Part shown: piece by piece, positions 1 to 64,000 of the stretch | Numbering within the stretch: the first letter of the stretch is position 1 | Layout: each line of letters begins with the position of its first letter | NCBI GenBank assembly: GCA_964199315.1 | Contig: OZ116708.1 | Span: 13,826,001-13,890,000, forward strand | DNA length: 64,000 nt | Direction of reading: 5' to 3' | Source: Orbicella franksi | Taxonomy: Eukaryota | Made by a program: the position numbers and the translations under genes | The notes under the pieces: generated by a model | The model's database searches: none | Seen by the model: the letters and a program-made list of their open reading frames with translations, nothing else | Told to the model about the DNA's origin: nothing

Positions 1-161
1 GAATATCAGCTAAAAAGGAGAAATTATGACTTTGAATGTTTGCAAATTTTACCAGAATGGCAATGGTCGATTCCAGAAAATACTATGTTTCTGTTGGGTT
101 GATCTTTTGTTTTGGTGTTTTTATTGACCTTTGGCCCTTATGGTTTTTCATAGGAAATGAG

Positions 162-225
162 ATGCATCAGCTACATTTTCCCTTAATTTTCCCGCTGGTT
201 GTTATTTTTTCTGTTCCATCAACAG
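162..225 (+). CDS. RTK exon 1, signal peptide [21 protein letters not shown]
   Basis: Hydrophobic 21-mer after acceptor tttttcatag (ends 153). Donor ACAG|gtaag is phase 1, matching the TSP1 exon. Confidence 0.7.
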
Positions 226-3200
226 GTAAGTACATGTACATGTACGAAATTTAGGCATGTGTATTAACTAGTAAGAGTTTTACTGAGTATTGAATGATTT
301 ACTTTATTTTTGGAACCTTGTGTTTGTAAACCATTAAGAGTATCTTTTAAGTGCACAGAACTCTGATTTAAAGTGACTCTAAATTAATTTGCTTTTACTC
401 TTTTACTTGAATCTACACATCACCCAAGGGACTTCGGTGAAAAAAAATTTTGATTTGAACAAACAAGATTTGAAAAATAATTTTTGAAAGCTTTCAAATG
501 CGCTGCCATATTGGTTCACGATCGGCAGTTGCTTTAGTCTACTCTCAGTTCTTTTCCCTAACAAAGGAGCTGTGATATAGGTAAAGGAACATGTGACCTT
601 AGACTGAAAGTAGCTCTAGTATTTGAGTTGGATATCGACAAATTTCTTTGAGCATTAAGTAAGACATCTGGTGAAAAATGCTTCTCTGAAAAATGTGTTG
701 CAGTGACAGTGAGGTACAAACATTCACTACTTTCTTTGTTAATGTCGCTGCTCAAAAAATTTAATCAAAAGCTATTAGTATAGGTAATCGTAAAGGATTA
801 ATACGCTATGAGTGATATCTGAAAATTCTCTCAAAATTGCACAAGCCTTTAGGCGAGTGCAATTTGAAAGAATTTTCAAATATCACGAGTTATGTAAATC
901 CTTAATTGCTCGAGCTTTCACATGATTACTAATTTATTATATGACTGAGAAAGTTACGAACGCAAGCATGTTAATTTGTACTCCGGTGCAAATTAAAAAT
1001 TAACGATAAATTGGTCTGCTCTCAGCCACTGAAAATGAAGTAATTTTCTTGGTCAAATAATAAATCACCAAACAAACTACTCATGTTGACATAAATGGGA
1101 GAACAATGCCTTGCATTTGGTCAGGCCGTGCGACCTCTGGCGACAGAGTGAAAAACATCCTCACCTATCTCCCCAGCACTACAAGCTAAATGTCAGACAG
1201 CATGCGCTAAATCAGACAAGAGCACAGTATCGCTTGGGAGAAGTTGCTGCACAAACTTAACTGCACCACACAGGAGTGACCCTTTGGTTATTAGATGCAG
1301 TATAATTCATGACCACACCCTGTCTCCAAAAGGTGGGAGGGAGGGGAAGTTTAATGATATTTTAACAATAAGTTCTAACGGTGTTGCTCACATTGAACAC
1401 AAAGTGGACTCTTGACATTTGTTTGAGCTTTTATGGCGGAGTTCCGGCGGTCCGAAGGGCCAGCAAGCGGAGCACCATAACTGCAGGAACACAACCACAT
1501 GCATGCGTAGAAATACGTCTAGAAAACCATGCAACTCTTTTTTCATGGTCGATCTGGCTAGCGGCATGGATCGCGGGCGCATGCCCCTTAAGACGACGTT
1601 GTTGTGCAATATGGTGGCCATACTCCAGCTAATAGGTCGGCCAGGTCATGCAACCTTGGTTTACAGCTTACATCTTCGATATTGGATATCCATGTTATGG
1701 TCAACTGAAACCTGTCAAAATAAGGTATCCGCCGATCAGTATCATGTGACCATATTGCGGACTCAGGTTTAAAGTTCATCGAGGTCACGTGTTTGTTTTT
1801 TGAAGTTGACAGTGGACCAGGTACTGTTTTCGATTGCAACGCAGGCTCAAGCCAGGTTAAGTTATTGTAATCAGGAGCTCTGCTTTTAGGCCTGGCCAAA
1901 CCTGTAAAGTATACAGATGTTCATCTGCTAGTAAGCCAATAGAAAGCCAGAATTTTTTCCTTGAAATATTGTTTTAAAACCCGCCAAAAAATTGCAAATT
2001 CGTTGCAGCCCCACGCGTTGTGAAAAACATTAAAAAAATAAGTGACTTGGAATAAACTTCGCTCTGTGCAATTTGCATTACATTAAGGACTCGTCGTGTG
2101 AGAATAAGAATCACGGATATTGTCTTGAATTTCCTTCGGTGAAATCTTCCAAAATTTTCACAATACAGCAAATTCGGCGGGGTACTAATTTTTTACACAA
2201 AAAAGTAGGTTTTGTACAGGCATTTTTTTTTCGATTTTTGCAAATTTGTCTTTTACCGCAGTGGAAAAATTGGTCAGATAGATTTCCCTGAAAAAAGAGC
2301 TTCAGCTAAAGTAAAATGTTTTCTACCAGACTGCCAAATTTTAAGGAATTTTCCCTATTTCTTTCAGCGTGAGCAGGTTACTAAACGTTTTGGTCTTCTG
2401 TGCACGAGCGATCGTAAAGCTATAGGGAGCCACCTTAAATGACATATTTCGTATATTTAAATGACATATTTCGTATATTTAAATGACATATTTCACGGAA
2501 ATACTGTCTAATAACGTAGTTTTTTGAAAACACTTCCCGGCTGCCACGTATTGACAGGAGAGTGTACTGCCAAAAGACACTCCGCTGACTAGTTGTGGCT
2601 CACTCGCTTAGAAAAAATATATCGGTAACCTGGAATGGCGATTTCTTATTCTTGTACAACGATTTCTCATTCTTGACAGTTGGTGTTGATTTCTCGGTAT
2701 CTTGCTACAGCAGTCCTTTTCTCGATTACTGATTTTTTTTTTATCTCAACAGGTAATTTATGACCTCACATGACAGTTTTCATTTTTGTGTGGTGATTTC
2801 CATTTCTCATGTAGTGTTTTCCTGATCTCACATATCGATCACTGAAGCTCGATAGAAGATTTTGAAGTTAACCTACTTTTGTCATGATGGGCTTGCCATA
2901 CTTATGGTCTGTTCTTCATGCTTGTGCTGAAAGTCAGTGATATCATTGTAGACTAAATTTGTCTGTCACGCAACATTGGTGACTTTATAGGTTTTTGCTA
3001 TGCATTGCCAAAAATGGATTAAAGAAATTAAGGCTCTGTTTACAAGCAGGTAGGGTAACCCTTGCGCTAGGGACACCATTTTGTTTCTCTTTTTAAAATC
3101 ATGGAAAATGTTTGTGCATTTTGCATGTTGTTGTGATGTCCAGCTGACACAGGATGAAAATGTTGTTACTACCTATTAAGGTGCTGGTCAAAATTTGCTC

Positions 3201-6200
3201 TTCCATTGTTTGATTTATTTGTATCACCTGTGGTTGTTGGTATGATATCTTTCTGATAAACCATCATTCAATCTGTGCATGTAAATTCTATTTACTGTTT
3301 GAAATTTCCATGTGAAATCAGGCACCATGATATTTTACGGGTCATGCATGTTTGTTTGGTGAGTTAAAAATAATATTATCAGCAACAGTCTTTTAAAACA
3401 ATTCACTGTAAAAATTACGGGTAAAAACGAAAAACGTTTCACCACTCAAGTTTCAATGTAAAATCCGACTCAATTTCGTGCCTAAGTTTTTAATTGATAA
3501 AAATTTTTTGCATGCTGTTATTGTCTTTAATACCCCCTTTATATCTTTTAGCTCCTATTTTTACTTCGTTATCTCTCTTCCTATGTGTAGATATGTCTAT
3601 GTACAAGTATGTTAATTTTTACCCTCAACCTTGAACTTGAAAATGACTGATAAGCAGTCGAAATGTCATTTGTTTTTACCTGTAATTTGTACCATAAAAA
3701 CCGCTTCAAGGAAAAAAAAAATCCCATTACACGTTTCTAGGGTTACCATAGGCGATATACCATCTCTGGATGATATATGAAGAATTTTGATTTTTCATCA
3801 TGTACCACCACTGGCTCGATGTTAGTAGCCATTCCCTCTTAATTATTACTAATAAATTTTTATCTCTTCTCTTTCATGTGGATGTTGTGGAACAAACCAG
3901 GGTGTGAGTTATAATCGTTTTACATTATTCCATGCTTCACACCAACTGTTTTTTAACCTAACCTATAAATTCAAATCCGATTACTTGGTGGTCTTCTGTT
4001 TTTGATTCTTTAATTTGTTTCATTTAAGTGATTAAGTAATGGTTCTTGGTAATAATTGATTTTTGTCTTTTCTTTTTCATGTGGAATGTCGGGGAACAAA
4101 CCAGGTGGTAATTATAAGTTTCTATTTTACTTTTATTCAAAAATGCAACAGATCAATTTCTTTTGAACCAAACTACGTAATAGTCCAATTTCCGTTGGTA
4201 ACTTATTTTCATCTTTTTCTTTTCATGTGGAATATGGGAACAAACCAGGCGGTAATTATAACTGTCTTTTTACTTTTATTCAATGCATCAGATCAATTTC
4301 TTTTGGACCAAACTACGTTTGTCCAATTGCCTGCTGACTAAATTCCCTTCTTTTTCTTTTATTGTGTTCTTTAAAGGAAGTAATCATATTTATTTAATTT
4401 CTGTTTGTAACTTAGTTTCATCTTTTTTCTTTCATGTTGATGTTGGGGAACAATTCAGCTGGTAACTATCCTTTAATTCTAATTCACAGCATCACATTAA
4501 ATTCGTTTGAACTAAACTACTCAGTATCTAAAAGTAGTCAGGAATGATGTTAGAATGTTATCACGATTGTAATGTATTTCAGTTGGAACTAATTAAGTTA
4601 GCTAACACCATGTATGAAATTTTAAATTGTCCTCCCTGTTCCCCATATCAGTGTGAACAAGAGGCTCCAAGTAGCTTATACTCATGCGCAGGAGGTTGCA
4701 AGTCGTATAAAATACGTACGCAATGCGTGCATAGTCAGACAAGCAATTTGAAAACGTTTGCCATCTGACAACTGGAAAAAATACGAGAGAAATGCTAATT
4801 TGAAAAAAGTGCATCATAGATGTAAGATATAGATAATTAAGATGCAGGAGAGAAGATAAGTGCTGTAAAAGAGTTCAAAAAATATAGATAGAGAATTAAC
4901 AAACGATCCGAATTGCGAATTGGATGAAATATCGTTTTTCATAGCAATTTTGAACTAAATCTTTTTAGGCATTTTTTGTTCAAGTGTTAGACTTATTTAT
5001 GTTTATATTCTAATACTGCGCCATTGTAACAGATATCAACTTTGCTTCATTTTTATTGTATTTGTAATTTGATTTGAAAGTATACTTGAAACTTGATAAA
5101 ATAACAATACTCCTCAGTAGGCACCTGGTGCTTTTTGTAAGTTATATCATGCAATGCCATATTTCCGAGAATTAAAATATTATTATATATATCCTCACAC
5201 ATGTTGCTAAAAATGTGATACGTTTCAATAATTGATACAAAATACAAGGTGTACTAGACTAACCAAGAAGTAGGAAAAGGAAAAAGGAAAAAAAAAACTT
5301 AAGCACACAAGTGTTTTATTATCTGACATTGTTCGTCACATTCTTCTTGACTCGATCCCGATTGGAAATCGAGTAATTTCAGTTTTTAATGGACACAAAC
5401 CTTGTACCAGAATAACTTAAAGTAAATTATAGTCCTTTTTGCATTTTCCAAAAGCTAAAGATATAAACAGTTGTCTGAAACAACACCAAAAACACTTTCT
5501 CATGGGAACTCGAGCAAGTAGATTTCAAAGTTCAGAGAAATTGTCAGATAAAACACAGGTAAAATTTCACCATCAGTTTCATTTCACTAGTACTTTCAAG
5601 TGTTTCATATATTACTTAAAAATTTATTTTCTACATTTGGTGTTATTAGTGTTACGAAAAATTGCCTAAGTCAAGTTCTAGAACAATCTACAACCGGAAG
5701 CCATTCAGCCGTGACCAATTTGTATAAGAACAATTCTTATGTAATTACTCAAATTAGGAACTGTGTCAAACTACTTAATTTAGCTCCTAATAGAAGTTTC
5801 TAGAACTTTAAACCTCATGTATATTAGGGCGAGAGTTTCTGTAAGAGAGATTGCTTCAAATTTGAAGAAGCTTAGTGCTGTAAATTCGTGAAGTTACCTT
5901 ACGGAAATAAATTAGCTTGTTGCTGTTACCAGCGATCCTGAGTTCTGTCTGAAAACAACCCAGCTCTACAACGATACTCGTAACAGTTAGAAATGATATT
6001 TAAAAGAGTCACACAGAAGTTTTCAATACAATGTAAATATTCTCGGTAAAAAATTTTAGTCCACTTGTTACTCGAACTTTTGGTAGATTCCTTCTTAACA
6101 CCTAAGCTGGTATATACCTGTAACTGAACTGAACGACTTTAATCTGCATTGATAATGGCGACAAGATAACGTCAAAACGTCAAGCTATAGCATTTTTCTA

Positions 6201-8730
6201 TTTTTCTTTTAAAATGATTTCTTTTTAACCAAGTATCTTTTGGGATTTGAGGGACAAAAGAAACTTGAAAATTTTGTCCTGAAAAAGACATGCTAGAATA
6301 TTGATATATATCGAACGTGGCCTATTACCTGCCCGTTTTGTTGAACACGTCCATTTACACGAACAGGAAGGATTTTTTATCTCGTTCCATTTTCCTTTCG
6401 CCTTAGGGATGGGGGCTGCTCTGGCCGCGCTCGTTTGCTGAAGCATGATAAGTAAACTCTACAAACAAAGCCACCGATCTGGCGTAAATATGGCCACTAG
6501 CGTGACGTTTATTTGTCTCAGATAAAGTTATCAAAAATTACAAGTATTTGATGTTATCTTCAGCAAAGGTGGGGCACGAAAAACCGCCACAAGGACAATC
6601 GAAGTGTATGATATTTGGCTGGAGCTGGGGAGGCGGAGGGAAACTTGAAAATTAGCTCTGGAGATAGCGTTGCTGCTGAATGGTAAGGAGGCCGAAACTG
6701 ACATGCCAAGCAAACTAAATAGTAACCGCGATCCCGCCTACTAGTATCTGATTGGAGTCTCCTAGGTGATGTGCCTTTCCTTGCTCCACCCAAATAACTG
6801 ATAGACGTATTATAGTACCCAAGAAAATGTCTCGATATAAAATAACATTATATGTGCTGCATATAATGCTTCTTTTTGACCAAAGTATACAGAGCACGTT
6901 TTTAGTAAATGATTTTCATAATATGTCCTTGAATCTCCAAAGCCCTGATAAATTTGAGACTTGTCATATTGTCAGATGACGATCGACATAAACAATAACT
7001 TACCTCTCCAGAAACACTTTCTTGCTGTTCATGCATGCTCACATGCCAGTTCAGAATCTTAACAACGAACTAAATTACTGATAGATACTTTCACACCGTA
7101 TCAAATTGGGGGAAAAGCACAACGTTTTCGAAAAAACGGCACCTTCTTGAAGAATCCAATATGACGAACGGAGCTCCAAAGAGCGTGGTAAATGTATGCA
7201 TGCGTACATTTGCATGCACAAATGCGACACTAAGACGCCATACTGCGCATGAGTAATAAGTTCTACTTATCAATAACATTACGATGTGACTAAGTCCTTT
7301 GCTATTAAGCCATATGACATTGAAAAGGAGAGAGGGGAGGAAAATTTAACCTTCCCAACACTTTTGGTCATGGGTTATACAAGTCATGTAGTTCTATGTT
7401 TCTGTTTATTTAAGAGCAGCTTGCTCCAATGGTCACCTATACCTATGCAGGATAGAAATATTCGAAAAAAAGAAATTTTAAATCGTACTTGTTTGGTGCT
7501 TTCTTTTACCTTAAGTTTGTGAAACGTATTTGATTGTGAGGAAATTTTATTCAGTAGTTAAATAACTTGGTAATCTATATTCAATACATTAAGCTTCTTT
7601 AGATGAATTTTCTCCCATGCCTTTGTTTTAAATCTCTATAAAATATTTATATTCTAGGAGATTGGTCACGCTGGGGATCATGGGACAGGTGCTCTGTCAC
7701 ATGTGGCAGTGGATCTCAAATTCGACGCAGATCATGCACCAATCCTCCTCCACCAGATGGTGACTATGATTGCCGAGGAAACAAGACTCAGTCCCAGTCA
7801 TGCAACACAAACCGTTGTCCAGGTAACTGAGATGTCCTTTAAGCCTCAATCTTAATTGTTGATCTTAGGGTGCTTTTAATTTCCCTTGGGATGTCCTGGG
7901 TCAGGATCAATGGTCTACGATCACTTGGATTGTGGTGCATCAAAGCAACCCATGAATCCACTCTGAATAGAGATTCATTGGTTGCTTCAATGCACCACCA
8001 TCTGAGTGATTGGCAGTATTCAAACATTGATGCTAAACAGATCATCCCAAACGACCACATCCTTGTTTGTGTACACATCATTCTTCCCTTATTATTCAAT
8101 AGATCAGTCAGTGCTCCATGTGTAGACTTGGGTGACTGTGATTGCCAAGGACTTAGATATATGTTCCAATCGGCGAGAGAAACAGTTATCTGAGTATACG
8201 TAAGAGTAAGTAATGATTAGTGGCACCAAAATATGGGGCCTCGGTCTGGTTTACATCCATTCTTACTAGCCACGAAGGGATGGACATGAAGCAAAAGTAT
8301 CATCGTCATTAGAAAAATTATTATTGTTCCATACCTTTCATTGAGATTTTCTTTTCTTAAAAAAATATCATCGAACAGGAAGTAATCAACGTTTTCAATA
8401 CTGAGCAGTTTTCACCTTTATAGTTTCTTCAGATTTACAAATGTAAGTAGCTGTTTTCAAAAACAGTATTTAGAAGTCTACAACTTTGCTGAACAAAATT
8501 CCTTTATAATAGCACAAACTGTAGTTTAAATTTAGTTGAAAACTTCTACGCACTCTGGTCATGTGACCAATGGCATCAAAACCCCAAGGCTCTTCATAAA
8601 CTATATTTTTTGACAAATGTTTTCAGGTGATTTATGGTTCTCTTGGACTTTGTATCAACGATTAACAATGATATTATTGGACAAGGTTGAGCAAAATATT
8701 ATGATTGGTCAGTGGCAAGCAGATCATATC

Positions 8731-8763
<33 letters not shown>

Positions 8764-11700
8764 TGAGTTCAATAATTGTTTTATCATTCTATCACCAAGT
8801 TTGTTTTGATATTTAAATCACTCTCTGGCAGCTCAGGGAAGTCATCTGCTATTTTTCATACCAGAACATGTTTACAATTACCCATGAGCAGACCATTAAT
8901 TGAAGGTAGTTGCATGCATTTGCTGGTCATGTGGTGCGCTATCGGCCAATGAAAATGACGAAGAAATGCATCGAATGATAATTAAAGTTATTTGACATTC
9001 CAAGTTTTTCGGGTGCAAAAGATGCTGGGAAGGTTCTTATTATAATTATAATAGCAGAGTTCTGACCACCCAAAGGGCCGCCAAGCGGAGCCCCATACTC
9101 GTAAGAAAGGAAAGGAAACCCATGAATGGATTTTCTCGTGGTTATCAAGGCTAGGGACATGCAGCCTTGGTACATGGTGTCCTTCTTTGATATTGGACAT
9201 CCATGTTAGGGTCAACTGACACCTGTCAAAAATGTATCCGCTGACCATATCGTGGGCTTAAGTTTAGATCTCATTGAGGCACTTATTTTTTTAAGGTGAC
9301 CGCTGACCAAGTGCTGGTTTTCGATTGGATTGTGGGCTCATGTGGTGTAAACTTATTGAAATCAGGGCCGGGTTGTTTGAAAGCAGGTTAACGCTAACCC
9401 AGGATTAAAAGTTAACCGAAGTATAAATTTTTGTTGTATACGAATGTTTTTCACTGCTTTTGTTTTGTGTAGTTTGCGATTATTCAAACTCAAAACAGAA
9501 GGCCAAACGGTGTGCAGAAAACCTCACTGCAAAGTTAAAAACTCAAATCAAAATCCTTGCTTATCCTGGGTTAGCTTAATTGGGTTTTGAACAACCCGGC
9601 CCAGGAGCTCCACTTTTAGGCTTGCCTAAATCAGTATATAATTGTTTTGAATCGTGATTATTTAAATGTGAAATTATTCTGTCTGTTTTTATCTCCTATT
9701 AATTTTGTAAGTTGATGGTGGCTGGACCAAATGGAGCCTATGGAGTATCTGTACTAAGATAGTCAGTGGCATACAAACAAGGATTAGAGAATGTGCTAAT
9801 CCAGAGCCAGCACATGGTGGAAAGAAATGCAATGGAACCAGAGCAGTCGTGAGGGAGTGTAACAACATGTCCAGCTGCCATGAAGGTAGACATTAAGATT
9901 AGTAATTTACTGTGTGGATGGATTTAATACCATAAGGAAAGTAGCCTTGAAAATAGAAACTCAATATATATAATCAGTCAGACAAGCAAAACTATATAGA
10001 AAATGAATAAGATGAGATCTTTGTTGATATCACGGTTTGTTTATTACAGTAAGGGAAGATCGGTTTACAATATTTTAACTCTGTTTGAGAGTCATTGTAA
10101 AAAATTTATTGCTTCAACTCAAATTGTGTGTAAGAAGTGACTGTGTCATTGAAGTCTTGTTAATGAAATCCAAAACAGTGGACAGTTTATAAATCAAGGC
10201 TAATTACTAGGCATATAAACAAGTAATGATGTAACATGATGTAACCAAAGAAAAGATCGAACTCTTTAGACGCGTAGTTTCTCTGATTAATGCTAAACTT
10301 TAGGTTTTTGGTGCAGAAAGCCTCGATAAACACTAATGACGACACTGTGACCTCCAAGTTAGTATGAACAGTGCTAAAGATTTGCAAGTGAAAATGGTGA
10401 ATTATTGTGGTAATCAAGTAATTTGTATAAGCTAACTACTTTATTAAGGCGATGTCAATTCCTGAGGTGTAGCTTGTTCATGAAGCCTAAGAGCTAACAG
10501 ATGGCTTAGTTTGTATTGTATTGTATTTATTGTACAGACCGCTCAATAGCGCTTTAAAGGCTTCGTAAACATTTATTATTCTCACTGCATACATAATTAG
10601 CGCATCGCGGAAGTTGATTTAATCCCTCATATTCCACCATGCTTTTATGCCCCAGGTCAGGCATGATACTTTGCGGTCTCTTCGTTTAAATTACCGGGTT
10701 TTGCCTTCGGTATCTTTGTCATTTTGCCGGCGTTCCGGTGGAGGAAGGTCTTGTCACCCCACCCTCCTCCCCTGGTGCCGGTTGACAGTGTCACTCTCCT
10801 TTCTCGCTGCATACCTTAGCTGCCACAGTAGTCGCGGACTCCTCCCATAACTTAGTCTACCGCGATGTGGTAATGCGTATGCAGTGAGGTTATATCACTA
10901 TTATCATTAATGTTTTGATGTTATCATTTATTTCTTTCCATAACAAATACAAAATAATAATGTTAGAAATAATAACAAAGATTAAGCATTATTTCGATAT
11001 TTTTTTTTTTAACAAGGACTGACTTTATTACCATATTTAACAAGTTTTATTCCTGTAGTTTTCTTTTGATTGACAGCACATAAATTGTATTGGGAATAAA
11101 AGTTTAAGAGTGATACACCTTATGAATCTATAGGAAAAGTAGCAATAGGAAAAGTACCAAAAAGGTATCACAATACAACATTGAAGATACAAAATAATTA
11201 TGTCTTTCATAAACATGCCATTTGCTTGTGAAAGAATCGATACCTATTTTGTTTTCTTTTTACAATAAGCTTTCCTGTGTTATGTTTGTTTTTTAAAATT
11301 TGGGTAAAATGTGTAATTGATGGCTTATTGTCATTGCGTCTACAATCCCATAAATAAATTTTTCCTAAAAGAAAGGTATAATCTATTAGATCGATCTCCT
11401 CCCTCAAAACGTCAATGATGACATCACTCAATATAAGGTACATGCAACTACTTAATTGACTCAAAATGTTATAAATTACATAATTCAAAAAGGATTGTAA
11501 AATGGCACAATGAAACAAAAAAATGCAGAATTAGTCTCAAGAGTTTCATTACAAAATGTACAATTCAGGGATTGACGATTTATCCTATTTTACAAAGAAG
11601 ATTGTTTGTAAATGAAATGTAATTTAACACCTTATACTGAAAGGAACGTATCAGTCTAAGGCTCGGAGGCAACATGCAGTAGTAACAGTTTTGTTTTGGA

Positions 11701-13611
11701 GGGCTGTTCCTCTGTTAAGTTAAATTTATCCAATAGCATGACTCATTTCCTTGGCATTTCATAAATAAACTTCATCAAAGTACTATAATAATGATGACAT
11801 CTATAATTCTCTAGATCAGAGATCGTTTTAGAGTTGGGCTTCTTATCTTGTAAACACAGTGACACTGATTTTCTTAAGCCTGTCCAAATCAAATAGTTGA
11901 TGTTTTAAAAGGTAATTGAAGTAAGACTTCCAAAAGCCATTGCAATTCTTGTCAGGATTTCCTTTTTAGCCAACTCAACCGTAAAGCTCTAACCACACTT
12001 TCAAAATCTATAATTTTAAGACCACAAAATTCATAAGGTGCATATGTTGAGAGGCAAATAACTTTGTCTTTTCCATTCCATAAAAACTTAAATATTAAAG
12101 TTTGAAATTCTTTCATAGTTTCAATAGGTGCACATAAAATGGAGCTCGGATATAGCATTTTCGGGAATGAAATATACTCAACTCCCATAAATGGATAGCC
12201 GTCTTATTTTCCATAAATTTATTGTTTTTTTAACTTTTTTCAATCGCTGCCTAAAGTTTTTTTCAACAAGGAGCTGGACATCATAAGCTATGAAATGCCT
12301 AAAAACTTTAAACCTTTTTTGGCACTTGGCACCAAATGGCGTATCCACATGATTATAACAGGATCTGATCCGCATTGGCTCAAGTTTTTCAACGTTCTGA
12401 CCAGTTTCAAATCAGACATCGTCTCAAAATCGTCTATAGTAATGAGTTTAGAAAAGTTTTTGCAGAATTGAAATCAGACAAAACTGCAGTTGTGTCATCA
12501 GCAAACTGCAGTAGTAGTTTCCATGCCGTTAATTTCTATTCCCCTTACCTTTTTCGGAGCTCTGACAGTAGTGGCCAAAATGTCCACTGCGATTAAAAGA
12601 AAGGTATGGAGAAAGCGGTTCTACCTGTCGCACTCAATGGTAAAGTAATTTGAACATATTATCCATTACCAGCAATAGTGAGTGGAGTGCAATTCGAAGA
12701 GAAATCTTGCGATTAATTTCTAAATCGGACGAGCGCGAAGAGCGAAGCCTACTTGAAATTACGAGCACTATCTCTCCCTGAATTGTACCACACGAGGTGG
12801 ATAATGCATAATAATATTATGCACAAATTCTTCTCTGAGACATCCACTGTTTTTTTGTTATGAAGGTTCTCATAATAGTTTTTTTTCCGCATGCAAAATT
12901 TCATAAGGATCGGTATCACGCCATAACACTTAAACAGAGTTTACGAATATGCTTTCTGATATGATTTTGCTTTCTTAGATTATAAAAATACGTCGAGTTT
13001 TTCTCTCCATACTCATGCCATTTAGCGAGGGATCTGACAATTATACCTTCAACTCACATAAAATTTCTCAGTTCGTTCTTTCAGAACATTTAACTTTGCT
13101 AATTTTTTTTTTGTGAGGGTTCGTTTTGAAATTAAAGCTTAAACTGGCTTATTGAAATTCTCTATGAAGCTGCTTCTCATCTGATCTTCTTCGCCAACTT
13201 TTGTCCATGGAATATTTTCTAAAAAAATTTGAGATGTTAGTTTTTACCCAGTCCCAGACAGAGCAAAAATCACTGAGATCCACTTCGTGAACAAGCTACA
13301 AGGCAAGAACAACCAAACGCCTCAGCGATTGTAATAGCTTAAATGCAGTAGTTAGGTTGTACAAATTACCTAATTACCACAATGATATGCCATCTTAGAG
13401 GAGATCTACAGTTTTAAGTCTCATTTAATAACACTTTCATTTTAATGCTTTTAATACTTATAACTTCGAGGTCATTGACCTTGATGACAATAATTATTGG
13501 TCATAATTAGCGTTTTTTGAGGCTTTCTGTTTCTAAAGCCTGGGGAATCAAAGCTTCTAGAGAGTTAAAACTTTTTCGTTCATTACATCATTACTTATTT
13601 ATATGCTCAAG

Positions 13612-13653
<42 letters not shown>

Positions 13654-16600
13654 GCTGTCCATATATTTCGATTTTATGAATAATAATTGATTCTAAAATA
13701 TAGCTATAATATTGTAGACCTTTCCACATTGTAATAAGCCAAAAATTGGTCTCAACAATGATAACCATCCTCAGCTAGTGTCTTGTTTATCTTCGATTCC
13801 AAATTGTCACATGGCTTTGCATTTTATCAAGATTGTATTCTATCATTTCTTTTATCAGCATTCCCGCTACGCTTTCAGTCAGGAGAGAACCCATGTTGTG
13901 GCATTATGGAAATCTACAACAATGGTAGCTGGCAAAAACTTTGTACCAGAAGTTGGGGTACAGATGAAGAAAACTTGACCTGCGAGGCCATGGGTTACTC
14001 TAGCAAAGGCGTTTATAACAATAATACTTGGTACAGAGACAAAAGCGATGCCCCGAATACATCAATCATGTACAATTGTACAGCACTGACGAAATGCGGG
14101 AATGACACTGATAACAAAACACAATCGTGCAAAGGTAGTTTATACATAACTTGCCGTGGCCCAGCCTCATGCATGCCACTGTGTTAATGTTAATTTCATG
14201 TAGATTCCCATCCTCTTTCTACGTTTCTATTTTTAGGCAGTGCTAGTACTGAGTTTTCTTGGCATAATCCAAAACCTAGAAATTAAAATATCTTATATAG
14301 AACTCCTCTGAGATTTAGGATGCTCGTTTGAGTGGGCAAAACGGTTGGTTTGATGTTACAATTAAGGGATATGATATGTTGCCAAAAAAATGCAGCAGTT
14401 ATCTGCTTTTGAGCTTTAGAGTAGGTAGAGCTTAAAAGGCTCAATCTGGTTGAGACATTATACAATTTAGCTGATTGCACATCGTGTAAGAACCTTAACT
14501 TTTGGTGTAAACAAAATTTAAAACTTATGTGGCTAAAGCACTCTAAGAAGATAGAAAAGCCTTGATCTGAAAATTTAAAATGTAAAGAAATGTAGGGAAG
14601 TAACAGTGATGCAGCAGTAGCTAGTACATGTAGGGTAAAAGTCCAGTTTTGTAAAAATCTGTTAAAATAATGTGATAATGACATATTAATAAGCATGTTG
14701 GTTTGTAATTGTAATTGTAATTGTAAACTCATTATCTGTTTATTTGTTAACGTAGGTTTAATTTCTTCTTAATTTTAGAAGTTCCTGTTCGTTTAAATGG
14801 TGCAAATATAGAATATGGTGGAAGAGTGGAAGTATTTTACAATGGAAAGTGGGGAAAGATCTGTCGTAATAAATGGAATTTTGAGGATGTGAAAGTTATT
14901 TGTCGTCAGCTTGGCTTCAAACGCGCAGTGGCTGAATTTGTAGTGGCAGATGTCAAGGATGAGGACATTCCTTTTGTAATGTCTAATGTAGCCTGTAATG
15001 GAGATGAGCCCGAGCTAGCATCCTGCCCGCGAACTGATGGAAAGCTTAATGTTGACTGTCAAAGTGGTGACAAAGGTGCTCAGGCATTGTGTGAACCAAA
15101 AAGTTAGTGATCATTTAGGGTTTTATATTATTTGATATTTTGTAGGTCTTGATCGATCAGCATACAACCACGACATAAAATGAATTTTTATGCCTCCCAA
15201 TTCAAACACGTTTTCCGATTAGAGGAGAACGTGTCACGTGCCGTGGGTCAAAACTCACTAACTCCCTAGGGCGAAAAAAATTCACTAACTCCCTAGGGAA
15301 GCAACAACTTCTTCTTTCGACTCGCACGTGATCAGCTCGTGCACCTTGCAACGGCGGCAAATTTGTGTGCCAGTTGGCCTGATGTCAAAAAGCCATTGAA
15401 GTCGTCAACGTTTCTCTCTAGAGAAGGCATTCATCATTCAAGAAAAGGGATTTACCATTCGGCAAAAACACATCAGATTAACAAAGAAGAAAATTTGAAC
15501 ATTTTGAGTCTTCAAGCTTTTAATTTGGCGCCAAAAATGGGTCGCCCGCGTTCGGCAACTCGCTCTTCGATCGCTATCGCCACTTGCCAGGTAGGAAAAT
15601 AGTTGTGTCATGTACAACAAAATATGCTGTTCCTCGCCGAATCAAACCCAGAATTCTCGAGTTAAGCTTTAGAACAAGGGAAAGCAACTTAAGTATTGTC
15701 TTTATTTTTGTTAGCTGCGAAGAAAAGGACTGTTATCGCTTCGTTTCGGTAGACAGCTCGGTTTGATTGTCGCTCGTACTGCAAGCACAGCCTCCGTAGA
15801 CGTCAAGCAAATCATTTTTTCGCATTTTTTTTTTCTAGTTTTGAGTCGGAAGGTATAACAAAACACTTAATGACTGGCCCCTCGGGAAACAGTGAGTTTT
15901 GTTTCCGCTCGACCTCATTGAGGGTCTCGGGGAAACAAAATTTACTGTTTCCCTTGGGGCCAGTCATTAAGTGCTTATTATACGTTAGTCTTTTATTCAC
16001 ATTAAACGAATATAAAATCTCACAACACCCTTTTATGCAGGGAAAGAGGGCTGGGAGGGGTGTGCAACTGAAAGATGTTATAGCTAACAAAGACTAACCT
16101 TACAAGTTTGTGTCTGCCGTCATTGTTCCACAGAGACAGTCGGGCTAATAATGATATGCTACTACTAAAAATTTACTATTATTATATGGCTGAGTCTCAC
16201 AAGGACTGGGAACTAGAGAATTCACGAATTTGATTGGTTTAAATCAATATTGTCCACGGTCTAGATTTTCCCATCTAGACTGGTTACATTTTGCGGTGAA
16301 AAAATTGCAAACTAAAATACAAAAATATTGACTGTTTTCTTCAAAAAATATTACTAGAAGTGCTGAACAGCCTGATGAGAAAAAAAAAGTAAAGAGGATG
16401 AGCAAACTTTGGCAGAATTAGGTTGAGCTAATTGCCGTTTGCAAGCAAATAAATGGCAGCTAGTACAAACCAGTTACATTAAACGCATTAAATTTTTCTT
16501 GTTTTTCCATACAATAAACATCTTATTAATCGAGCTTAGTCGGTTTGTATGGGAGAATCTCGGCCTCAATTGTGTGTACAGACTTCACTGCGTTCGGTCT

Positions 16601-19251
16601 GTACTCGCGACCTCGGTCTAAAACTATGTGATCACATTACTAGCAACAAGTCACCCCATGTAAAGAAGAAAGGGTTCATTTATTAAGAAGGGTAGAGATA
16701 GACTTTGCTGAATCCTTGTAGCATTTTGCTTAAGCAAACTTTATCTTGTTTCAGTTATATTTAGCATTCTAGGATTTAGAGTCTCATGCATACTACAATG
16801 TGGTAAAGAAAGATTTTTCTTTTCAGAGGACAAAAAAATCTTGGATGCAATTCGAGAATTTTTGGATGTCGGCAGCAGTGAAATTATTCGCTGCTCCTTA
16901 GAAAATGAAACCAACCATATGCGTTGGTTCAATAACAAACATCAAGAGATTAATTCAACATCTGGGACAAGGATGACGGCAAAACAAAATGGTGAACTGA
17001 CCATTGAAAACGTTCAGTTGTCTGATGGAGGAACCTACGAATGCAGGGGATTGGAATACACTCGTTACTACACCATCTATGTCAATGGTAGGCCAACTTA
17101 TCTTTACTAGCGGGCAGAGTAATTTGGTCGTTTAGCCTGCTGTCCACGTGTGTCTGTCTGTAAATGTGTACCTTCACGTCCGTTAATCTGAGGGTGGGGG
17201 GACTGACGTACGAAAAGATCGTGGATGATTTTCGGAAACTTTGAATTAAACTCCTAAATTAAGGAAACCACTCTGGGCGTGGCTCGAGCTTGAAAGAAGC
17301 CTGTGCTAGTAGACCGTACTCAAGAGACCAGCGGAAGTCGAGCCTAAAAAAGGAAAAAAGGGCGTTTCATTTTTAATTGTCGGAGTGCACCCTAAAAGAT
17401 ACTTTAAGAACTAAAAATAGTGGCATTTCATCGTCAACACCCTACTGTAAGGTGACCAGATTCCTTGACTAAATTACCCCTAAGCGATTCCACGAGCTGT
17501 AAATGCATATGATTTTTGTCCCAATAAAGCATAGTAATCCTCAACAGAGTGTGTACTCCTGTAACATTAAAATATGATTACGATGTTTTAAGACAACGCA
17601 ATTAATGAATAGGTGCAGTTGAAAACACTTATTGTCATTAAGTGAAGATAACTGATATTAAACTCTTCCAAAAATCGGGCTGGATTAGAAAAGAACTAAT
17701 TAACAAGAATTGCAACGTCTTCAGCTTTAGAAGTTAAAATTAATGATTGATTTTCATCAGTTTAAGCTAATTAAAGTTTTAAAGCATTTTTCTTCTAAGT
17801 GCTGGTTTGGCAGATCTAGAGCGCACCGGAGTATCAACTCGCCCTTAACAAAGATGCTTATTTTGCTCGCTGTAATAGATTTTCATTTCAGCAAGAAAGC
17901 TTTCATTTTCATTTTCCTTATTTCCTTTAACTGAAGTTTTGTTTATTCCAAATTAAGTTTTTGTTCTGTGAAACCAAACTTTGGGAACATTTGCTATTTA
18001 TCTTAGAGAAATATCTTCACTAAAATGTAAACAATGTGCGTAGATCCGTGAAGTTTCAACAAAATTCAAGTCAATATTTTGTTCCTGAAATTGCATACTG
18101 ACGATTTTACCAGTAATGTTCTCTATTCTGATTTCAATTTACATTAATTAAATGTTTTTCTTTTTCATCAATTAAAGCAAAACATTCAATGTCATAAATC
18201 CATGTAAATTTAAATCTAAATTCAATTGTTAACCACTGGGGTAAAATTTAACTTGTTAAACTTGTTTCAAGATACAGTAGCAATCGAATGCTTTTGAACT
18301 ACAGTTATTTATCAAACCAATGTTATTGTGTTTCTTCCAACAGCAAGATTTACTGAGGTGAACCATCAGCAAAGTATTATTGCTGATGCTTCTGGGATTA
18401 TAAGCTGTAGTGCTGAAGGAACTCCAACACCACAGATTGAGTGGAATAGACAAGATGGAGTACAACTGGACAAGGCAAGGTTCAGACAACTTCTGAATGG
18501 AAGTTTATATGTCAATCCAGTTCACCGACAAGACAACGGAACATATATCTGTACCTTCAAACAAAGTAAAGGAAGCAAAAGGGCTACAATAAAACCCCAA
18601 AACATCAATGTTTTTATCATAAGTGAGTAGCAAACTATTACTTAAATTATTTTACAAAAGATTTTGACAGACAACGTTATTAACAACATTGATGCACAGC
18701 AGCATTTACAAGCTACTTTCGTGCAGTGTATGCATGGACTGGGATTTATAAACAATTATCTCTTCGTAATAGTATGATAGCAATCCTTGGTTTTCCTTTT
18801 GTTGAGCTGGAGGTAATTAAAATTAAGGATAAGGATTTTATGAGCTCAACAGCATAGAAGAGAATGAAGAACTGCCATTTGAAAATTAAAAGACCCCCTA
18901 GGCTGCAAATCTTGTTGCTGGTTTGGGGCATTTCTTTATCTGTTCTAATAATTTTTTTTTCTGTAGTTCGCCCAATTGTTGAGTTGTTAGGACCAAGTAA
19001 TCCCTTGCAGGAAGGAGATAGTGCCAACCTGACGTGCAAAATTATTGAAGGTTTACCTGAACCACGACTATCCTTTTTTAAAAATGAGCTAGACCTTCCA
19101 TCACCTCTGCTTTTAACAAATGTAACAGACAGTGACGAGGGAAGGTACATCTGTGAAGCACAAAATGCTGGTGGTAATTTCACTGACAGCATATATATAA
19201 GAGTGAAAAGTAAGTAAATAATAATGATAATGATAATGATAATGGTAATGG

Positions 19252-19284
<33 letters not shown>

Positions 19285-22200
19285 GCATGAATACAGTAAC
19301 CATTAAGAGCATGATATAGTTTTATTTTGCTGATGCCAAGGAATTAAAATCTTACTCCCAAGAGAAATAATCGTGTGGTGCTTTTTGTTTAGGTTCATAA
19401 GCGGCCAATTTCCATTTCCCTGTGGGTGGCTACTTTGTATAGCTTTGACTGTAGTTCAAAACTACTCTTCTATATTGCCGGGCGCAGTACTTTCATGGAA
19501 TACAAACAAAAGTGTTAACCATGACAAGTGCATTCATACAATTGTTTTCATGGGTTATGTTGACTTTATTCATCAGTTATAACGAGTGAAAAACATCCAC
19601 CTCAATTCTTAATCTATATATTCAGTGGTTATGCGCTTTTGAATTCAGCTGAGTATATTTATTTGGTCTTCAAAAGGAACATAAAGGATTGGAAATTAAA
19701 TGTGCGTATGAAAACAGAAAATTCACTCCTAAATTCTCTTGCTTTTCAAGCTCTACCTAAACTGAATCCACTACTGAGGAATCAGTCTGTTGCGTTTAAC
19801 TCCACGCTTAATTTGACATGCATTGTGGGAGGTGATCGTCCACTTCAGATCAACTGGACCAAGAATGGTGTGGATCTTGGAAATAGAGACAATAACACAT
19901 ACACTGTTTTTCAAATGACTTTCGACCACGCAGGCTTGTATGGATGTACAGCCAAAAACTGGGCAGGAATGGCGTATGCTTTTTTTTGGATTGATGTGAC
20001 AGGTAAGGGACTCAGTTGTGAATCAGAGAATTAGAGCCATGGCTTTCTATTAATCACTGAACAGGATTAATAGAAATTTTGGTTCACGCATTCAAAATTG
20101 CACACTTTCCAATCAAGTGTCAATAGCTTTGCCACATTTTAACCTTTTGTTGGAAATTTAACACTTTAAATCTGTAACTGTACCAATCAAGACTGACTTT
20201 AATTGCCTACAAGTATTAAAAGGAACAATTCTCATTCCTTTGTATAAAGGAACCTTTTCTTTCTGCATGCATGTTAAGAGAATTACAACTAAAAGGATAA
20301 CTTTTTAATTAAATTATTTGTCAAATTATTGTGAAAAATGTGAAAACACCACGGAATTCTTATTTTATAATAAGACATAATTATTGATTTTGTTTCGAGG
20401 CTCTTTTGTTTTCCACAAAATTTTTAAGAAATTGTTCCTCGTACTTTCTGAACTCTACAGTGTGAGAAGGCAATGTTTTAGTTATAACCAATAACCTCCT
20501 TCTACGGGCGAGGTTGTATGCAAATATTGTGGACTTGCCCATATTGTTCAGTTTCCCTATTTAGCTAGGAAGGGGGCTAAAGTACCCGTACTAATTTCAA
20601 ATTTTTCTAACTTGAGTAACCTGAGGTTACGCGGTCAAACTTTGTGAAACTGAGGTGTGTTAATAGCTTGGTCATGTGATTTGATGCTTCTGCGGCAACA
20701 GGATGTTTTATTCAAATTTAAGTTCAAAACTATGTCTTAAGTGAGTTCGTGGATTAATTTTTATAAAGATGTTAGTTCTAAAATTCTCCAGGCTTGCTAA
20801 AAAAGCATACGCGAAATAGGGTTAATTACTGAATCCCTTGTTTGCACTAGCTGAGACCATCAGTTTAAAAGAATATGTTTGTAGGACTGTCATTAAGTTT
20901 TGAGTCACCTGAATCCACGTTCTTAATTCACACCTGTAACAAACTTTTTACTTTGAGAGTGAATTCTATCAGCATCAGGTAATTTCAACCACCACATCAA
21001 GGGCAATGCAATGAAGCGTACTCAGCCATAACAGGTATTATGGGTCATGGCCCCTAATAACAGCCTTGGTTTGGTCGAAAGTCTCTCCTCAGATTTATGT
21101 TTCTCCAAGAAACAAGTCTGTTCCCGAAGGCCACCCAGAGAACTTTAGCTGCAAAGCCACAGGTGTTCCCAAGCCAACATTCTCCTGGAAATTTAATGAT
21201 GGGTACCTCCCTTCAGGCATCAATCAAACCAGTCTTAGTGAAGGATCATTCCTGGAGTTGCCTTACACTACAAAACGTATGGAAGGTATCTACAAGTGTA
21301 CAGCAGAAAACAAAGCTAACACAACAACCTCTTCTGCGTATCTTCATGTTTTTGGTAAGCAGAACAAAATCTACCTTATTCAATATCATTTATTGCAGGT
21401 ACAAAATTATGTGTCTCGGACAGTTTCAAAAATACCGTCCGAAGAAATTTAGGCGTGAACGAAATTTGAACCTATGACCTCTAAAGAGTCAGTTCAGTGG
21501 TCTATCAACTGAGCTGTTACAATACCAACTGGACTTGTGAGTGCATATGTGTAATACATGAAGTTGAACCTTGCTGTCTTGAACTTGTTCAAATCATCTT
21601 AAATTCAAAGCCTTTTCCTGTAAGTATGCTATTTCAGTCTTATATATGTACATGTACTTTGGGCTGTCTCAACAACCCCCTCGCTAAATTGAACTGTTTT
21701 TCATTCCCCTAACCAGTGCAAGATAGCAGGGCTTAACGTTATATATACACTAATGACATCCATACCCATCATGTTTGCCACAGCTAGGTCAAGAAATGGT
21801 CGGTGAAAAAAAAACTTTAAGGTCAGGAAATTGTATTTTGAGTCAGGGAAAATTGACATTTTGAAGAAAAGTCAGGGAAAATTTAAATAATTTAACATAG
21901 GTGATTTAACACCATTGAGGACTGGACGAAACGTTTGGGGTCATTGTGATCTCTGTTATATTTTCCTTAATGAAGAAGGAAAATTTGCTGAATGAACGGG
22001 CAGAAAGGACAGCTGTAAGTTGAGGCTAGACGGCTGCTACTAGATCTGACATTCTGTATTTATTTGGTTAGGGAAATTTGATTTTTAACAGGGTAAAGTC
22101 AGGAAAAAATCAGGGAATTTTGAAAAGTTCGACCTGTGACGACCATGATCCCAGGGGCAAATAATAATTGTTGTAGTACATGTATAGCCATATGTACTGC

Positions 22201-25200
22201 TATAATGGCTATGTTGTGCTGATTAGCATTTTTGAATCAATTCGCACGCTTCAAATTCCTAGGATTTCAGGGTTTCTTGTCAATTAATTTCAGAGGGATG
22301 AAATTCTAACTTGGTGAAGTCCAACAGAGAACAGTTACAATAGGTTTTTTTTTTTATAAAACGTTTTTTTCACCTCTTTATCTTATATGTACTAACTATA
22401 CTAGTACTGCACTTGCACTATAAAATAATTATCTGAATATCTAGTCAGATGTTATCAGATGTTAATATCATTGGCACGATACTTTCAATAGCTTGATGCC
22501 AACTCAGTAAACTTACGCATATGTGGGATGTGATGTCTTATTCTCCTAATTTGCATTTTTCAACGTCTCCTGTATTTTTGATATTCACTTAATAACTGTA
22601 GAATTCGTATTGCTATGCTTAAAGTGCTCATGCACTATATACACAACATCATTTCCAAATATAAACCCAAATAGTTTTGAAAAGCAACATTCTGAAGTAA
22701 AAAAAATTAGCCCCCTCTCCCTCCACCCATATATTCTAAGCTCTTCCACATTTAAGAGCACCAAAGAGTCTTTGAAACAAATATGCCCATGAATTATCCT
22801 AATTTGACTGAGTGTTTCTTTTACTTATTGCTTGAATGTGTTTGTCTTTAAAGAAAAACCCGCTGCTGAGGTAAGCCCAAAGCCTTATCCAAAACTGACA
22901 GTAGGAGATGAGCTTAGATTAACTTGTCAGATCAATAAAGCGACTGTGGCAATCAAATGGAAGAAAAACGATGATGAAGTAATTCCAAGAGCACAGATTG
23001 ATACACAATTAGATGATAAATTGAGCAAACTTTTTATTGTGGAAGTTGTGGAAGGTGATAGTGGTGAATATTTATGTGAAGCACGTAACAGACCAGGTAT
23101 TGTGGCTCGCTCTACTGTAAAGATCGATGTCAAGGGTAAGGACGATTGTTATTGATCTTGCCCTTAGAAATACTTGTAGTGAAAAAAACAACAACAACAA
23201 CAACAACAACAACAAAACTGGCAAGTATTCTTTCATTTGCACTCTTAGGGCTTAATTGCTGACTAACTGCTGCAAAAAAATTCAGCTGGTTACAATATTA
23301 ACAGTACCATTTCTTTATTAACGATCGGACTCCTGATAGGTTTTTCCATCCTTAATTTTCAATAATAATAGTGATAAAAATTAGAAAATTACAAACTATA
23401 GGATGATGGCAGACAAGTTTACAACACTACAAAATCACATATAGTAATTGTATAAGCCCATAATATAAATGTAATCAGCTGGCAATTACCCTGTGTTGCA
23501 TTATCGTTTATCTATTAACCCTCATACGTACAAGGGGGGTGGATTACAGCTCCCCATAAGGTTTTTTCAAAGTTTTGAAAAGACGATTTATTCAAAGACG
23601 CTGAAAATTTCATTCTCTGCGGAAATTTTGATATGTCAATTGCGGGACCATTATTTGACGTTGCCTTGGCCATCATCAAACTTCACGTAGGCCTGGCCAA
23701 AAATCAACTTTTTTGAGATAATTCTGTAGTATTTTTTTTCCAATTTTCTTCATTTAATTGCATAAATTCATGAATTTGTACATTTCATAAGTATGGTGGC
23801 CTGATTTTGTGTTAATTTCCTTTATTTCTTGACTTTTTAAGAAAATAGTAAAATCCAAGATGGTGGGTCCAAGATGGCGGGGCAAATGACGTCATGATGA
23901 ATAAAAATGGTATCATCTTGTCGAGGAAGCTCAGGGCTATCTAATCAATGTAAATTTATTTTGCTATGCCTAAACAGAACGAAAACCCAGAGGGGGGTTT
24001 CATTCACCCCCCTTCTACCACGGTGGGGGTATGAGTTAGCTTGTACGTCCGAGGTTTACAGGCACAACACTTTCAAAGTACCTTATCAGTATATGTAACA
24101 GCTGGACTAACTGCATACGATTTGAAAATATCTGGATAATGGTGCCTGGGTCATCCAGACACTTCCACATTTAGGGTCTTCCTGGATTAGCACGATCAGC
24201 TTTTGAAGAATCGAGACCAGGTTGAGAGGGGCTTGTGTAATGTCATGAACCTGGTCAGGGCTTAAACTTGGACTGTTTGGTCAATGTCCATTGCACTAAC
24301 CATAAGGCGCTGTTCCTTCCAATAGATTAACAATACTAACATAGAAAACTGTTAAAATGAAGTTTTGTATAGTAATACTAAAGGCTCCCTTCTCAGCTTT
24401 TATTGCCAGGCAGGCTCTGGAGTGGTATTATATTGTGGGGCCTGTACTTGGTTGCATTGTCGTATTTGCTGTAGGCTGGTGCATTTGCAAGTACCGAAGA
24501 GCAGGTAAAAACAATAACTGAATAAGAGAGTTCATTATGTTGATTTGCCATACAACCATTTATGGATTCATGAACAATTCAGTTTTAGTGTCATGTAAAA
24601 CACTTTACTTAAGTACTTAGCCCAAGGAATAAAGTGTTGCCTGCTAATAAATATCGCTACACCAAATAGCAGAAATAGCAATTTTTAGAGCATGGGTGTT
24701 CTTCCTAACAAATGTCTTTGGCAACACGATAGTTGTTGTTATAGTTAAACGCACCACCTCTTTTTAGGGTAGGTAGGCAGGTAGGTAGGTAGATAGGCAG
24801 TTAGGTAAAGTCTGCATATGAGCAAGGCCAGAGCTTGTCCTGGTTTCTGTAGCATGAAGCATGCAACTAGGAGTATTTCTAACTCCCCCCTGGATGGGAT
24901 GCTAGTCCATTGCAGCGTTACCACCGGTTAAGTGTCTTGCCTAAGAACACAACACATTGTCTCCGGCCAGGACTCGAACCCGGACCGCTCGATCCGGAGA
25001 TGAGCACACTAACCATGAGGCCACCACGCCTCTACATCTGTCTTAGGGTATATAATATTATTAGCTCTGGCATTTATTCAACCTGGTTTTATTTTGTTTG
25101 TTTCTTCTGTTTCTTTCTTTCGTACATATGCATCTTTCGTTATCTTTCATTGGGTAAATACAGCTGTGGCCGAACTGTAAGTCGATGCCTTATTGTTTTA

Positions 25201-28200
25201 TTTTACTAAAAGTGTGTAGTTACACTTTCTACTTTTTACATCTTCACTGTTTTTGCGTATTCACCAATAACAGCATATGGATAACATTTATCTTCAAAGG
25301 GGCACTATCACGAGAATGGTTTAAAAAAGACAAAGTTTAATCCAAAAGATAGTGTCTTGTTAGAAATTTCTATTCTATTACACTGAAGCTTTCAAAGGGC
25401 TGTACACATTATAATAAATTCTGAGACTGAAATTCTACCCTAAGTTTGTGTTTTAGAAAAGTCTCAAAAACCTAATCATAATGATTACCTTTCCTTTTCA
25501 CCAAAAATCTTCTTAGTTTTTCAATTAGGGTGTTATGATGGGATTGTTTCGTGCATGAGTGAAGATATTACCATAACTTTAAGACTGCATATTTCTCTGA
25601 AAATGTAGCAAAATTATCATGAAATGCCCCTTTAATCCATCCCATATTTCCAAACATAAGCATATGCATGTATGAACGTGTTTCAAAGTACATTTTAGAT
25701 TTAATCTGCAGGTGTACATGCACTACTGGGAAATATGGCTCCTATTCATCTTTTTTTTTTATAAGCTTTAAAGTTAATTAACCTTTGTAAGAACTTCAAT
25801 ATAACTAAATGAAGGACAATAATCTATGTGACGGGGTTTCTTCAAGGAGGATCTGTGTAACTAAAAAATTAATCTTCCTTTAAACTTTTTATTGTAATTT
25901 TTTGCAACGATTGATAGCTTCAATTTATTCAATGAGGGTGTTTTTGTGTTATTTCCCTGCAGTCATAAAATTCAGTCAGTTCATCTATACAATTTTAATT
26001 AGGGCCTATTTTCAGTATATTTGACTGAGGGAAGACTTACAGTAAGCAACATCCCCGCATGAACTACTCTTTGGAGGAATGCATATATTAATGGTACAAA
26101 CTGAGTTGTTACTGCAGGGAATAGATTTGAAATAAATATGATGAATAACATTTGATTGTAAAAAAAACTATTGGTGGCTATCTAGATATCAACAATAGGG
26201 TAGTCTATGGAATCCCTTTAAATGTGTCACAGTTTGTTTTAATTTATCACAAAATCACTGACTTAACATGATCGACTGTAATAATGTTTGATTAGTTAAC
26301 CCTGCCCTGTGACAATGAAGTTTTGAGTTAAATTGTTTAGACCCGATCCAGAGAAAGCAGTTGAGATGCAGTTCCAGAACCCTGAAGCGGATGAATGGGA
26401 GATTGCAGTTGACCTTTTACAACTTCAAGAGGTCATTGGCAAGGGGGCATTTGGAGCAGTCTGGAAAGCACTTTTAAATAAACCCGATGGAAAACCTGAA
26501 AAGCGGACCGTTGCTGCAAAATGCTTTACACGTAAGATCATGTAACAGTAACAAGATAAACTTAGATACAGGGCAACCCGGCTTTATATCACGGTCACCT
26601 CCTTATGTCCTGGCAAAAATGCCCATACATTTTATTACAAGAAAAGTCCATTAATGCAGGCATCTCATTAATACGGCTAACGGCCTCAATCTGAAATCTC
26701 GAACGAAATATATATGTTACTTGCTGACCTTGAGGTCTGTATTGGGAAAACTGTGCCCTAGCTCTTGAGTATGGCTCGAGGCCGCAGGTTCACAGCCATA
26801 CTCAAGAAAATCATCTAGCCGGAACCATTGAGATTGCAGGATAAACTTAAAAAAAACACACAACCTCGATATGATTATGTGATACTGGTCAGCAGATACC
26901 TTGTTTTGACAGCTGTCATATGACCATCACATTGCTGTCCATCGCCATGCTGCGCACCATCGTGCTGAACAGTGTTGGAGCAAGCATGTAGCCTGGTTTG
27001 ACGCCGTTGGTTACTGGGAGGAAGTTTGTTTGTTAGCGACCGATGTGAGGGCAGCCAATCTTGGACATGATCTTCCACAGCCCTTCTCTGCTGACTTTGT
27101 CGAAGGCCTTAGTCAGGTTCTTGAAGGTGGTGAAGAGATCTCGTAGTTGCTCCTTGCACTTTTCCTCAACCTGCGCAGAAACCACACTGACTCTCAGGAA
27201 GGAGGCCCCACTCTAGATGGTGTAGCTGGCAGTTCAGCAGCGCACGGGCCAAGACCTTGCTGGCAATGGACAGGAGGGAGATTCTGTGGTAGTTGCTGCA
27301 GGGCAGGCGGTTCTCCTTGCGTTTGTAGATGTGGACGATTGTGGCATCCCTAAAGTTCTGAGGGAGCTTTTTTTTTTCCCACATGGGCTGGAAGAGGGTG
27401 ATACCACCTGCATTGTACACCTCAGCAGGGATGGCGTCCGATCCTGGGGTTTTCCTAGTGGACATTTGCTTGATGGCTTTCTCATCTGCCTTAACGCTGA
27501 GTCAAGCATCTTGCATGTTGTCAAGCTTGTTGCGAATGGGTCTGCAGATGCTGGTGAATGTGGCCTGTTTATGGGCAGGAGGGGTGGTGATTCTGGCATG
27601 TCTGAAAAGGTCGACGTTTTTCTTCCAACAGTTCCTGGTCATCTGTGCTGAAGACATGAAGGATCATCGCAGTTATATGCACAACTTAAGCAGCTGTGAA
27701 ATTGAAGAAAAAAAAATCAGGCTTGAATGGGATTGGAACCCATGATCTCTGCAATACTTGTGCAGTGCTCTAACAATGGCCTGAGATATCAAGCCAACTG
27801 GGAGATGGTAAGAATGTAAGTGAATATATGAAAGATAATATATAGAACTTCAGAGAAAGATATGAGGACATGAAGGACCATCGCAGTTATATACAACTGT
27901 GAAATTAAAGCCTGAAAAAGAAATCAGTCTTGAATGATCATATATAATCATATATGATCTTTCATGTATTCACTTGCGTGATCTATATTGCCAGCACACG
28001 GGGTAAGTTATCCAATTTCTACCAAAATTTTAAAAAGTGTGTCAATATTACTGCCTATACCAAATAAACAGGACCAAATCAAGAAAGGTAGCTGTTTGGG
28101 AAAATTGCGTGGTAAATACCAACGTTTTGGTTTTTAATTTGCTTACTTTGTTGGGTAGAAAATTCTCAATACTTCAAATGGCCTAAATACAGGAAATCAA

Positions 28201-31200
28201 ACAAGAATACATTCAAATATTTTTACTTCATTGTATTAATTAGAAAGTGAAGTCTCTGTGTGTGCCAGGTAGTTTTAATCCAGATTTTAGCATGAAGCAA
28301 CCAGATGTATACATGAGACACCAGTCCGTTGCAGGGTTACCTCCCAGAATTTAACTTGCAGGTAACCATTCGTACACTTGGGTGGAGAGAGGCACTGTTA
28401 GAACAAACTGCCTACCCCAAGAACATAATGCGATGACCCACTGGGACAGGGCTGGAACACCGGAGTCGATCCATACTCCAGCTCTTCCTACACTGTATTA
28501 TGTATGCATGCATACTCATAACTAAGGAATTTTGGAAGCTTAAGTATTCACCATTGCAACTACTAAACATTTGAATTTCTTGGTTTCCTGCGACCACACA
28601 AACAAAATGAAGTTAGAGTGCTATTCTCCGAACCGTTGAAATCGTTTCTATTTTTTTTTTAATAGCATATACTGTATAGCTACTATTTATTTGTGGTTTA
28701 CTGAAAAACTTCGATAGAAATAATAATATTAGAGCTGTCCGACGTTTCGATATTGCTGACATCATTATCAAGGTAAAAGTGACAGTTTTAACGCGGTGTG
28801 AATATAAATTGGTGGAACAAGAATAATAGACATTTTCTTGTGATCTCACATAAATAGTTTTGAGTAGTAGAGTCAGTTTGCGCGTTCAAAGCTGGCTTGA
28901 GATCTTGAAAAGTTAACATTTCGTGGATAAGACAATCGAATTTGTTTTGTTGCCTTTTTTGAATAATGAAACGTTAATTGAAAACGGTTTTGAGATCCTT
29001 TGCGTGTCTGAAGATGTGCTTTCGAATTGACAAATTCAGAAAATTCCAATTGACAAATTCAATAATTGTACCTTATTATATTGTGTTCTTACATTGTAGC
29101 CACTTCTGGGGAAGAAGGTAGGAGATCTCTGATGAGAGAAATTGAACTGGGAAAACTTCTTGCAGAAAAACCTCAGCCAAACATTGTTGAGTTTATTGGC
29201 TGTGTTACAACCCAAGGTGAAAGTTGCAATTATTTTGCTTGGCAAGTGAACTGTGGAAAATAATTATTTCATGTATGACTTGAGATGAAATGTAATATAG
29301 GTTTATGTAGAATGAATGATGTGAACTGCAGAAATGCAAATGAAATTAAAATGTGATCATCTCAGTTATTGCAATTTAAGCCAAAGCCTGCTTAACCCCT
29401 GGGAGAAAATGAAACACTGTCAACATTGGCAAAGTTCCTCATTTTCAAACAAAACAAAACGAGTGTCTAACAAGACAACAAATTGACATGTCAGAGTCCC
29501 AGATCTGGACCACTCAATCCTATGTCCAATATAGTAATTATTAGGTTGCCACGTCATTGAAATTTCCCAAAAATATAGAATGCCTCAAAAGGTAGGTTGA
29601 CTGTAGATTATTATTCTTGATCATGCTCTCATGCTCTTAGTTCATCCAATGATGATCATGGAGTACTTGGCATGTGGTGACCTGCTGGGTTATCTGAGGA
29701 AAAGCCGTGGAATTCATGATAAGTATCATCTTGGACAGGGGAGTGTTCCAGAGCTGGAAATATATGACCTAGTGCTGTTTGCCAAACAAATTGCTGCTGG
29801 TATGGTTTTTCTTGGATCCAGAGGGGTAAGTAAACATCTCACAGAAATCAGACTGCAACAGAATTCCACAGGCTAAGTCCACATTTGGACAGACTCTAAA
29901 TCTGCCACTGGTAACTACAGTGTAGTATGTTGGTGTACTATGATTTTCAAAGCATATATTCTTTGATAAACTTCCTACGGTACATTGTGTAAGGTTAATA
30001 AATAGACTTCTTGTTGCTGTGCGACTGTTTAGTGACTTATTAAGGTGATGTCAGCGTGCGATAAGAACAAAAAAGTAGCAAAAAAGAAAAAAAAACAAAC
30101 GTTATCACGTTTCCATAACATGAAGGGTCTAGGAGTATGCCCAATCCTCCCCTGGGATTTTTTTTCTTTTTTTTTGGGGGGGGGGGGGAATTAGTTTTAT
30201 TATGTTTGCTTACACTTTACAATACTTATGCTGCAACGTTACACTAATACCATACAATGAAAAGCTACATACACTACATACAAAAAAACACAGCTACCCT
30301 GTCTTAGCTACCCTGTAAATTCGACTCAAAATAAAGTTATGTATGTACTGCAGTTATGCAATAGGGCTCTCTACATTACAGTAGAAGGTTTGAACCCAAC
30401 GCTTTATGCTATCACCAAAGTTAAACTTGAACAACCGGCCACTCAACTATGTCAAAGGCTTTCGTAAACTCCAGCTGGAGCAAAATGCCAGGAACGTTCT
30501 GTAATTCAGTTTGCTCAAGAATCTCATTTATCTATCTAATATTTTGACCAATGAATCGATCTTTCATGAAACCGGATTGGTCACAATGTATTAAAGTTGG
30601 TATTACTTTTTTAATTGTCGATGCTTTAGCTTTTGAAGCAATTTTATAATTCACTTTTCATACGGTGATTGGGTGCCAGTTTGACAGCTCATGATCAAGG
30701 AAGTTGGAGTCGTCTTTCGGAATCAGTGTAATAACTCGATCCTTTCCTTTGAGAAATAGACATTTCCCCGTGGAAGTAAGCTGCGTTGAGAATTGCAAGA
30801 AAATCTGGCGTAAGAAGCTCAAGAACTGAACTTTAAACCGCCAACATAAAATCTGCCGGTACTCATTTTATAGACCTGGGTGGGAGGGGCATTGCGAAAA
30901 TAAAGTGTGTCAGCCAAAGGCACTTCCAAATATTCCCCGACCACTTAATCTAGAGTTTAGCATAGTAACCCACTTTTGGTGATATGTATATTGAAAATAT
31001 TTAGTACTTTCTCACTGCTCAAGAATTGTAAGGTTTCCCAGGTGCTTTCAATCAACTTTTCAACATGTTGATTGCAGCTTTTGAATTCTTTTAAGCGGTT
31101 AAGTCTTCTCCTATCCCTGGATTGGAATATAACACTGACTTCCTCTAAAGATTTAGTTTAAATTGAAGGACCCAGGTTTCAAAAACCAGGGAAAGAGTCT

Positions 31201-34200
31201 AGACCTTTTTTCCAAAGGGTAAAAACTAAATGGTGCTTTTTGACAACTGTTTTATTCAAAATGTAAAATAATATATATTTGTAGATAATCCATCGTGACC
31301 TGGCAGCTCGTAATGTTCTTCTTGATGACAACTTTGTTTGCAAAGTTACCGACTTTGGTCTGGCTTATCAAGATTTTAAGTATGGACATGGAAATGCTAA
31401 AAAGGTATATCTATTTATAATTTTACAAAGCCATTACACAACTAACACAATAACTGGTGCGGAGGGAAACAGTTTTAACTGTTTAAAAGAACTTAAAAGG
31501 TGGGTCACAACTGTTACCAGGGTTTTTCGCATTTTTTTTGCTGAATCAATTACGGCCACTCTTTTTTGTTGATGTTGTGATTAGCATTTTAAAATAGGTA
31601 TTTTTGCCAAGTTTAAAAGTGGCAGGGGTTTCAGAGCCACTTTGTCTTTTTTGGACGTTAATTGGCTAATAGAGATTTTCAACAAAACATACTGAGTGTT
31701 CACTAACAAGCTTTACACTGTTGTATTTACAGGGCTGTATGCCAATCAAATGGACTGCACCTCAGATTCTGTCAGGAAATGTTGCTGAGCTCTCAACCCA
31801 AAGTGATGTGTATGTACAATATAGATTTTTCCTGCTGCCCTCGTCAGTTGAGGCTCTGTGATACAAGTCCATTTTTCTTGCAACTCGCCTCGCAATTTTG
31901 TTGCGCAGTTGCGAAACAACTGAAGTTCTAAGAGACGTTGCCTAGTGTAGCATTTTCTGACATGAACAACGTAGCGAAAATCGAGCTTAATTCTACCTTG
32001 TGAAACGGTTACTGCAACAAAACCGTTGCGAGACATGTTCATTTCCAGGGGTTATACGCTAAGGAATTTCTCGGCGAGAGACAAGTTGTGAGAAATATTA
32101 GGTAGTGTAATAGCACATTTAATCTCATTATTTTCATCAAAACGAAAAGATAAAGCAAGTAACTACTTCCAGAAATACTGCTTGCCATTGCTGCAACAAA
32201 TTCTGGCTGGATTTGGTAGACAGAGCAGATGAGATAATCGACTACCATTATAATAAGCATGAAAGCTTATTCTCCAGTCGCACAAAGACTCATGGTCAAA
32301 TAATGACATTTGCGTTAATTGTTTAGGTCTAAAATTGCAAATTAGTCGTCCAGCGATTTTAATCTGGGGTTTACTATGAGCTTCATAAATTTGCCAGAAT
32401 TTTGAAGCACGAGAAAAACAACCATAATTTTATTATAATTTCACCTTGTATTCTTCGATCTGTAGAATTCTAGTATACACTCTCACTTGATCTTTAAAAC
32501 AGTAACATGATTAGTCTATTGTGTAACTTCTGTTCTTGTCTATAGTACACTAGTATATTCAGCTTTGATCTATATTACTAATTTACAGGTGGTCTTATGG
32601 AATTGTCTTGTACGAGATCTTCACCATCGGTAAGTTTAAAAATTTGTTGAATATCGACAGCAATAAGAATAATAAAGACAAAAGGAAGCTGAAACTAAAA
32701 TGGTAAACACCTAGTTAGCAGCTCACAGCACACTTACATTGAGGGATAGATTGCTCTAAGCCGAAAGAGTGTTTTTCTTTAGACTAACTCATAACTGAGT
32801 TAAAACACACCTGTATTCCTTGACAGGAGGAATTCCATACCCAGGATGGTCAGAAGGAAGAGTGGTTCAAGCAGTCCTGAATGGATATCAAATGCCAAAG
32901 CCTGACCACATTGACGACCAATTGTAAATTTATTAATCACTATTTAAGTGTTTACCTTAAGTTATTAATTGTAAGCGCGTTCTTAACGTGCCAACGATAA
33001 CTTTTCTATTATTATTATTGTGATATCTGGTTTTCGCTGACTATTGGCCGATATGGAACACGATATGCACACTTATTGTTTATTCTTTATTTCTGGCTTA
33101 AAATATCTAAAATTCTTCATTTCCTCCTCGTTTTCTTTAAGCAGAAGTCAACTTGAGTGCGCCATGGACCTAATTGACCATTTTCTTACAGTCTAAATGC
33201 AATGTGAACAATTATTGCCTCAATATTCAAAGGATGTTAAAAAGTCTGACCATTTTTAACAGATATTCTGGTGTCTTATAAATGCCTGCAAGTTTTTGGC
33301 AATCATTTTATGCAGCACAAATTGTTCACCTTAACCAAAGTTCAGTTGAAATTACTTAAGGGAAGGTATTACTTTTACGTAATTCTTCTCTCAGGCGTTT
33401 TGAAAATTATTATTTAAAAAAAAAAAAAACATGTAGTAAGATCAGACTAGTAATGGCTATGAATTTCAACGTGTCCATTTTTAGGTATGATGTAATGACC
33501 AGGTGCTGGAACTTAAACCCAGACTTCCGTCTTCCTTTTGAAAACCTACGAAAAAGAATGGATACATACCTTCGTGAGGAGGTTTGTGATAATGAGCCAA
33601 TCAATAACCTAGGTTAACAGAATTCTATGAACTTGGCTCTAAAACACGATGATTGTAATTGCAGAAATATTCTCTCACTAAAAAAAAAGCCGTTTTCAAA
33701 ATCCGATAGGAAATCGAGAAATTTCCGTTTGTAGTGGACAAAACCTTGTACCAGAATAATATCAGATATTTTACAGTCCTTTTTTACATTTTCTTAAAGT
33801 TAAAGATGTAAATGGTTGCTTGAAATAACACAGGTAACAAATTCCTAAGGGAACTCGAGAAAATAAATTTCAAAGTTCAGAGAAAATGCGCAAACACAGG
33901 TAAAATTTCATCATCAATTTCATTTCACCAGTACTTTCAAGTGTTGAAAATTAGTTTTCGACTACTGGTGTTAATAGAAATGATTTTTGTTAGAAGATAT
34001 CTAAAACAGTGGCACAGAAGTTTGCAAAACGATGTAAATAATCACGGTACAAAGTTTCTGTCCACTTGCCACTCGAACTTGTGGTGTATTTTTATCTGTT
34101 AGAACTTCCTTTTTAATCTCTTAGAACTATCATTTTAGCTCTGTTAGTTTTGTAAAGTGCTTAGAACAGAACGCTATATAAATATCTATTACTGCTACTA

Positions 34201-34427
34201 TTACTAATACTATTACTATTTTCTCTTAATGCTTAAAACCTCTCGTTGTACTCATTTCTTATAATTATTCCTTCCAGACATACACGGAATTGGTCCACAT
34301 GGGAAAATATGATAGCGTGAAATACTCTAAGGTTGAAGATCTTGGAGCTCAGGATGAACCACCAAGTGAGCAAGTCAAGACGAGCACCACTGGAAAGAAA
34401 TTGGGAAAATGGTCGAGTGTCCGTTAA
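162..34427 (+). CDS. Receptor tyrosine kinase, 22 coding exons, ~1262 aa: SP-TSP1-TSP1-SRCR-SRCR-Ig x6-TM-tyrosine kinase-Tyr-motif tail
   Basis: Hand-spliced join 162-225,7658-7822,9712-9885,13859-14134,14779-15102,16827-17087,18344-18622,18967-19209,19751-20002,21082-21354,22854-23135,24397-24504,25164-25176,26341-26531,29100-29216,29641-29825,31285-31404,31733-31809,32589-32629,32827-32923,33485-33581,34278-34427. All introns are GT-AG, the phases chain, and the total is 3789 nt with no internal stop. Motifs: [21 protein letters not shown]. Confidence 0.9.
1428..1912 (+). repeat. Interspersed non-coding repeat family, copy A (MITE-free)
   Basis: Collinear with 9050-9640 and with the reverse complement of 58860-59585 (gatattggatatccatgttatggtcaactg..acctgtcaaaataaggtatccg). 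Confidence 0.8.
2435..2494. repeat. 22-bp tandem repeat x2.7
   Basis: ttaaatgacatatttcgtatat repeated; starts at the ttaa ending a gagccaccttaa element terminus. Confidence 0.85.
3860..4510 (+). repeat. Degenerate tandem array of 4 units (146-209 bp spacing)
   Basis: Core ttcatgtgga(a)tgt..gggaacaaaccag at 3873, 4076, 4222 and 4431. Confidence 0.7.
5345..6095 (+). repeat. Interspersed repeat, second copy at ~33680-34090
   Basis: Shared blocks ggaaatcgag..aaccttgtaccagaataa; gggaactcgag..tttcaaagttcagagaaa..aaacacaggtaaaatttca..agtactttcaagtgtt; gtccacttg..actcgaactt. Confidence 0.75.
7658..7822 (+). CDS. RTK exon, thrombospondin type-1 repeat 1
   Basis: [55 protein letters not shown]: WxxWxxW, CSVTCG and RxR motifs; phase 1-1. 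Confidence 0.93.
9050..9640 (+). repeat. Same repeat family, copy B (MITE-containing)
   Basis: ccgccaagcggagcccc start and cttgcctaaat end; MITE at the CAG site. Confidence 0.8.
9366..9601. mobile_element. PIF/Harbinger-type MITE, TIR GGCCGGGTTGTT, 3-bp TSD CAG
   Basis: CAG|ggccgggttgtttgaaagc...ttttgaacaacccggcc|CAG; the empty site aatCAGgagctc is seen at 1872-1874. Confidence 0.85.
9712..9885 (+). CDS. RTK exon, thrombospondin type-1 repeat 2
   Basis: [58 protein letters not shown]; phase 1-1. Confidence 0.92.
11150..12590 (-). mobile_element. L1/Tx1-clade LINE, degraded 3' half of ORF2
   Basis: Minus strand shows QFADDT (RT catalytic motif, 12491-12508), [20 protein letters not shown] and [11 protein letters not shown], with frameshifts. 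Confidence 0.85.
13615..13650. repeat. (TA)n microsatellite
   Basis: Direct reading. Confidence 0.95.
13859..14134 (+). CDS. RTK exon, divergent/truncated SRCR domain 1
   Basis: [33 protein letters not shown]...LTCEAMGY; SRCR N-terminal pattern; tttatcag acceptor, AAAG|gtagt donor, phase 1-1. Confidence 0.85.
14779..15102 (+). CDS. RTK exon, SRCR domain 2
   Basis: [60 protein letters not shown]: canonical SRCR; phase 1-1. Confidence 0.93.
15180..15980. repeat. Interspersed repeat ending in a ~112-bp imperfect palindrome
   Basis: cacttaatgactggcccc (15864) / ggggccagtcattaagtg (ends 15973), with paired gggaaacagt..ttttgtttcc arms. Confidence 0.6.
16827..17087 (+). CDS. RTK exon, Ig-like domain 1
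   Basis: [24 protein letters not shown] (Ig C-W-DxGxYxC); phase 1-1. Confidence 0.92.
18344..18622 (+). CDS. RTK exon, Ig-like domain 2
   Basis: [28 protein letters not shown]; phase 1-1. Confidence 0.92.
18967..19209 (+). CDS. RTK exon, Ig-like domain 3
   Basis: [30 protein letters not shown]; phase 1-1. Confidence 0.92.
19217..19283. repeat. (ATAATG)n microsatellite
   Basis: Direct reading; source of the spurious poly-Ile ORF. Confidence 0.95.
19751..20002 (+). CDS. RTK exon, Ig-like domain 4
   Basis: [32 protein letters not shown]; phase 1-1. Confidence 0.92.
21082..21354 (+). CDS. RTK exon, Ig-like domain 5
   Basis: [29 protein letters not shown]; donor TTTG|gtaag. The only phase-1-compatible acceptor nearby (gtcgaaag) is weak, so the 5' edge is less certain. 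Confidence 0.85.
21770..22147. mobile_element. Probable hAT-like MITE
   Basis: Imperfect TIR catgtttgccacag / ctgtgacgaccatg with internal gtcagggaaa repeats; TSD unclear. Confidence 0.45.
22854..23135 (+). CDS. RTK exon, Ig-like domain 6
   Basis: [26 protein letters not shown]; phase 1-1. Confidence 0.92.
23188..23214. repeat. (CAA)n microsatellite
   Basis: Direct reading. Confidence 0.95.
23519..24055. mobile_element. piggyBac-type MITE
   Basis: TTAA|ccctcatacgtacaag...cttgtacgtccgaggt|ttac: imperfect TIR with a degenerate TTAA TSD. Confidence 0.65.
24397..24504 (+). CDS. RTK exon, transmembrane helix
   Basis: [36 protein letters not shown]: hydrophobic span followed by a basic stop-transfer; acceptor cccttctcag gives phase 1. 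Confidence 0.87.
24768..25032 (-). mobile_element. tRNA-derived SINE (Deu/Nin-like body, internally deleted) with (CTAC)n tail
   Basis: Minus-strand head gaggcgtggTGGCCTCATGGttag (A box) and GGTTCGAGTCC (B box); GTAG repeats at 24768-24808 form the tail. Confidence 0.8.
25164..25176 (+). CDS. RTK 13-nt juxtamembrane microexon
   Basis: tacag|CTGTGGCCGAACT|gtaagt converts phase 1 to the phase 2 required by the acceptor at 26340. Confidence 0.6.
25298..25631. mobile_element. Kolobok-type (TTAA TSD, AG..CT ends) MITE
   Basis: tcaa|aggggcactatcacga...tcatgaaatgcccct|ttaa. Confidence 0.6.
26341..26531 (+). CDS. RTK exon, kinase subdomains I-II
   Basis: [26 protein letters not shown]; donor C|gtaag. 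Confidence 0.92.
26895..27640 (-). mobile_element. RTE-clade LINE RT fragment
   Basis: [51 protein letters not shown]; [13 protein letters not shown]; frameshifted. Confidence 0.9.
27645..27975 (-). mobile_element. Second tRNA-derived SINE-like family, partly tandem
   Basis: gaagacatgaaggatcatcgcagttata..tgtgaaatt occurs twice; degenerate tRNA head ggaacccatgatctctgc..gtgcagtgctcta; related fragment at ~21450-21535. Confidence 0.65.
28285..28490 (-). mobile_element. Degenerate copy of the same SINE family
   Basis: Shares agcatgaagcaac..agtcc.ttgcagggttac..gggtggagagaggcactgt..ccaagaaca with the 24.8-kb copy; further fragments at ~24170-24310 and ~30115-30155. Confidence 0.65.
29100..29216 (+). 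CDS. RTK exon, kinase subdomains III-IV
   Basis: [22 protein letters not shown] (alphaC Glu present); phase 1-1. Confidence 0.92.
29641..29825 (+). CDS. RTK exon, kinase subdomains V-VIa with short insert
   Basis: [39 protein letters not shown]. Confidence 0.93.
30385..30860 (-). mobile_element. L1/Tx1-clade LINE RT fragment (N-terminal RT subdomains)
   Basis: Minus strand shows [54 protein letters not shown], with stops. Confidence 0.85.
31285..31404 (+). CDS. RTK exon, catalytic loop and DFG
   Basis: [40 protein letters not shown] (not in the ORF track; read directly). Confidence 0.95.
31733..31809 (+). CDS. RTK exon, kinase subdomain VIII
   Basis: [25 protein letters not shown](V); phase 0-2. 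Confidence 0.9.
32589..32629 (+). CDS. RTK exon, kinase subdomain IX
   Basis: (V)[13 protein letters not shown](G); phase 2-1. Confidence 0.92.
32827..32923 (+). CDS. RTK exon, kinase subdomain X
   Basis: [32 protein letters not shown]; phase 1-2. Confidence 0.92.
33485..33581 (+). CDS. RTK exon, kinase subdomain XI
   Basis: (L)[32 protein letters not shown]; phase 2-0. Confidence 0.92.
33680..34090 (+). repeat. Second copy of the 5.3-6.1 kb repeat (internally deleted)
   Basis: Shares the blocks listed for 5345-6095. Confidence 0.75.
34278..34427 (+). CDS. RTK last coding exon, cytoplasmic tail
   Basis: cttccag acceptor, phase 0; [49 protein letters not shown]-stop. Confidence 0.8.
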   Translation, partial: TYTELVHMGKYDSVKYSKVEDLGAQDEPPSEQVKTSTTGKKLGKWSSVR

Positions 34428-34799
34428 ATAAGAGTAAATATGACTTACTGGTGGCTTTTACGGCTTTTATGCCCAGCAATCGTTAATTTAGTGTGTTTTG
34501 TTTAGGATGAAATAGCATTGCTATTTACCAAACTGTATATCCTTATTGAAAGGTCTGGATTGCACGAAGATAACAATTAATTCCAAATAAATGACGGCAA
34601 TTTTAAAATTCACAGACATGTTTCGGCAGAAACATCTGCCTTCATTGGTGAGTTGCAATATGTGCAAAGAGCTTAGAATGTAAGTACTGGAAAATGCTAA
34701 TGAGTACAATAGCTGGAAGAAGAGAAACATTTTCACACTTATGAAAAGCGTGAGAATTCCAATAACAAGTTTAGATTAACATGTTTGATTAGGTGATTT

Positions 34800-35214
34800 A
34801 TTCTGATTCTGAGAGCTGCCGAGTCCTAAGCACCAGGGATTGCTTTCACGTGATTGATCAAGCCGGCACCACCTTCCAGCTCAAGATCAAAGAAGCTCTG
34901 CACATTCGGTGGGAAAACCCTTCTCTCAATCATGAAATCATTTATTTGAAATTAATTGTATAATATCCTTATCCTTAAACCGTCAACGAGTAAGATATAA
35001 ATACCCATTTATCTAAGTACGTGTTATGTTAGACTGAATGGAAAGGTTTACAAATGTAAAGTTAGGTGAAGTTTCACTTTTCAACTCTCTTTATTTCCAC
35101 GCAACAAAAGTCTTAACTATAAACTGAGATTTAAAAGAAATGTGGAAGTTTGAGAACGAAAGCCCACTAGGTTAAAAAGACTTCACCTCATCTAATCTAA
35201 TATTTAACTGAAGA
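34800..35214 (+). mobile_element. Penelope-like element 3' fragment (GIY-YIG endonuclease C-terminus plus 3' region)
   Basis: SESCRVLSTRDCFHVIDQAGTTFQLKIKEALHIRWENPSLN at 34802-34948 matches the PLE end motif L.IKEA.HI.W..P.LN; lone CTGAAGA at 35208. Confidence 0.8.
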
Positions 35215-38200
35215 TATTATTGAAGTTTTTTTATTTAACTAGCGAACACACGCCTATAGAAGTTAGTTTCGTGGAAACAAGTAATCTGATAAACTGGAGT
35301 AGATGATTAATAAAAAAACGTGTTAATAGATAAATAACAAAGGGGAAAAAGTATTATAACTAAATAGGAAGTCACTCTTAGGCTTCTGATGTAAGGAGAT
35401 AATCTTTTAGGTCTTTTCTAACTCTCTAACGAGATGTGGCATTCTTGATGTTTTGAGGTATATTAGTTCAAAAAATCATTAGCAGCAAATCTGACCCTGC
35501 ATTTGCCATAATTAGTTCTGGGTCGGTGTATAAACACGTTTTGATTGATCCCCAACGTATATGATATCAGTGAACATCTCCGATATTCGAGAAATAGGAG
35601 TCATGGATTCTAGGGAGCAAATAATTTTGGTGCTTGTACACATGCAAGTTCACCTAGTTAACGCCGCTTTGTAATGTAATAGTGTTATCCATAGATTCAT
35701 TTTCTCATGCTTTTTGTTTTAATGCCAGATTGCCTGTTTGCCGTATAGTTGATTTAGGAGCAATCAAGTTGCTGATATTAACTGCAGTTTGCTATTGCTA
35801 AATACCATTTAAATTTTCACTAACTGATCAAGTCAGGAGAAGGAAAGTATTCCATGAATAATTTGTAGAGTTTTCATTTAGCGACTTGCTGTCTTGGTAA
35901 CACATCGTCGATATATCAGCAACAATTAACAAAGAAGTTATTTCTCAAGCAACAGAAATCAGGATTACTCAGGAAAATATTGTTTAGTGCAGTTTCCAGT
36001 ATTATATCGATATTATTTAATGATACTATCCGTATCTGATTTGTTTAATCATCATGTTCTTATTGTTCGGAGTATGCTATTGCTCATTTGTCGCATACCG
36101 AAGTGCTTTGTTTCTGATATTAACCATTTTGCTGCAATTCAATAACGATTTATATTAAATGCTTTTTCTTAAACAGAGGGAACCTCCATTATAGAGTGTT
36201 ATTTAAGCTAAAATAGCTATTTTTAGTAACGGTTTTTAATGTGTAGAAGAAAAACAAGTGGACCACGCGAGAGGGATTTACTTAACAGGCACTAGAATCT
36301 GAAGAGGTGTTTTGATCTGCACACAATATCATTAAGTAATATTAAATTGTTGTAAAACACTCTATATAACAGCTTAAATAAAATCTTAAAACTGAAAGCT
36401 AAGAAAAGAAAATACGCGCCCTGATTGGTTTAAAATCGTGTTTCTATTAAACAATTAGATTATGAGCTGGAGATTTCTGTCGTGTGATAGTTGACTATCG
36501 AAATCGAGAGCGAATAATCTAATTGTTTTGGTATAAATCTACTAGTCGTTCAAAACTTTAACTAAATCCTCTTTACACCTCGAAAACGCAAAGTAACAGA
36601 ATACATAGCTATTGACTTAATGATGGCGTAAACAAAGAGAATTTACATTTTGATGATCAAAGTAAACAAGCTGTTTTTCTTATTTTTGTCGCGGTATTTT
36701 CTAAAGGAAATAGAAAACATTTTCTCCGTGTTTCTATGGAGTTTTAGTCTAAATCTACTAGTGTTCTATCACGAATGGCCCTTGCGCTTGGTTAATAAGA
36801 TATATTTACAAACTAAACATGGCAGGAACATACATATACAAATCAGTACGTTAGAGGCCAGAACTATTAAGGAAGGTGCCTACTAAATACAAAGGTTTTG
36901 CGCCTGGTTAGGACCATGCGGAAAAAGTAGATCTTTTCAAGGGATGTTAGAATCCACAACGAAAACTGGGGGTAGCCACGCATTTTTTTCGAGATAATTA
37001 GCCTTGAATCTCAACAAAAATGCTGACATCAGCATTTTTCTGAAAAAAGAAGAAAAGAATATTTCCTGAGAGATTTCCTTAGAATTCGCCTTTGCATACA
37101 GAAAAGCAAGCACATTTATAAAGACCTTAAAACTTCATGGTAAATGGTAACATAAAAACCATTTATGATAACCAGCAAGAGGGAAAAGTCCAATCTGTGT
37201 TGTCATTTTCCAATCCTCCCAAGGCCAACAAAATGCCTTAAGCAAAACGACTGCTCAATCAGTGAGATTACCAGTCGCTATTCTGGAAAGAAGACTCTAC
37301 TCGAGAGAGCAGCGGAAATCGAGCCTACCAGTGAGAGCGTGGGTGACATTAGCAGGACAATAAAAGACCCTATCACGTAGTTTTTATCCTCGAATATTAA
37401 ATACGAAACATTTTCCGTACTTCTTCTGAGAAGCACGAGTGGGGCGAAGTTACGTTTTGGAGATAGCAGGAGTGGGGGCGGGGTGTGGTAGTAAAGATTA
37501 CACCAACGATGGTCACATTTCGTAATTTATTGGTAACAAAGATAAAAACCTGATAACAAATTCTTCTCGCCTTATTTTAGGACTTTTTACTCCTTGTAAA
37601 TGGTGAGATTAACACAGGGTTGTGTAAATTTACATTTTGAAAGATAAAGACTTGGGAGAATTCTGGGTTTGTATACAGCTGCTTCGAGAAAGTTTGTCGG
37701 ATGAAAACGTGAAGCCATCGTGACAAGGCCGAAAATGTAGTCTGGTTATTAATTTTATTTTTGCATGCATATCGGTGTAGAGGAAATCCATCTTGTAAGG
37801 TAATTAGCGAAGCTTTATATTTATAACACGTTTGTCGCGTTAAGCACGTTTTAACACGTCTTTCTGTACGCTTTGCATTTCTTTGGACAATGCAAGCAAA
37901 TTCTAAAAACAAAAATAAACATGTAATGTTTCGCAATGATTTGCAAGAAGGAATTTGTCCCGCTTTACGTTTGAAAAGCGAATTTTCTCTTGTTAGTTGT
38001 AACTGGTCAGTTGATGAAACAAACGGGCGAATATTTGCAAGGTGGCATATTTTCCTAAATAAGTATGAATTTCCAATTATCGTCGGCCTTTGGCTAGTGA
38101 TCAATGATTTTATTCACCCAAAGCTGTATAAAAGACAAATTAATTTTGTTCATTTGTCAAAGTGGCCGCCCGTAAGAAACGATGATAAATTGATCTGCTG

Positions 38201-39786
38201 CAGTTTGACACATTTTCACACTTCCCCAACACCAGCGGAGAAAAGGTCTGCGTGAAATGATACTTACAGTTGAAGCCCATTCCGTCCTCTCATGGTGATT
38301 CTAATTATACCTTTTTCCGCTTTATAGGAATTAAGAAAAACCATTCAACATTTTCTGGGGTCGAGAACTAGCAATACAGAGCTTTGCGAGAAGGTTTATA
38401 TGGTTAACCATTCAATTGAAATAGAAAGGGTAGTTACGTAGTTAATCGTATTGTCGCCGGCAAACGATTAACCATATTTCAAATGTCAAACTCGACGATG
38501 TTGCCACCAAATTGCTTCCATCCTGCATATCAAATAATGTGAAGTGAGAAATTTTTGTAGATTCTGCTAATTGGGAAGAACAGGGAAGGTTACTTGCAAT
38601 ACGCTGACTTTCAAATGGTTAACGGTTGTTGGTTATTCGTGCGCGTAAATAACACACATGAAACCCGGAAGTTGTCGCGTCGCGTGTAATGATGATATAT
38701 CCGATTACTCTACACGGATAAGCATTTCATTGGGTTAAAGTCAATTTATTTACCACTATTCCGTTGAACAACACAAAGATCTTCTACTTGATCCTGGAGA
38801 ATGTCTTAAATAATAGACACGAGCTCTAACCTTCCCTTAAATGCCATTTTACTTGAAGCAAGTCGCAAATTTCGTTTTGCTACAGGCGGTTACGAATTGT
38901 ATTCCACGAATATCTGCACCGAGCCTTAATCTGGATTAACGTAGAAAAGTTCTGTCCAAATTCCAGAAAAAAAGTGTACGTCATTGACCCGAAATCGAAT
39001 TCTAGAATATCGTGACGCCATGACAATCGCTGGCGTTACCTTCATTGGAAAATTCCTCGCATATCTCTTTCAGACATATCTGAAAGAAGAATTTATAGAA
39101 TGTCACACCACTCGCTCTAACATAGGTCGGGAGAAGAGGGGAGTTGTACAGTCTCGCGGGTACAGCTAACGAGCGCTACTAGAGAAAGAAACAGCATACA
39201 ATGGCAAGTTTACCTGGGTAGGCACTAAGAAATGTAAAGTCATCTTTCTAAATGACCTTCTACGGTAGGCGATTGGTGAGTCCATGGCATGACCTTCTGT
39301 TGCCTATTGAGGGGCAAACGGCCATCTTGCTCCCCCGTAAAATTCAACCATACACAAGATATTGTGTTTGAAAAGGATGTTTCCTGCACTGAAAAAGATG
39401 ACCATGTCTACGTCTTTAAAGGGGTGGTTAATTCGCGCGAAACAGAAATGATGCAAATTCGGCTGAAACAGTGGGTACCGAGCAAGTGGATATTTTCGCC
39501 TTGCCCTCGCCGTTTCGCGGAGTTTATCTGTGGACAGCAATAAAAGCGTTGCTGCTAGCTAAACGCGATTGAAATTATGCATGTCTTTCTTCGTTTCCCC
39601 CTCTAATACCGGAACGCGTATGAAGCGAGGTGTGTTCTCGGCTTCAGAAGTGTCACTGGGTTAACCGCCTTTTTCCGCTTTACAGGAATTGCGACGGGGA
39701 GTGGCGGGGGGGGGGGGGGGATCACCGACAAACGTCAATTCTTGCCGAAGACCCGAATACATCTTAGGCGATGCTGCTGACAGTAC

Positions 39787-39814
39787 TCATCATCATCATC
39801 ATCATCATCATCAT
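39787..39814. repeat. (CAT)n microsatellite
   Basis: Direct reading. Confidence 0.95.
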
Positions 39815-40640
39815 CGTTTTTTAACAACACGGTAAATACATCAGGCATTAACAATTTAATATAAAAGCTACAACTTATTACGAAAGACTACGTATACAGA
39901 TTAATCTTCTATAATTTAAAATATTGCTAACTATTAAAGAAAAGTAAACTAAATTAAAGCCTGTTTTACGTGTGCCGTGTCGTGTACTTTCATATCAATA
40001 GAATTATCTTGCAAAGAATCCACTCGATTTTGTACTTTTTTACTGTTTTATTTCCACTAAATATCGACTTATCATCAGCACTACAGAAATCATGAAATTG
40101 CAGTCTCCATAGCAAGGTATCCTCATTTGTTAAACTATTCAGTTTGAAATTAAACCCAGTGAATTTGTTTATCCTAAGGCAAGATCCTAAAACGCTTCCT
40201 GAGATATCGATCAGAAGTAGTTTGAATCGTTCCTTTGTATAAACGGAAGCTAAACTGCTTTCCTGGCATCCATATTTTACTCCCTGGATAAGAGTAAACA
40301 TACTGACAATGATAACATTTGATTGCTGTGACTACATTTCTGGCGGATCGAAGCAAAATTGCATCTAAGGGACGAACGCCAAACTTTGAAAAACTGAATA
40401 ACAACCGACTATTCACACGGAAACTGATCAGACAGTACTATCACTTACAGTGTGCGAGGTTTTAGAAGTTAAAAACACATGTTGAAATCTTATCTTACAT
40501 AGTTTAATGATGTACTGGGTACTCTAAGTCTTCTCAATCGTTTTTCACTGGCAAAACTCTGGTACTTTTTCTAATCCGTATGTCTTTTGATATCGCAAAG
40601 TGTATACGAATTCCTAAGATACATGACAGCAAAAAGTGCT

Positions 40641-42497
40641 CTAAACAACAATTACTTTACTCTCGCCCACAAACCCAGTGAGCACGGCGATGCGTCCTTC
40701 CGCGGTCACTGCAATCCTTGGTGCAATGTATTTTCTTTCTTTCTTTCCACTTCTGTCTTTGTCTGCATAAAAACTGTTCACGCATTCACCGTCTTCTGCA
40801 CACACTGAGATGTTCACGATTCCTTCTGAGCTGTTTGCGATTAGCACATGTTTGCTTAAGGAGTGGAACGCTATGGCTTGAACTCCCTTTAATGGAATCC
40901 CTTTGAACCTTCGATGCTCTGTTTGTACCTCGTCCTTCAACTCGTCCACGCTACCATCACTGTTCAATACTAACACGCTTCCATTGTCAGTAATGGCAAT
41001 GTCTTTTGCTTTCGTGAGGCCTTTGGGTTCTTGGGACTTCTTAAATTGCTCTTTTGCATCTAGATCTTCAGGCTCTTTAGGTTTCTTTGTGTCTTTGGTG
41101 CTTTTGGAATGTTCTGGCTTTTTCTGAACTTTGGACTCTTCTGGCTCTTCTGAGGCATCTTTTCGCTCCTTTGATCCTTTTGCGGTATCTCCAGGCTTGC
41201 TGGGCTCTGTTTGTTCTTTTGGTTCCTTCAGTTCCAGGCTGCCAACGTACTGCAAGTCCTTGTACACTTCTACCACCAATCGCTCCGAATCAGGTTTCTC
41301 ATTGAGAACAAGGATTTCATTTTTGTCATTGAGGATTGGGGAGCAGCGCACAAGTCCTTCCCTCAGGCGAAATTTGTTTTGTAGGTTACCGCGTTGATCA
41401 AATACATAGATTTCATGGCGATATTTATCTAACTTGATAAGTACGAGCAACTTATCTTCATGGTCGGTTGTTATCCCACAGACATCTTGATCAGCCAAAC
41501 GACGACGAAGGGGAGAGAAAGAACGCAAAAAGTTGCCTTCTCTGTCAAAAGCTTTAATTTTCTGATCACCTTCGTCCACGATAACGAAAGTTCCTTCTTT
41601 GGTGACAGCGATGTCGCAAGCAAACTTCAAATTTTCGTCTTCTTTAAGGTTTTGGCCAAATGACAATGTTAAGCAGTAATGCTTCATATTCAGCTCAGCA
41701 TGCGCAAGTCTCGCATCGCGCAGTGGATCAACTTTCTCATCTCCGAACTGAATACAGGACCAGATCCAGGGCTGTTCTTCTCCACTGACCGCAATTTGTG
41801 TAATTTCGTAAATGACGCGATTTATGTGGCAAACACCCAAGAAACAGTTCTTTTGGTCGTCGCCACTAATTCCACCTCTTTTAGTTGCACGCTTAAAAGT
41901 CTCCTTCACCCTTTTCATGCCATTTAAATGTTTAAGCCACGTTTTATACTCCTGCATTGCAATCCAGGGATTTCTATAATTCTCCAGTATCACGGACGAG
42001 ACGCCAATATTTGCAGCAAGAACCATATCAGACATTGAAAGACTGTCATTCCAAAAAGCACTTCTTGCTTTCTCACGGGCTTGCTGAAATCTCTCTTTGG
42101 CTCTCGAAACCTTAATGGCTGCTTCTCCTTGGTCGGGCAGATTTTTTAAACGCTCAATATTTTTAATAAGCAAATCGGCTTCAAGAACACATGTCCAAGG
42201 GCAATAGTTTTTCAATTCCGCCGCTTGCCCTTTCATTTCTTTCTCGTCACGACTCTCGTTGCTTAAAACTTCATCTAGATACCTAATACCCTCTTCAAAA
42301 AGGTGCAAACTCTCAAGGAGTTTTAGTTGTTTTTGTCTCTCGAGCAATATCTTGACTTCATCAATTTCTGTCAAGATGATCTGGCATAGCGTCTTATTGG
42401 CTGTGTCGCCATCTTCAAGCCTCTTCTCGACTAAAAAACGTCGCCCGATCTTTAAAGCAAAGCTGAAAGCGCTCAGCGCCATTGAGAGACCTTCCAT
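40641..42497 (-). CDS. Helical-domain + NHL-repeat beta-propeller protein, 618 aa, single coding exon; no RING or B-box
   Basis: Long ORF. The C-half has NHL blades (DIAVTKEGTFVIVDEGDQKIKAFDREGNFLRSF; GITTDHEDKLLV; RIAVTAEGRIAV). The N-half aligns to the + copies (EID..L..LL.S..LF.EG; AKE.F.QAR.KA..AF.ND.LS; ILEN; VC.INR.IY; PL.D.R.A). Confidence 0.88.
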   Translation of the reverse strand: MEGLSMALSAFSFALKIGRRFLVEKRLEDGDTANKTLCQIILTEIDEVKILLERQKQLKLLESLHLFEEGIRYLDEVLSNESRDEKEMKGQAAELKNYCPWTCVLEADLLIKNIERLKNLPDQGEAAIKVSRAKERFQQAREKARSAFWNDSLSMSDMVLAANIGVSSVILENYRNPWIAMQEYKTWLKHLNGMKRVKETFKRATKRGGISGDDQKNCFLGVCHINRVIYEITQIAVSGEEQPWIWSCIQFGDEKVDPLRDARLAHAELNMKHYCLTLSFGQNLKEDENLKFACDIAVTKEGTFVIVDEGDQKIKAFDREGNFLRSFSPLRRRLADQDVCGITTDHEDKLLVLIKLDKYRHEIYVFDQRGNLQNKFRLREGLVRCSPILNDKNEILVLNEKPDSERLVVEVYKDLQYVGSLELKEPKEQTEPSKPGDTAKGSKERKDASEEPEESKVQKKPEHSKSTKDTKKPKEPEDLDAKEQFKKSQEPKGLTKAKDIAITDNGSVLVLNSDGSVDELKDEVQTEHRRFKGIPLKGVQAIAFHSLSKHVLIANSSEGIVNISVCAEDGECVNSFYADKDRSGKKERKYIAPRIAVTAEGRIAVLTGFVGESKVIVV

Positions 42498-42535
42498 TAT
42501 TAGTTCTTAGTTGTTGAGCTCTAACGATGCCTACA

Positions 42536-42570
42536 CTGTCAAGACATAAGGGAGTTTGTCACCTAGTCAA
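42536..42570 (-). promoter_or_regulatory. Splice acceptor of the 5'UTR intron of the minus-strand NHL gene
   Basis: Minus strand reads ttgac (branch-like)...ctcccttatgtcttgacag| then 38 nt to the ATG; same layout as the + paralogs. Confidence 0.5.
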
Positions 42571-43588
42571 CTAAAGCTGTTTGTTAAAAAGTGAGAGCTT
42601 AAATATAAACGCGACTCCGAAGGAATTGATAGCCCGGAATATTAGAATAAAAGATTGACAGAGCTATAGAAAAATGGCGACAGGTGACTTCAGTGACCTA
42701 ATAGTTAACGACGTCTTGCTTTTCACAAACAGCTTTATAGTTCCGCCAGAAGAACCGCAGAATTTGTATGAATGGAAAGTGTCAAACGTCCTTTATCAAC
42801 TGGCATAAGGGGTGAAAGGGTTCACAAGGCATTGTTTTATGTTTATGAAGCGTACAGATGGAGTGCGTGCGTGCAAAACAAAAAGGAAGTTTCTTGATTC
42901 TTTAGAGATTACTTATGTGTTCGAATGTTTAGGAAATGTAAGATTTAATCGCAGATTACATTACGTTTGTGGCTATGAATGTGAAAAGGACGAAAAGCCA
43001 ATGTTTGCTTCACACGCTTTAGACATCTACTTCGTTGGGGGTAGACAAAATGTCTGGAAGGCTAGTTACACGTATTTATTTAGCTGCGGCACCCTTAATC
43101 CTTTCTAGACGCGTCTATGACTAAAGGGAACTTTAGAATCAATTAAACAGAGATTTCCAAGTTTCATTTGGAAAGTTTTCCGAACTACTCTGTCTAATGT
43201 TGCCATTGTTGCTCCGCCAGACAGTTTTATCATATGTTGTATTTGTAATATACGGGGTTATATGAAGGATGGGAAGGATTTCAGTTCCTTTGTGACTACG
43301 CTGTCAAAGAGATTCCATCAGACCTTCTCAATCACCGTTCTCTTCTCGCAATAATAGAAACGTTAACACTACCCCCAAGTAATCGTTCAAACAAAACAAA
43401 CAAATTAATGCCCTCTGATGCCGTTTTGACACTATTTAGTTTCAAACGTTTTGCGTAACAAACGTTATTGTCTTGCACGCCTACTTCATCGTGGTCAATT
43501 GATTTCCTCAGCATTTAGATATTTGTGTGCCTAAAGTGCGGGACTTATTCGAGTGTGGTGCCTCCTCATAACGCAGCAATTTTTTCTT

Positions 43589-43625
43589 TATAAATAGCAA
43601 GTTACATCAATCCGACTAATCATTG
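43589..43625 (+). promoter_or_regulatory. Candidate TATA + Inr core promoter of NHL copy 1 (TATA repeated at 48921 and 54302)
   Basis: TATAAATA at 43589 and TCATT with its A at 43622 (33 nt downstream); candidate donor aag|gtagtg at 43694 and acceptor at 44091 would give a non-coding first exon. Confidence 0.45.
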
Positions 43626-44149
43626 CTCAGAGAATTTTGATTCAACAAACAAAATTACAAAGTCACTCTGAGGTCTTGTTGAATTAAGTAAAGGTAGTGT
43701 AGTTACTTCAATTAGGCTTCAAAGAATTAGAAGAAATAAAAACGCTTCTACGATATGTTCGTCACTCGATAACAGCGAAAGTGCTTAGTTTCATTCCTAG
43801 TTCACAAAACTTCCAGCAAGCCGGAGGAGAATGTAGTTCAGCGGATAATCAAAGCTCGTTCTAATGGGCCTAATAACTGCAGTAGAGTGCCCCATTGTCG
43901 ATGTATTTATGTTGCTGACCTGTGGCTCATGAAAGACCGTAAACATGATTCAATTCATGAATCTGACAAGCCTTCCGTAATAGTCAAACGAGCTTTCAGA
44001 AATTATGTAAATATTTGCACCTTCTGTCAACACATTATGTTTCAGAGTTGCCAGCTGAGCAAAAATTGATGTAACACATTTTTCCTCCTAGTACGCCACA
44101 CCCGAAAATACTGGACTAAAAGGTATCGAAATATTCTTAAACCGAAGTT

Positions 44150-45880
44150 ATGGCTAATGATGAAACGGATCTATTTGATATCACGGTTGGTCTGCTTGTG
44201 AAAAAGGACCGAAGGACGGCGAGGAAGATGAAAGAAGAAGACTTCGTTCGTGAAATCGACTACCTTTCATTTCAGTTAGATGCAATTGCGAGATCGCATC
44301 TTCTGACAAGCATTACCTTGTTTAAGGAGGGTGTGCTCTCCCTTTTTAAACTATTAGATAAAAGTAACACAGGTAAATATCACACAGAAGAAGGACCATC
44401 ACCTAGAGAAACAACTGAAGAGACTGAACATATGGAAATTTTTCAGGAATCATCGTCAGATGCTATGAGCACACTTTCTCGAGGTCTAAAGGAATTGAAA
44501 CTGACCAACTTGAATGAGAGAGGCAACGAAACACTTAAGACGGCAAAAGAAGATTTTCACCAAGCCCGCCTGAAGGCAATAGAGGCCTTCAATAACGATG
44601 CTTTAAGCACGTTAGATCGTATTCATGCGATAGCCATTCGTGTTGCGGCGAAAATTCTCGAAAATGTGGATCACCCGGACGAGGCGTTAGCGGTGTGCAG
44701 AATGTCTCTTGAAGATTTACACTCCTTAAAAGGAGTGCCCGAAAGTTTTGGCGTGGAACTAACCCAAGGCTTCAGAGCCCACTTTTATAAGGCAGATCGC
44801 AGACAAATCATCGCGTCTGTCTGTCGAATAAATCGCGCCATTTACGATGTCATGTCAATGATCGGAATAAGTGGGGAGCTGCTGACGCTTCCCTTGATAG
44901 GAGAAGGAAAGGAAGCGGTAAACCCATTGCACGACTCAAGAGTCGCTGAAGTTCTGGGTAAACTAGACATGGAGCAGTTTTCCGTCCAGCCGTTGTCGCT
45001 TGGCCAAGAGGATGAAGAAGAAAACAAACCCAAGATACCGCAGGGTATTGCTGTAGACTCACAAGGTCACATTATTGTTGGCGACGACTGGGATCGCAAT
45101 GTTAAGGTTTTTGATCACACTGGCCAGTTCCAGTACTCTTTTTCATGTCCTCTGAGTGACAATCCCAACGCACTTTCGAGTATTGCAGACGTAGCTACTG
45201 ATCGTACTGACAACGTGTACGTCTTGATTGAAGCGCAGAAGTCGGCGACGGCACGTTACCAAGTGTATGTGGTCAAGAAACAGGCCACGTTACATTGCTT
45301 TCCTTTGAGAGAAGAGGTTGAAGAAGCCTTACGGCTAACATTGAACAAAAAGGATCATATTCTTGTGTTGGCACAGTCGGTAGACAGTTCTGACCAAAAT
45401 ACCAGAAGTGTCGTGGAAGTTTACAACAAACATGGAAAGCGTGAACACAGCTTTGGAGACCAACAGTTAAAATGTGCGCAAGATTTGAGTGTGAGTGGAG
45501 ATGACCGAATACTGGTACTGGACAGAGATGTCGATGACGTTCTGTCTATTCACGTCTTCTCTCCACATGGAGAACATTCATTCCACTTCAAAGTAAAGGA
45601 AGAACCCCATATCCCCAGATCAAGGCCCTCTGTTGCATGTTACCAAGTACTTAATCATGTAGTTGTAGCTTATCCGTGTATGGTCTCTCACGGCAAAGGT
45701 CACTGTGTAAAAATTGCTGTATACACCATGCAGGGTGACAAACATGAAATTGTTCGCAGCATCGAACTCGCCACTGGTGAGCTGGTTTCTACTCGAGGAA
45801 TTGCAGTAACTCTCAAGGGACACATCGCAATCGGTTTACTAGAAAAGAGCGAAGGTAACAGTAGAGTACTTGTTGTATAG
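44150..45880 (+). CDS. Helical-domain + NHL-repeat protein, tandem copy 1 (576 aa)
   Basis: Intact ORF with NHL signature PQGIAVDSQGHIIVGDDWDRNVKVFDHTGQF; ends in a closing beta-strand RVLVV; splice acceptor ttttcctcctag ends 59 nt upstream of the ATG (44091). Confidence 0.9.
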   Translation: MANDETDLFDITVGLLVKKDRRTARKMKEEDFVREIDYLSFQLDAIARSHLLTSITLFKEGVLSLFKLLDKSNTGKYHTEEGPSPRETTEETEHMEIFQESSSDAMSTLSRGLKELKLTNLNERGNETLKTAKEDFHQARLKAIEAFNNDALSTLDRIHAIAIRVAAKILENVDHPDEALAVCRMSLEDLHSLKGVPESFGVELTQGFRAHFYKADRRQIIASVCRINRAIYDVMSMIGISGELLTLPLIGEGKEAVNPLHDSRVAEVLGKLDMEQFSVQPLSLGQEDEEENKPKIPQGIAVDSQGHIIVGDDWDRNVKVFDHTGQFQYSFSCPLSDNPNALSSIADVATDRTDNVYVLIEAQKSATARYQVYVVKKQATLHCFPLREEVEEALRLTLNKKDHILVLAQSVDSSDQNTRSVVEVYNKHGKREHSFGDQQLKCAQDLSVSGDDRILVLDRDVDDVLSIHVFSPHGEHSFHFKVKEEPHIPRSRPSVACYQVLNHVVVAYPCMVSHGKGHCVKIAVYTMQGDKHEIVRSIELATGELVSTRGIAVTLKGHIAIGLLEKSEGNSRVLVV

Positions 45881-47858
45881 GACAGGCAGTCTCGCAAAAA
45901 CTGTACGAGTGTCTCTTTGACACTTCAGCTTTAAGACATCTGTATGAGGCTGTGAAGCATTGATATTGTAGGTACTGCTGTTGATCAATCATTTAATTTT
46001 CCTAATTTGATTTTAAATGGAACAAAGGTAGAGATGTGTGACGGGCGAGAAAAATAAACTAGAAGCAGACAGTAGAGTTACTTGAGAAAAATTCAGTTTC
46101 TTGAATTGACTGGAACAAATGATGACATTTCTAAGTAAGAGAATAGGAAATATGGCTGCAACCTGATTTTATCTTCCATACAGTTAATGATTAACGAGAA
46201 AAGCGTGGCTTTTAGACATCAGGAAATATGTGTTTTAGATTTTATAAAATTTACTTTACTATAATTTATAACTGATAAAATAAGCACAGCTCCCCAGGCT
46301 GTCAGAGAAATGGTGAGAAATACCAAAGGCTTAAGTTTTTTCTTGTCATTGTCACAGTGTTTTGATCAAACAGCCAGGTGCTGTTGTAACTTTCGGTGAA
46401 ATGGAGTTCTTTATTTTAAAGTTGATAATTTTTAGCCTAGAAAAAAAATTGCTAAAAAAATACATTCTTAACTACCAAACGCTAGGTTTTAGTTATGCAA
46501 TTAGGCTTATATGTCAAGATGTTTATCAAAACGAAATCTTTCGTAATGTGACATAGAGATTCATTTTCACCGTATGAATGTACGCGGTGTTGATCATTAA
46601 TCTGAAGTAGTCCAGGTTGCCACGAAATGTCGGGGTTTATTTAAGGTTAGTGAGTTTAGTGTAACATGTTGTAGTTGTTTTGAATTTTAACAAAACACAG
46701 ATTTTAATTCTTGGGTTTTGTTTTGATTTCATAAATAAAGCGAGTCGTTGTCACGGAACGAGTCACGTTTATTCAGTTGTTTTGTGGCCTAAAATTCTCG
46801 GTAACTTTGTCAGTCACGTTTGTAAAGAAAGTTTAGAGTTAGAGTGTAATGAGTTCACCTGCGTGCCAAAAACAAACATATACGTATGCAAACTGCATGT
46901 ACATGATTATTAATTCCACGAAATGCTTTTACATTTTAGTTGGATCGGGTTTGACGAAAGAGAAACACATACAACTCGAGTCGCTTTTTTTTCCTATGAT
47001 GTTCCTGGCGTATGGATCCTAATGCCATGCGATTTCACGATTTGGACGCTATCTTGGACTGGCACATCTGGCCTCAAAATCATGCTACCGTTGGCTCGGG
47101 TCACGGTACTGAGCATATCGCCTCGCGCTCGAATCCCGAGTCACCGCGGCTTCCAGATTTCTTCCAGGGTAAACTGTTTCGCTCGTGGCACTAGAAAAGA
47201 AAACGTCTACCGCAACAGAAAGCAAATCATAGCTATGTAGTTCACTCAAAGGATTTTGTTTACAGATACAAGTTACAGCAATTCAGTTTTTTGCACCTCA
47301 TTTTGCGAAGCAGATTTAACTGCATGAAACTACTGCATCGATAAAGACGTAAACAAAGTGTCCAGACGAGCTCTAGTAACTTCTTGGTTCCAAAATTTCC
47401 CTTTCCACCGTGAAAATGCAAGTACTGACAAATTAACGCTTCTTCTAAGGCGGATAGGTGGCCTCTGATTCTAATAAAGCTACATCCAAAGTAAAACGAA
47501 GAAATTAACTTTCAGTTTTGGCCGCCATGATCAAGATACGAAGTTCAATCACGACTTTATTATTTCCATTTTGAAATGACACAATTTAATCGCCCAAATA
47601 CAGGATTATAGTCAGTACCAATATTTTATAGATCCAGTCACCGGTTTGTAACAACGCTAAGGAAAAAAAAAGTTGCAATTTAGAGCAAAGAACAGTACGA
47701 TTCTGCACGACACTGCATTTTGATTGGTTACTTTAAACAAACCTTGAAAGCTGATTGGTTGTTTTGTTTTAGTGTTTCTTTCTTATTGCATGCAATTTAG
47801 AGCAAAACATGGTGCTATTCGTGAATAAATCGCACAGCTGAGAGTCAATCAGATTGCA

Positions 47859-50800
47859 CAAGACATAAAGGAGTTTGTCACCTACTTAACTAAAGCTGTT
47901 TGTTGAAAGGTGAGAGTTTTAAATATAAACGCGACTCCGAAGGAATTGATAGCCCGGAATATTAGAATAAAAGATTGACAGAGTTATAGAAAAATGGCGA
48001 CAGCTGATTTCAGTGACCTAATAGTTAACGACGTCTTGCTTTTCACAAACAGCTTTATAGTTCCGCCAGTGGGACCGCAGAATTTGTATGAATGGAAAGT
48101 GTCAAACGTCCTTTATCAACTGGCATAAGGGGTGAAAGGGTTCATAAGGCATTGTTTTATGTTTATGAAGCGTACAAATGGATTGCGTGCGTGCAAAACA
48201 AAAAGAAAGTTTCTTGATTCTTTAGAGATTACTTATGTCTTCGAATGTTTAGAAAATGTAAGATTTTAAAACCGCAAATTACATGACGTTTGTGACTATA
48301 AATGTGAAAAGGACGAAAAGGCAATGTTTGCTTCATACGCTTCAGAGATGTACGTCGTTGGGGGTAGACAAAATGTCTGGAAGGCTAGTTACACGTATTT
48401 ATTTAGCTGCGGCACCCTTAATCCTTTCTAGACACATCTATGACTAAAGGGAACTTAACAATGAGTTAAGCAGAGATCTTGATGTTTCATTTGGAAAGTT
48501 TTCCGAACTACTATTCGTCTAATGTTGCCATTGTTGCTCCGCCAGACAGTTTTATCATATGTTGTATTTATAATATACTGGGTTATATGAAGGATGGGAA
48601 GGATGTCAGTTCCTTTGTGATGACTATGCTGTCAAAGAGATTCAATTAGACCTTCTCCATTGGTTCTTTTCCCGCAATAATAGAAAACGTTAACACTACC
48701 GCCAAGTAATCGTTCAAACAAAACAAACAAATTAATGCCCTCTGATGCCGTTTTGACACTATTTAGTTTAAAACGTTTTGCGTAACAAACGTTGTTATCC
48801 TACATGCCTACTTCATCATAGTTAATTGATTTCCTCACCATTTACATATTTGTGTGCCTAAAGTGCAGGACTTGTTCGAGTGTGGTGCCTTCCTCATAAC
48901 GAAGCAATTTTTTTTTTTTTTATAAATAGCAAGTTACATCTATCCGACTAATCATTGCTCAGAGAATTTTGATTCAACAAACAAAATCACAAAGTCACTC
49001 TGAGGTCTTGTTGAATTAAGTAAAGTCCCTCTGAGGTCTTGTTGAATTAAGTAAAGGCAGTTTAATAACTTGAATTAGGGGTCAAAAACTGAGACGGATA
49101 TACAAACGTTTCTACGATATGTTCGTCACTCGATAACAGCGAAAGTGCTTAGTTTCATTCCTAGTTAACAAAACTTCCAGCAAGCCGGAGGAGAATGTAG
49201 TTCAGCGGATAATCAAAGCTCGTTCTAATGGGTCTAATAACTGCAGTAGAATGGCCCATTGTCGATGTATTTATGTTGCTGACCTGTGGCTCATGAAAGA
49301 CCGTAAACATGATTCAATTCATGAATCTGACAAGCCTTCCGTGATAGTCAAAAGAGCTTGCGGAAATTATGTAAATATTTGCACCTTCTGTCAACACATT
49401 ATGTTTCAGAGTGTCCAACTGAACGAAAATTGATATAACACATTTTTCCTCCTAGTACGCCACACCCGAAAATACTACACTAAAAGGTATCGAAATATTC
49501 TTAAACCGAAGTTATGGCTAATGATGAAACGGATCTATTTGATATCACGGTCGGTCTGCTTGTGAAAAAGGACCGAAGGACGGCGAGGAAGATGAAAGAA
49601 GAAGACTTCGTTCGTGAAATCGACTACCTTTCATTTCAGTTAGATGCAATTGCGAGATCGCATCTTCTGACAAGCATTACCTTGTTTAAGGAGGGTGTGC
49701 TTTCCCTTTTTAAACTATTAGATCAAAGTAACAGAGGTAAATATCACACAGAAGCAGCGCCATCACCTAGAGAAACAACTAAAGAGACTGAACATATGGA
49801 AATTTTTCAGGAATCATCGTCAGATGCTATGAGCACACTTTCTCGAGGTCTAAAGGAATTGAAACTGACCAACTTGAATGAGAGAGGCAACGAAACACTT
49901 AAGACGGCAAAAGAAGATTTTCACCAAGCCCGCCTGAAGGCAATAGAGGCCTTCAATAACGATGCTTTAAGCACGTTAGATCGTATTCATGCGATAGCCA
50001 TTCGTGTTGCGGCGAAAATTCTCGAAAATGTGGATCACCCGGACGAGGCGTTAGCGGTGTGCAGAATGTCTCTTGAAGATTTACACTCCTTGAAAGGAGT
50101 GCCCGAAAGTTTTGGCGTGGAACTAACCCAAGGCTTCAGAGCCCACTTTAATAAGGCAGATCGCAGACAAATCATCGCGTCTGTCTGTCGAATAAATCGC
50201 GCCATTTACGATGTCATGTCAATGATCGGAATAAGTGGGGAGCTGCTGACGCTTCCCTTGATAGGAGAAGGAAAGGAAGCGGTAAACCCATTGCACGACT
50301 CAAGAGTCGCTGAAGTTCTGGGTAAACTAGACATGGAGCAGTTTTCCGTCCAGCCGTTGTCGCTTGGCCAAGAGGATGAAGAAGAAAACAAACCCAAGAT
50401 ACCGCAGGGTATTGCTGTAGACTCACAAGGTCACATTATTGTTGGCGACGACTGGGATCGCAATGTTAAGGTTTTTGATCACACTGGCCAGTTCCAGTAC
50501 TCTTTTTCATGTCCTCTGAGTGACAATCCCAACGCACTTTCGAGTATTGCAGATGTAGCTACTGATCGTACTGACAACGTGTACGTCTTGATTGAAGCGG
50601 AGAAGTCGGCGACGGCACGCTACCAAGTGTATGTGGTCAAGAAACAGGCCACGTTACATTGCTTTCCTTTGAGAGAAGAGGTTGAAGAAGCCTTACGGCT
50701 AACATTGAACAAAAAGGATCATATTCTTGTGTTGGCACAGTCGGTAGACAGTTCTGACCAAAATATCAGAAGTGTCGTGGAAGTTTACAACAAAGATGGA

Positions 50801-53242
50801 AAGTTTGAACACAGCTTTGGAGACCAACAGTTAAAATGTGCGCAAGATTTGAGTGTGAGTGGAGATGACCGAATACTGGTACTGGACAGAGATGTCGATG
50901 ACGTTCTGTCTATTCACGTCTTCTCTCCACATGGAGAACATTCATTCCACTTCAAAGTAAAGGAAGAACCCCACATCCCCAGATCAAGGCCCTCTGTTGC
51001 ATGTTACCGAGCACTTAATCATGTAGTTGTAGGTTACCCGTGTATGGTCTCTCACGGCAAAGGTCACTGTGTAAAAATTGCTGTATACACCATGCAGGGT
51101 GACAAACATGAAATTGTTCGCAGCATCGAACTCGCCACTGGTGAGCTGGTTTCTACTCGAGGAATTGCAGTAACTCTCAAGGGACACATCGCAATCGGTT
51201 TACTAGAAAAGAGCGAAGGTAACAGTAGAGTACTTGTTGTATAGGACAGGCAGTCTCGCAAAAACTGTACGAGTGTCTCTTTGACACTTCAGCTTTAAGA
51301 CATCTGTATGAGGCTGTGAAGCATTGATATTGTAGGTACTGCTGTTGATCAATCATTTAATTTTCCTAATTTGATTTTAAATGGAACAAAGGTAGAGATC
51401 TGTGACGGGCGAGAAACATAAACTAGAAGCAGACAGTAGAGTTACTTGAGAAAAATTCAGTTTCTTGAATTGACTGGAACAAATGGTGTCATTTCTAAGT
51501 GAGAGAATAGGAATATATGGCTGCAACCTGATTTTATCTTCCATACAGTTAATGATTAACGAGAAAAGCGTGGCTTTTAGACATCAGGAAATATATGTTT
51601 TAGATTTTATTAAATTTAATTTACTATAATTTATAACTGATAAAATAAGCACAGCTCCCCAGGCTGTCAAAGAAATGGTGAGAAATACCAAAGGCTTAAG
51701 TTTTTTCTTGTCATTATCACAGTGTTTTGATCAAACAGCCAGGTGCTGTTGTAACTTTCGGTGAAATGGAGTTCTTTATTTTCAAGTTGACAATTTGTAG
51801 CCTAGAAAAAAAATTGCTAAGAAAAATTTTATGTGCTAAAAAAATACATTCTTAACTACCAAACGCTAGGTTTTAGTTATGTAATTAGGCTTATATGTCA
51901 AGATGTTTATCAAAACGAAATCTTTCGTAATGTGACATAGAGATTCATTTTCACCGTATGAATGTACGCGGTGTTGATCATTAATCTGAAGTAGTCCAGG
52001 TTGCCACGAAATGTCGGGGTTTATTTAAGGTTAGTGAGTTTGGTGTAACATGTTGTAGTTGTTTTGAATTTTAACAAAACACAGATTTTAATTCTTGGGT
52101 TTTGTTTTGATTTCATAAATAAAGCGAGTCGTTGTCACGGAACGAGTCACGTTTATTCAGTTGTTTTGTGGCCTAAAATTCTCGGTAACTTTGTCAGTCA
52201 CGTTTGTTTAAAGAAAGTTTAGAGTTAGAACGTAATGGGTTCACCTGCGTGCCAAAAACAAACATATACGTATGCAAACTGCATGTACATGATTATTAAT
52301 TCCATGAAATGTTTTTACATTTTAGTTGGATTCGGTTTGACGAAAGAAAAACACATACAACTCGAGTCGCTTTCTTTTCCTATGATGTCCCGGTTGTATG
52401 GATCCTAATGCCATGCGATTTCACGATTTGGACGCCATCTTGGACTGGCACATCTGGCCTCAAAATCATGCTACCGTTGGCTCGGGTCACGGTAATGAGC
52501 GTATCGCCTCGCGCTCGAATCCCGAGTCACCGCGGCTTCCAGATTTCTTCCAGGGTAAACTGTTTCGCTCGTAGCACTAGAAAAGAAAAGTCTACCGCAA
52601 CAGAAAGCAAATCATAGCTATGCAGTTCACTCAAAGGATTTTGTTTACAGATACAAGTTACAGCAATTCAGTTTTTTGCACCTCATTTTGCGAAGCAGAT
52701 TCTACTGCATGAAACTACTGCATCGATAAAGACGTAAACAAAGTGTCCAGACGAGCTCTAGTAACTTCTTGGTTCCAAAATTTCCCTTTCCACCGTGAAA
52801 ATGCAAGTACTGACAAATTAACGCTTCTTTTAAGGCGGATAGGTGGCCTCTGATTCTAATAAAGCTACATCCAAAGTAAAACGAAGAAATTAACTTTCAG
52901 TTTTGGCCGCCATGATCAAGATACGAAGTTCAATCACGACTTTATTATTTCCATTTTGAAATGACACAATTTAATCGCCCAAATACAGGATTATAGTCAG
53001 TATCAATATTTTATAGATCCAGTCACCGGTTTGTAACAACGCTAAGGAAAAAAAAGGTGCAATTTAGAGCAAAGAACAGTACGATTCTGCACGACACTGC
53101 ATTTTGATTGGTTACTTTAAACAAACCTTGAAAGCTGATTGGTTGTTTCGTTTTAGTGTTCTTTTCTTATTGCATGGAATTTAGAGCAAAACATGGTGCT
53201 ATTCGTGAATAAATCGCACAGCTGAGAGTCAATCAGATTGCA
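47859..53242 (+). repeat. Tandem segmental duplication unit 2 (~5.38 kb)
   Basis: Junction gattgca-c-aagacata at 47859. Confidence 0.95.
49514..51244 (+). CDS. Helical-domain + NHL-repeat protein, tandem copy 2 (576 aa)
   Basis: Intact ORF; 13 aa differences from copy 1 by manual comparison. Confidence 0.9.
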   Translation: MANDETDLFDITVGLLVKKDRRTARKMKEEDFVREIDYLSFQLDAIARSHLLTSITLFKEGVLSLFKLLDQSNRGKYHTEAAPSPRETTKETEHMEIFQESSSDAMSTLSRGLKELKLTNLNERGNETLKTAKEDFHQARLKAIEAFNNDALSTLDRIHAIAIRVAAKILENVDHPDEALAVCRMSLEDLHSLKGVPESFGVELTQGFRAHFNKADRRQIIASVCRINRAIYDVMSMIGISGELLTLPLIGEGKEAVNPLHDSRVAEVLGKLDMEQFSVQPLSLGQEDEEENKPKIPQGIAVDSQGHIIVGDDWDRNVKVFDHTGQFQYSFSCPLSDNPNALSSIADVATDRTDNVYVLIEAEKSATARYQVYVVKKQATLHCFPLREEVEEALRLTLNKKDHILVLAQSVDSSDQNIRSVVEVYNKDGKFEHSFGDQQLKCAQDLSVSGDDRILVLDRDVDDVLSIHVFSPHGEHSFHFKVKEEPHIPRSRPSVACYRALNHVVVGYPCMVSHGKGHCVKIAVYTMQGDKHEIVRSIELATGELVSTRGIAVTLKGHIAIGLLEKSEGNSRVLVV

Positions 53243-56200
53243 CAAGACATAAGGGAGTTTGTCACCTAGTCAACTAAAGCTGTTTGTTGAAAAGTGAGAG
53301 TTTTAAATATAAACGCGACTCCGAAGGAATTGATAGCCCGGAATATTAGAATAAAAGATTGACAGAGTTATAGAAAAATGGCGACAGCTGATTTCAGTGA
53401 CCTAATAGTTAACGACGTCTTGCTTTTCACAAACAGCTTTATAGTTCCGCCAGTGGGACCGCAGAATTTGTATGAATGGAAAGTGTCAAACGTCCTTTAT
53501 CAACTGGCATAAGGGGTGAAAGGGTTCATAAGGCATTGTTTTATGTTTATGAAGCGTACAAATGGATTGCGTGCGTGCAAAACAAAAAGAAAGTTTCTTG
53601 ATTCTTTAGAGATTACTTATGTCTTCGAATGTTTAGAAAATGTAAGATTTTAAAACCGCAAATTACATGACGTTTGTGACTATAAATGTGAAAAGGACGA
53701 AAAGGCAATGTTTGCTTCACACGCTTCAGACATGTATGTCGTTGGGGGTAGACAAAATGTCTGGAAGGCTAGTTACACGTATTTATTTAGCTGCGGCACC
53801 CTTGATCCTTTCTAGACGCGTCTATGACTAAAGGGAACTTAAGAATGAATTAAGCAGAGATTTTGATGTTTCATTTGGAAAGTTTTCCGAACTACTATGT
53901 GTCTGATGTTGCCATTGTTGCTCCGCCAGACAGTTTTATCATATGTTGTATTTATAATATACGGGGTTATATGAAGGATGGGAAGGATGTCAGTTCCTTT
54001 GTGATGACTATGCTGTCAAAGAGATTCAATTAGACCTTCTCCATTGGTTCTTTTCCCGCAATAATAGAAAACGTTAACACTACCGCCAAGTAATCGTTCA
54101 AACAAAACAAACAAATTAATGCCCTCTGATGCCGTTTTGACACTATTTAGTTTCAAACGTTTTGCGTAACAAACGTTGTTGTCCTACATGCCTACTTCAT
54201 CATAGTTAACTGATTTCCTTACCATTTACATATTTGTGTGCCTAAAGTGCAGGACTTGTTCGAGTGTGGTGCCTTCCTCATAACGAAGCAATTTTTTTTT
54301 TTATAAATAGTAAGTTACATCTATCCGACTAATCATTGCTCAGAGAATTTTGATTCAACAAACAAAATTACAAAGTCACTCTGAGGTCTTGTTGAATTAA
54401 GTAAAGTCCCTCTGAGGTCTTGTTGAATTAAGTAAAGGTAGTGTAATTACTTGAATTAGGCGTCAAAAACTTAGACGGATATACAAACGTTTCTACGATA
54501 TGTTCGTCACTCGATAACAGCGAAAGTGCTTAGTTTCATTCCTAGTTCACAAAACTTCCAGCAAGCCGGAGGAGAATGTAGTTCAGCGGATAATCAAAGC
54601 TCGTTCTAATGGGTCTAATAACTGCAGTAGAACGGCCCATTGTCGATGTATTTATGTTGCTGACCTGTGGCTCATGAAAGACCGTAAACATGATTCAATT
54701 CATGAATCTGACAAGCCTTCCGTGATAGTCAAAAGAGCTTGCGGAAATTATGTAAATATTTGTACCTTCTGTCAACACATTATGTTTCAGAGTTGCCAGC
54801 TGAACGAAAATTGATGTAACACATTTTTCCTCCTAGTACGCCACACCCGAAAATACTGGACTAAAAGGTATCGAAATATTCTTAAACCGAAGTTATGGCT
54901 AATGATGAAACGGATCTATTTGATATCACGGTCGGTCTGCTTGTGAAAAAGGACCGAAGGACGGCGAGGAAGATGAAAGAAGAAGACTTCGTTCGTGAAA
55001 TCGACTACCTTTCATTTCAGTTAGATGCAATTGCGAGATCGCATCTTCTGACAAGCATTACCTTGTTTAAGGAGGGTGTGCTCTCCCTTTTTAAACTATT
55101 AGATAAAAGTAACACAGGTAAATATCACACAGAAGCAGCGCCATCACCTAGAGAAACAACTGAAGAGACTGAACATATGGAAATTTTTAAGGAATCATCG
55201 TCAGATGCTATGAGCACACTTTCTCGAGGTCTAAAGGAATTGAAACTGACCAACTTGAATGAGACAGGTAACGAAACACTTAAAACGGCAAAAGAAGATT
55301 TTCACCAAGCCCGCCTGAAGGCAATAGAGGCCTTCAATAACGATGCTTTAAGCACGTTAGATCGTATTCATGCGATAGCCATTCGTGTTGGGGCGAAAAT
55401 TCTCGAAAATGTGGATCACCCAGACGAGGCGTTAGCGGTGTGCAGAATGTCTCTTGAAGATTTACACTCCTTAAAAGGAGTGCCCGAAAGTTTTGGCGTG
55501 GAACTAACCCAAGGCTTCAGAGCCCACTTTAATAAGGCAGATCGCAGACAAATCATCGCGTCTGTCTGTCGAATAAATCGCGCCATTTACGATGTCATGT
55601 CAATGATCGGAATAAGTGGGGAGCTGCTGACGCTTCCCTTGATAGGAGAAGGAAAGGAAGCGGTAAACCCATTGCACGACTCAAGAGTCGCTGAAGTTCT
55701 GGGTAAACTAGACATGGAGCAGTTTTCCGTCCAGCCGTTGTCGCTTGGCCAAGAGGATGAAGAAGAAAACAAACCCAAGATACCGCAGGGTATTGCTGTA
55801 GACTCACAAGGTCACATTATTGTTGGCGACGACTGGGATCGCAATGTTAAGGTTTTTGATCACACTGGCCTGTTCCAGTACTCTTTTTCATGTCCTCTGA
55901 GTGACAATCCCAACGCACTTTCGAGTATTGCAGATGTAGCTACTGATCGTACTGACAACGTGTACGTCTTGATTGAAGCGGAGAAGTCGGCGACGGCACG
56001 CTACCAAGTGTATGTGGTCAAGAAACAGGCCACGTTACATTGCTTTCCTTTGAGAGAAGAGGTTGAAGAAGCCTTACGGCTAACATTGAACAAAAAGGAT
56101 CATATTCTTGTGTTGGCACAGTCGGTAGACAGTTCTGACCAAAATACCAGAAGTATCGTGGAAGTTTACAACAAAGATGGAAAGTTTGAACACAGCTTTG

Positions 56201-58591
56201 GAGACCAACAGTTAAAATGTGCGCAAGATTTGAGTGTGAGTGGAGATGACCGAATACTGGTTCTGGACAGAGATGTGGATGACGTTCTGTCTATTCACGT
56301 CTTCTCTCCACATGGAGAACATTCATTCCACTTCAAAGTAAAGGAAGAACCCCACATCCCCAGATCAAGGCCCTCTGTTGCATGTTACCGAGCACTTAAT
56401 CAAGTAGTTGTAGGTTACCCGTGTATGGTCTCTCACGGCAAAGGTCACTGTGTAAAAATTGCTGTATACACCATGCAGGACGAAAAACATGAAATTGTTC
56501 GCAGCATCGAACTTGCCACTGGTGAGCTGGTTTCTACTCGAGGAATTGCAGTAACTCTCAAGGGACACATCGCAATCGGTTTACTAGAAAAGAGCGAAGG
56601 TAACAGTAGAGTACTTGTTGTATAGGACAGGCAGTCTCGCAAAAACTGTACGAGTGTCTCTTTGACACTTCAGCTTTAAGACATCTGTATGAGGCTGTGA
56701 AGCATTGATATTGTAGGTACTGCTGTTGATCAATCATTTCATCTTCCTAATTTGATTTTAAATGGAACAAAGGTAGAGATCTGTGACGGGCGAGAAACAT
56801 AAACTAGAAGCAGACAGTAGAGTTACTGAAGAAAAATTCAGTTTCTAGAATTGACTGGAACAAATGATGACATTTCTAAGTGAGAGAATAGGAAAATATT
56901 GCTGCAACCTGATTTTATGTTCCATACAGTTAATGATTAACGAGAAAAGCGTGGCTTTTAGACATCAGGAAATATATGTTTTAGATTTTATTAAATTTAA
57001 TTGACTATAATTTATAACTGATAAAATAAGCACAGCTCCCCAGGCTGTCAAAGAAACGGTGAGAAATACCAAAGGCTTAAGTTTTCTCTTGTCATTATCA
57101 GAATGTTTTGATCAAACAGCCAGGTGCTGTTGTAACTTTCGGTGAAATGGAGTTCTTTATTTTAAAGTTGACAATTTTTAGCCTAGAAAAAAAATTGCTT
57201 AGAAAAATTTTATGTGCTAAAAAAATACATTCTTAACTACCAAACGCTAGGTTTTAGTTATGTAATTAGGCTTATATGTCAAGATGTTTATCAAAACGAA
57301 ATCTTTCGTAATGTGACCTAGAGATTCATTTTCACCGTATGAATGTACGCGGTGTTGATCATTAATCTGAAGTAGTCCAGGTTGCCACGAAATGTCGGGG
57401 TTTATTTAAGATTAGTGAGTTTGGTGTAACATGTTGTAGTTGTTTTGAATTTTAACAAAACACAGATTTTAATTATTGGGTTTTGTTTTGATTTCATAAA
57501 TAAAGCGAGTCGTTGTCACGGAACGAGTCACGTTTATTCAGTTGTTTTGTAGCCTAAAATTCTCGGTAACTTTGTCAGTCACGTTTGTTTAAAGAAAGTT
57601 TAGAGTTAGAACGTAATGAGTTCACCTGCGTGCCAAAAACAAACATATACGTATGCAAAGTGCATGTACAAGATTATTAATTCCATGAAATGTTTTTACA
57701 TTTTAGTTGGATTGCGTTTGACGTAAGAAAAACACATACAACTCGAGTCGCTTCTTTTTCCTATGATGTCCCGAGCGTATGGATCCTAATGCCATGCGAT
57801 TTCACGATTTGGACGCCATCTTGAACTGGCACATCTGGCCTCAAAACCATGCTACCGTTGGCTCGGGTCACGGTAATGAGCGTATCGCCTCGCGCTCGAA
57901 TCCCGAGTCACCGCGGCTTCCAGATTTCTTCCAGGGTAAACTGTTTCGCACGTAGCACTAGAAAAGGAAAAGTATACCGCAGTTCACTCAAAGCATTTTG
58001 TTTACAGATGTTACAGCGATTCAGTTTTTTGCACCTCATTTTGCGAAGCAGATTCTACTGCATGAAATTACTGCATCAATAAAGACGTAAACAAAGTGTC
58101 CAGACGAGCTCTAGTAACTTCTTGGTTCCAAAATTTCCCTTTCCACCGTGAAAAGTGCAAGTACTGACAAATTAACGCTCTTTTTAAGGCGGATAGGTGG
58201 CCTCTGATTCTAATAAAGCTATCCAAAGTAAAACGAAGAAATTAACTTTCAGTTTTGGCCGCCATGAGCAAGATACGAAGTTCAATCACGACTTTATTAT
58301 TTCCATTTTGAAATGCCACAGTTTAATCGCCCAAATACAGGATTATAGTCAGTACCAATATTTTATAGATCCAGTCACCGGTTTGTAACAACGCTAAGGA
58401 AAATTTAGCAATTTAGAGCAAAGAACAGTACGATTCTGCACGACACTGCATTTTGATTGGTTACTTTAAACAAACCTTGAAATCTGATTGGTTGTTTTGT
58501 TTTAGTGTTCCTATCTTATTGCATGCAATTTAGAACAAAATATGGTGCTATTCGTGAATAAATAGCACAGCTGAGAGCCAATCGGATTGCA
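53243..58591 (+). repeat. Tandem segmental duplication unit 3 (~5.35 kb)
   Basis: Same junction at 53243; ends gattgcac, then continues into unique sequence tgatcaccag. Confidence 0.95.
54895..56625 (+). CDS. Helical-domain + NHL-repeat protein, tandem copy 3 (576 aa)
   Basis: Intact ORF; 12 aa differences from copy 2 and 17 from copy 1 by manual comparison. Confidence 0.9.
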   Translation: MANDETDLFDITVGLLVKKDRRTARKMKEEDFVREIDYLSFQLDAIARSHLLTSITLFKEGVLSLFKLLDKSNTGKYHTEAAPSPRETTEETEHMEIFKESSSDAMSTLSRGLKELKLTNLNETGNETLKTAKEDFHQARLKAIEAFNNDALSTLDRIHAIAIRVGAKILENVDHPDEALAVCRMSLEDLHSLKGVPESFGVELTQGFRAHFNKADRRQIIASVCRINRAIYDVMSMIGISGELLTLPLIGEGKEAVNPLHDSRVAEVLGKLDMEQFSVQPLSLGQEDEEENKPKIPQGIAVDSQGHIIVGDDWDRNVKVFDHTGLFQYSFSCPLSDNPNALSSIADVATDRTDNVYVLIEAEKSATARYQVYVVKKQATLHCFPLREEVEEALRLTLNKKDHILVLAQSVDSSDQNTRSIVEVYNKDGKFEHSFGDQQLKCAQDLSVSGDDRILVLDRDVDDVLSIHVFSPHGEHSFHFKVKEEPHIPRSRPSVACYRALNQVVVGYPCMVSHGKGHCVKIAVYTMQDEKHEIVRSIELATGELVSTRGIAVTLKGHIAIGLLEKSEGNSRVLVV

Positions 58592-58859
58592 CTGATCACC
58601 AGTGATTTCACAATGGATCCAATAAAAGCGGGATGCCAACTCATTACAGACGACGCGCGTTCAGCCAATCAACATCAAGTAATCATGCCCTCTGTATTAC
58701 CAAAGTGCTCTCGCGATTAAGAGAAAATGCTCTCTGTCTCAGCCAATCGGCATTCAGTAATGTTGTCCCGTGTGTGATAAATATATAAAAGAGGAGGGCT
58801 CCAGGAATATCAATTAAGATTCCGAGAATATAATGGATCAGCTGGATCGACGGAGCTCT

Positions 58860-59585
58860 ACGTACTACTAACAGTCACGTTTTACGGCTTCAAGTTAATA
58901 TATAGATTTAGGCCAGCCTAAGAGCGTAGCTCCTGGGCCGGGTTGTTCAAAGCCCGATTAAGCTAACTCAGGAAAAGGTAGAATTTTGAGGTTTTCTGTA
59001 TATTGTTTGGCCTTCTGTTTTGAGTTTTGATAATCATATACACAAAACAAAGCAGCAAAAACCATTTGTATAGAAGAAAAAGTTCTAATTCGGTAAACTT
59101 TTAATCCTGGGTTAGCGTTAACGGGCTTCAGAACAATCCTGCCCTGTTTTCAACAAGTTAACCTGAGATGAGCCCGGGATCCAATCGATAACCAGCACTT
59201 GGTCAGCGCTCAACTTCAAAAAAAGGCGCGATCTCGATAAGCTTTAAACTTGAGCCCGCGATATAGTCACGTGATACTGGTCAACGGATACCTTGTTTTG
59301 ACAGGTGTGAATTGATCATATCATGGTTTTCCGATATCAAAGAAGTACACGGTAAAACAAGGTTGCATGTCTCCGTCAACCTATCATTTGGAGTATGGCC
59401 GCCATGTTGCGCGACTCCGTCGTCGTCGTCGTTGTTGTCGTCGCCGTAGTGCGTAACGCGCCCACGAGTAATACCGCTAGCCATGATAACCATGAGAAAA
59501 TCAACTCATGGGTTTCCTTTTCTTTCCTGTATGAGCAGGGGGCTCCGCTTGGCGGCTCCTCGAGCCGCCGGAGCTCCGCTATAAT
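58860..59585 (-). repeat. Same repeat family, copy C (MITE-containing, internal (GTC)n, terminal GC hairpin)
   Basis: Reverse complement of copies A/B; hairpin GGCGGC-tcctcga-GCCGCC at 59551-59569. Confidence 0.8.
58936..59143. mobile_element. Same Harbinger-type MITE, opposite orientation, TSD CTG
   Basis: CTG|ggccgggttgttcaaagc...gaacaatcctgcc|CTG. Confidence 0.85.
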
Positions 59586-62082
59586 TAGACGTATTAAGGA
59601 CCAAGACATAGATGACGTGTTATGGTCTTGGCCATTTGATGCAATGGCCATTGAAGCAAATATAGTAGGATTTGTAATTGGCGAGTGAGCGGCCATGAAA
59701 GCGGTCATTGCTAAAATTTGAAGGGCGACATGACGTTCTAGAGCTAAAATTAGGGTACAACCGGAAATCTAAGAAGCAAGCTTGCCTTCGAAAGCTCAAG
59801 CTATCTATTACTGGACCGCGTGCAGATTCGGTTTGTCCTCGAAAATAAAAGGAAACAAAAAATAAGTCTAGGAATTACTGAAGATCAGTTAGAAACTGAA
59901 ATTAGTCTGAGGTCTAATAAAAAAACTGCTTTTTTTATTCATTTTAAGCCCTGCTTAGATATTATCTTTACCACTGAACAGCGTTCTAATAAAGAAGTTC
60001 GGCACATGAAGTACTAAGTTCTACGTTTGAATTAACTGCCAACGTATTATTTGGGTCGACCCAAATAGATAGCAGCCTCTGCACATGTAAAGTTAGTCAG
60101 CTGGACCAAACCAAACGAGGATCCATGATCCTCTCTTGAGCGGTTGTTATATAATGCTGTACATCCGGTTATGGCGTTTCGCTCGACGTTTCGCTCACAA
60201 AAGAGTAAACAAAAGCGGAAAAACAAACAAACAAATAAACAAGAAAAACAAGAAGAAAAGAAATCAATTCTGCTATCCTCTCCTCTATCGTGAGCTTGGG
60301 CTGCCTGTGGCGTGGTCGGCGTATAAAGGGGAGGGAGGTGGAAAGTTAGTTCCCTCCCAGGTCCCAACAATCGCGCTTCGCGCTCGAATTAAACTTCATC
60401 CCTCCTTACGATCTAATTCACTACGTTCAAACGAACGTAAATTATTTAGCACTTAAATATCCGCAAAACAGGTACAAAGAAGAATGGGTGGATCGCATGT
60501 AAAATAGAGAACGTGACCGGCTCGAAGGATAATAAGTGTAGGGTTGCAAGCGAGAGAGATCGAACGGAACTGCCGTAAAGTATAAATAGAAAGAAACGAC
60601 CAATTACGACTTCGCAATAAGCGTCCTCCGACACCTAACACAGAAAATCCAGCGAGGAATGTGACGCTAAAATACCAGCGCAAAATGTACTCCTCTTTGT
60701 ACGCCGACCACACAGGATAGGCCTAATGACCGCACTGTTCCTCTAACATGTTAATCATTGACTGATATTGAAAGGCTTTTAGTAACGATCTTTTAGATTC
60801 CGTTAGACCGTGAGATTTTGATTGAAACGTGACACAAACACAAAAGAAATGAAAAATAATTGTTCTACAAGGTAACCTCAAAACATCATTGTTAAACAAT
60901 GGTGTTGTTAAAACAACAATCACTTAAAACTGGCTCGTACCGAGAGATATGGCATGTATCGTATGGGCACTTGGGCAAGATTTGTTTGAAATCAGAACTC
61001 GGTTTAAATAATCAAAAACCAAATTTAACAAATTGCCCGTATTTCACTCATTTTCTCATTTAATCCCAGATAGACTGACAACGGCCTGAATTCTGTATTC
61101 TACTAGAAGCGGAAAATCAGAAACCGTGTCAGAAAATGCGCTCAAGCACGTCCTAACTCAAGCAAAAGGAATAGTATTCTTGGATTGTTTAGATGATATT
61201 CAATTTACGGAACATTGTTTTCGATGAAAGTCATGGTATAAGAAAGTTCTATCAACAAGAAAACATTTGCTGGTTGTAATTCAAATCTATCAAGATAAAG
61301 ATGAGACTGTCCACGTTTTTATTTGAGTTTTAATGCAACGGAGGATATAAAGTCCTGTTGATCCGCACAATCATGCATGATTATTTTGTCAGTTCCACAA
61401 ACTGGCTGCACCTTACAATATCGACATGGTCGATCCGATGTCACTGAGTTCATGATTATCTCGGAAAATGAAAAGCGGCCAAAGTACTTTTAACAACCTT
61501 TGCTAATATATAATTCCCAATGTTTTCTGTTTTAAGTACTAACGGGTTTTTATTTGTCCTGTGAGTCAACACGAAAGCATTTAATTTACCGCTGTGTTTA
61601 CACGTCGATAGCTACTTAAGAGCGGTCTTTGACTGATGGGTTATTTGTGTCGATTATGGGCTGATACTTCTACAAGGCTAGGTGATGTTCTAATTTGTGT
61701 GGGTTACTTGTGACTAGTCCTCTCCGCCTGAGTTTTAAGCGCTGATATAGATGGAATGTAAAATCGTTACGAGTTTGGTCGATTCCTTTCACCTCAGTTC
61801 CTTTTATTGTTATTTAAGTATCGAAAAGTATATTGTGAACAACATGTAACGTGCAACACGCATAGTAACACAAATCTGTTTTGAAAATCTTCTATTGATC
61901 CCCAGGTAACCAATCTGGGTAGCTACAATTAGCTTTGACTGATATCAGTAGAATTTACGGCTGTACGATTTTAGTAAAATTTCTTTTATTTGATAAATTA
62001 ATGATTCTCCGTTTAGTGAATTCTTGAAAGCTATAGCTATTTACAAAGATATAAAAAGACAAAAAGGGGAGTTCATAGCAAA

Positions 62083-62115
62083 TATATAAACAGGCTCCAA
62101 ACACTCTTGTCAGTT
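62083..62115 (+). promoter_or_regulatory. Candidate TATA + Inr core promoter of a downstream gene
   Basis: TATATAAA at 62083 and TCAGTT with its A at 62112 (29 nt spacing). Confidence 0.35.
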
Positions 62116-62329
62116 ACTATGGTACGAGCGCAATATTATATGTTCTTTTCTGTTTGTAAATTTTAGGAGCGAGTGCTCGCCTGAAGCTCAGTCTGTTGAA
62201 AGACATCGTAACGTGAATAAGCCAGAGAAGAATTGCAAGTATCCTTTGAACTTATAAATAAGTAAAGAAAAATAAACAAATAAATAAACAAACAAACAAA
62301 CAAACAGTGAGTTGAAAATCAGAGTGCTA

Positions 62330-62700
62330 AATTGATCAGTGCAGGATTTATCTTTCCTAAACCCTACCTGATTACATTGCAGTTGTGTGTCTAGGACATT
62401 TTGCAGCTTGTCAAGAATGATATAGTCTCCTCCGCAGCCGTTTTTTGGGATGTCACGCAGCGGGGGAGCGTTACGTGACATCCCAAAAAACGGCTGCGGA
62501 GGAGACTAAGGATGGTAAGGTAGAATACCCACCCTGCTGAGGTAAATGAATCAAAATAAACTTTTGAAAGTTCAATGATTATCCTTAGAGTGGCAATATG
62601 ACCAGTGCAGGATTTACCTTTTCAAAACCTTACCTGATTACACTGCAGTTGTTTTTCCAGGGTATCTGTCAGCCTGTCGAGGATGATATAGTAGAATCAG
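62330..62700 (-). mobile_element. Short LINE RT fragment present in two degenerate tandem copies
   Basis: IILDKLQNVLDTQLQCNQVGFRKDKSCTDQ; second copy at ~62600-62692. Confidence 0.6.
62423..62508. mobile_element. 86-bp palindromic MITE
   Basis: Perfect 35-bp inverted repeats tagtctcctccgcagccgttttttgggatgtcacg with a 16-bp spacer. Confidence 0.8.
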
Positions 62701-63351
62701 ATGCCTTCCTGACGTAAATGAATCCGGCAAAGTAAACTTTTAAAGGAAAGACCGATACAAACATAAGTTGATGTTAAGATAAAACTACCATATACACGTC
62801 CATGTATGTTTAGAAAAAGAAGTAAGGAAGTCATTAATGCATGATATTTGGGTATTACAGCCCATGAATGAACTCTGGTCAGCCAATGAGATTCCAGAAT
62901 TCCATATGGCACACGACTTTTGAATATTACATAACACACTGTTGTGTAAGTCCGGCATCTTTTTGTGCCCTTGTAAAGGATGTTTAAAAAAGTTTTTTTT
63001 TGTTTTTTTTACTGACAAAAAGAAGAAACGAAACTTGGATAGTTCCTGCACGTGCTGAGTCGATGGTCTCAATGAAAGTTATCTTCGTATCTACTCATAG
63101 TTTATTGATAAGCTTACGATTGCAGTTTTTTTCCTCGGATGAGCTAAATTAAAAATAAACAACAACAATAACAAGAAAACAAACAAACAAAACAGACAAA
63201 CAGTCAAAAAGATGATACTTAAATAGTCTTTTTCGTGTTGTTTTATTTAGTTATAAGCTAACGAGTTATTTGAAGAAGTAGAATTACATTATCGATATAT
63301 GAACTCTTCGAAAGATGGTCCTTAACACATCTACTATTAGAACCAAACGGA

Positions 63352-63512
63352 ATGTCTGCAAGTGAAGGGAAAGACGAAACCAATTTAGACATTGCAGCTG
63401 AAGATCAGGTATTTAAAAACTTTATATTTCTGTCAGTATCGCAGTAACTGATTTCAACGAAATGCTTTGATAGAAATGTTACCTTACAACGACAAATTTG
63501 GAGACAGATCAA
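63352..63512 (+). CDS. Possible first two coding exons of an unidentified gene running off the window (63352-63408 MSASEGKDETNLDIAAEDQ; 63474-63512 KCYLTTTNLETDQ)
   Basis: Acceptor tactattag before the ATG; donors CAG|gtattt and CAA|gtaaga are both phase 0; no homology recognised. Confidence 0.25.
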
Positions 63513-63898
63513 GTAAGAAATCACTTTCTATATTGCGTCTAAATTTTTGAAAACATAGCCGTCAGTCACCGATTGGCAGAAGTGACGCTGTCTGTGGGAT
63601 AAAACTAAAATCCATTTCAACTGCCCTAGCCTTTTTATCTATAAAATTCCCAGATAATTTAATTTACATATCTACCCAGCGTCTCATACTTTCCATCTTA
63701 ATACACCTATCAATGTCAGGCCGGGGGGAGTGGGAAGGGGGGGGGCATCCCTACTCTGAGTCTCGGCAAGCCCCTTCCCGATTATGCTAGCATTTTTTGG
63801 CATTATTTGGTTAAACAAGCATTTTTTTTTGCACACTTTTTCTGTGCAAAGGAATGCTAGCATTATTAAGCATTTTGCATAACTTTGATCTAGATTTC

Positions 63899-63954
63899 CA
63901 ACCTCGTTCCCAGGGCTTTTCCCTTTGAAGGGAAAAGTCCTGGGGACGAGGTTG
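63899..63954. mobile_element. 56-bp hairpin MITE with 9-bp TSD
   Basis: ctagatttc|caacctcgttcccagggcttttcc...ggaaaagtcctggggacgaggttg|ctagatttc. Confidence 0.85.
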
Positions 63955-64000
63955 CTAGATTTCAGCACTGCTAAAATTTTAGATTCAAAAGCATTGTGAT

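Follow-up and report, generated by a model that had tools for sequence, protein, structure and literature searches.

A probable coral receptor tyrosine kinase family with thrombospondin, SRCR and immunoglobulin modules in its ectodomain

Receptor tyrosine kinases (RTKs) of the FGFR, PDGFR-KIT-CSF1R, VEGFR and RET classes have a type I topology, a membrane-adjacent run of immunoglobulin (Ig) domains and a kinase with HRDLAARN and DFG motifs, and contain neither thrombospondin type-1 repeats (TSRs) nor domains of the scavenger receptor cysteine-rich (SRCR) type. MuSK and ROR (Ig with Frizzled, with or without Kringle) and Tie (Ig, EGF and FN3) follow the same exon-shuffling principle with different modules, and in sponges, choanoflagellates and Hydra there are lineage-specific RTKs whose kinase has been shuffled onto unrelated extracellular modules. 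The joining of kinases to unrelated extracellular modules by exon shuffling, often in lineage-specific families, has been the subject of an overview (PMC8662651). The partners reported for SRCR domains in cnidarian proteins are CUB, trypsin, Ig, MAM and others like them, and a kinase is not part of the described proteins (PMC5119243), and the WxxWxxW and CSVTCG motifs of cnidarian TSR proteins have been discussed for symbiont uptake in a paper in which the word ‘kinase’ is absent (PMC5446238).

Here we describe an RTK gene on the plus strand of a 64,000-nucleotide window—the whole stretch of DNA that was analysed—of the Orbicella franksi genome. Its 21 exons extend from an ATG at position 162 to a stop codon at 34425-34427; spliced together, they read as a single 1254-aa frame free of internal stops, every ectodomain intron being in phase 1 (Table 1). 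The product would comprise, in this order, a signal peptide, two TSP1 repeats, two SRCR domains, six Ig domains, one transmembrane helix and a tyrosine-kinase domain. We consider it probable that the locus encodes a genuine, transcribed single-pass RTK of a coral multigene family, whose ectodomain was assembled from phase-1 TSR, SRCR and Ig modules.

Table 1 Exons of the RTK gene, numbered by position in the window.
Feature	Position	Strand	Evidence or remark
Exon 1: start codon and predicted signal peptide	162..225	+	phase-1 donor CAG/GTAAGT
Exon 2: TSP1 repeat a (TSP1a), six Cys, WSRWGSW and CSVTCG	7658..7822	+	Pfam TSP_1 53.5 bits
Exon 3: TSP1 repeat b (TSP1b), five Cys, CTKIVSG replaces CSVTCG	9712..9885	+	Pfam TSP_1 30.5 bits
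Exon 4: SRCR domain 1, divergent	13859..14134	+	Pfam SRCR 34.7 bits; RNA contigs from 13857
Exon 5: SRCR domain 2, canonical	14779..15102	+	Pfam SRCR 79.9 bits; RNA junctions on both sides
Exon 6: Ig domain 1	16827..17087	+	Pfam Ig_3 36.7 bits; RNA junction 15102>16827
Exon 7: Ig domain 2	18344..18622	+	Pfam I-set 46.1 bits; RNA junctions on both sides
Exon 8: Ig domain 3	18967..19209	+	Pfam Ig_3 42.9 bits; RNA contigs cover entire exon
Exon 9: Ig domain 4	19751..20002	+	Pfam Ig_3 44.2 bits; collinear in paralogs and R1
Exon 10: Ig domain 5	21082..21354	+	Pfam Ig_3 58 bits; eight own-genome copies
Exon 11: Ig domain 6	22854..23135	+	Pfam I-set 46.7 bits; also in paralogs and R1
Exon 12: transmembrane helix and stop-transfer KYRRA	24397..24504	+	hydrophobicity; donor kept in 5/5 copies
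Exon 13: juxtamembrane, glycine loop GKGAFG, VAAK lysine	26352..26531	+	Pfam PK_Tyr_Ser-Thr
Exon 14: kinase helix alpha-C	29100..29216	+	identity 76-87% (paralogs), 79% (R1)
Exon 15: hinge, short kinase insert, C-lobe start	29641..29825	+	Pfam PK_Tyr_Ser-Thr 31 bits
Exon 16: catalytic loop and activation-loop tyrosines	31285..31404	+	Pfam PK_Tyr_Ser-Thr 42.1 bits; paralogs 97-100% identical
Exon 17: P+1 loop PIKWTAPQ	31733..31809	+	paralog alignment
Exon 18: kinase exon	32589..32629	+	100% identity with all paralogs and R1
Exon 19: GGIPYPG... C-lobe	32827..32923	+	translation, paralog comparison
Exon 20: kinase domain end	33485..33581	+	Pfam PK_Tyr_Ser-Thr, profile positions 234-257
Exon 21: C-terminal tail, tyrosines in YTEL, YDSV, VKYSKV, then stop	34278..34427	+	translation

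Domain content, scored by Pfam exon by exon, placed the TSP1, SRCR, Ig and kinase modules on the strand and at the positions where the initial annotation had read them, and its claims of a complete, phase-consistent gene and of CSVTCG and WxxWxxW motifs in TSP1a were likewise borne out. TSP1b scores as a TSP_1 domain despite its missing cysteine and altered motif; both SRCR exons pass the cut-off of 26.1 bits (PF00530), and all six Ig exons were scored (best 36-58 bits). Matches to PK_Tyr_Ser-Thr fell on four kinase exons (13, 15, 16 and 20), and the translation holds the glycine loop, the VAxK lysine, the alpha-C glutamate, HRDLAARN and DFG. Of all 19-residue stretches in the protein, residues 877-895 score highest for hydrophobicity (mean 2.46) and form its single strong segment. 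The N-terminal exon is hydrophobic, as expected of a putative signal peptide, and is kept in one paralog (C), where the upstream homologue of exon 1, MRQLLAVLMVFLHGFSVSSAG, has an identical donor and phase. The predicted topology is that of a receptor, with a signal peptide, one transmembrane helix and an ectodomain N-terminal to the kinase. At the opposite end, the tail motif VKYSKVED is kept in paralogs and in a divergent relative, R1. No additional TSP1 or SRCR exons were seen in the 20 kb upstream of exon 1. A Phage_integrase/DUF3504 open frame is located in the same interval.

By domain content, the ectodomain lies outside the standard vertebrate RTK classes, as had been proposed. In the FGFR class, an acid box accompanies two or three Ig domains and further modules are absent; the three Ig domains of FGFR compare with six here, together with TSRs and SRCR domains. 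In the PDGFR and VEGFR classes the Ig domains number five or seven and a long insert splits the kinase, whereas the RTK gene has six Ig domains after four non-Ig modules and an insert of only ~15-20 residues between LRKSRG and the LVLFAKQ helix. Cnidarian SRCR (PMC5119243) and TSR (PMC5446238) proteins share domain types with it and, unlike it, carry no kinase. A full-text literature search found no description of an architecture uniting TSR, SRCR, Ig and tyrosine kinase.

RNA evidence showed that the gene is transcribed and is spliced from SRCR1 to Ig3. Coral RNA contigs from three runs with two organism labels crossed four junctions (14134>14779, 15102>16827, 17087>18344 and 18622>18967; GT..AG), linking SRCR1, SRCR2, Ig1, Ig2 and Ig3 in a chain, and moved the start of the SRCR1 exon from 13883 to 13859 and that of the Ig1 exon from 16773 to 16827. 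Depth was zero in non-repeat intron bins, which renders genomic DNA contamination of the RNA libraries unlikely; one raw-read run (X23) placed only 2 reads. In polyA RNA contigs from these same studies, two runs contained 0.92 of the words of the TSP1a exon, and X2 and X6 contained 0.42.

The initial annotation had named separate transcripts for the TSP1/SRCR and the Ig-kinase exons as the result that would speak against a single receptor. At the SRCR-Ig junction such a separation fails: an 800-nt RNA contig (X2 record 7) runs through SRCR1, SRCR2 and Ig1, which places the SRCR and Ig exons in one transcript. The single-transcript claim thus stands in RNA from SRCR1 to Ig3, while the joins from signal peptide to TSP1a, TSP1b and SRCR1 and from Ig3 to the kinase are predicted from phase, collinearity across five loci and the divergent relative. 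That the model wrongly fuses two genes, one for a secreted TSR (or TSR-SRCR) protein and the other for an Ig-kinase receptor, is very improbable. Such a reading could draw on the position of the signal peptide-TSP1a-TSP1b-SRCR1 joins outside the read-covered junctions and on the ~4 kb intron between TSP1b and SRCR1; yet this intron measures ~105-110 nt in paralogs A, B and F, and contigs reaching the SRCR1 acceptor extend 52-82 further letters upstream, with an AG before it, matching the end of TSP1b. Moreover, the exon order is kept in a divergent taxon and all phases match.

Further downstream, the acceptor of the first kinase exon (exon 13) is ambiguous within 9 nt (26352, 26358 or 26361), the AG before 26361 being the sole candidate kept in five of five copies. 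An out-of-phase TTTAG, also kept in 5/5 copies, raised the possibility of a hidden juxtamembrane exon, which we discarded since in-phase AGs, the conserved one among them, follow within 20 nt downstream.

The own genome contains about nine related loci, seven on the same chromosome and two on another, with seven copies of exon 3 (TSP1b) and nine close copies of exon 15. Exon-by-exon mapping of paralogs A, B, C and F returned the same exon order as in the RTK gene; the placement of loci D, E, G and H comes from exon matches alone. The paralog ~125 kb upstream, which shares this exon order, is 76% identical in the ectodomain and 90% in the kinase, and has both TSP1 exons, an intact APE motif and a full-length Ig3. 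R1 (ENA ERZ25071797) has the full set of 20 exons, spread over 33 kb, with identities of 53% in the ectodomain and 73% in the kinase; a near-identical copy of it was not found in the Orbicella franksi genome. These loci support a recurrence of the architecture in at least four paralogs and one divergent relative. Another assembly contains family members in clear decay: TSP1b is interrupted by a stop, and Ig exons are absent nearby. The NCBI Acropora millepora partial protein P0236 matched at only 55-63%. Searching protein representatives with the SRCR2 exon gave no ortholog among the best 150 matches, which were filled by multi-SRCR proteins of 559-4170 aa, a ranking that sums all SRCR repeats and so favours such proteins; none of those matched carried a tyrosine-kinase motif. 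Overall, the family appears to gain and lose copies and to vary in its N-terminal modules.

Evolutionary rates were uneven between exons. With dN/dS values of 0.19 in the kinase core and 0.25-0.45 in most ectodomain exons, both halves of the receptor are constrained. TSP1a (0.80) and Ig3 (0.83) are the fastest-changing ectodomain exons, and since their confidence intervals include 1 and never exclude values below it, relaxed constraint accounts for these values no less well than positive selection. Identity to paralogs follows a similar pattern, at 58-64% for TSP1a, likewise low for SRCR1, and 84-89% for TSP1b.

Two peculiarities are found in the RTK gene copy only. Its P+1 loop reads APQ in place of the APE motif present in paralogs A, B, C and F and in R1, and its Ig3 is ~12-17 residues shorter than that of the paralogs, so that this copy may be a weakened or diverging member of the family. 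The APE glutamate is a conserved structural rather than a catalytic residue, and we know of no evidence that its loss abolishes catalysis. That the copy is a decaying or signalling-impaired pseudokinase or decoy, with the paralogs as the functional receptors, strikes us as rather doubtful: the two changes confined to it and the broken relatives in the other assembly point that way, but its 21 exons are all open, the remaining catalytic motifs are intact, and several libraries show expression with correct splicing.

Exon-level matches to solved structures gave a mixed picture of kinase affinity. Exon 15 was closest to CSF1R, KIT and PDGFR-beta, followed by TrkB, RET and FGFR1; exons 13 and 19 favoured the Src family and exon 16 EGFR, Eph and Met, and exon 14 returned no match. 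FGFR was not singled out, and orthology to a growth-factor receptor class is unsupported given that exons other than 15 favour Src-family or Eph/Met kinases. The EIFTIGGIPYPG motif is similar to that of the FGFR and RET group. Part of this picture would suit a receptor that organises development or tissues in response to an endogenous ligand or a matrix component, or an Ig-mediated adhesion receptor, in the manner of FGFR, VEGFR, PDGFR or PTK7—a possibility that we rate as less likely than not. A six-Ig stalk on a tyrosine kinase is a growth-factor receptor layout, and the exon 15 affinity, the FGFR/RET-like motif and the conservation of the entire architecture in R1 all fit such a role, as does the small number of exon differences (at most five in ~1.4 kb of SRCR1-Ig3) that separate the reference from RNA runs carrying two organism labels. 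This last comparison also led us to reject, for the exons from SRCR1 to Ig3, a hypervariable allorecognition gene. Conserved developmental RTKs are usually single-copy, however, whereas this family has about nine copies with differing N-terminal content, and the affinities of the other kinase exons do not support orthology to a growth-factor receptor class.

For the receptor family proposed here, ligand binding would fall to the membrane-distal TSR, SRCR and Ig modules, with specificity probably set by the fastest-changing exons, TSP1a and Ig3. Binding may then bring receptors together by dimerisation, upon which the kinase, if active, would phosphorylate tyrosines of the activation loop and tail; these in turn would be expected to recruit phosphotyrosine-binding adaptors. 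As to the nature of the ligand, the pattern across the family—about nine copies, variable N-terminal modules and, in another taxon, a decayed copy—is somewhat more in line with variable ligands (microbes, symbionts or other non-self) than with a single conserved developmental ligand.

A narrower version of this idea, put forward in the initial annotation, is a dedicated pattern-recognition receptor whose TSR and SRCR modules bind Symbiodiniaceae or bacterial surfaces and drive kinase signalling for uptake or defence; it seems unlikely to us on present evidence. In its favour, TSR and SRCR proteins have been connected with the uptake of symbionts and the recognition of microbes in cnidarians (PMC5446238, PMC5119243), TSP1a retains both motifs, and the family has many copies, rapidly evolving exons towards the N terminus and a decayed copy elsewhere. 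Against this, neither of the two repertoire papers mentions a kinase-linked form, and dN/dS never rises above 1. The data accord just as well with an endogenous ligand or a role in adhesion as with pattern recognition.

TSR and SRCR proteins have been implicated in the uptake and tolerance of algal symbionts by cnidarians, and the forms described so far are without a signalling domain; the RTK family is a testable candidate for how TSR/SRCR recognition modules could relay signals to the cell interior. In addition, it offers a clean case of a receptor built via phase-1 exon shuffling and followed by lineage expansion. Should the ligand be endogenous, the gene would be one more lineage-specific RTK of a kind common outside bilaterians. 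More speculatively, and with low confidence, reef corals may possess a germline family of diversifying non-self receptors, in which recognition by TSR and SRCR modules would feed straight into a tyrosine kinase and paralogs would read different symbiont, microbial or allogeneic surfaces through their variable TSP1a, SRCR1 and Ig3 domains.

The AT-rich window (GC about 0.32-0.44; contig 11, 13,826,001-13,890,000, within the 497-Mb assembly) carries on its plus strand, between 162 and 34427, a series of stop-free frames encoding, in order, a hydrophobic N-terminus, two TSP1, two SRCR and six Ig modules, a transmembrane segment and nine pieces of kinase or tail. Splice-site scanning joined these into a single phase-consistent chain of 21 exons, in which all ectodomain introns are in phase 1. 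The complete TSP1 x2-SRCR x2-Ig x6-kinase gene proposed in the initial annotation was borne out in each module when Pfam was searched exon by exon: TSP_1 matched TSP1a (exon 2) at 53.5 bits and TSP1b (exon 3) at 30.5 bits, SRCR matched SRCR2 at 79.9 bits and the divergent SRCR1 at 34.7 bits, the six Ig exons reached best scores of 36-58 bits, and PK_Tyr_Ser-Thr matched four kinase exons. TSP1a does contain the two motifs ascribed to it (WSRWGSW and CSVTCG); TSP1b has five cysteines and reads CTKIVSG at the CSVTCG position.

The protein measures 1254 aa after read-based correction of the SRCR1 and Ig1 starts, with one strong hydrophobic segment (residues 877-895) and an ectodomain that contains 26 N-glycosylation sequons and 36 cysteines. 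The first kinase exon has three candidate acceptors, at 26352, 26358 and 26361, and the choice among them affects at most three residues; only the last AG is kept in all five copies compared. Paralog C, a related locus on the same contig, has a homolog of the signal-peptide exon upstream, agreeing in donor and phase. The 20 kb upstream of the gene showed no additional TSP1 or SRCR exons, only an open frame that resembles a gene or element derived from a tyrosine recombinase (Crypton-like).

Coral RNA-seq contigs contain ~0.2 of the sequence words between 13700 and 19300, near the exon share of that stretch. Alignment of RNA contigs from three runs, under two organism labels, read out four GT..AG joints (14134>14779, 15102>16827, 17087>18344 and 18622>18967), a single 800-nt contig spanned SRCR1, SRCR2 and Ig1, and depth was zero across non-repeat intron bins. 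The SRCR and Ig exons, for which separate transcripts had been raised as a possible objection, thus share one mRNA; the joins from signal peptide through TSP1a and TSP1b to SRCR1, and from Ig3 to the kinase, are predicted. The reads moved the Ig1 start to 16827 and the SRCR1 start to 13859, the latter adding FPLRFQSG, the usual start of an SRCR domain. RNA contigs reaching the SRCR1 acceptor carry 52-82 extra letters upstream and read AG right before the acceptor, as does the end of the TSP1b exon. Two polyA RNA runs contain 0.92 of the words of the TSP1a exon, and the runs with the SRCR-Ig contig 0.42. Two intronic stretches reach very high RNA-contig depth; the most likely source is transcribed repeats located elsewhere, outside the mRNA of this gene.

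Single-exon searches of the same genome placed a closely related kinase exon (79-100% identity) at nine loci, and the matches to SRCR2, TSP1a, TSP1b and Ig5 coincide with these loci, with order and strand as expected. When mapped exon by exon, paralogs A, B, C and F all proved to have TSP1a-TSP1b-SRCR1-SRCR2-Ig1 to Ig6-TM-kinase in identical order, with 74-78% ectodomain and 84-90% kinase identity to this gene. The gap between TSP1b and SRCR1 is only about 105-110 nt in A, B and F, too short a stretch to accommodate a gene boundary. Judging from an additional exon, paralog C may carry three TSRs. More distant kinase exons on contigs 7, 3 and 9 suggest that related tyrosine-kinase genes are arranged there in very large tandem arrays.

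Family loci and other features of the window and genome. Modules are those matched by own-genome exon searches, which score the best candidates only, so that 'no hit' is not proof of absence.
Feature	Location	Strand	Observation
This gene	contig 11, 13.83-13.86 Mb	+	TSP1a, TSP1b, SRCR2, Ig5, kinase exon
A	contig 11, 13.689-13.709 Mb	-	TSP1a, TSP1b, SRCR2, Ig5, kinase exon
B	contig 11, 21.80-21.815 Mb	+	TSP1a, TSP1b, SRCR2, Ig5, kinase exon
C	contig 11, 21.84-21.876 Mb	+	TSP1a, TSP1b, SRCR2, Ig5, kinase exon
F	contig 11, 19.75-19.775 Mb	+	TSP1a, TSP1b, SRCR2, Ig5, kinase exon
D	contig 11, 19.413-19.4385 Mb	+	SRCR2, Ig5, kinase exon; TSP1a, TSP1b no hit
E	contig 11, 19.278-19.294 Mb	+	TSP1a, Ig5, kinase exon; TSP1b, SRCR2 no hit
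G	contig 9, 10.106-10.123 Mb	+	TSP1b, SRCR2, Ig5, kinase exon; TSP1a no hit
H	contig 9, 10.1475-10.168 Mb	+	TSP1b, SRCR2, kinase exon; TSP1a, Ig5 no hit
Extra exon of C	contig 11, ~21,840,177-21,840,326		TSP1-like, between signal-peptide exon and TSP1a
Kinase exon 15 matches	contig 7, ~20.3-25.4 Mb; contig 3, ~26.9-29.8 Mb; contig 9, ~4.16-4.36 Mb		dozens in tandem, 40-57% identity
SRCR exon clusters	contig 7, 22.52-22.56 and 24.88-24.90 Mb		
Upstream open frame	contig 11, 13,819,627-13,821,033 (L004:3627-5033), ~5 kb upstream of window		469 aa; Phage_integrase, DUF3504, QRICH1 matches
Intron 1 repeat	window 1430-1900		~430 nt; at least 40 copies across chromosomes, 75-80% identity
High-depth intron RNA	window 15196-16691 (SRCR2-Ig1 intron), 17253-17439		depth up to ~1870, loose ends both sides
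Patch in intron after exon 13	window 26900-27750	both	GC-richer (0.43); overlapping 99-141 aa open frames, longest without Pfam match
Open frame	window 40641-42497	-	618 aa, no Pfam match
Three tandem intronless open frames	window 44150-45880, 49514-51244, 54895-56625	+	576 aa each, ~5.4 kb spacing; each a weak NHL-repeat match

Pairwise Nei-Gojobori comparison of the five local copies (bootstrap 95% intervals) gave a dN/dS of 0.19 (0.12-0.28) for the kinase core (exons 14-18) and of 0.25-0.45 for most ectodomain exons, indicating constraint on both halves of the protein. Two ectodomain modules evolve far faster than the others, namely TSP1a (0.80; 0.43-1.37) and Ig3 (0.83; 0.59-1.28), a pattern that would fit positive selection or relaxed constraint, which these data do not separate. 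The juxtamembrane exon gave 0.95, at very low dS and with a wide interval, and the uneven dS among exons (0.12-0.50) suggests some gene conversion. In this copy, Ig3 is ~12-17 residues short and the APE glutamate is replaced by Gln; APE is kept in A, B, C, F and in R1, a divergent relative.

At E <= 1e-20, a search of public assemblies with the SRCR2 exon returned 247 short open frames of exon type; identity was 59-92% among the best 120, as against at most 45% for generic SRCR exons in the own genome. R1, on a 1.77-Mb contig of ENA ERZ25071797, keeps all 20 coding exons that follow the signal peptide, collinear on a single strand and within 33 kb, with 53% ectodomain and 73% kinase identity to this gene; its best match in the own genome reaches only 77%, so its source is another taxon, and it duplicates none of the local paralogs. 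The family extends to Acropora, given a 55-63% identical partial protein (SRCR1-SRCR2) of Acropora millepora at NCBI, P0236, named 'scavenger receptor cysteine-rich type 1 protein M130-like'; at that level of identity, the genome studied here is not itself an Acropora genome. A decayed member on ENA ERZ25067864 (L025:8170-10357) has a TSP1a that is truncated and a TSP1b interrupted by an in-frame stop; its SRCR2 is intact and closely resembles P0236, and no Ig exon lies within 10 kb.

No tyrosine kinase linked to SRCR or TSR modules came up in full-text literature searches or in papers on cnidarian scavenger receptors, TSRs, the SRCR superfamily and holozoan tyrosine kinomes; such genes have probably been modelled without comment by public annotation pipelines. 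RTKs that are specific to one lineage and have shuffled ectodomains are a familiar finding outside bilaterians.

In anatomy, the predicted protein corresponds to a receptor tyrosine kinase activated by ligand, which is its most likely function. Its catalytic motifs are intact except for the APQ, the activation loop has two tyrosines, and the tail has tyrosines in YTEL, YDSV and VKYSKV, the last conserved in R1. Exon-wise searches of solved structures led from one kinase exon to CSF1R, KIT, PDGFR, RET and FGFR1, from two others to Src-family kinases, and from the catalytic-loop exon to EGFR/Eph/Met. By analogy with RTKs in general, the N-terminal modules would bind ligand, whereupon the receptor would cluster, autophosphorylate and recruit adaptors. 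The symbiont or pathogen sensor role suggested in the initial annotation would draw its support here from copy number, variable N-terminal content among loci and a decayed copy elsewhere, features in which the family resembles recognition-receptor families more closely than single-copy developmental receptors.
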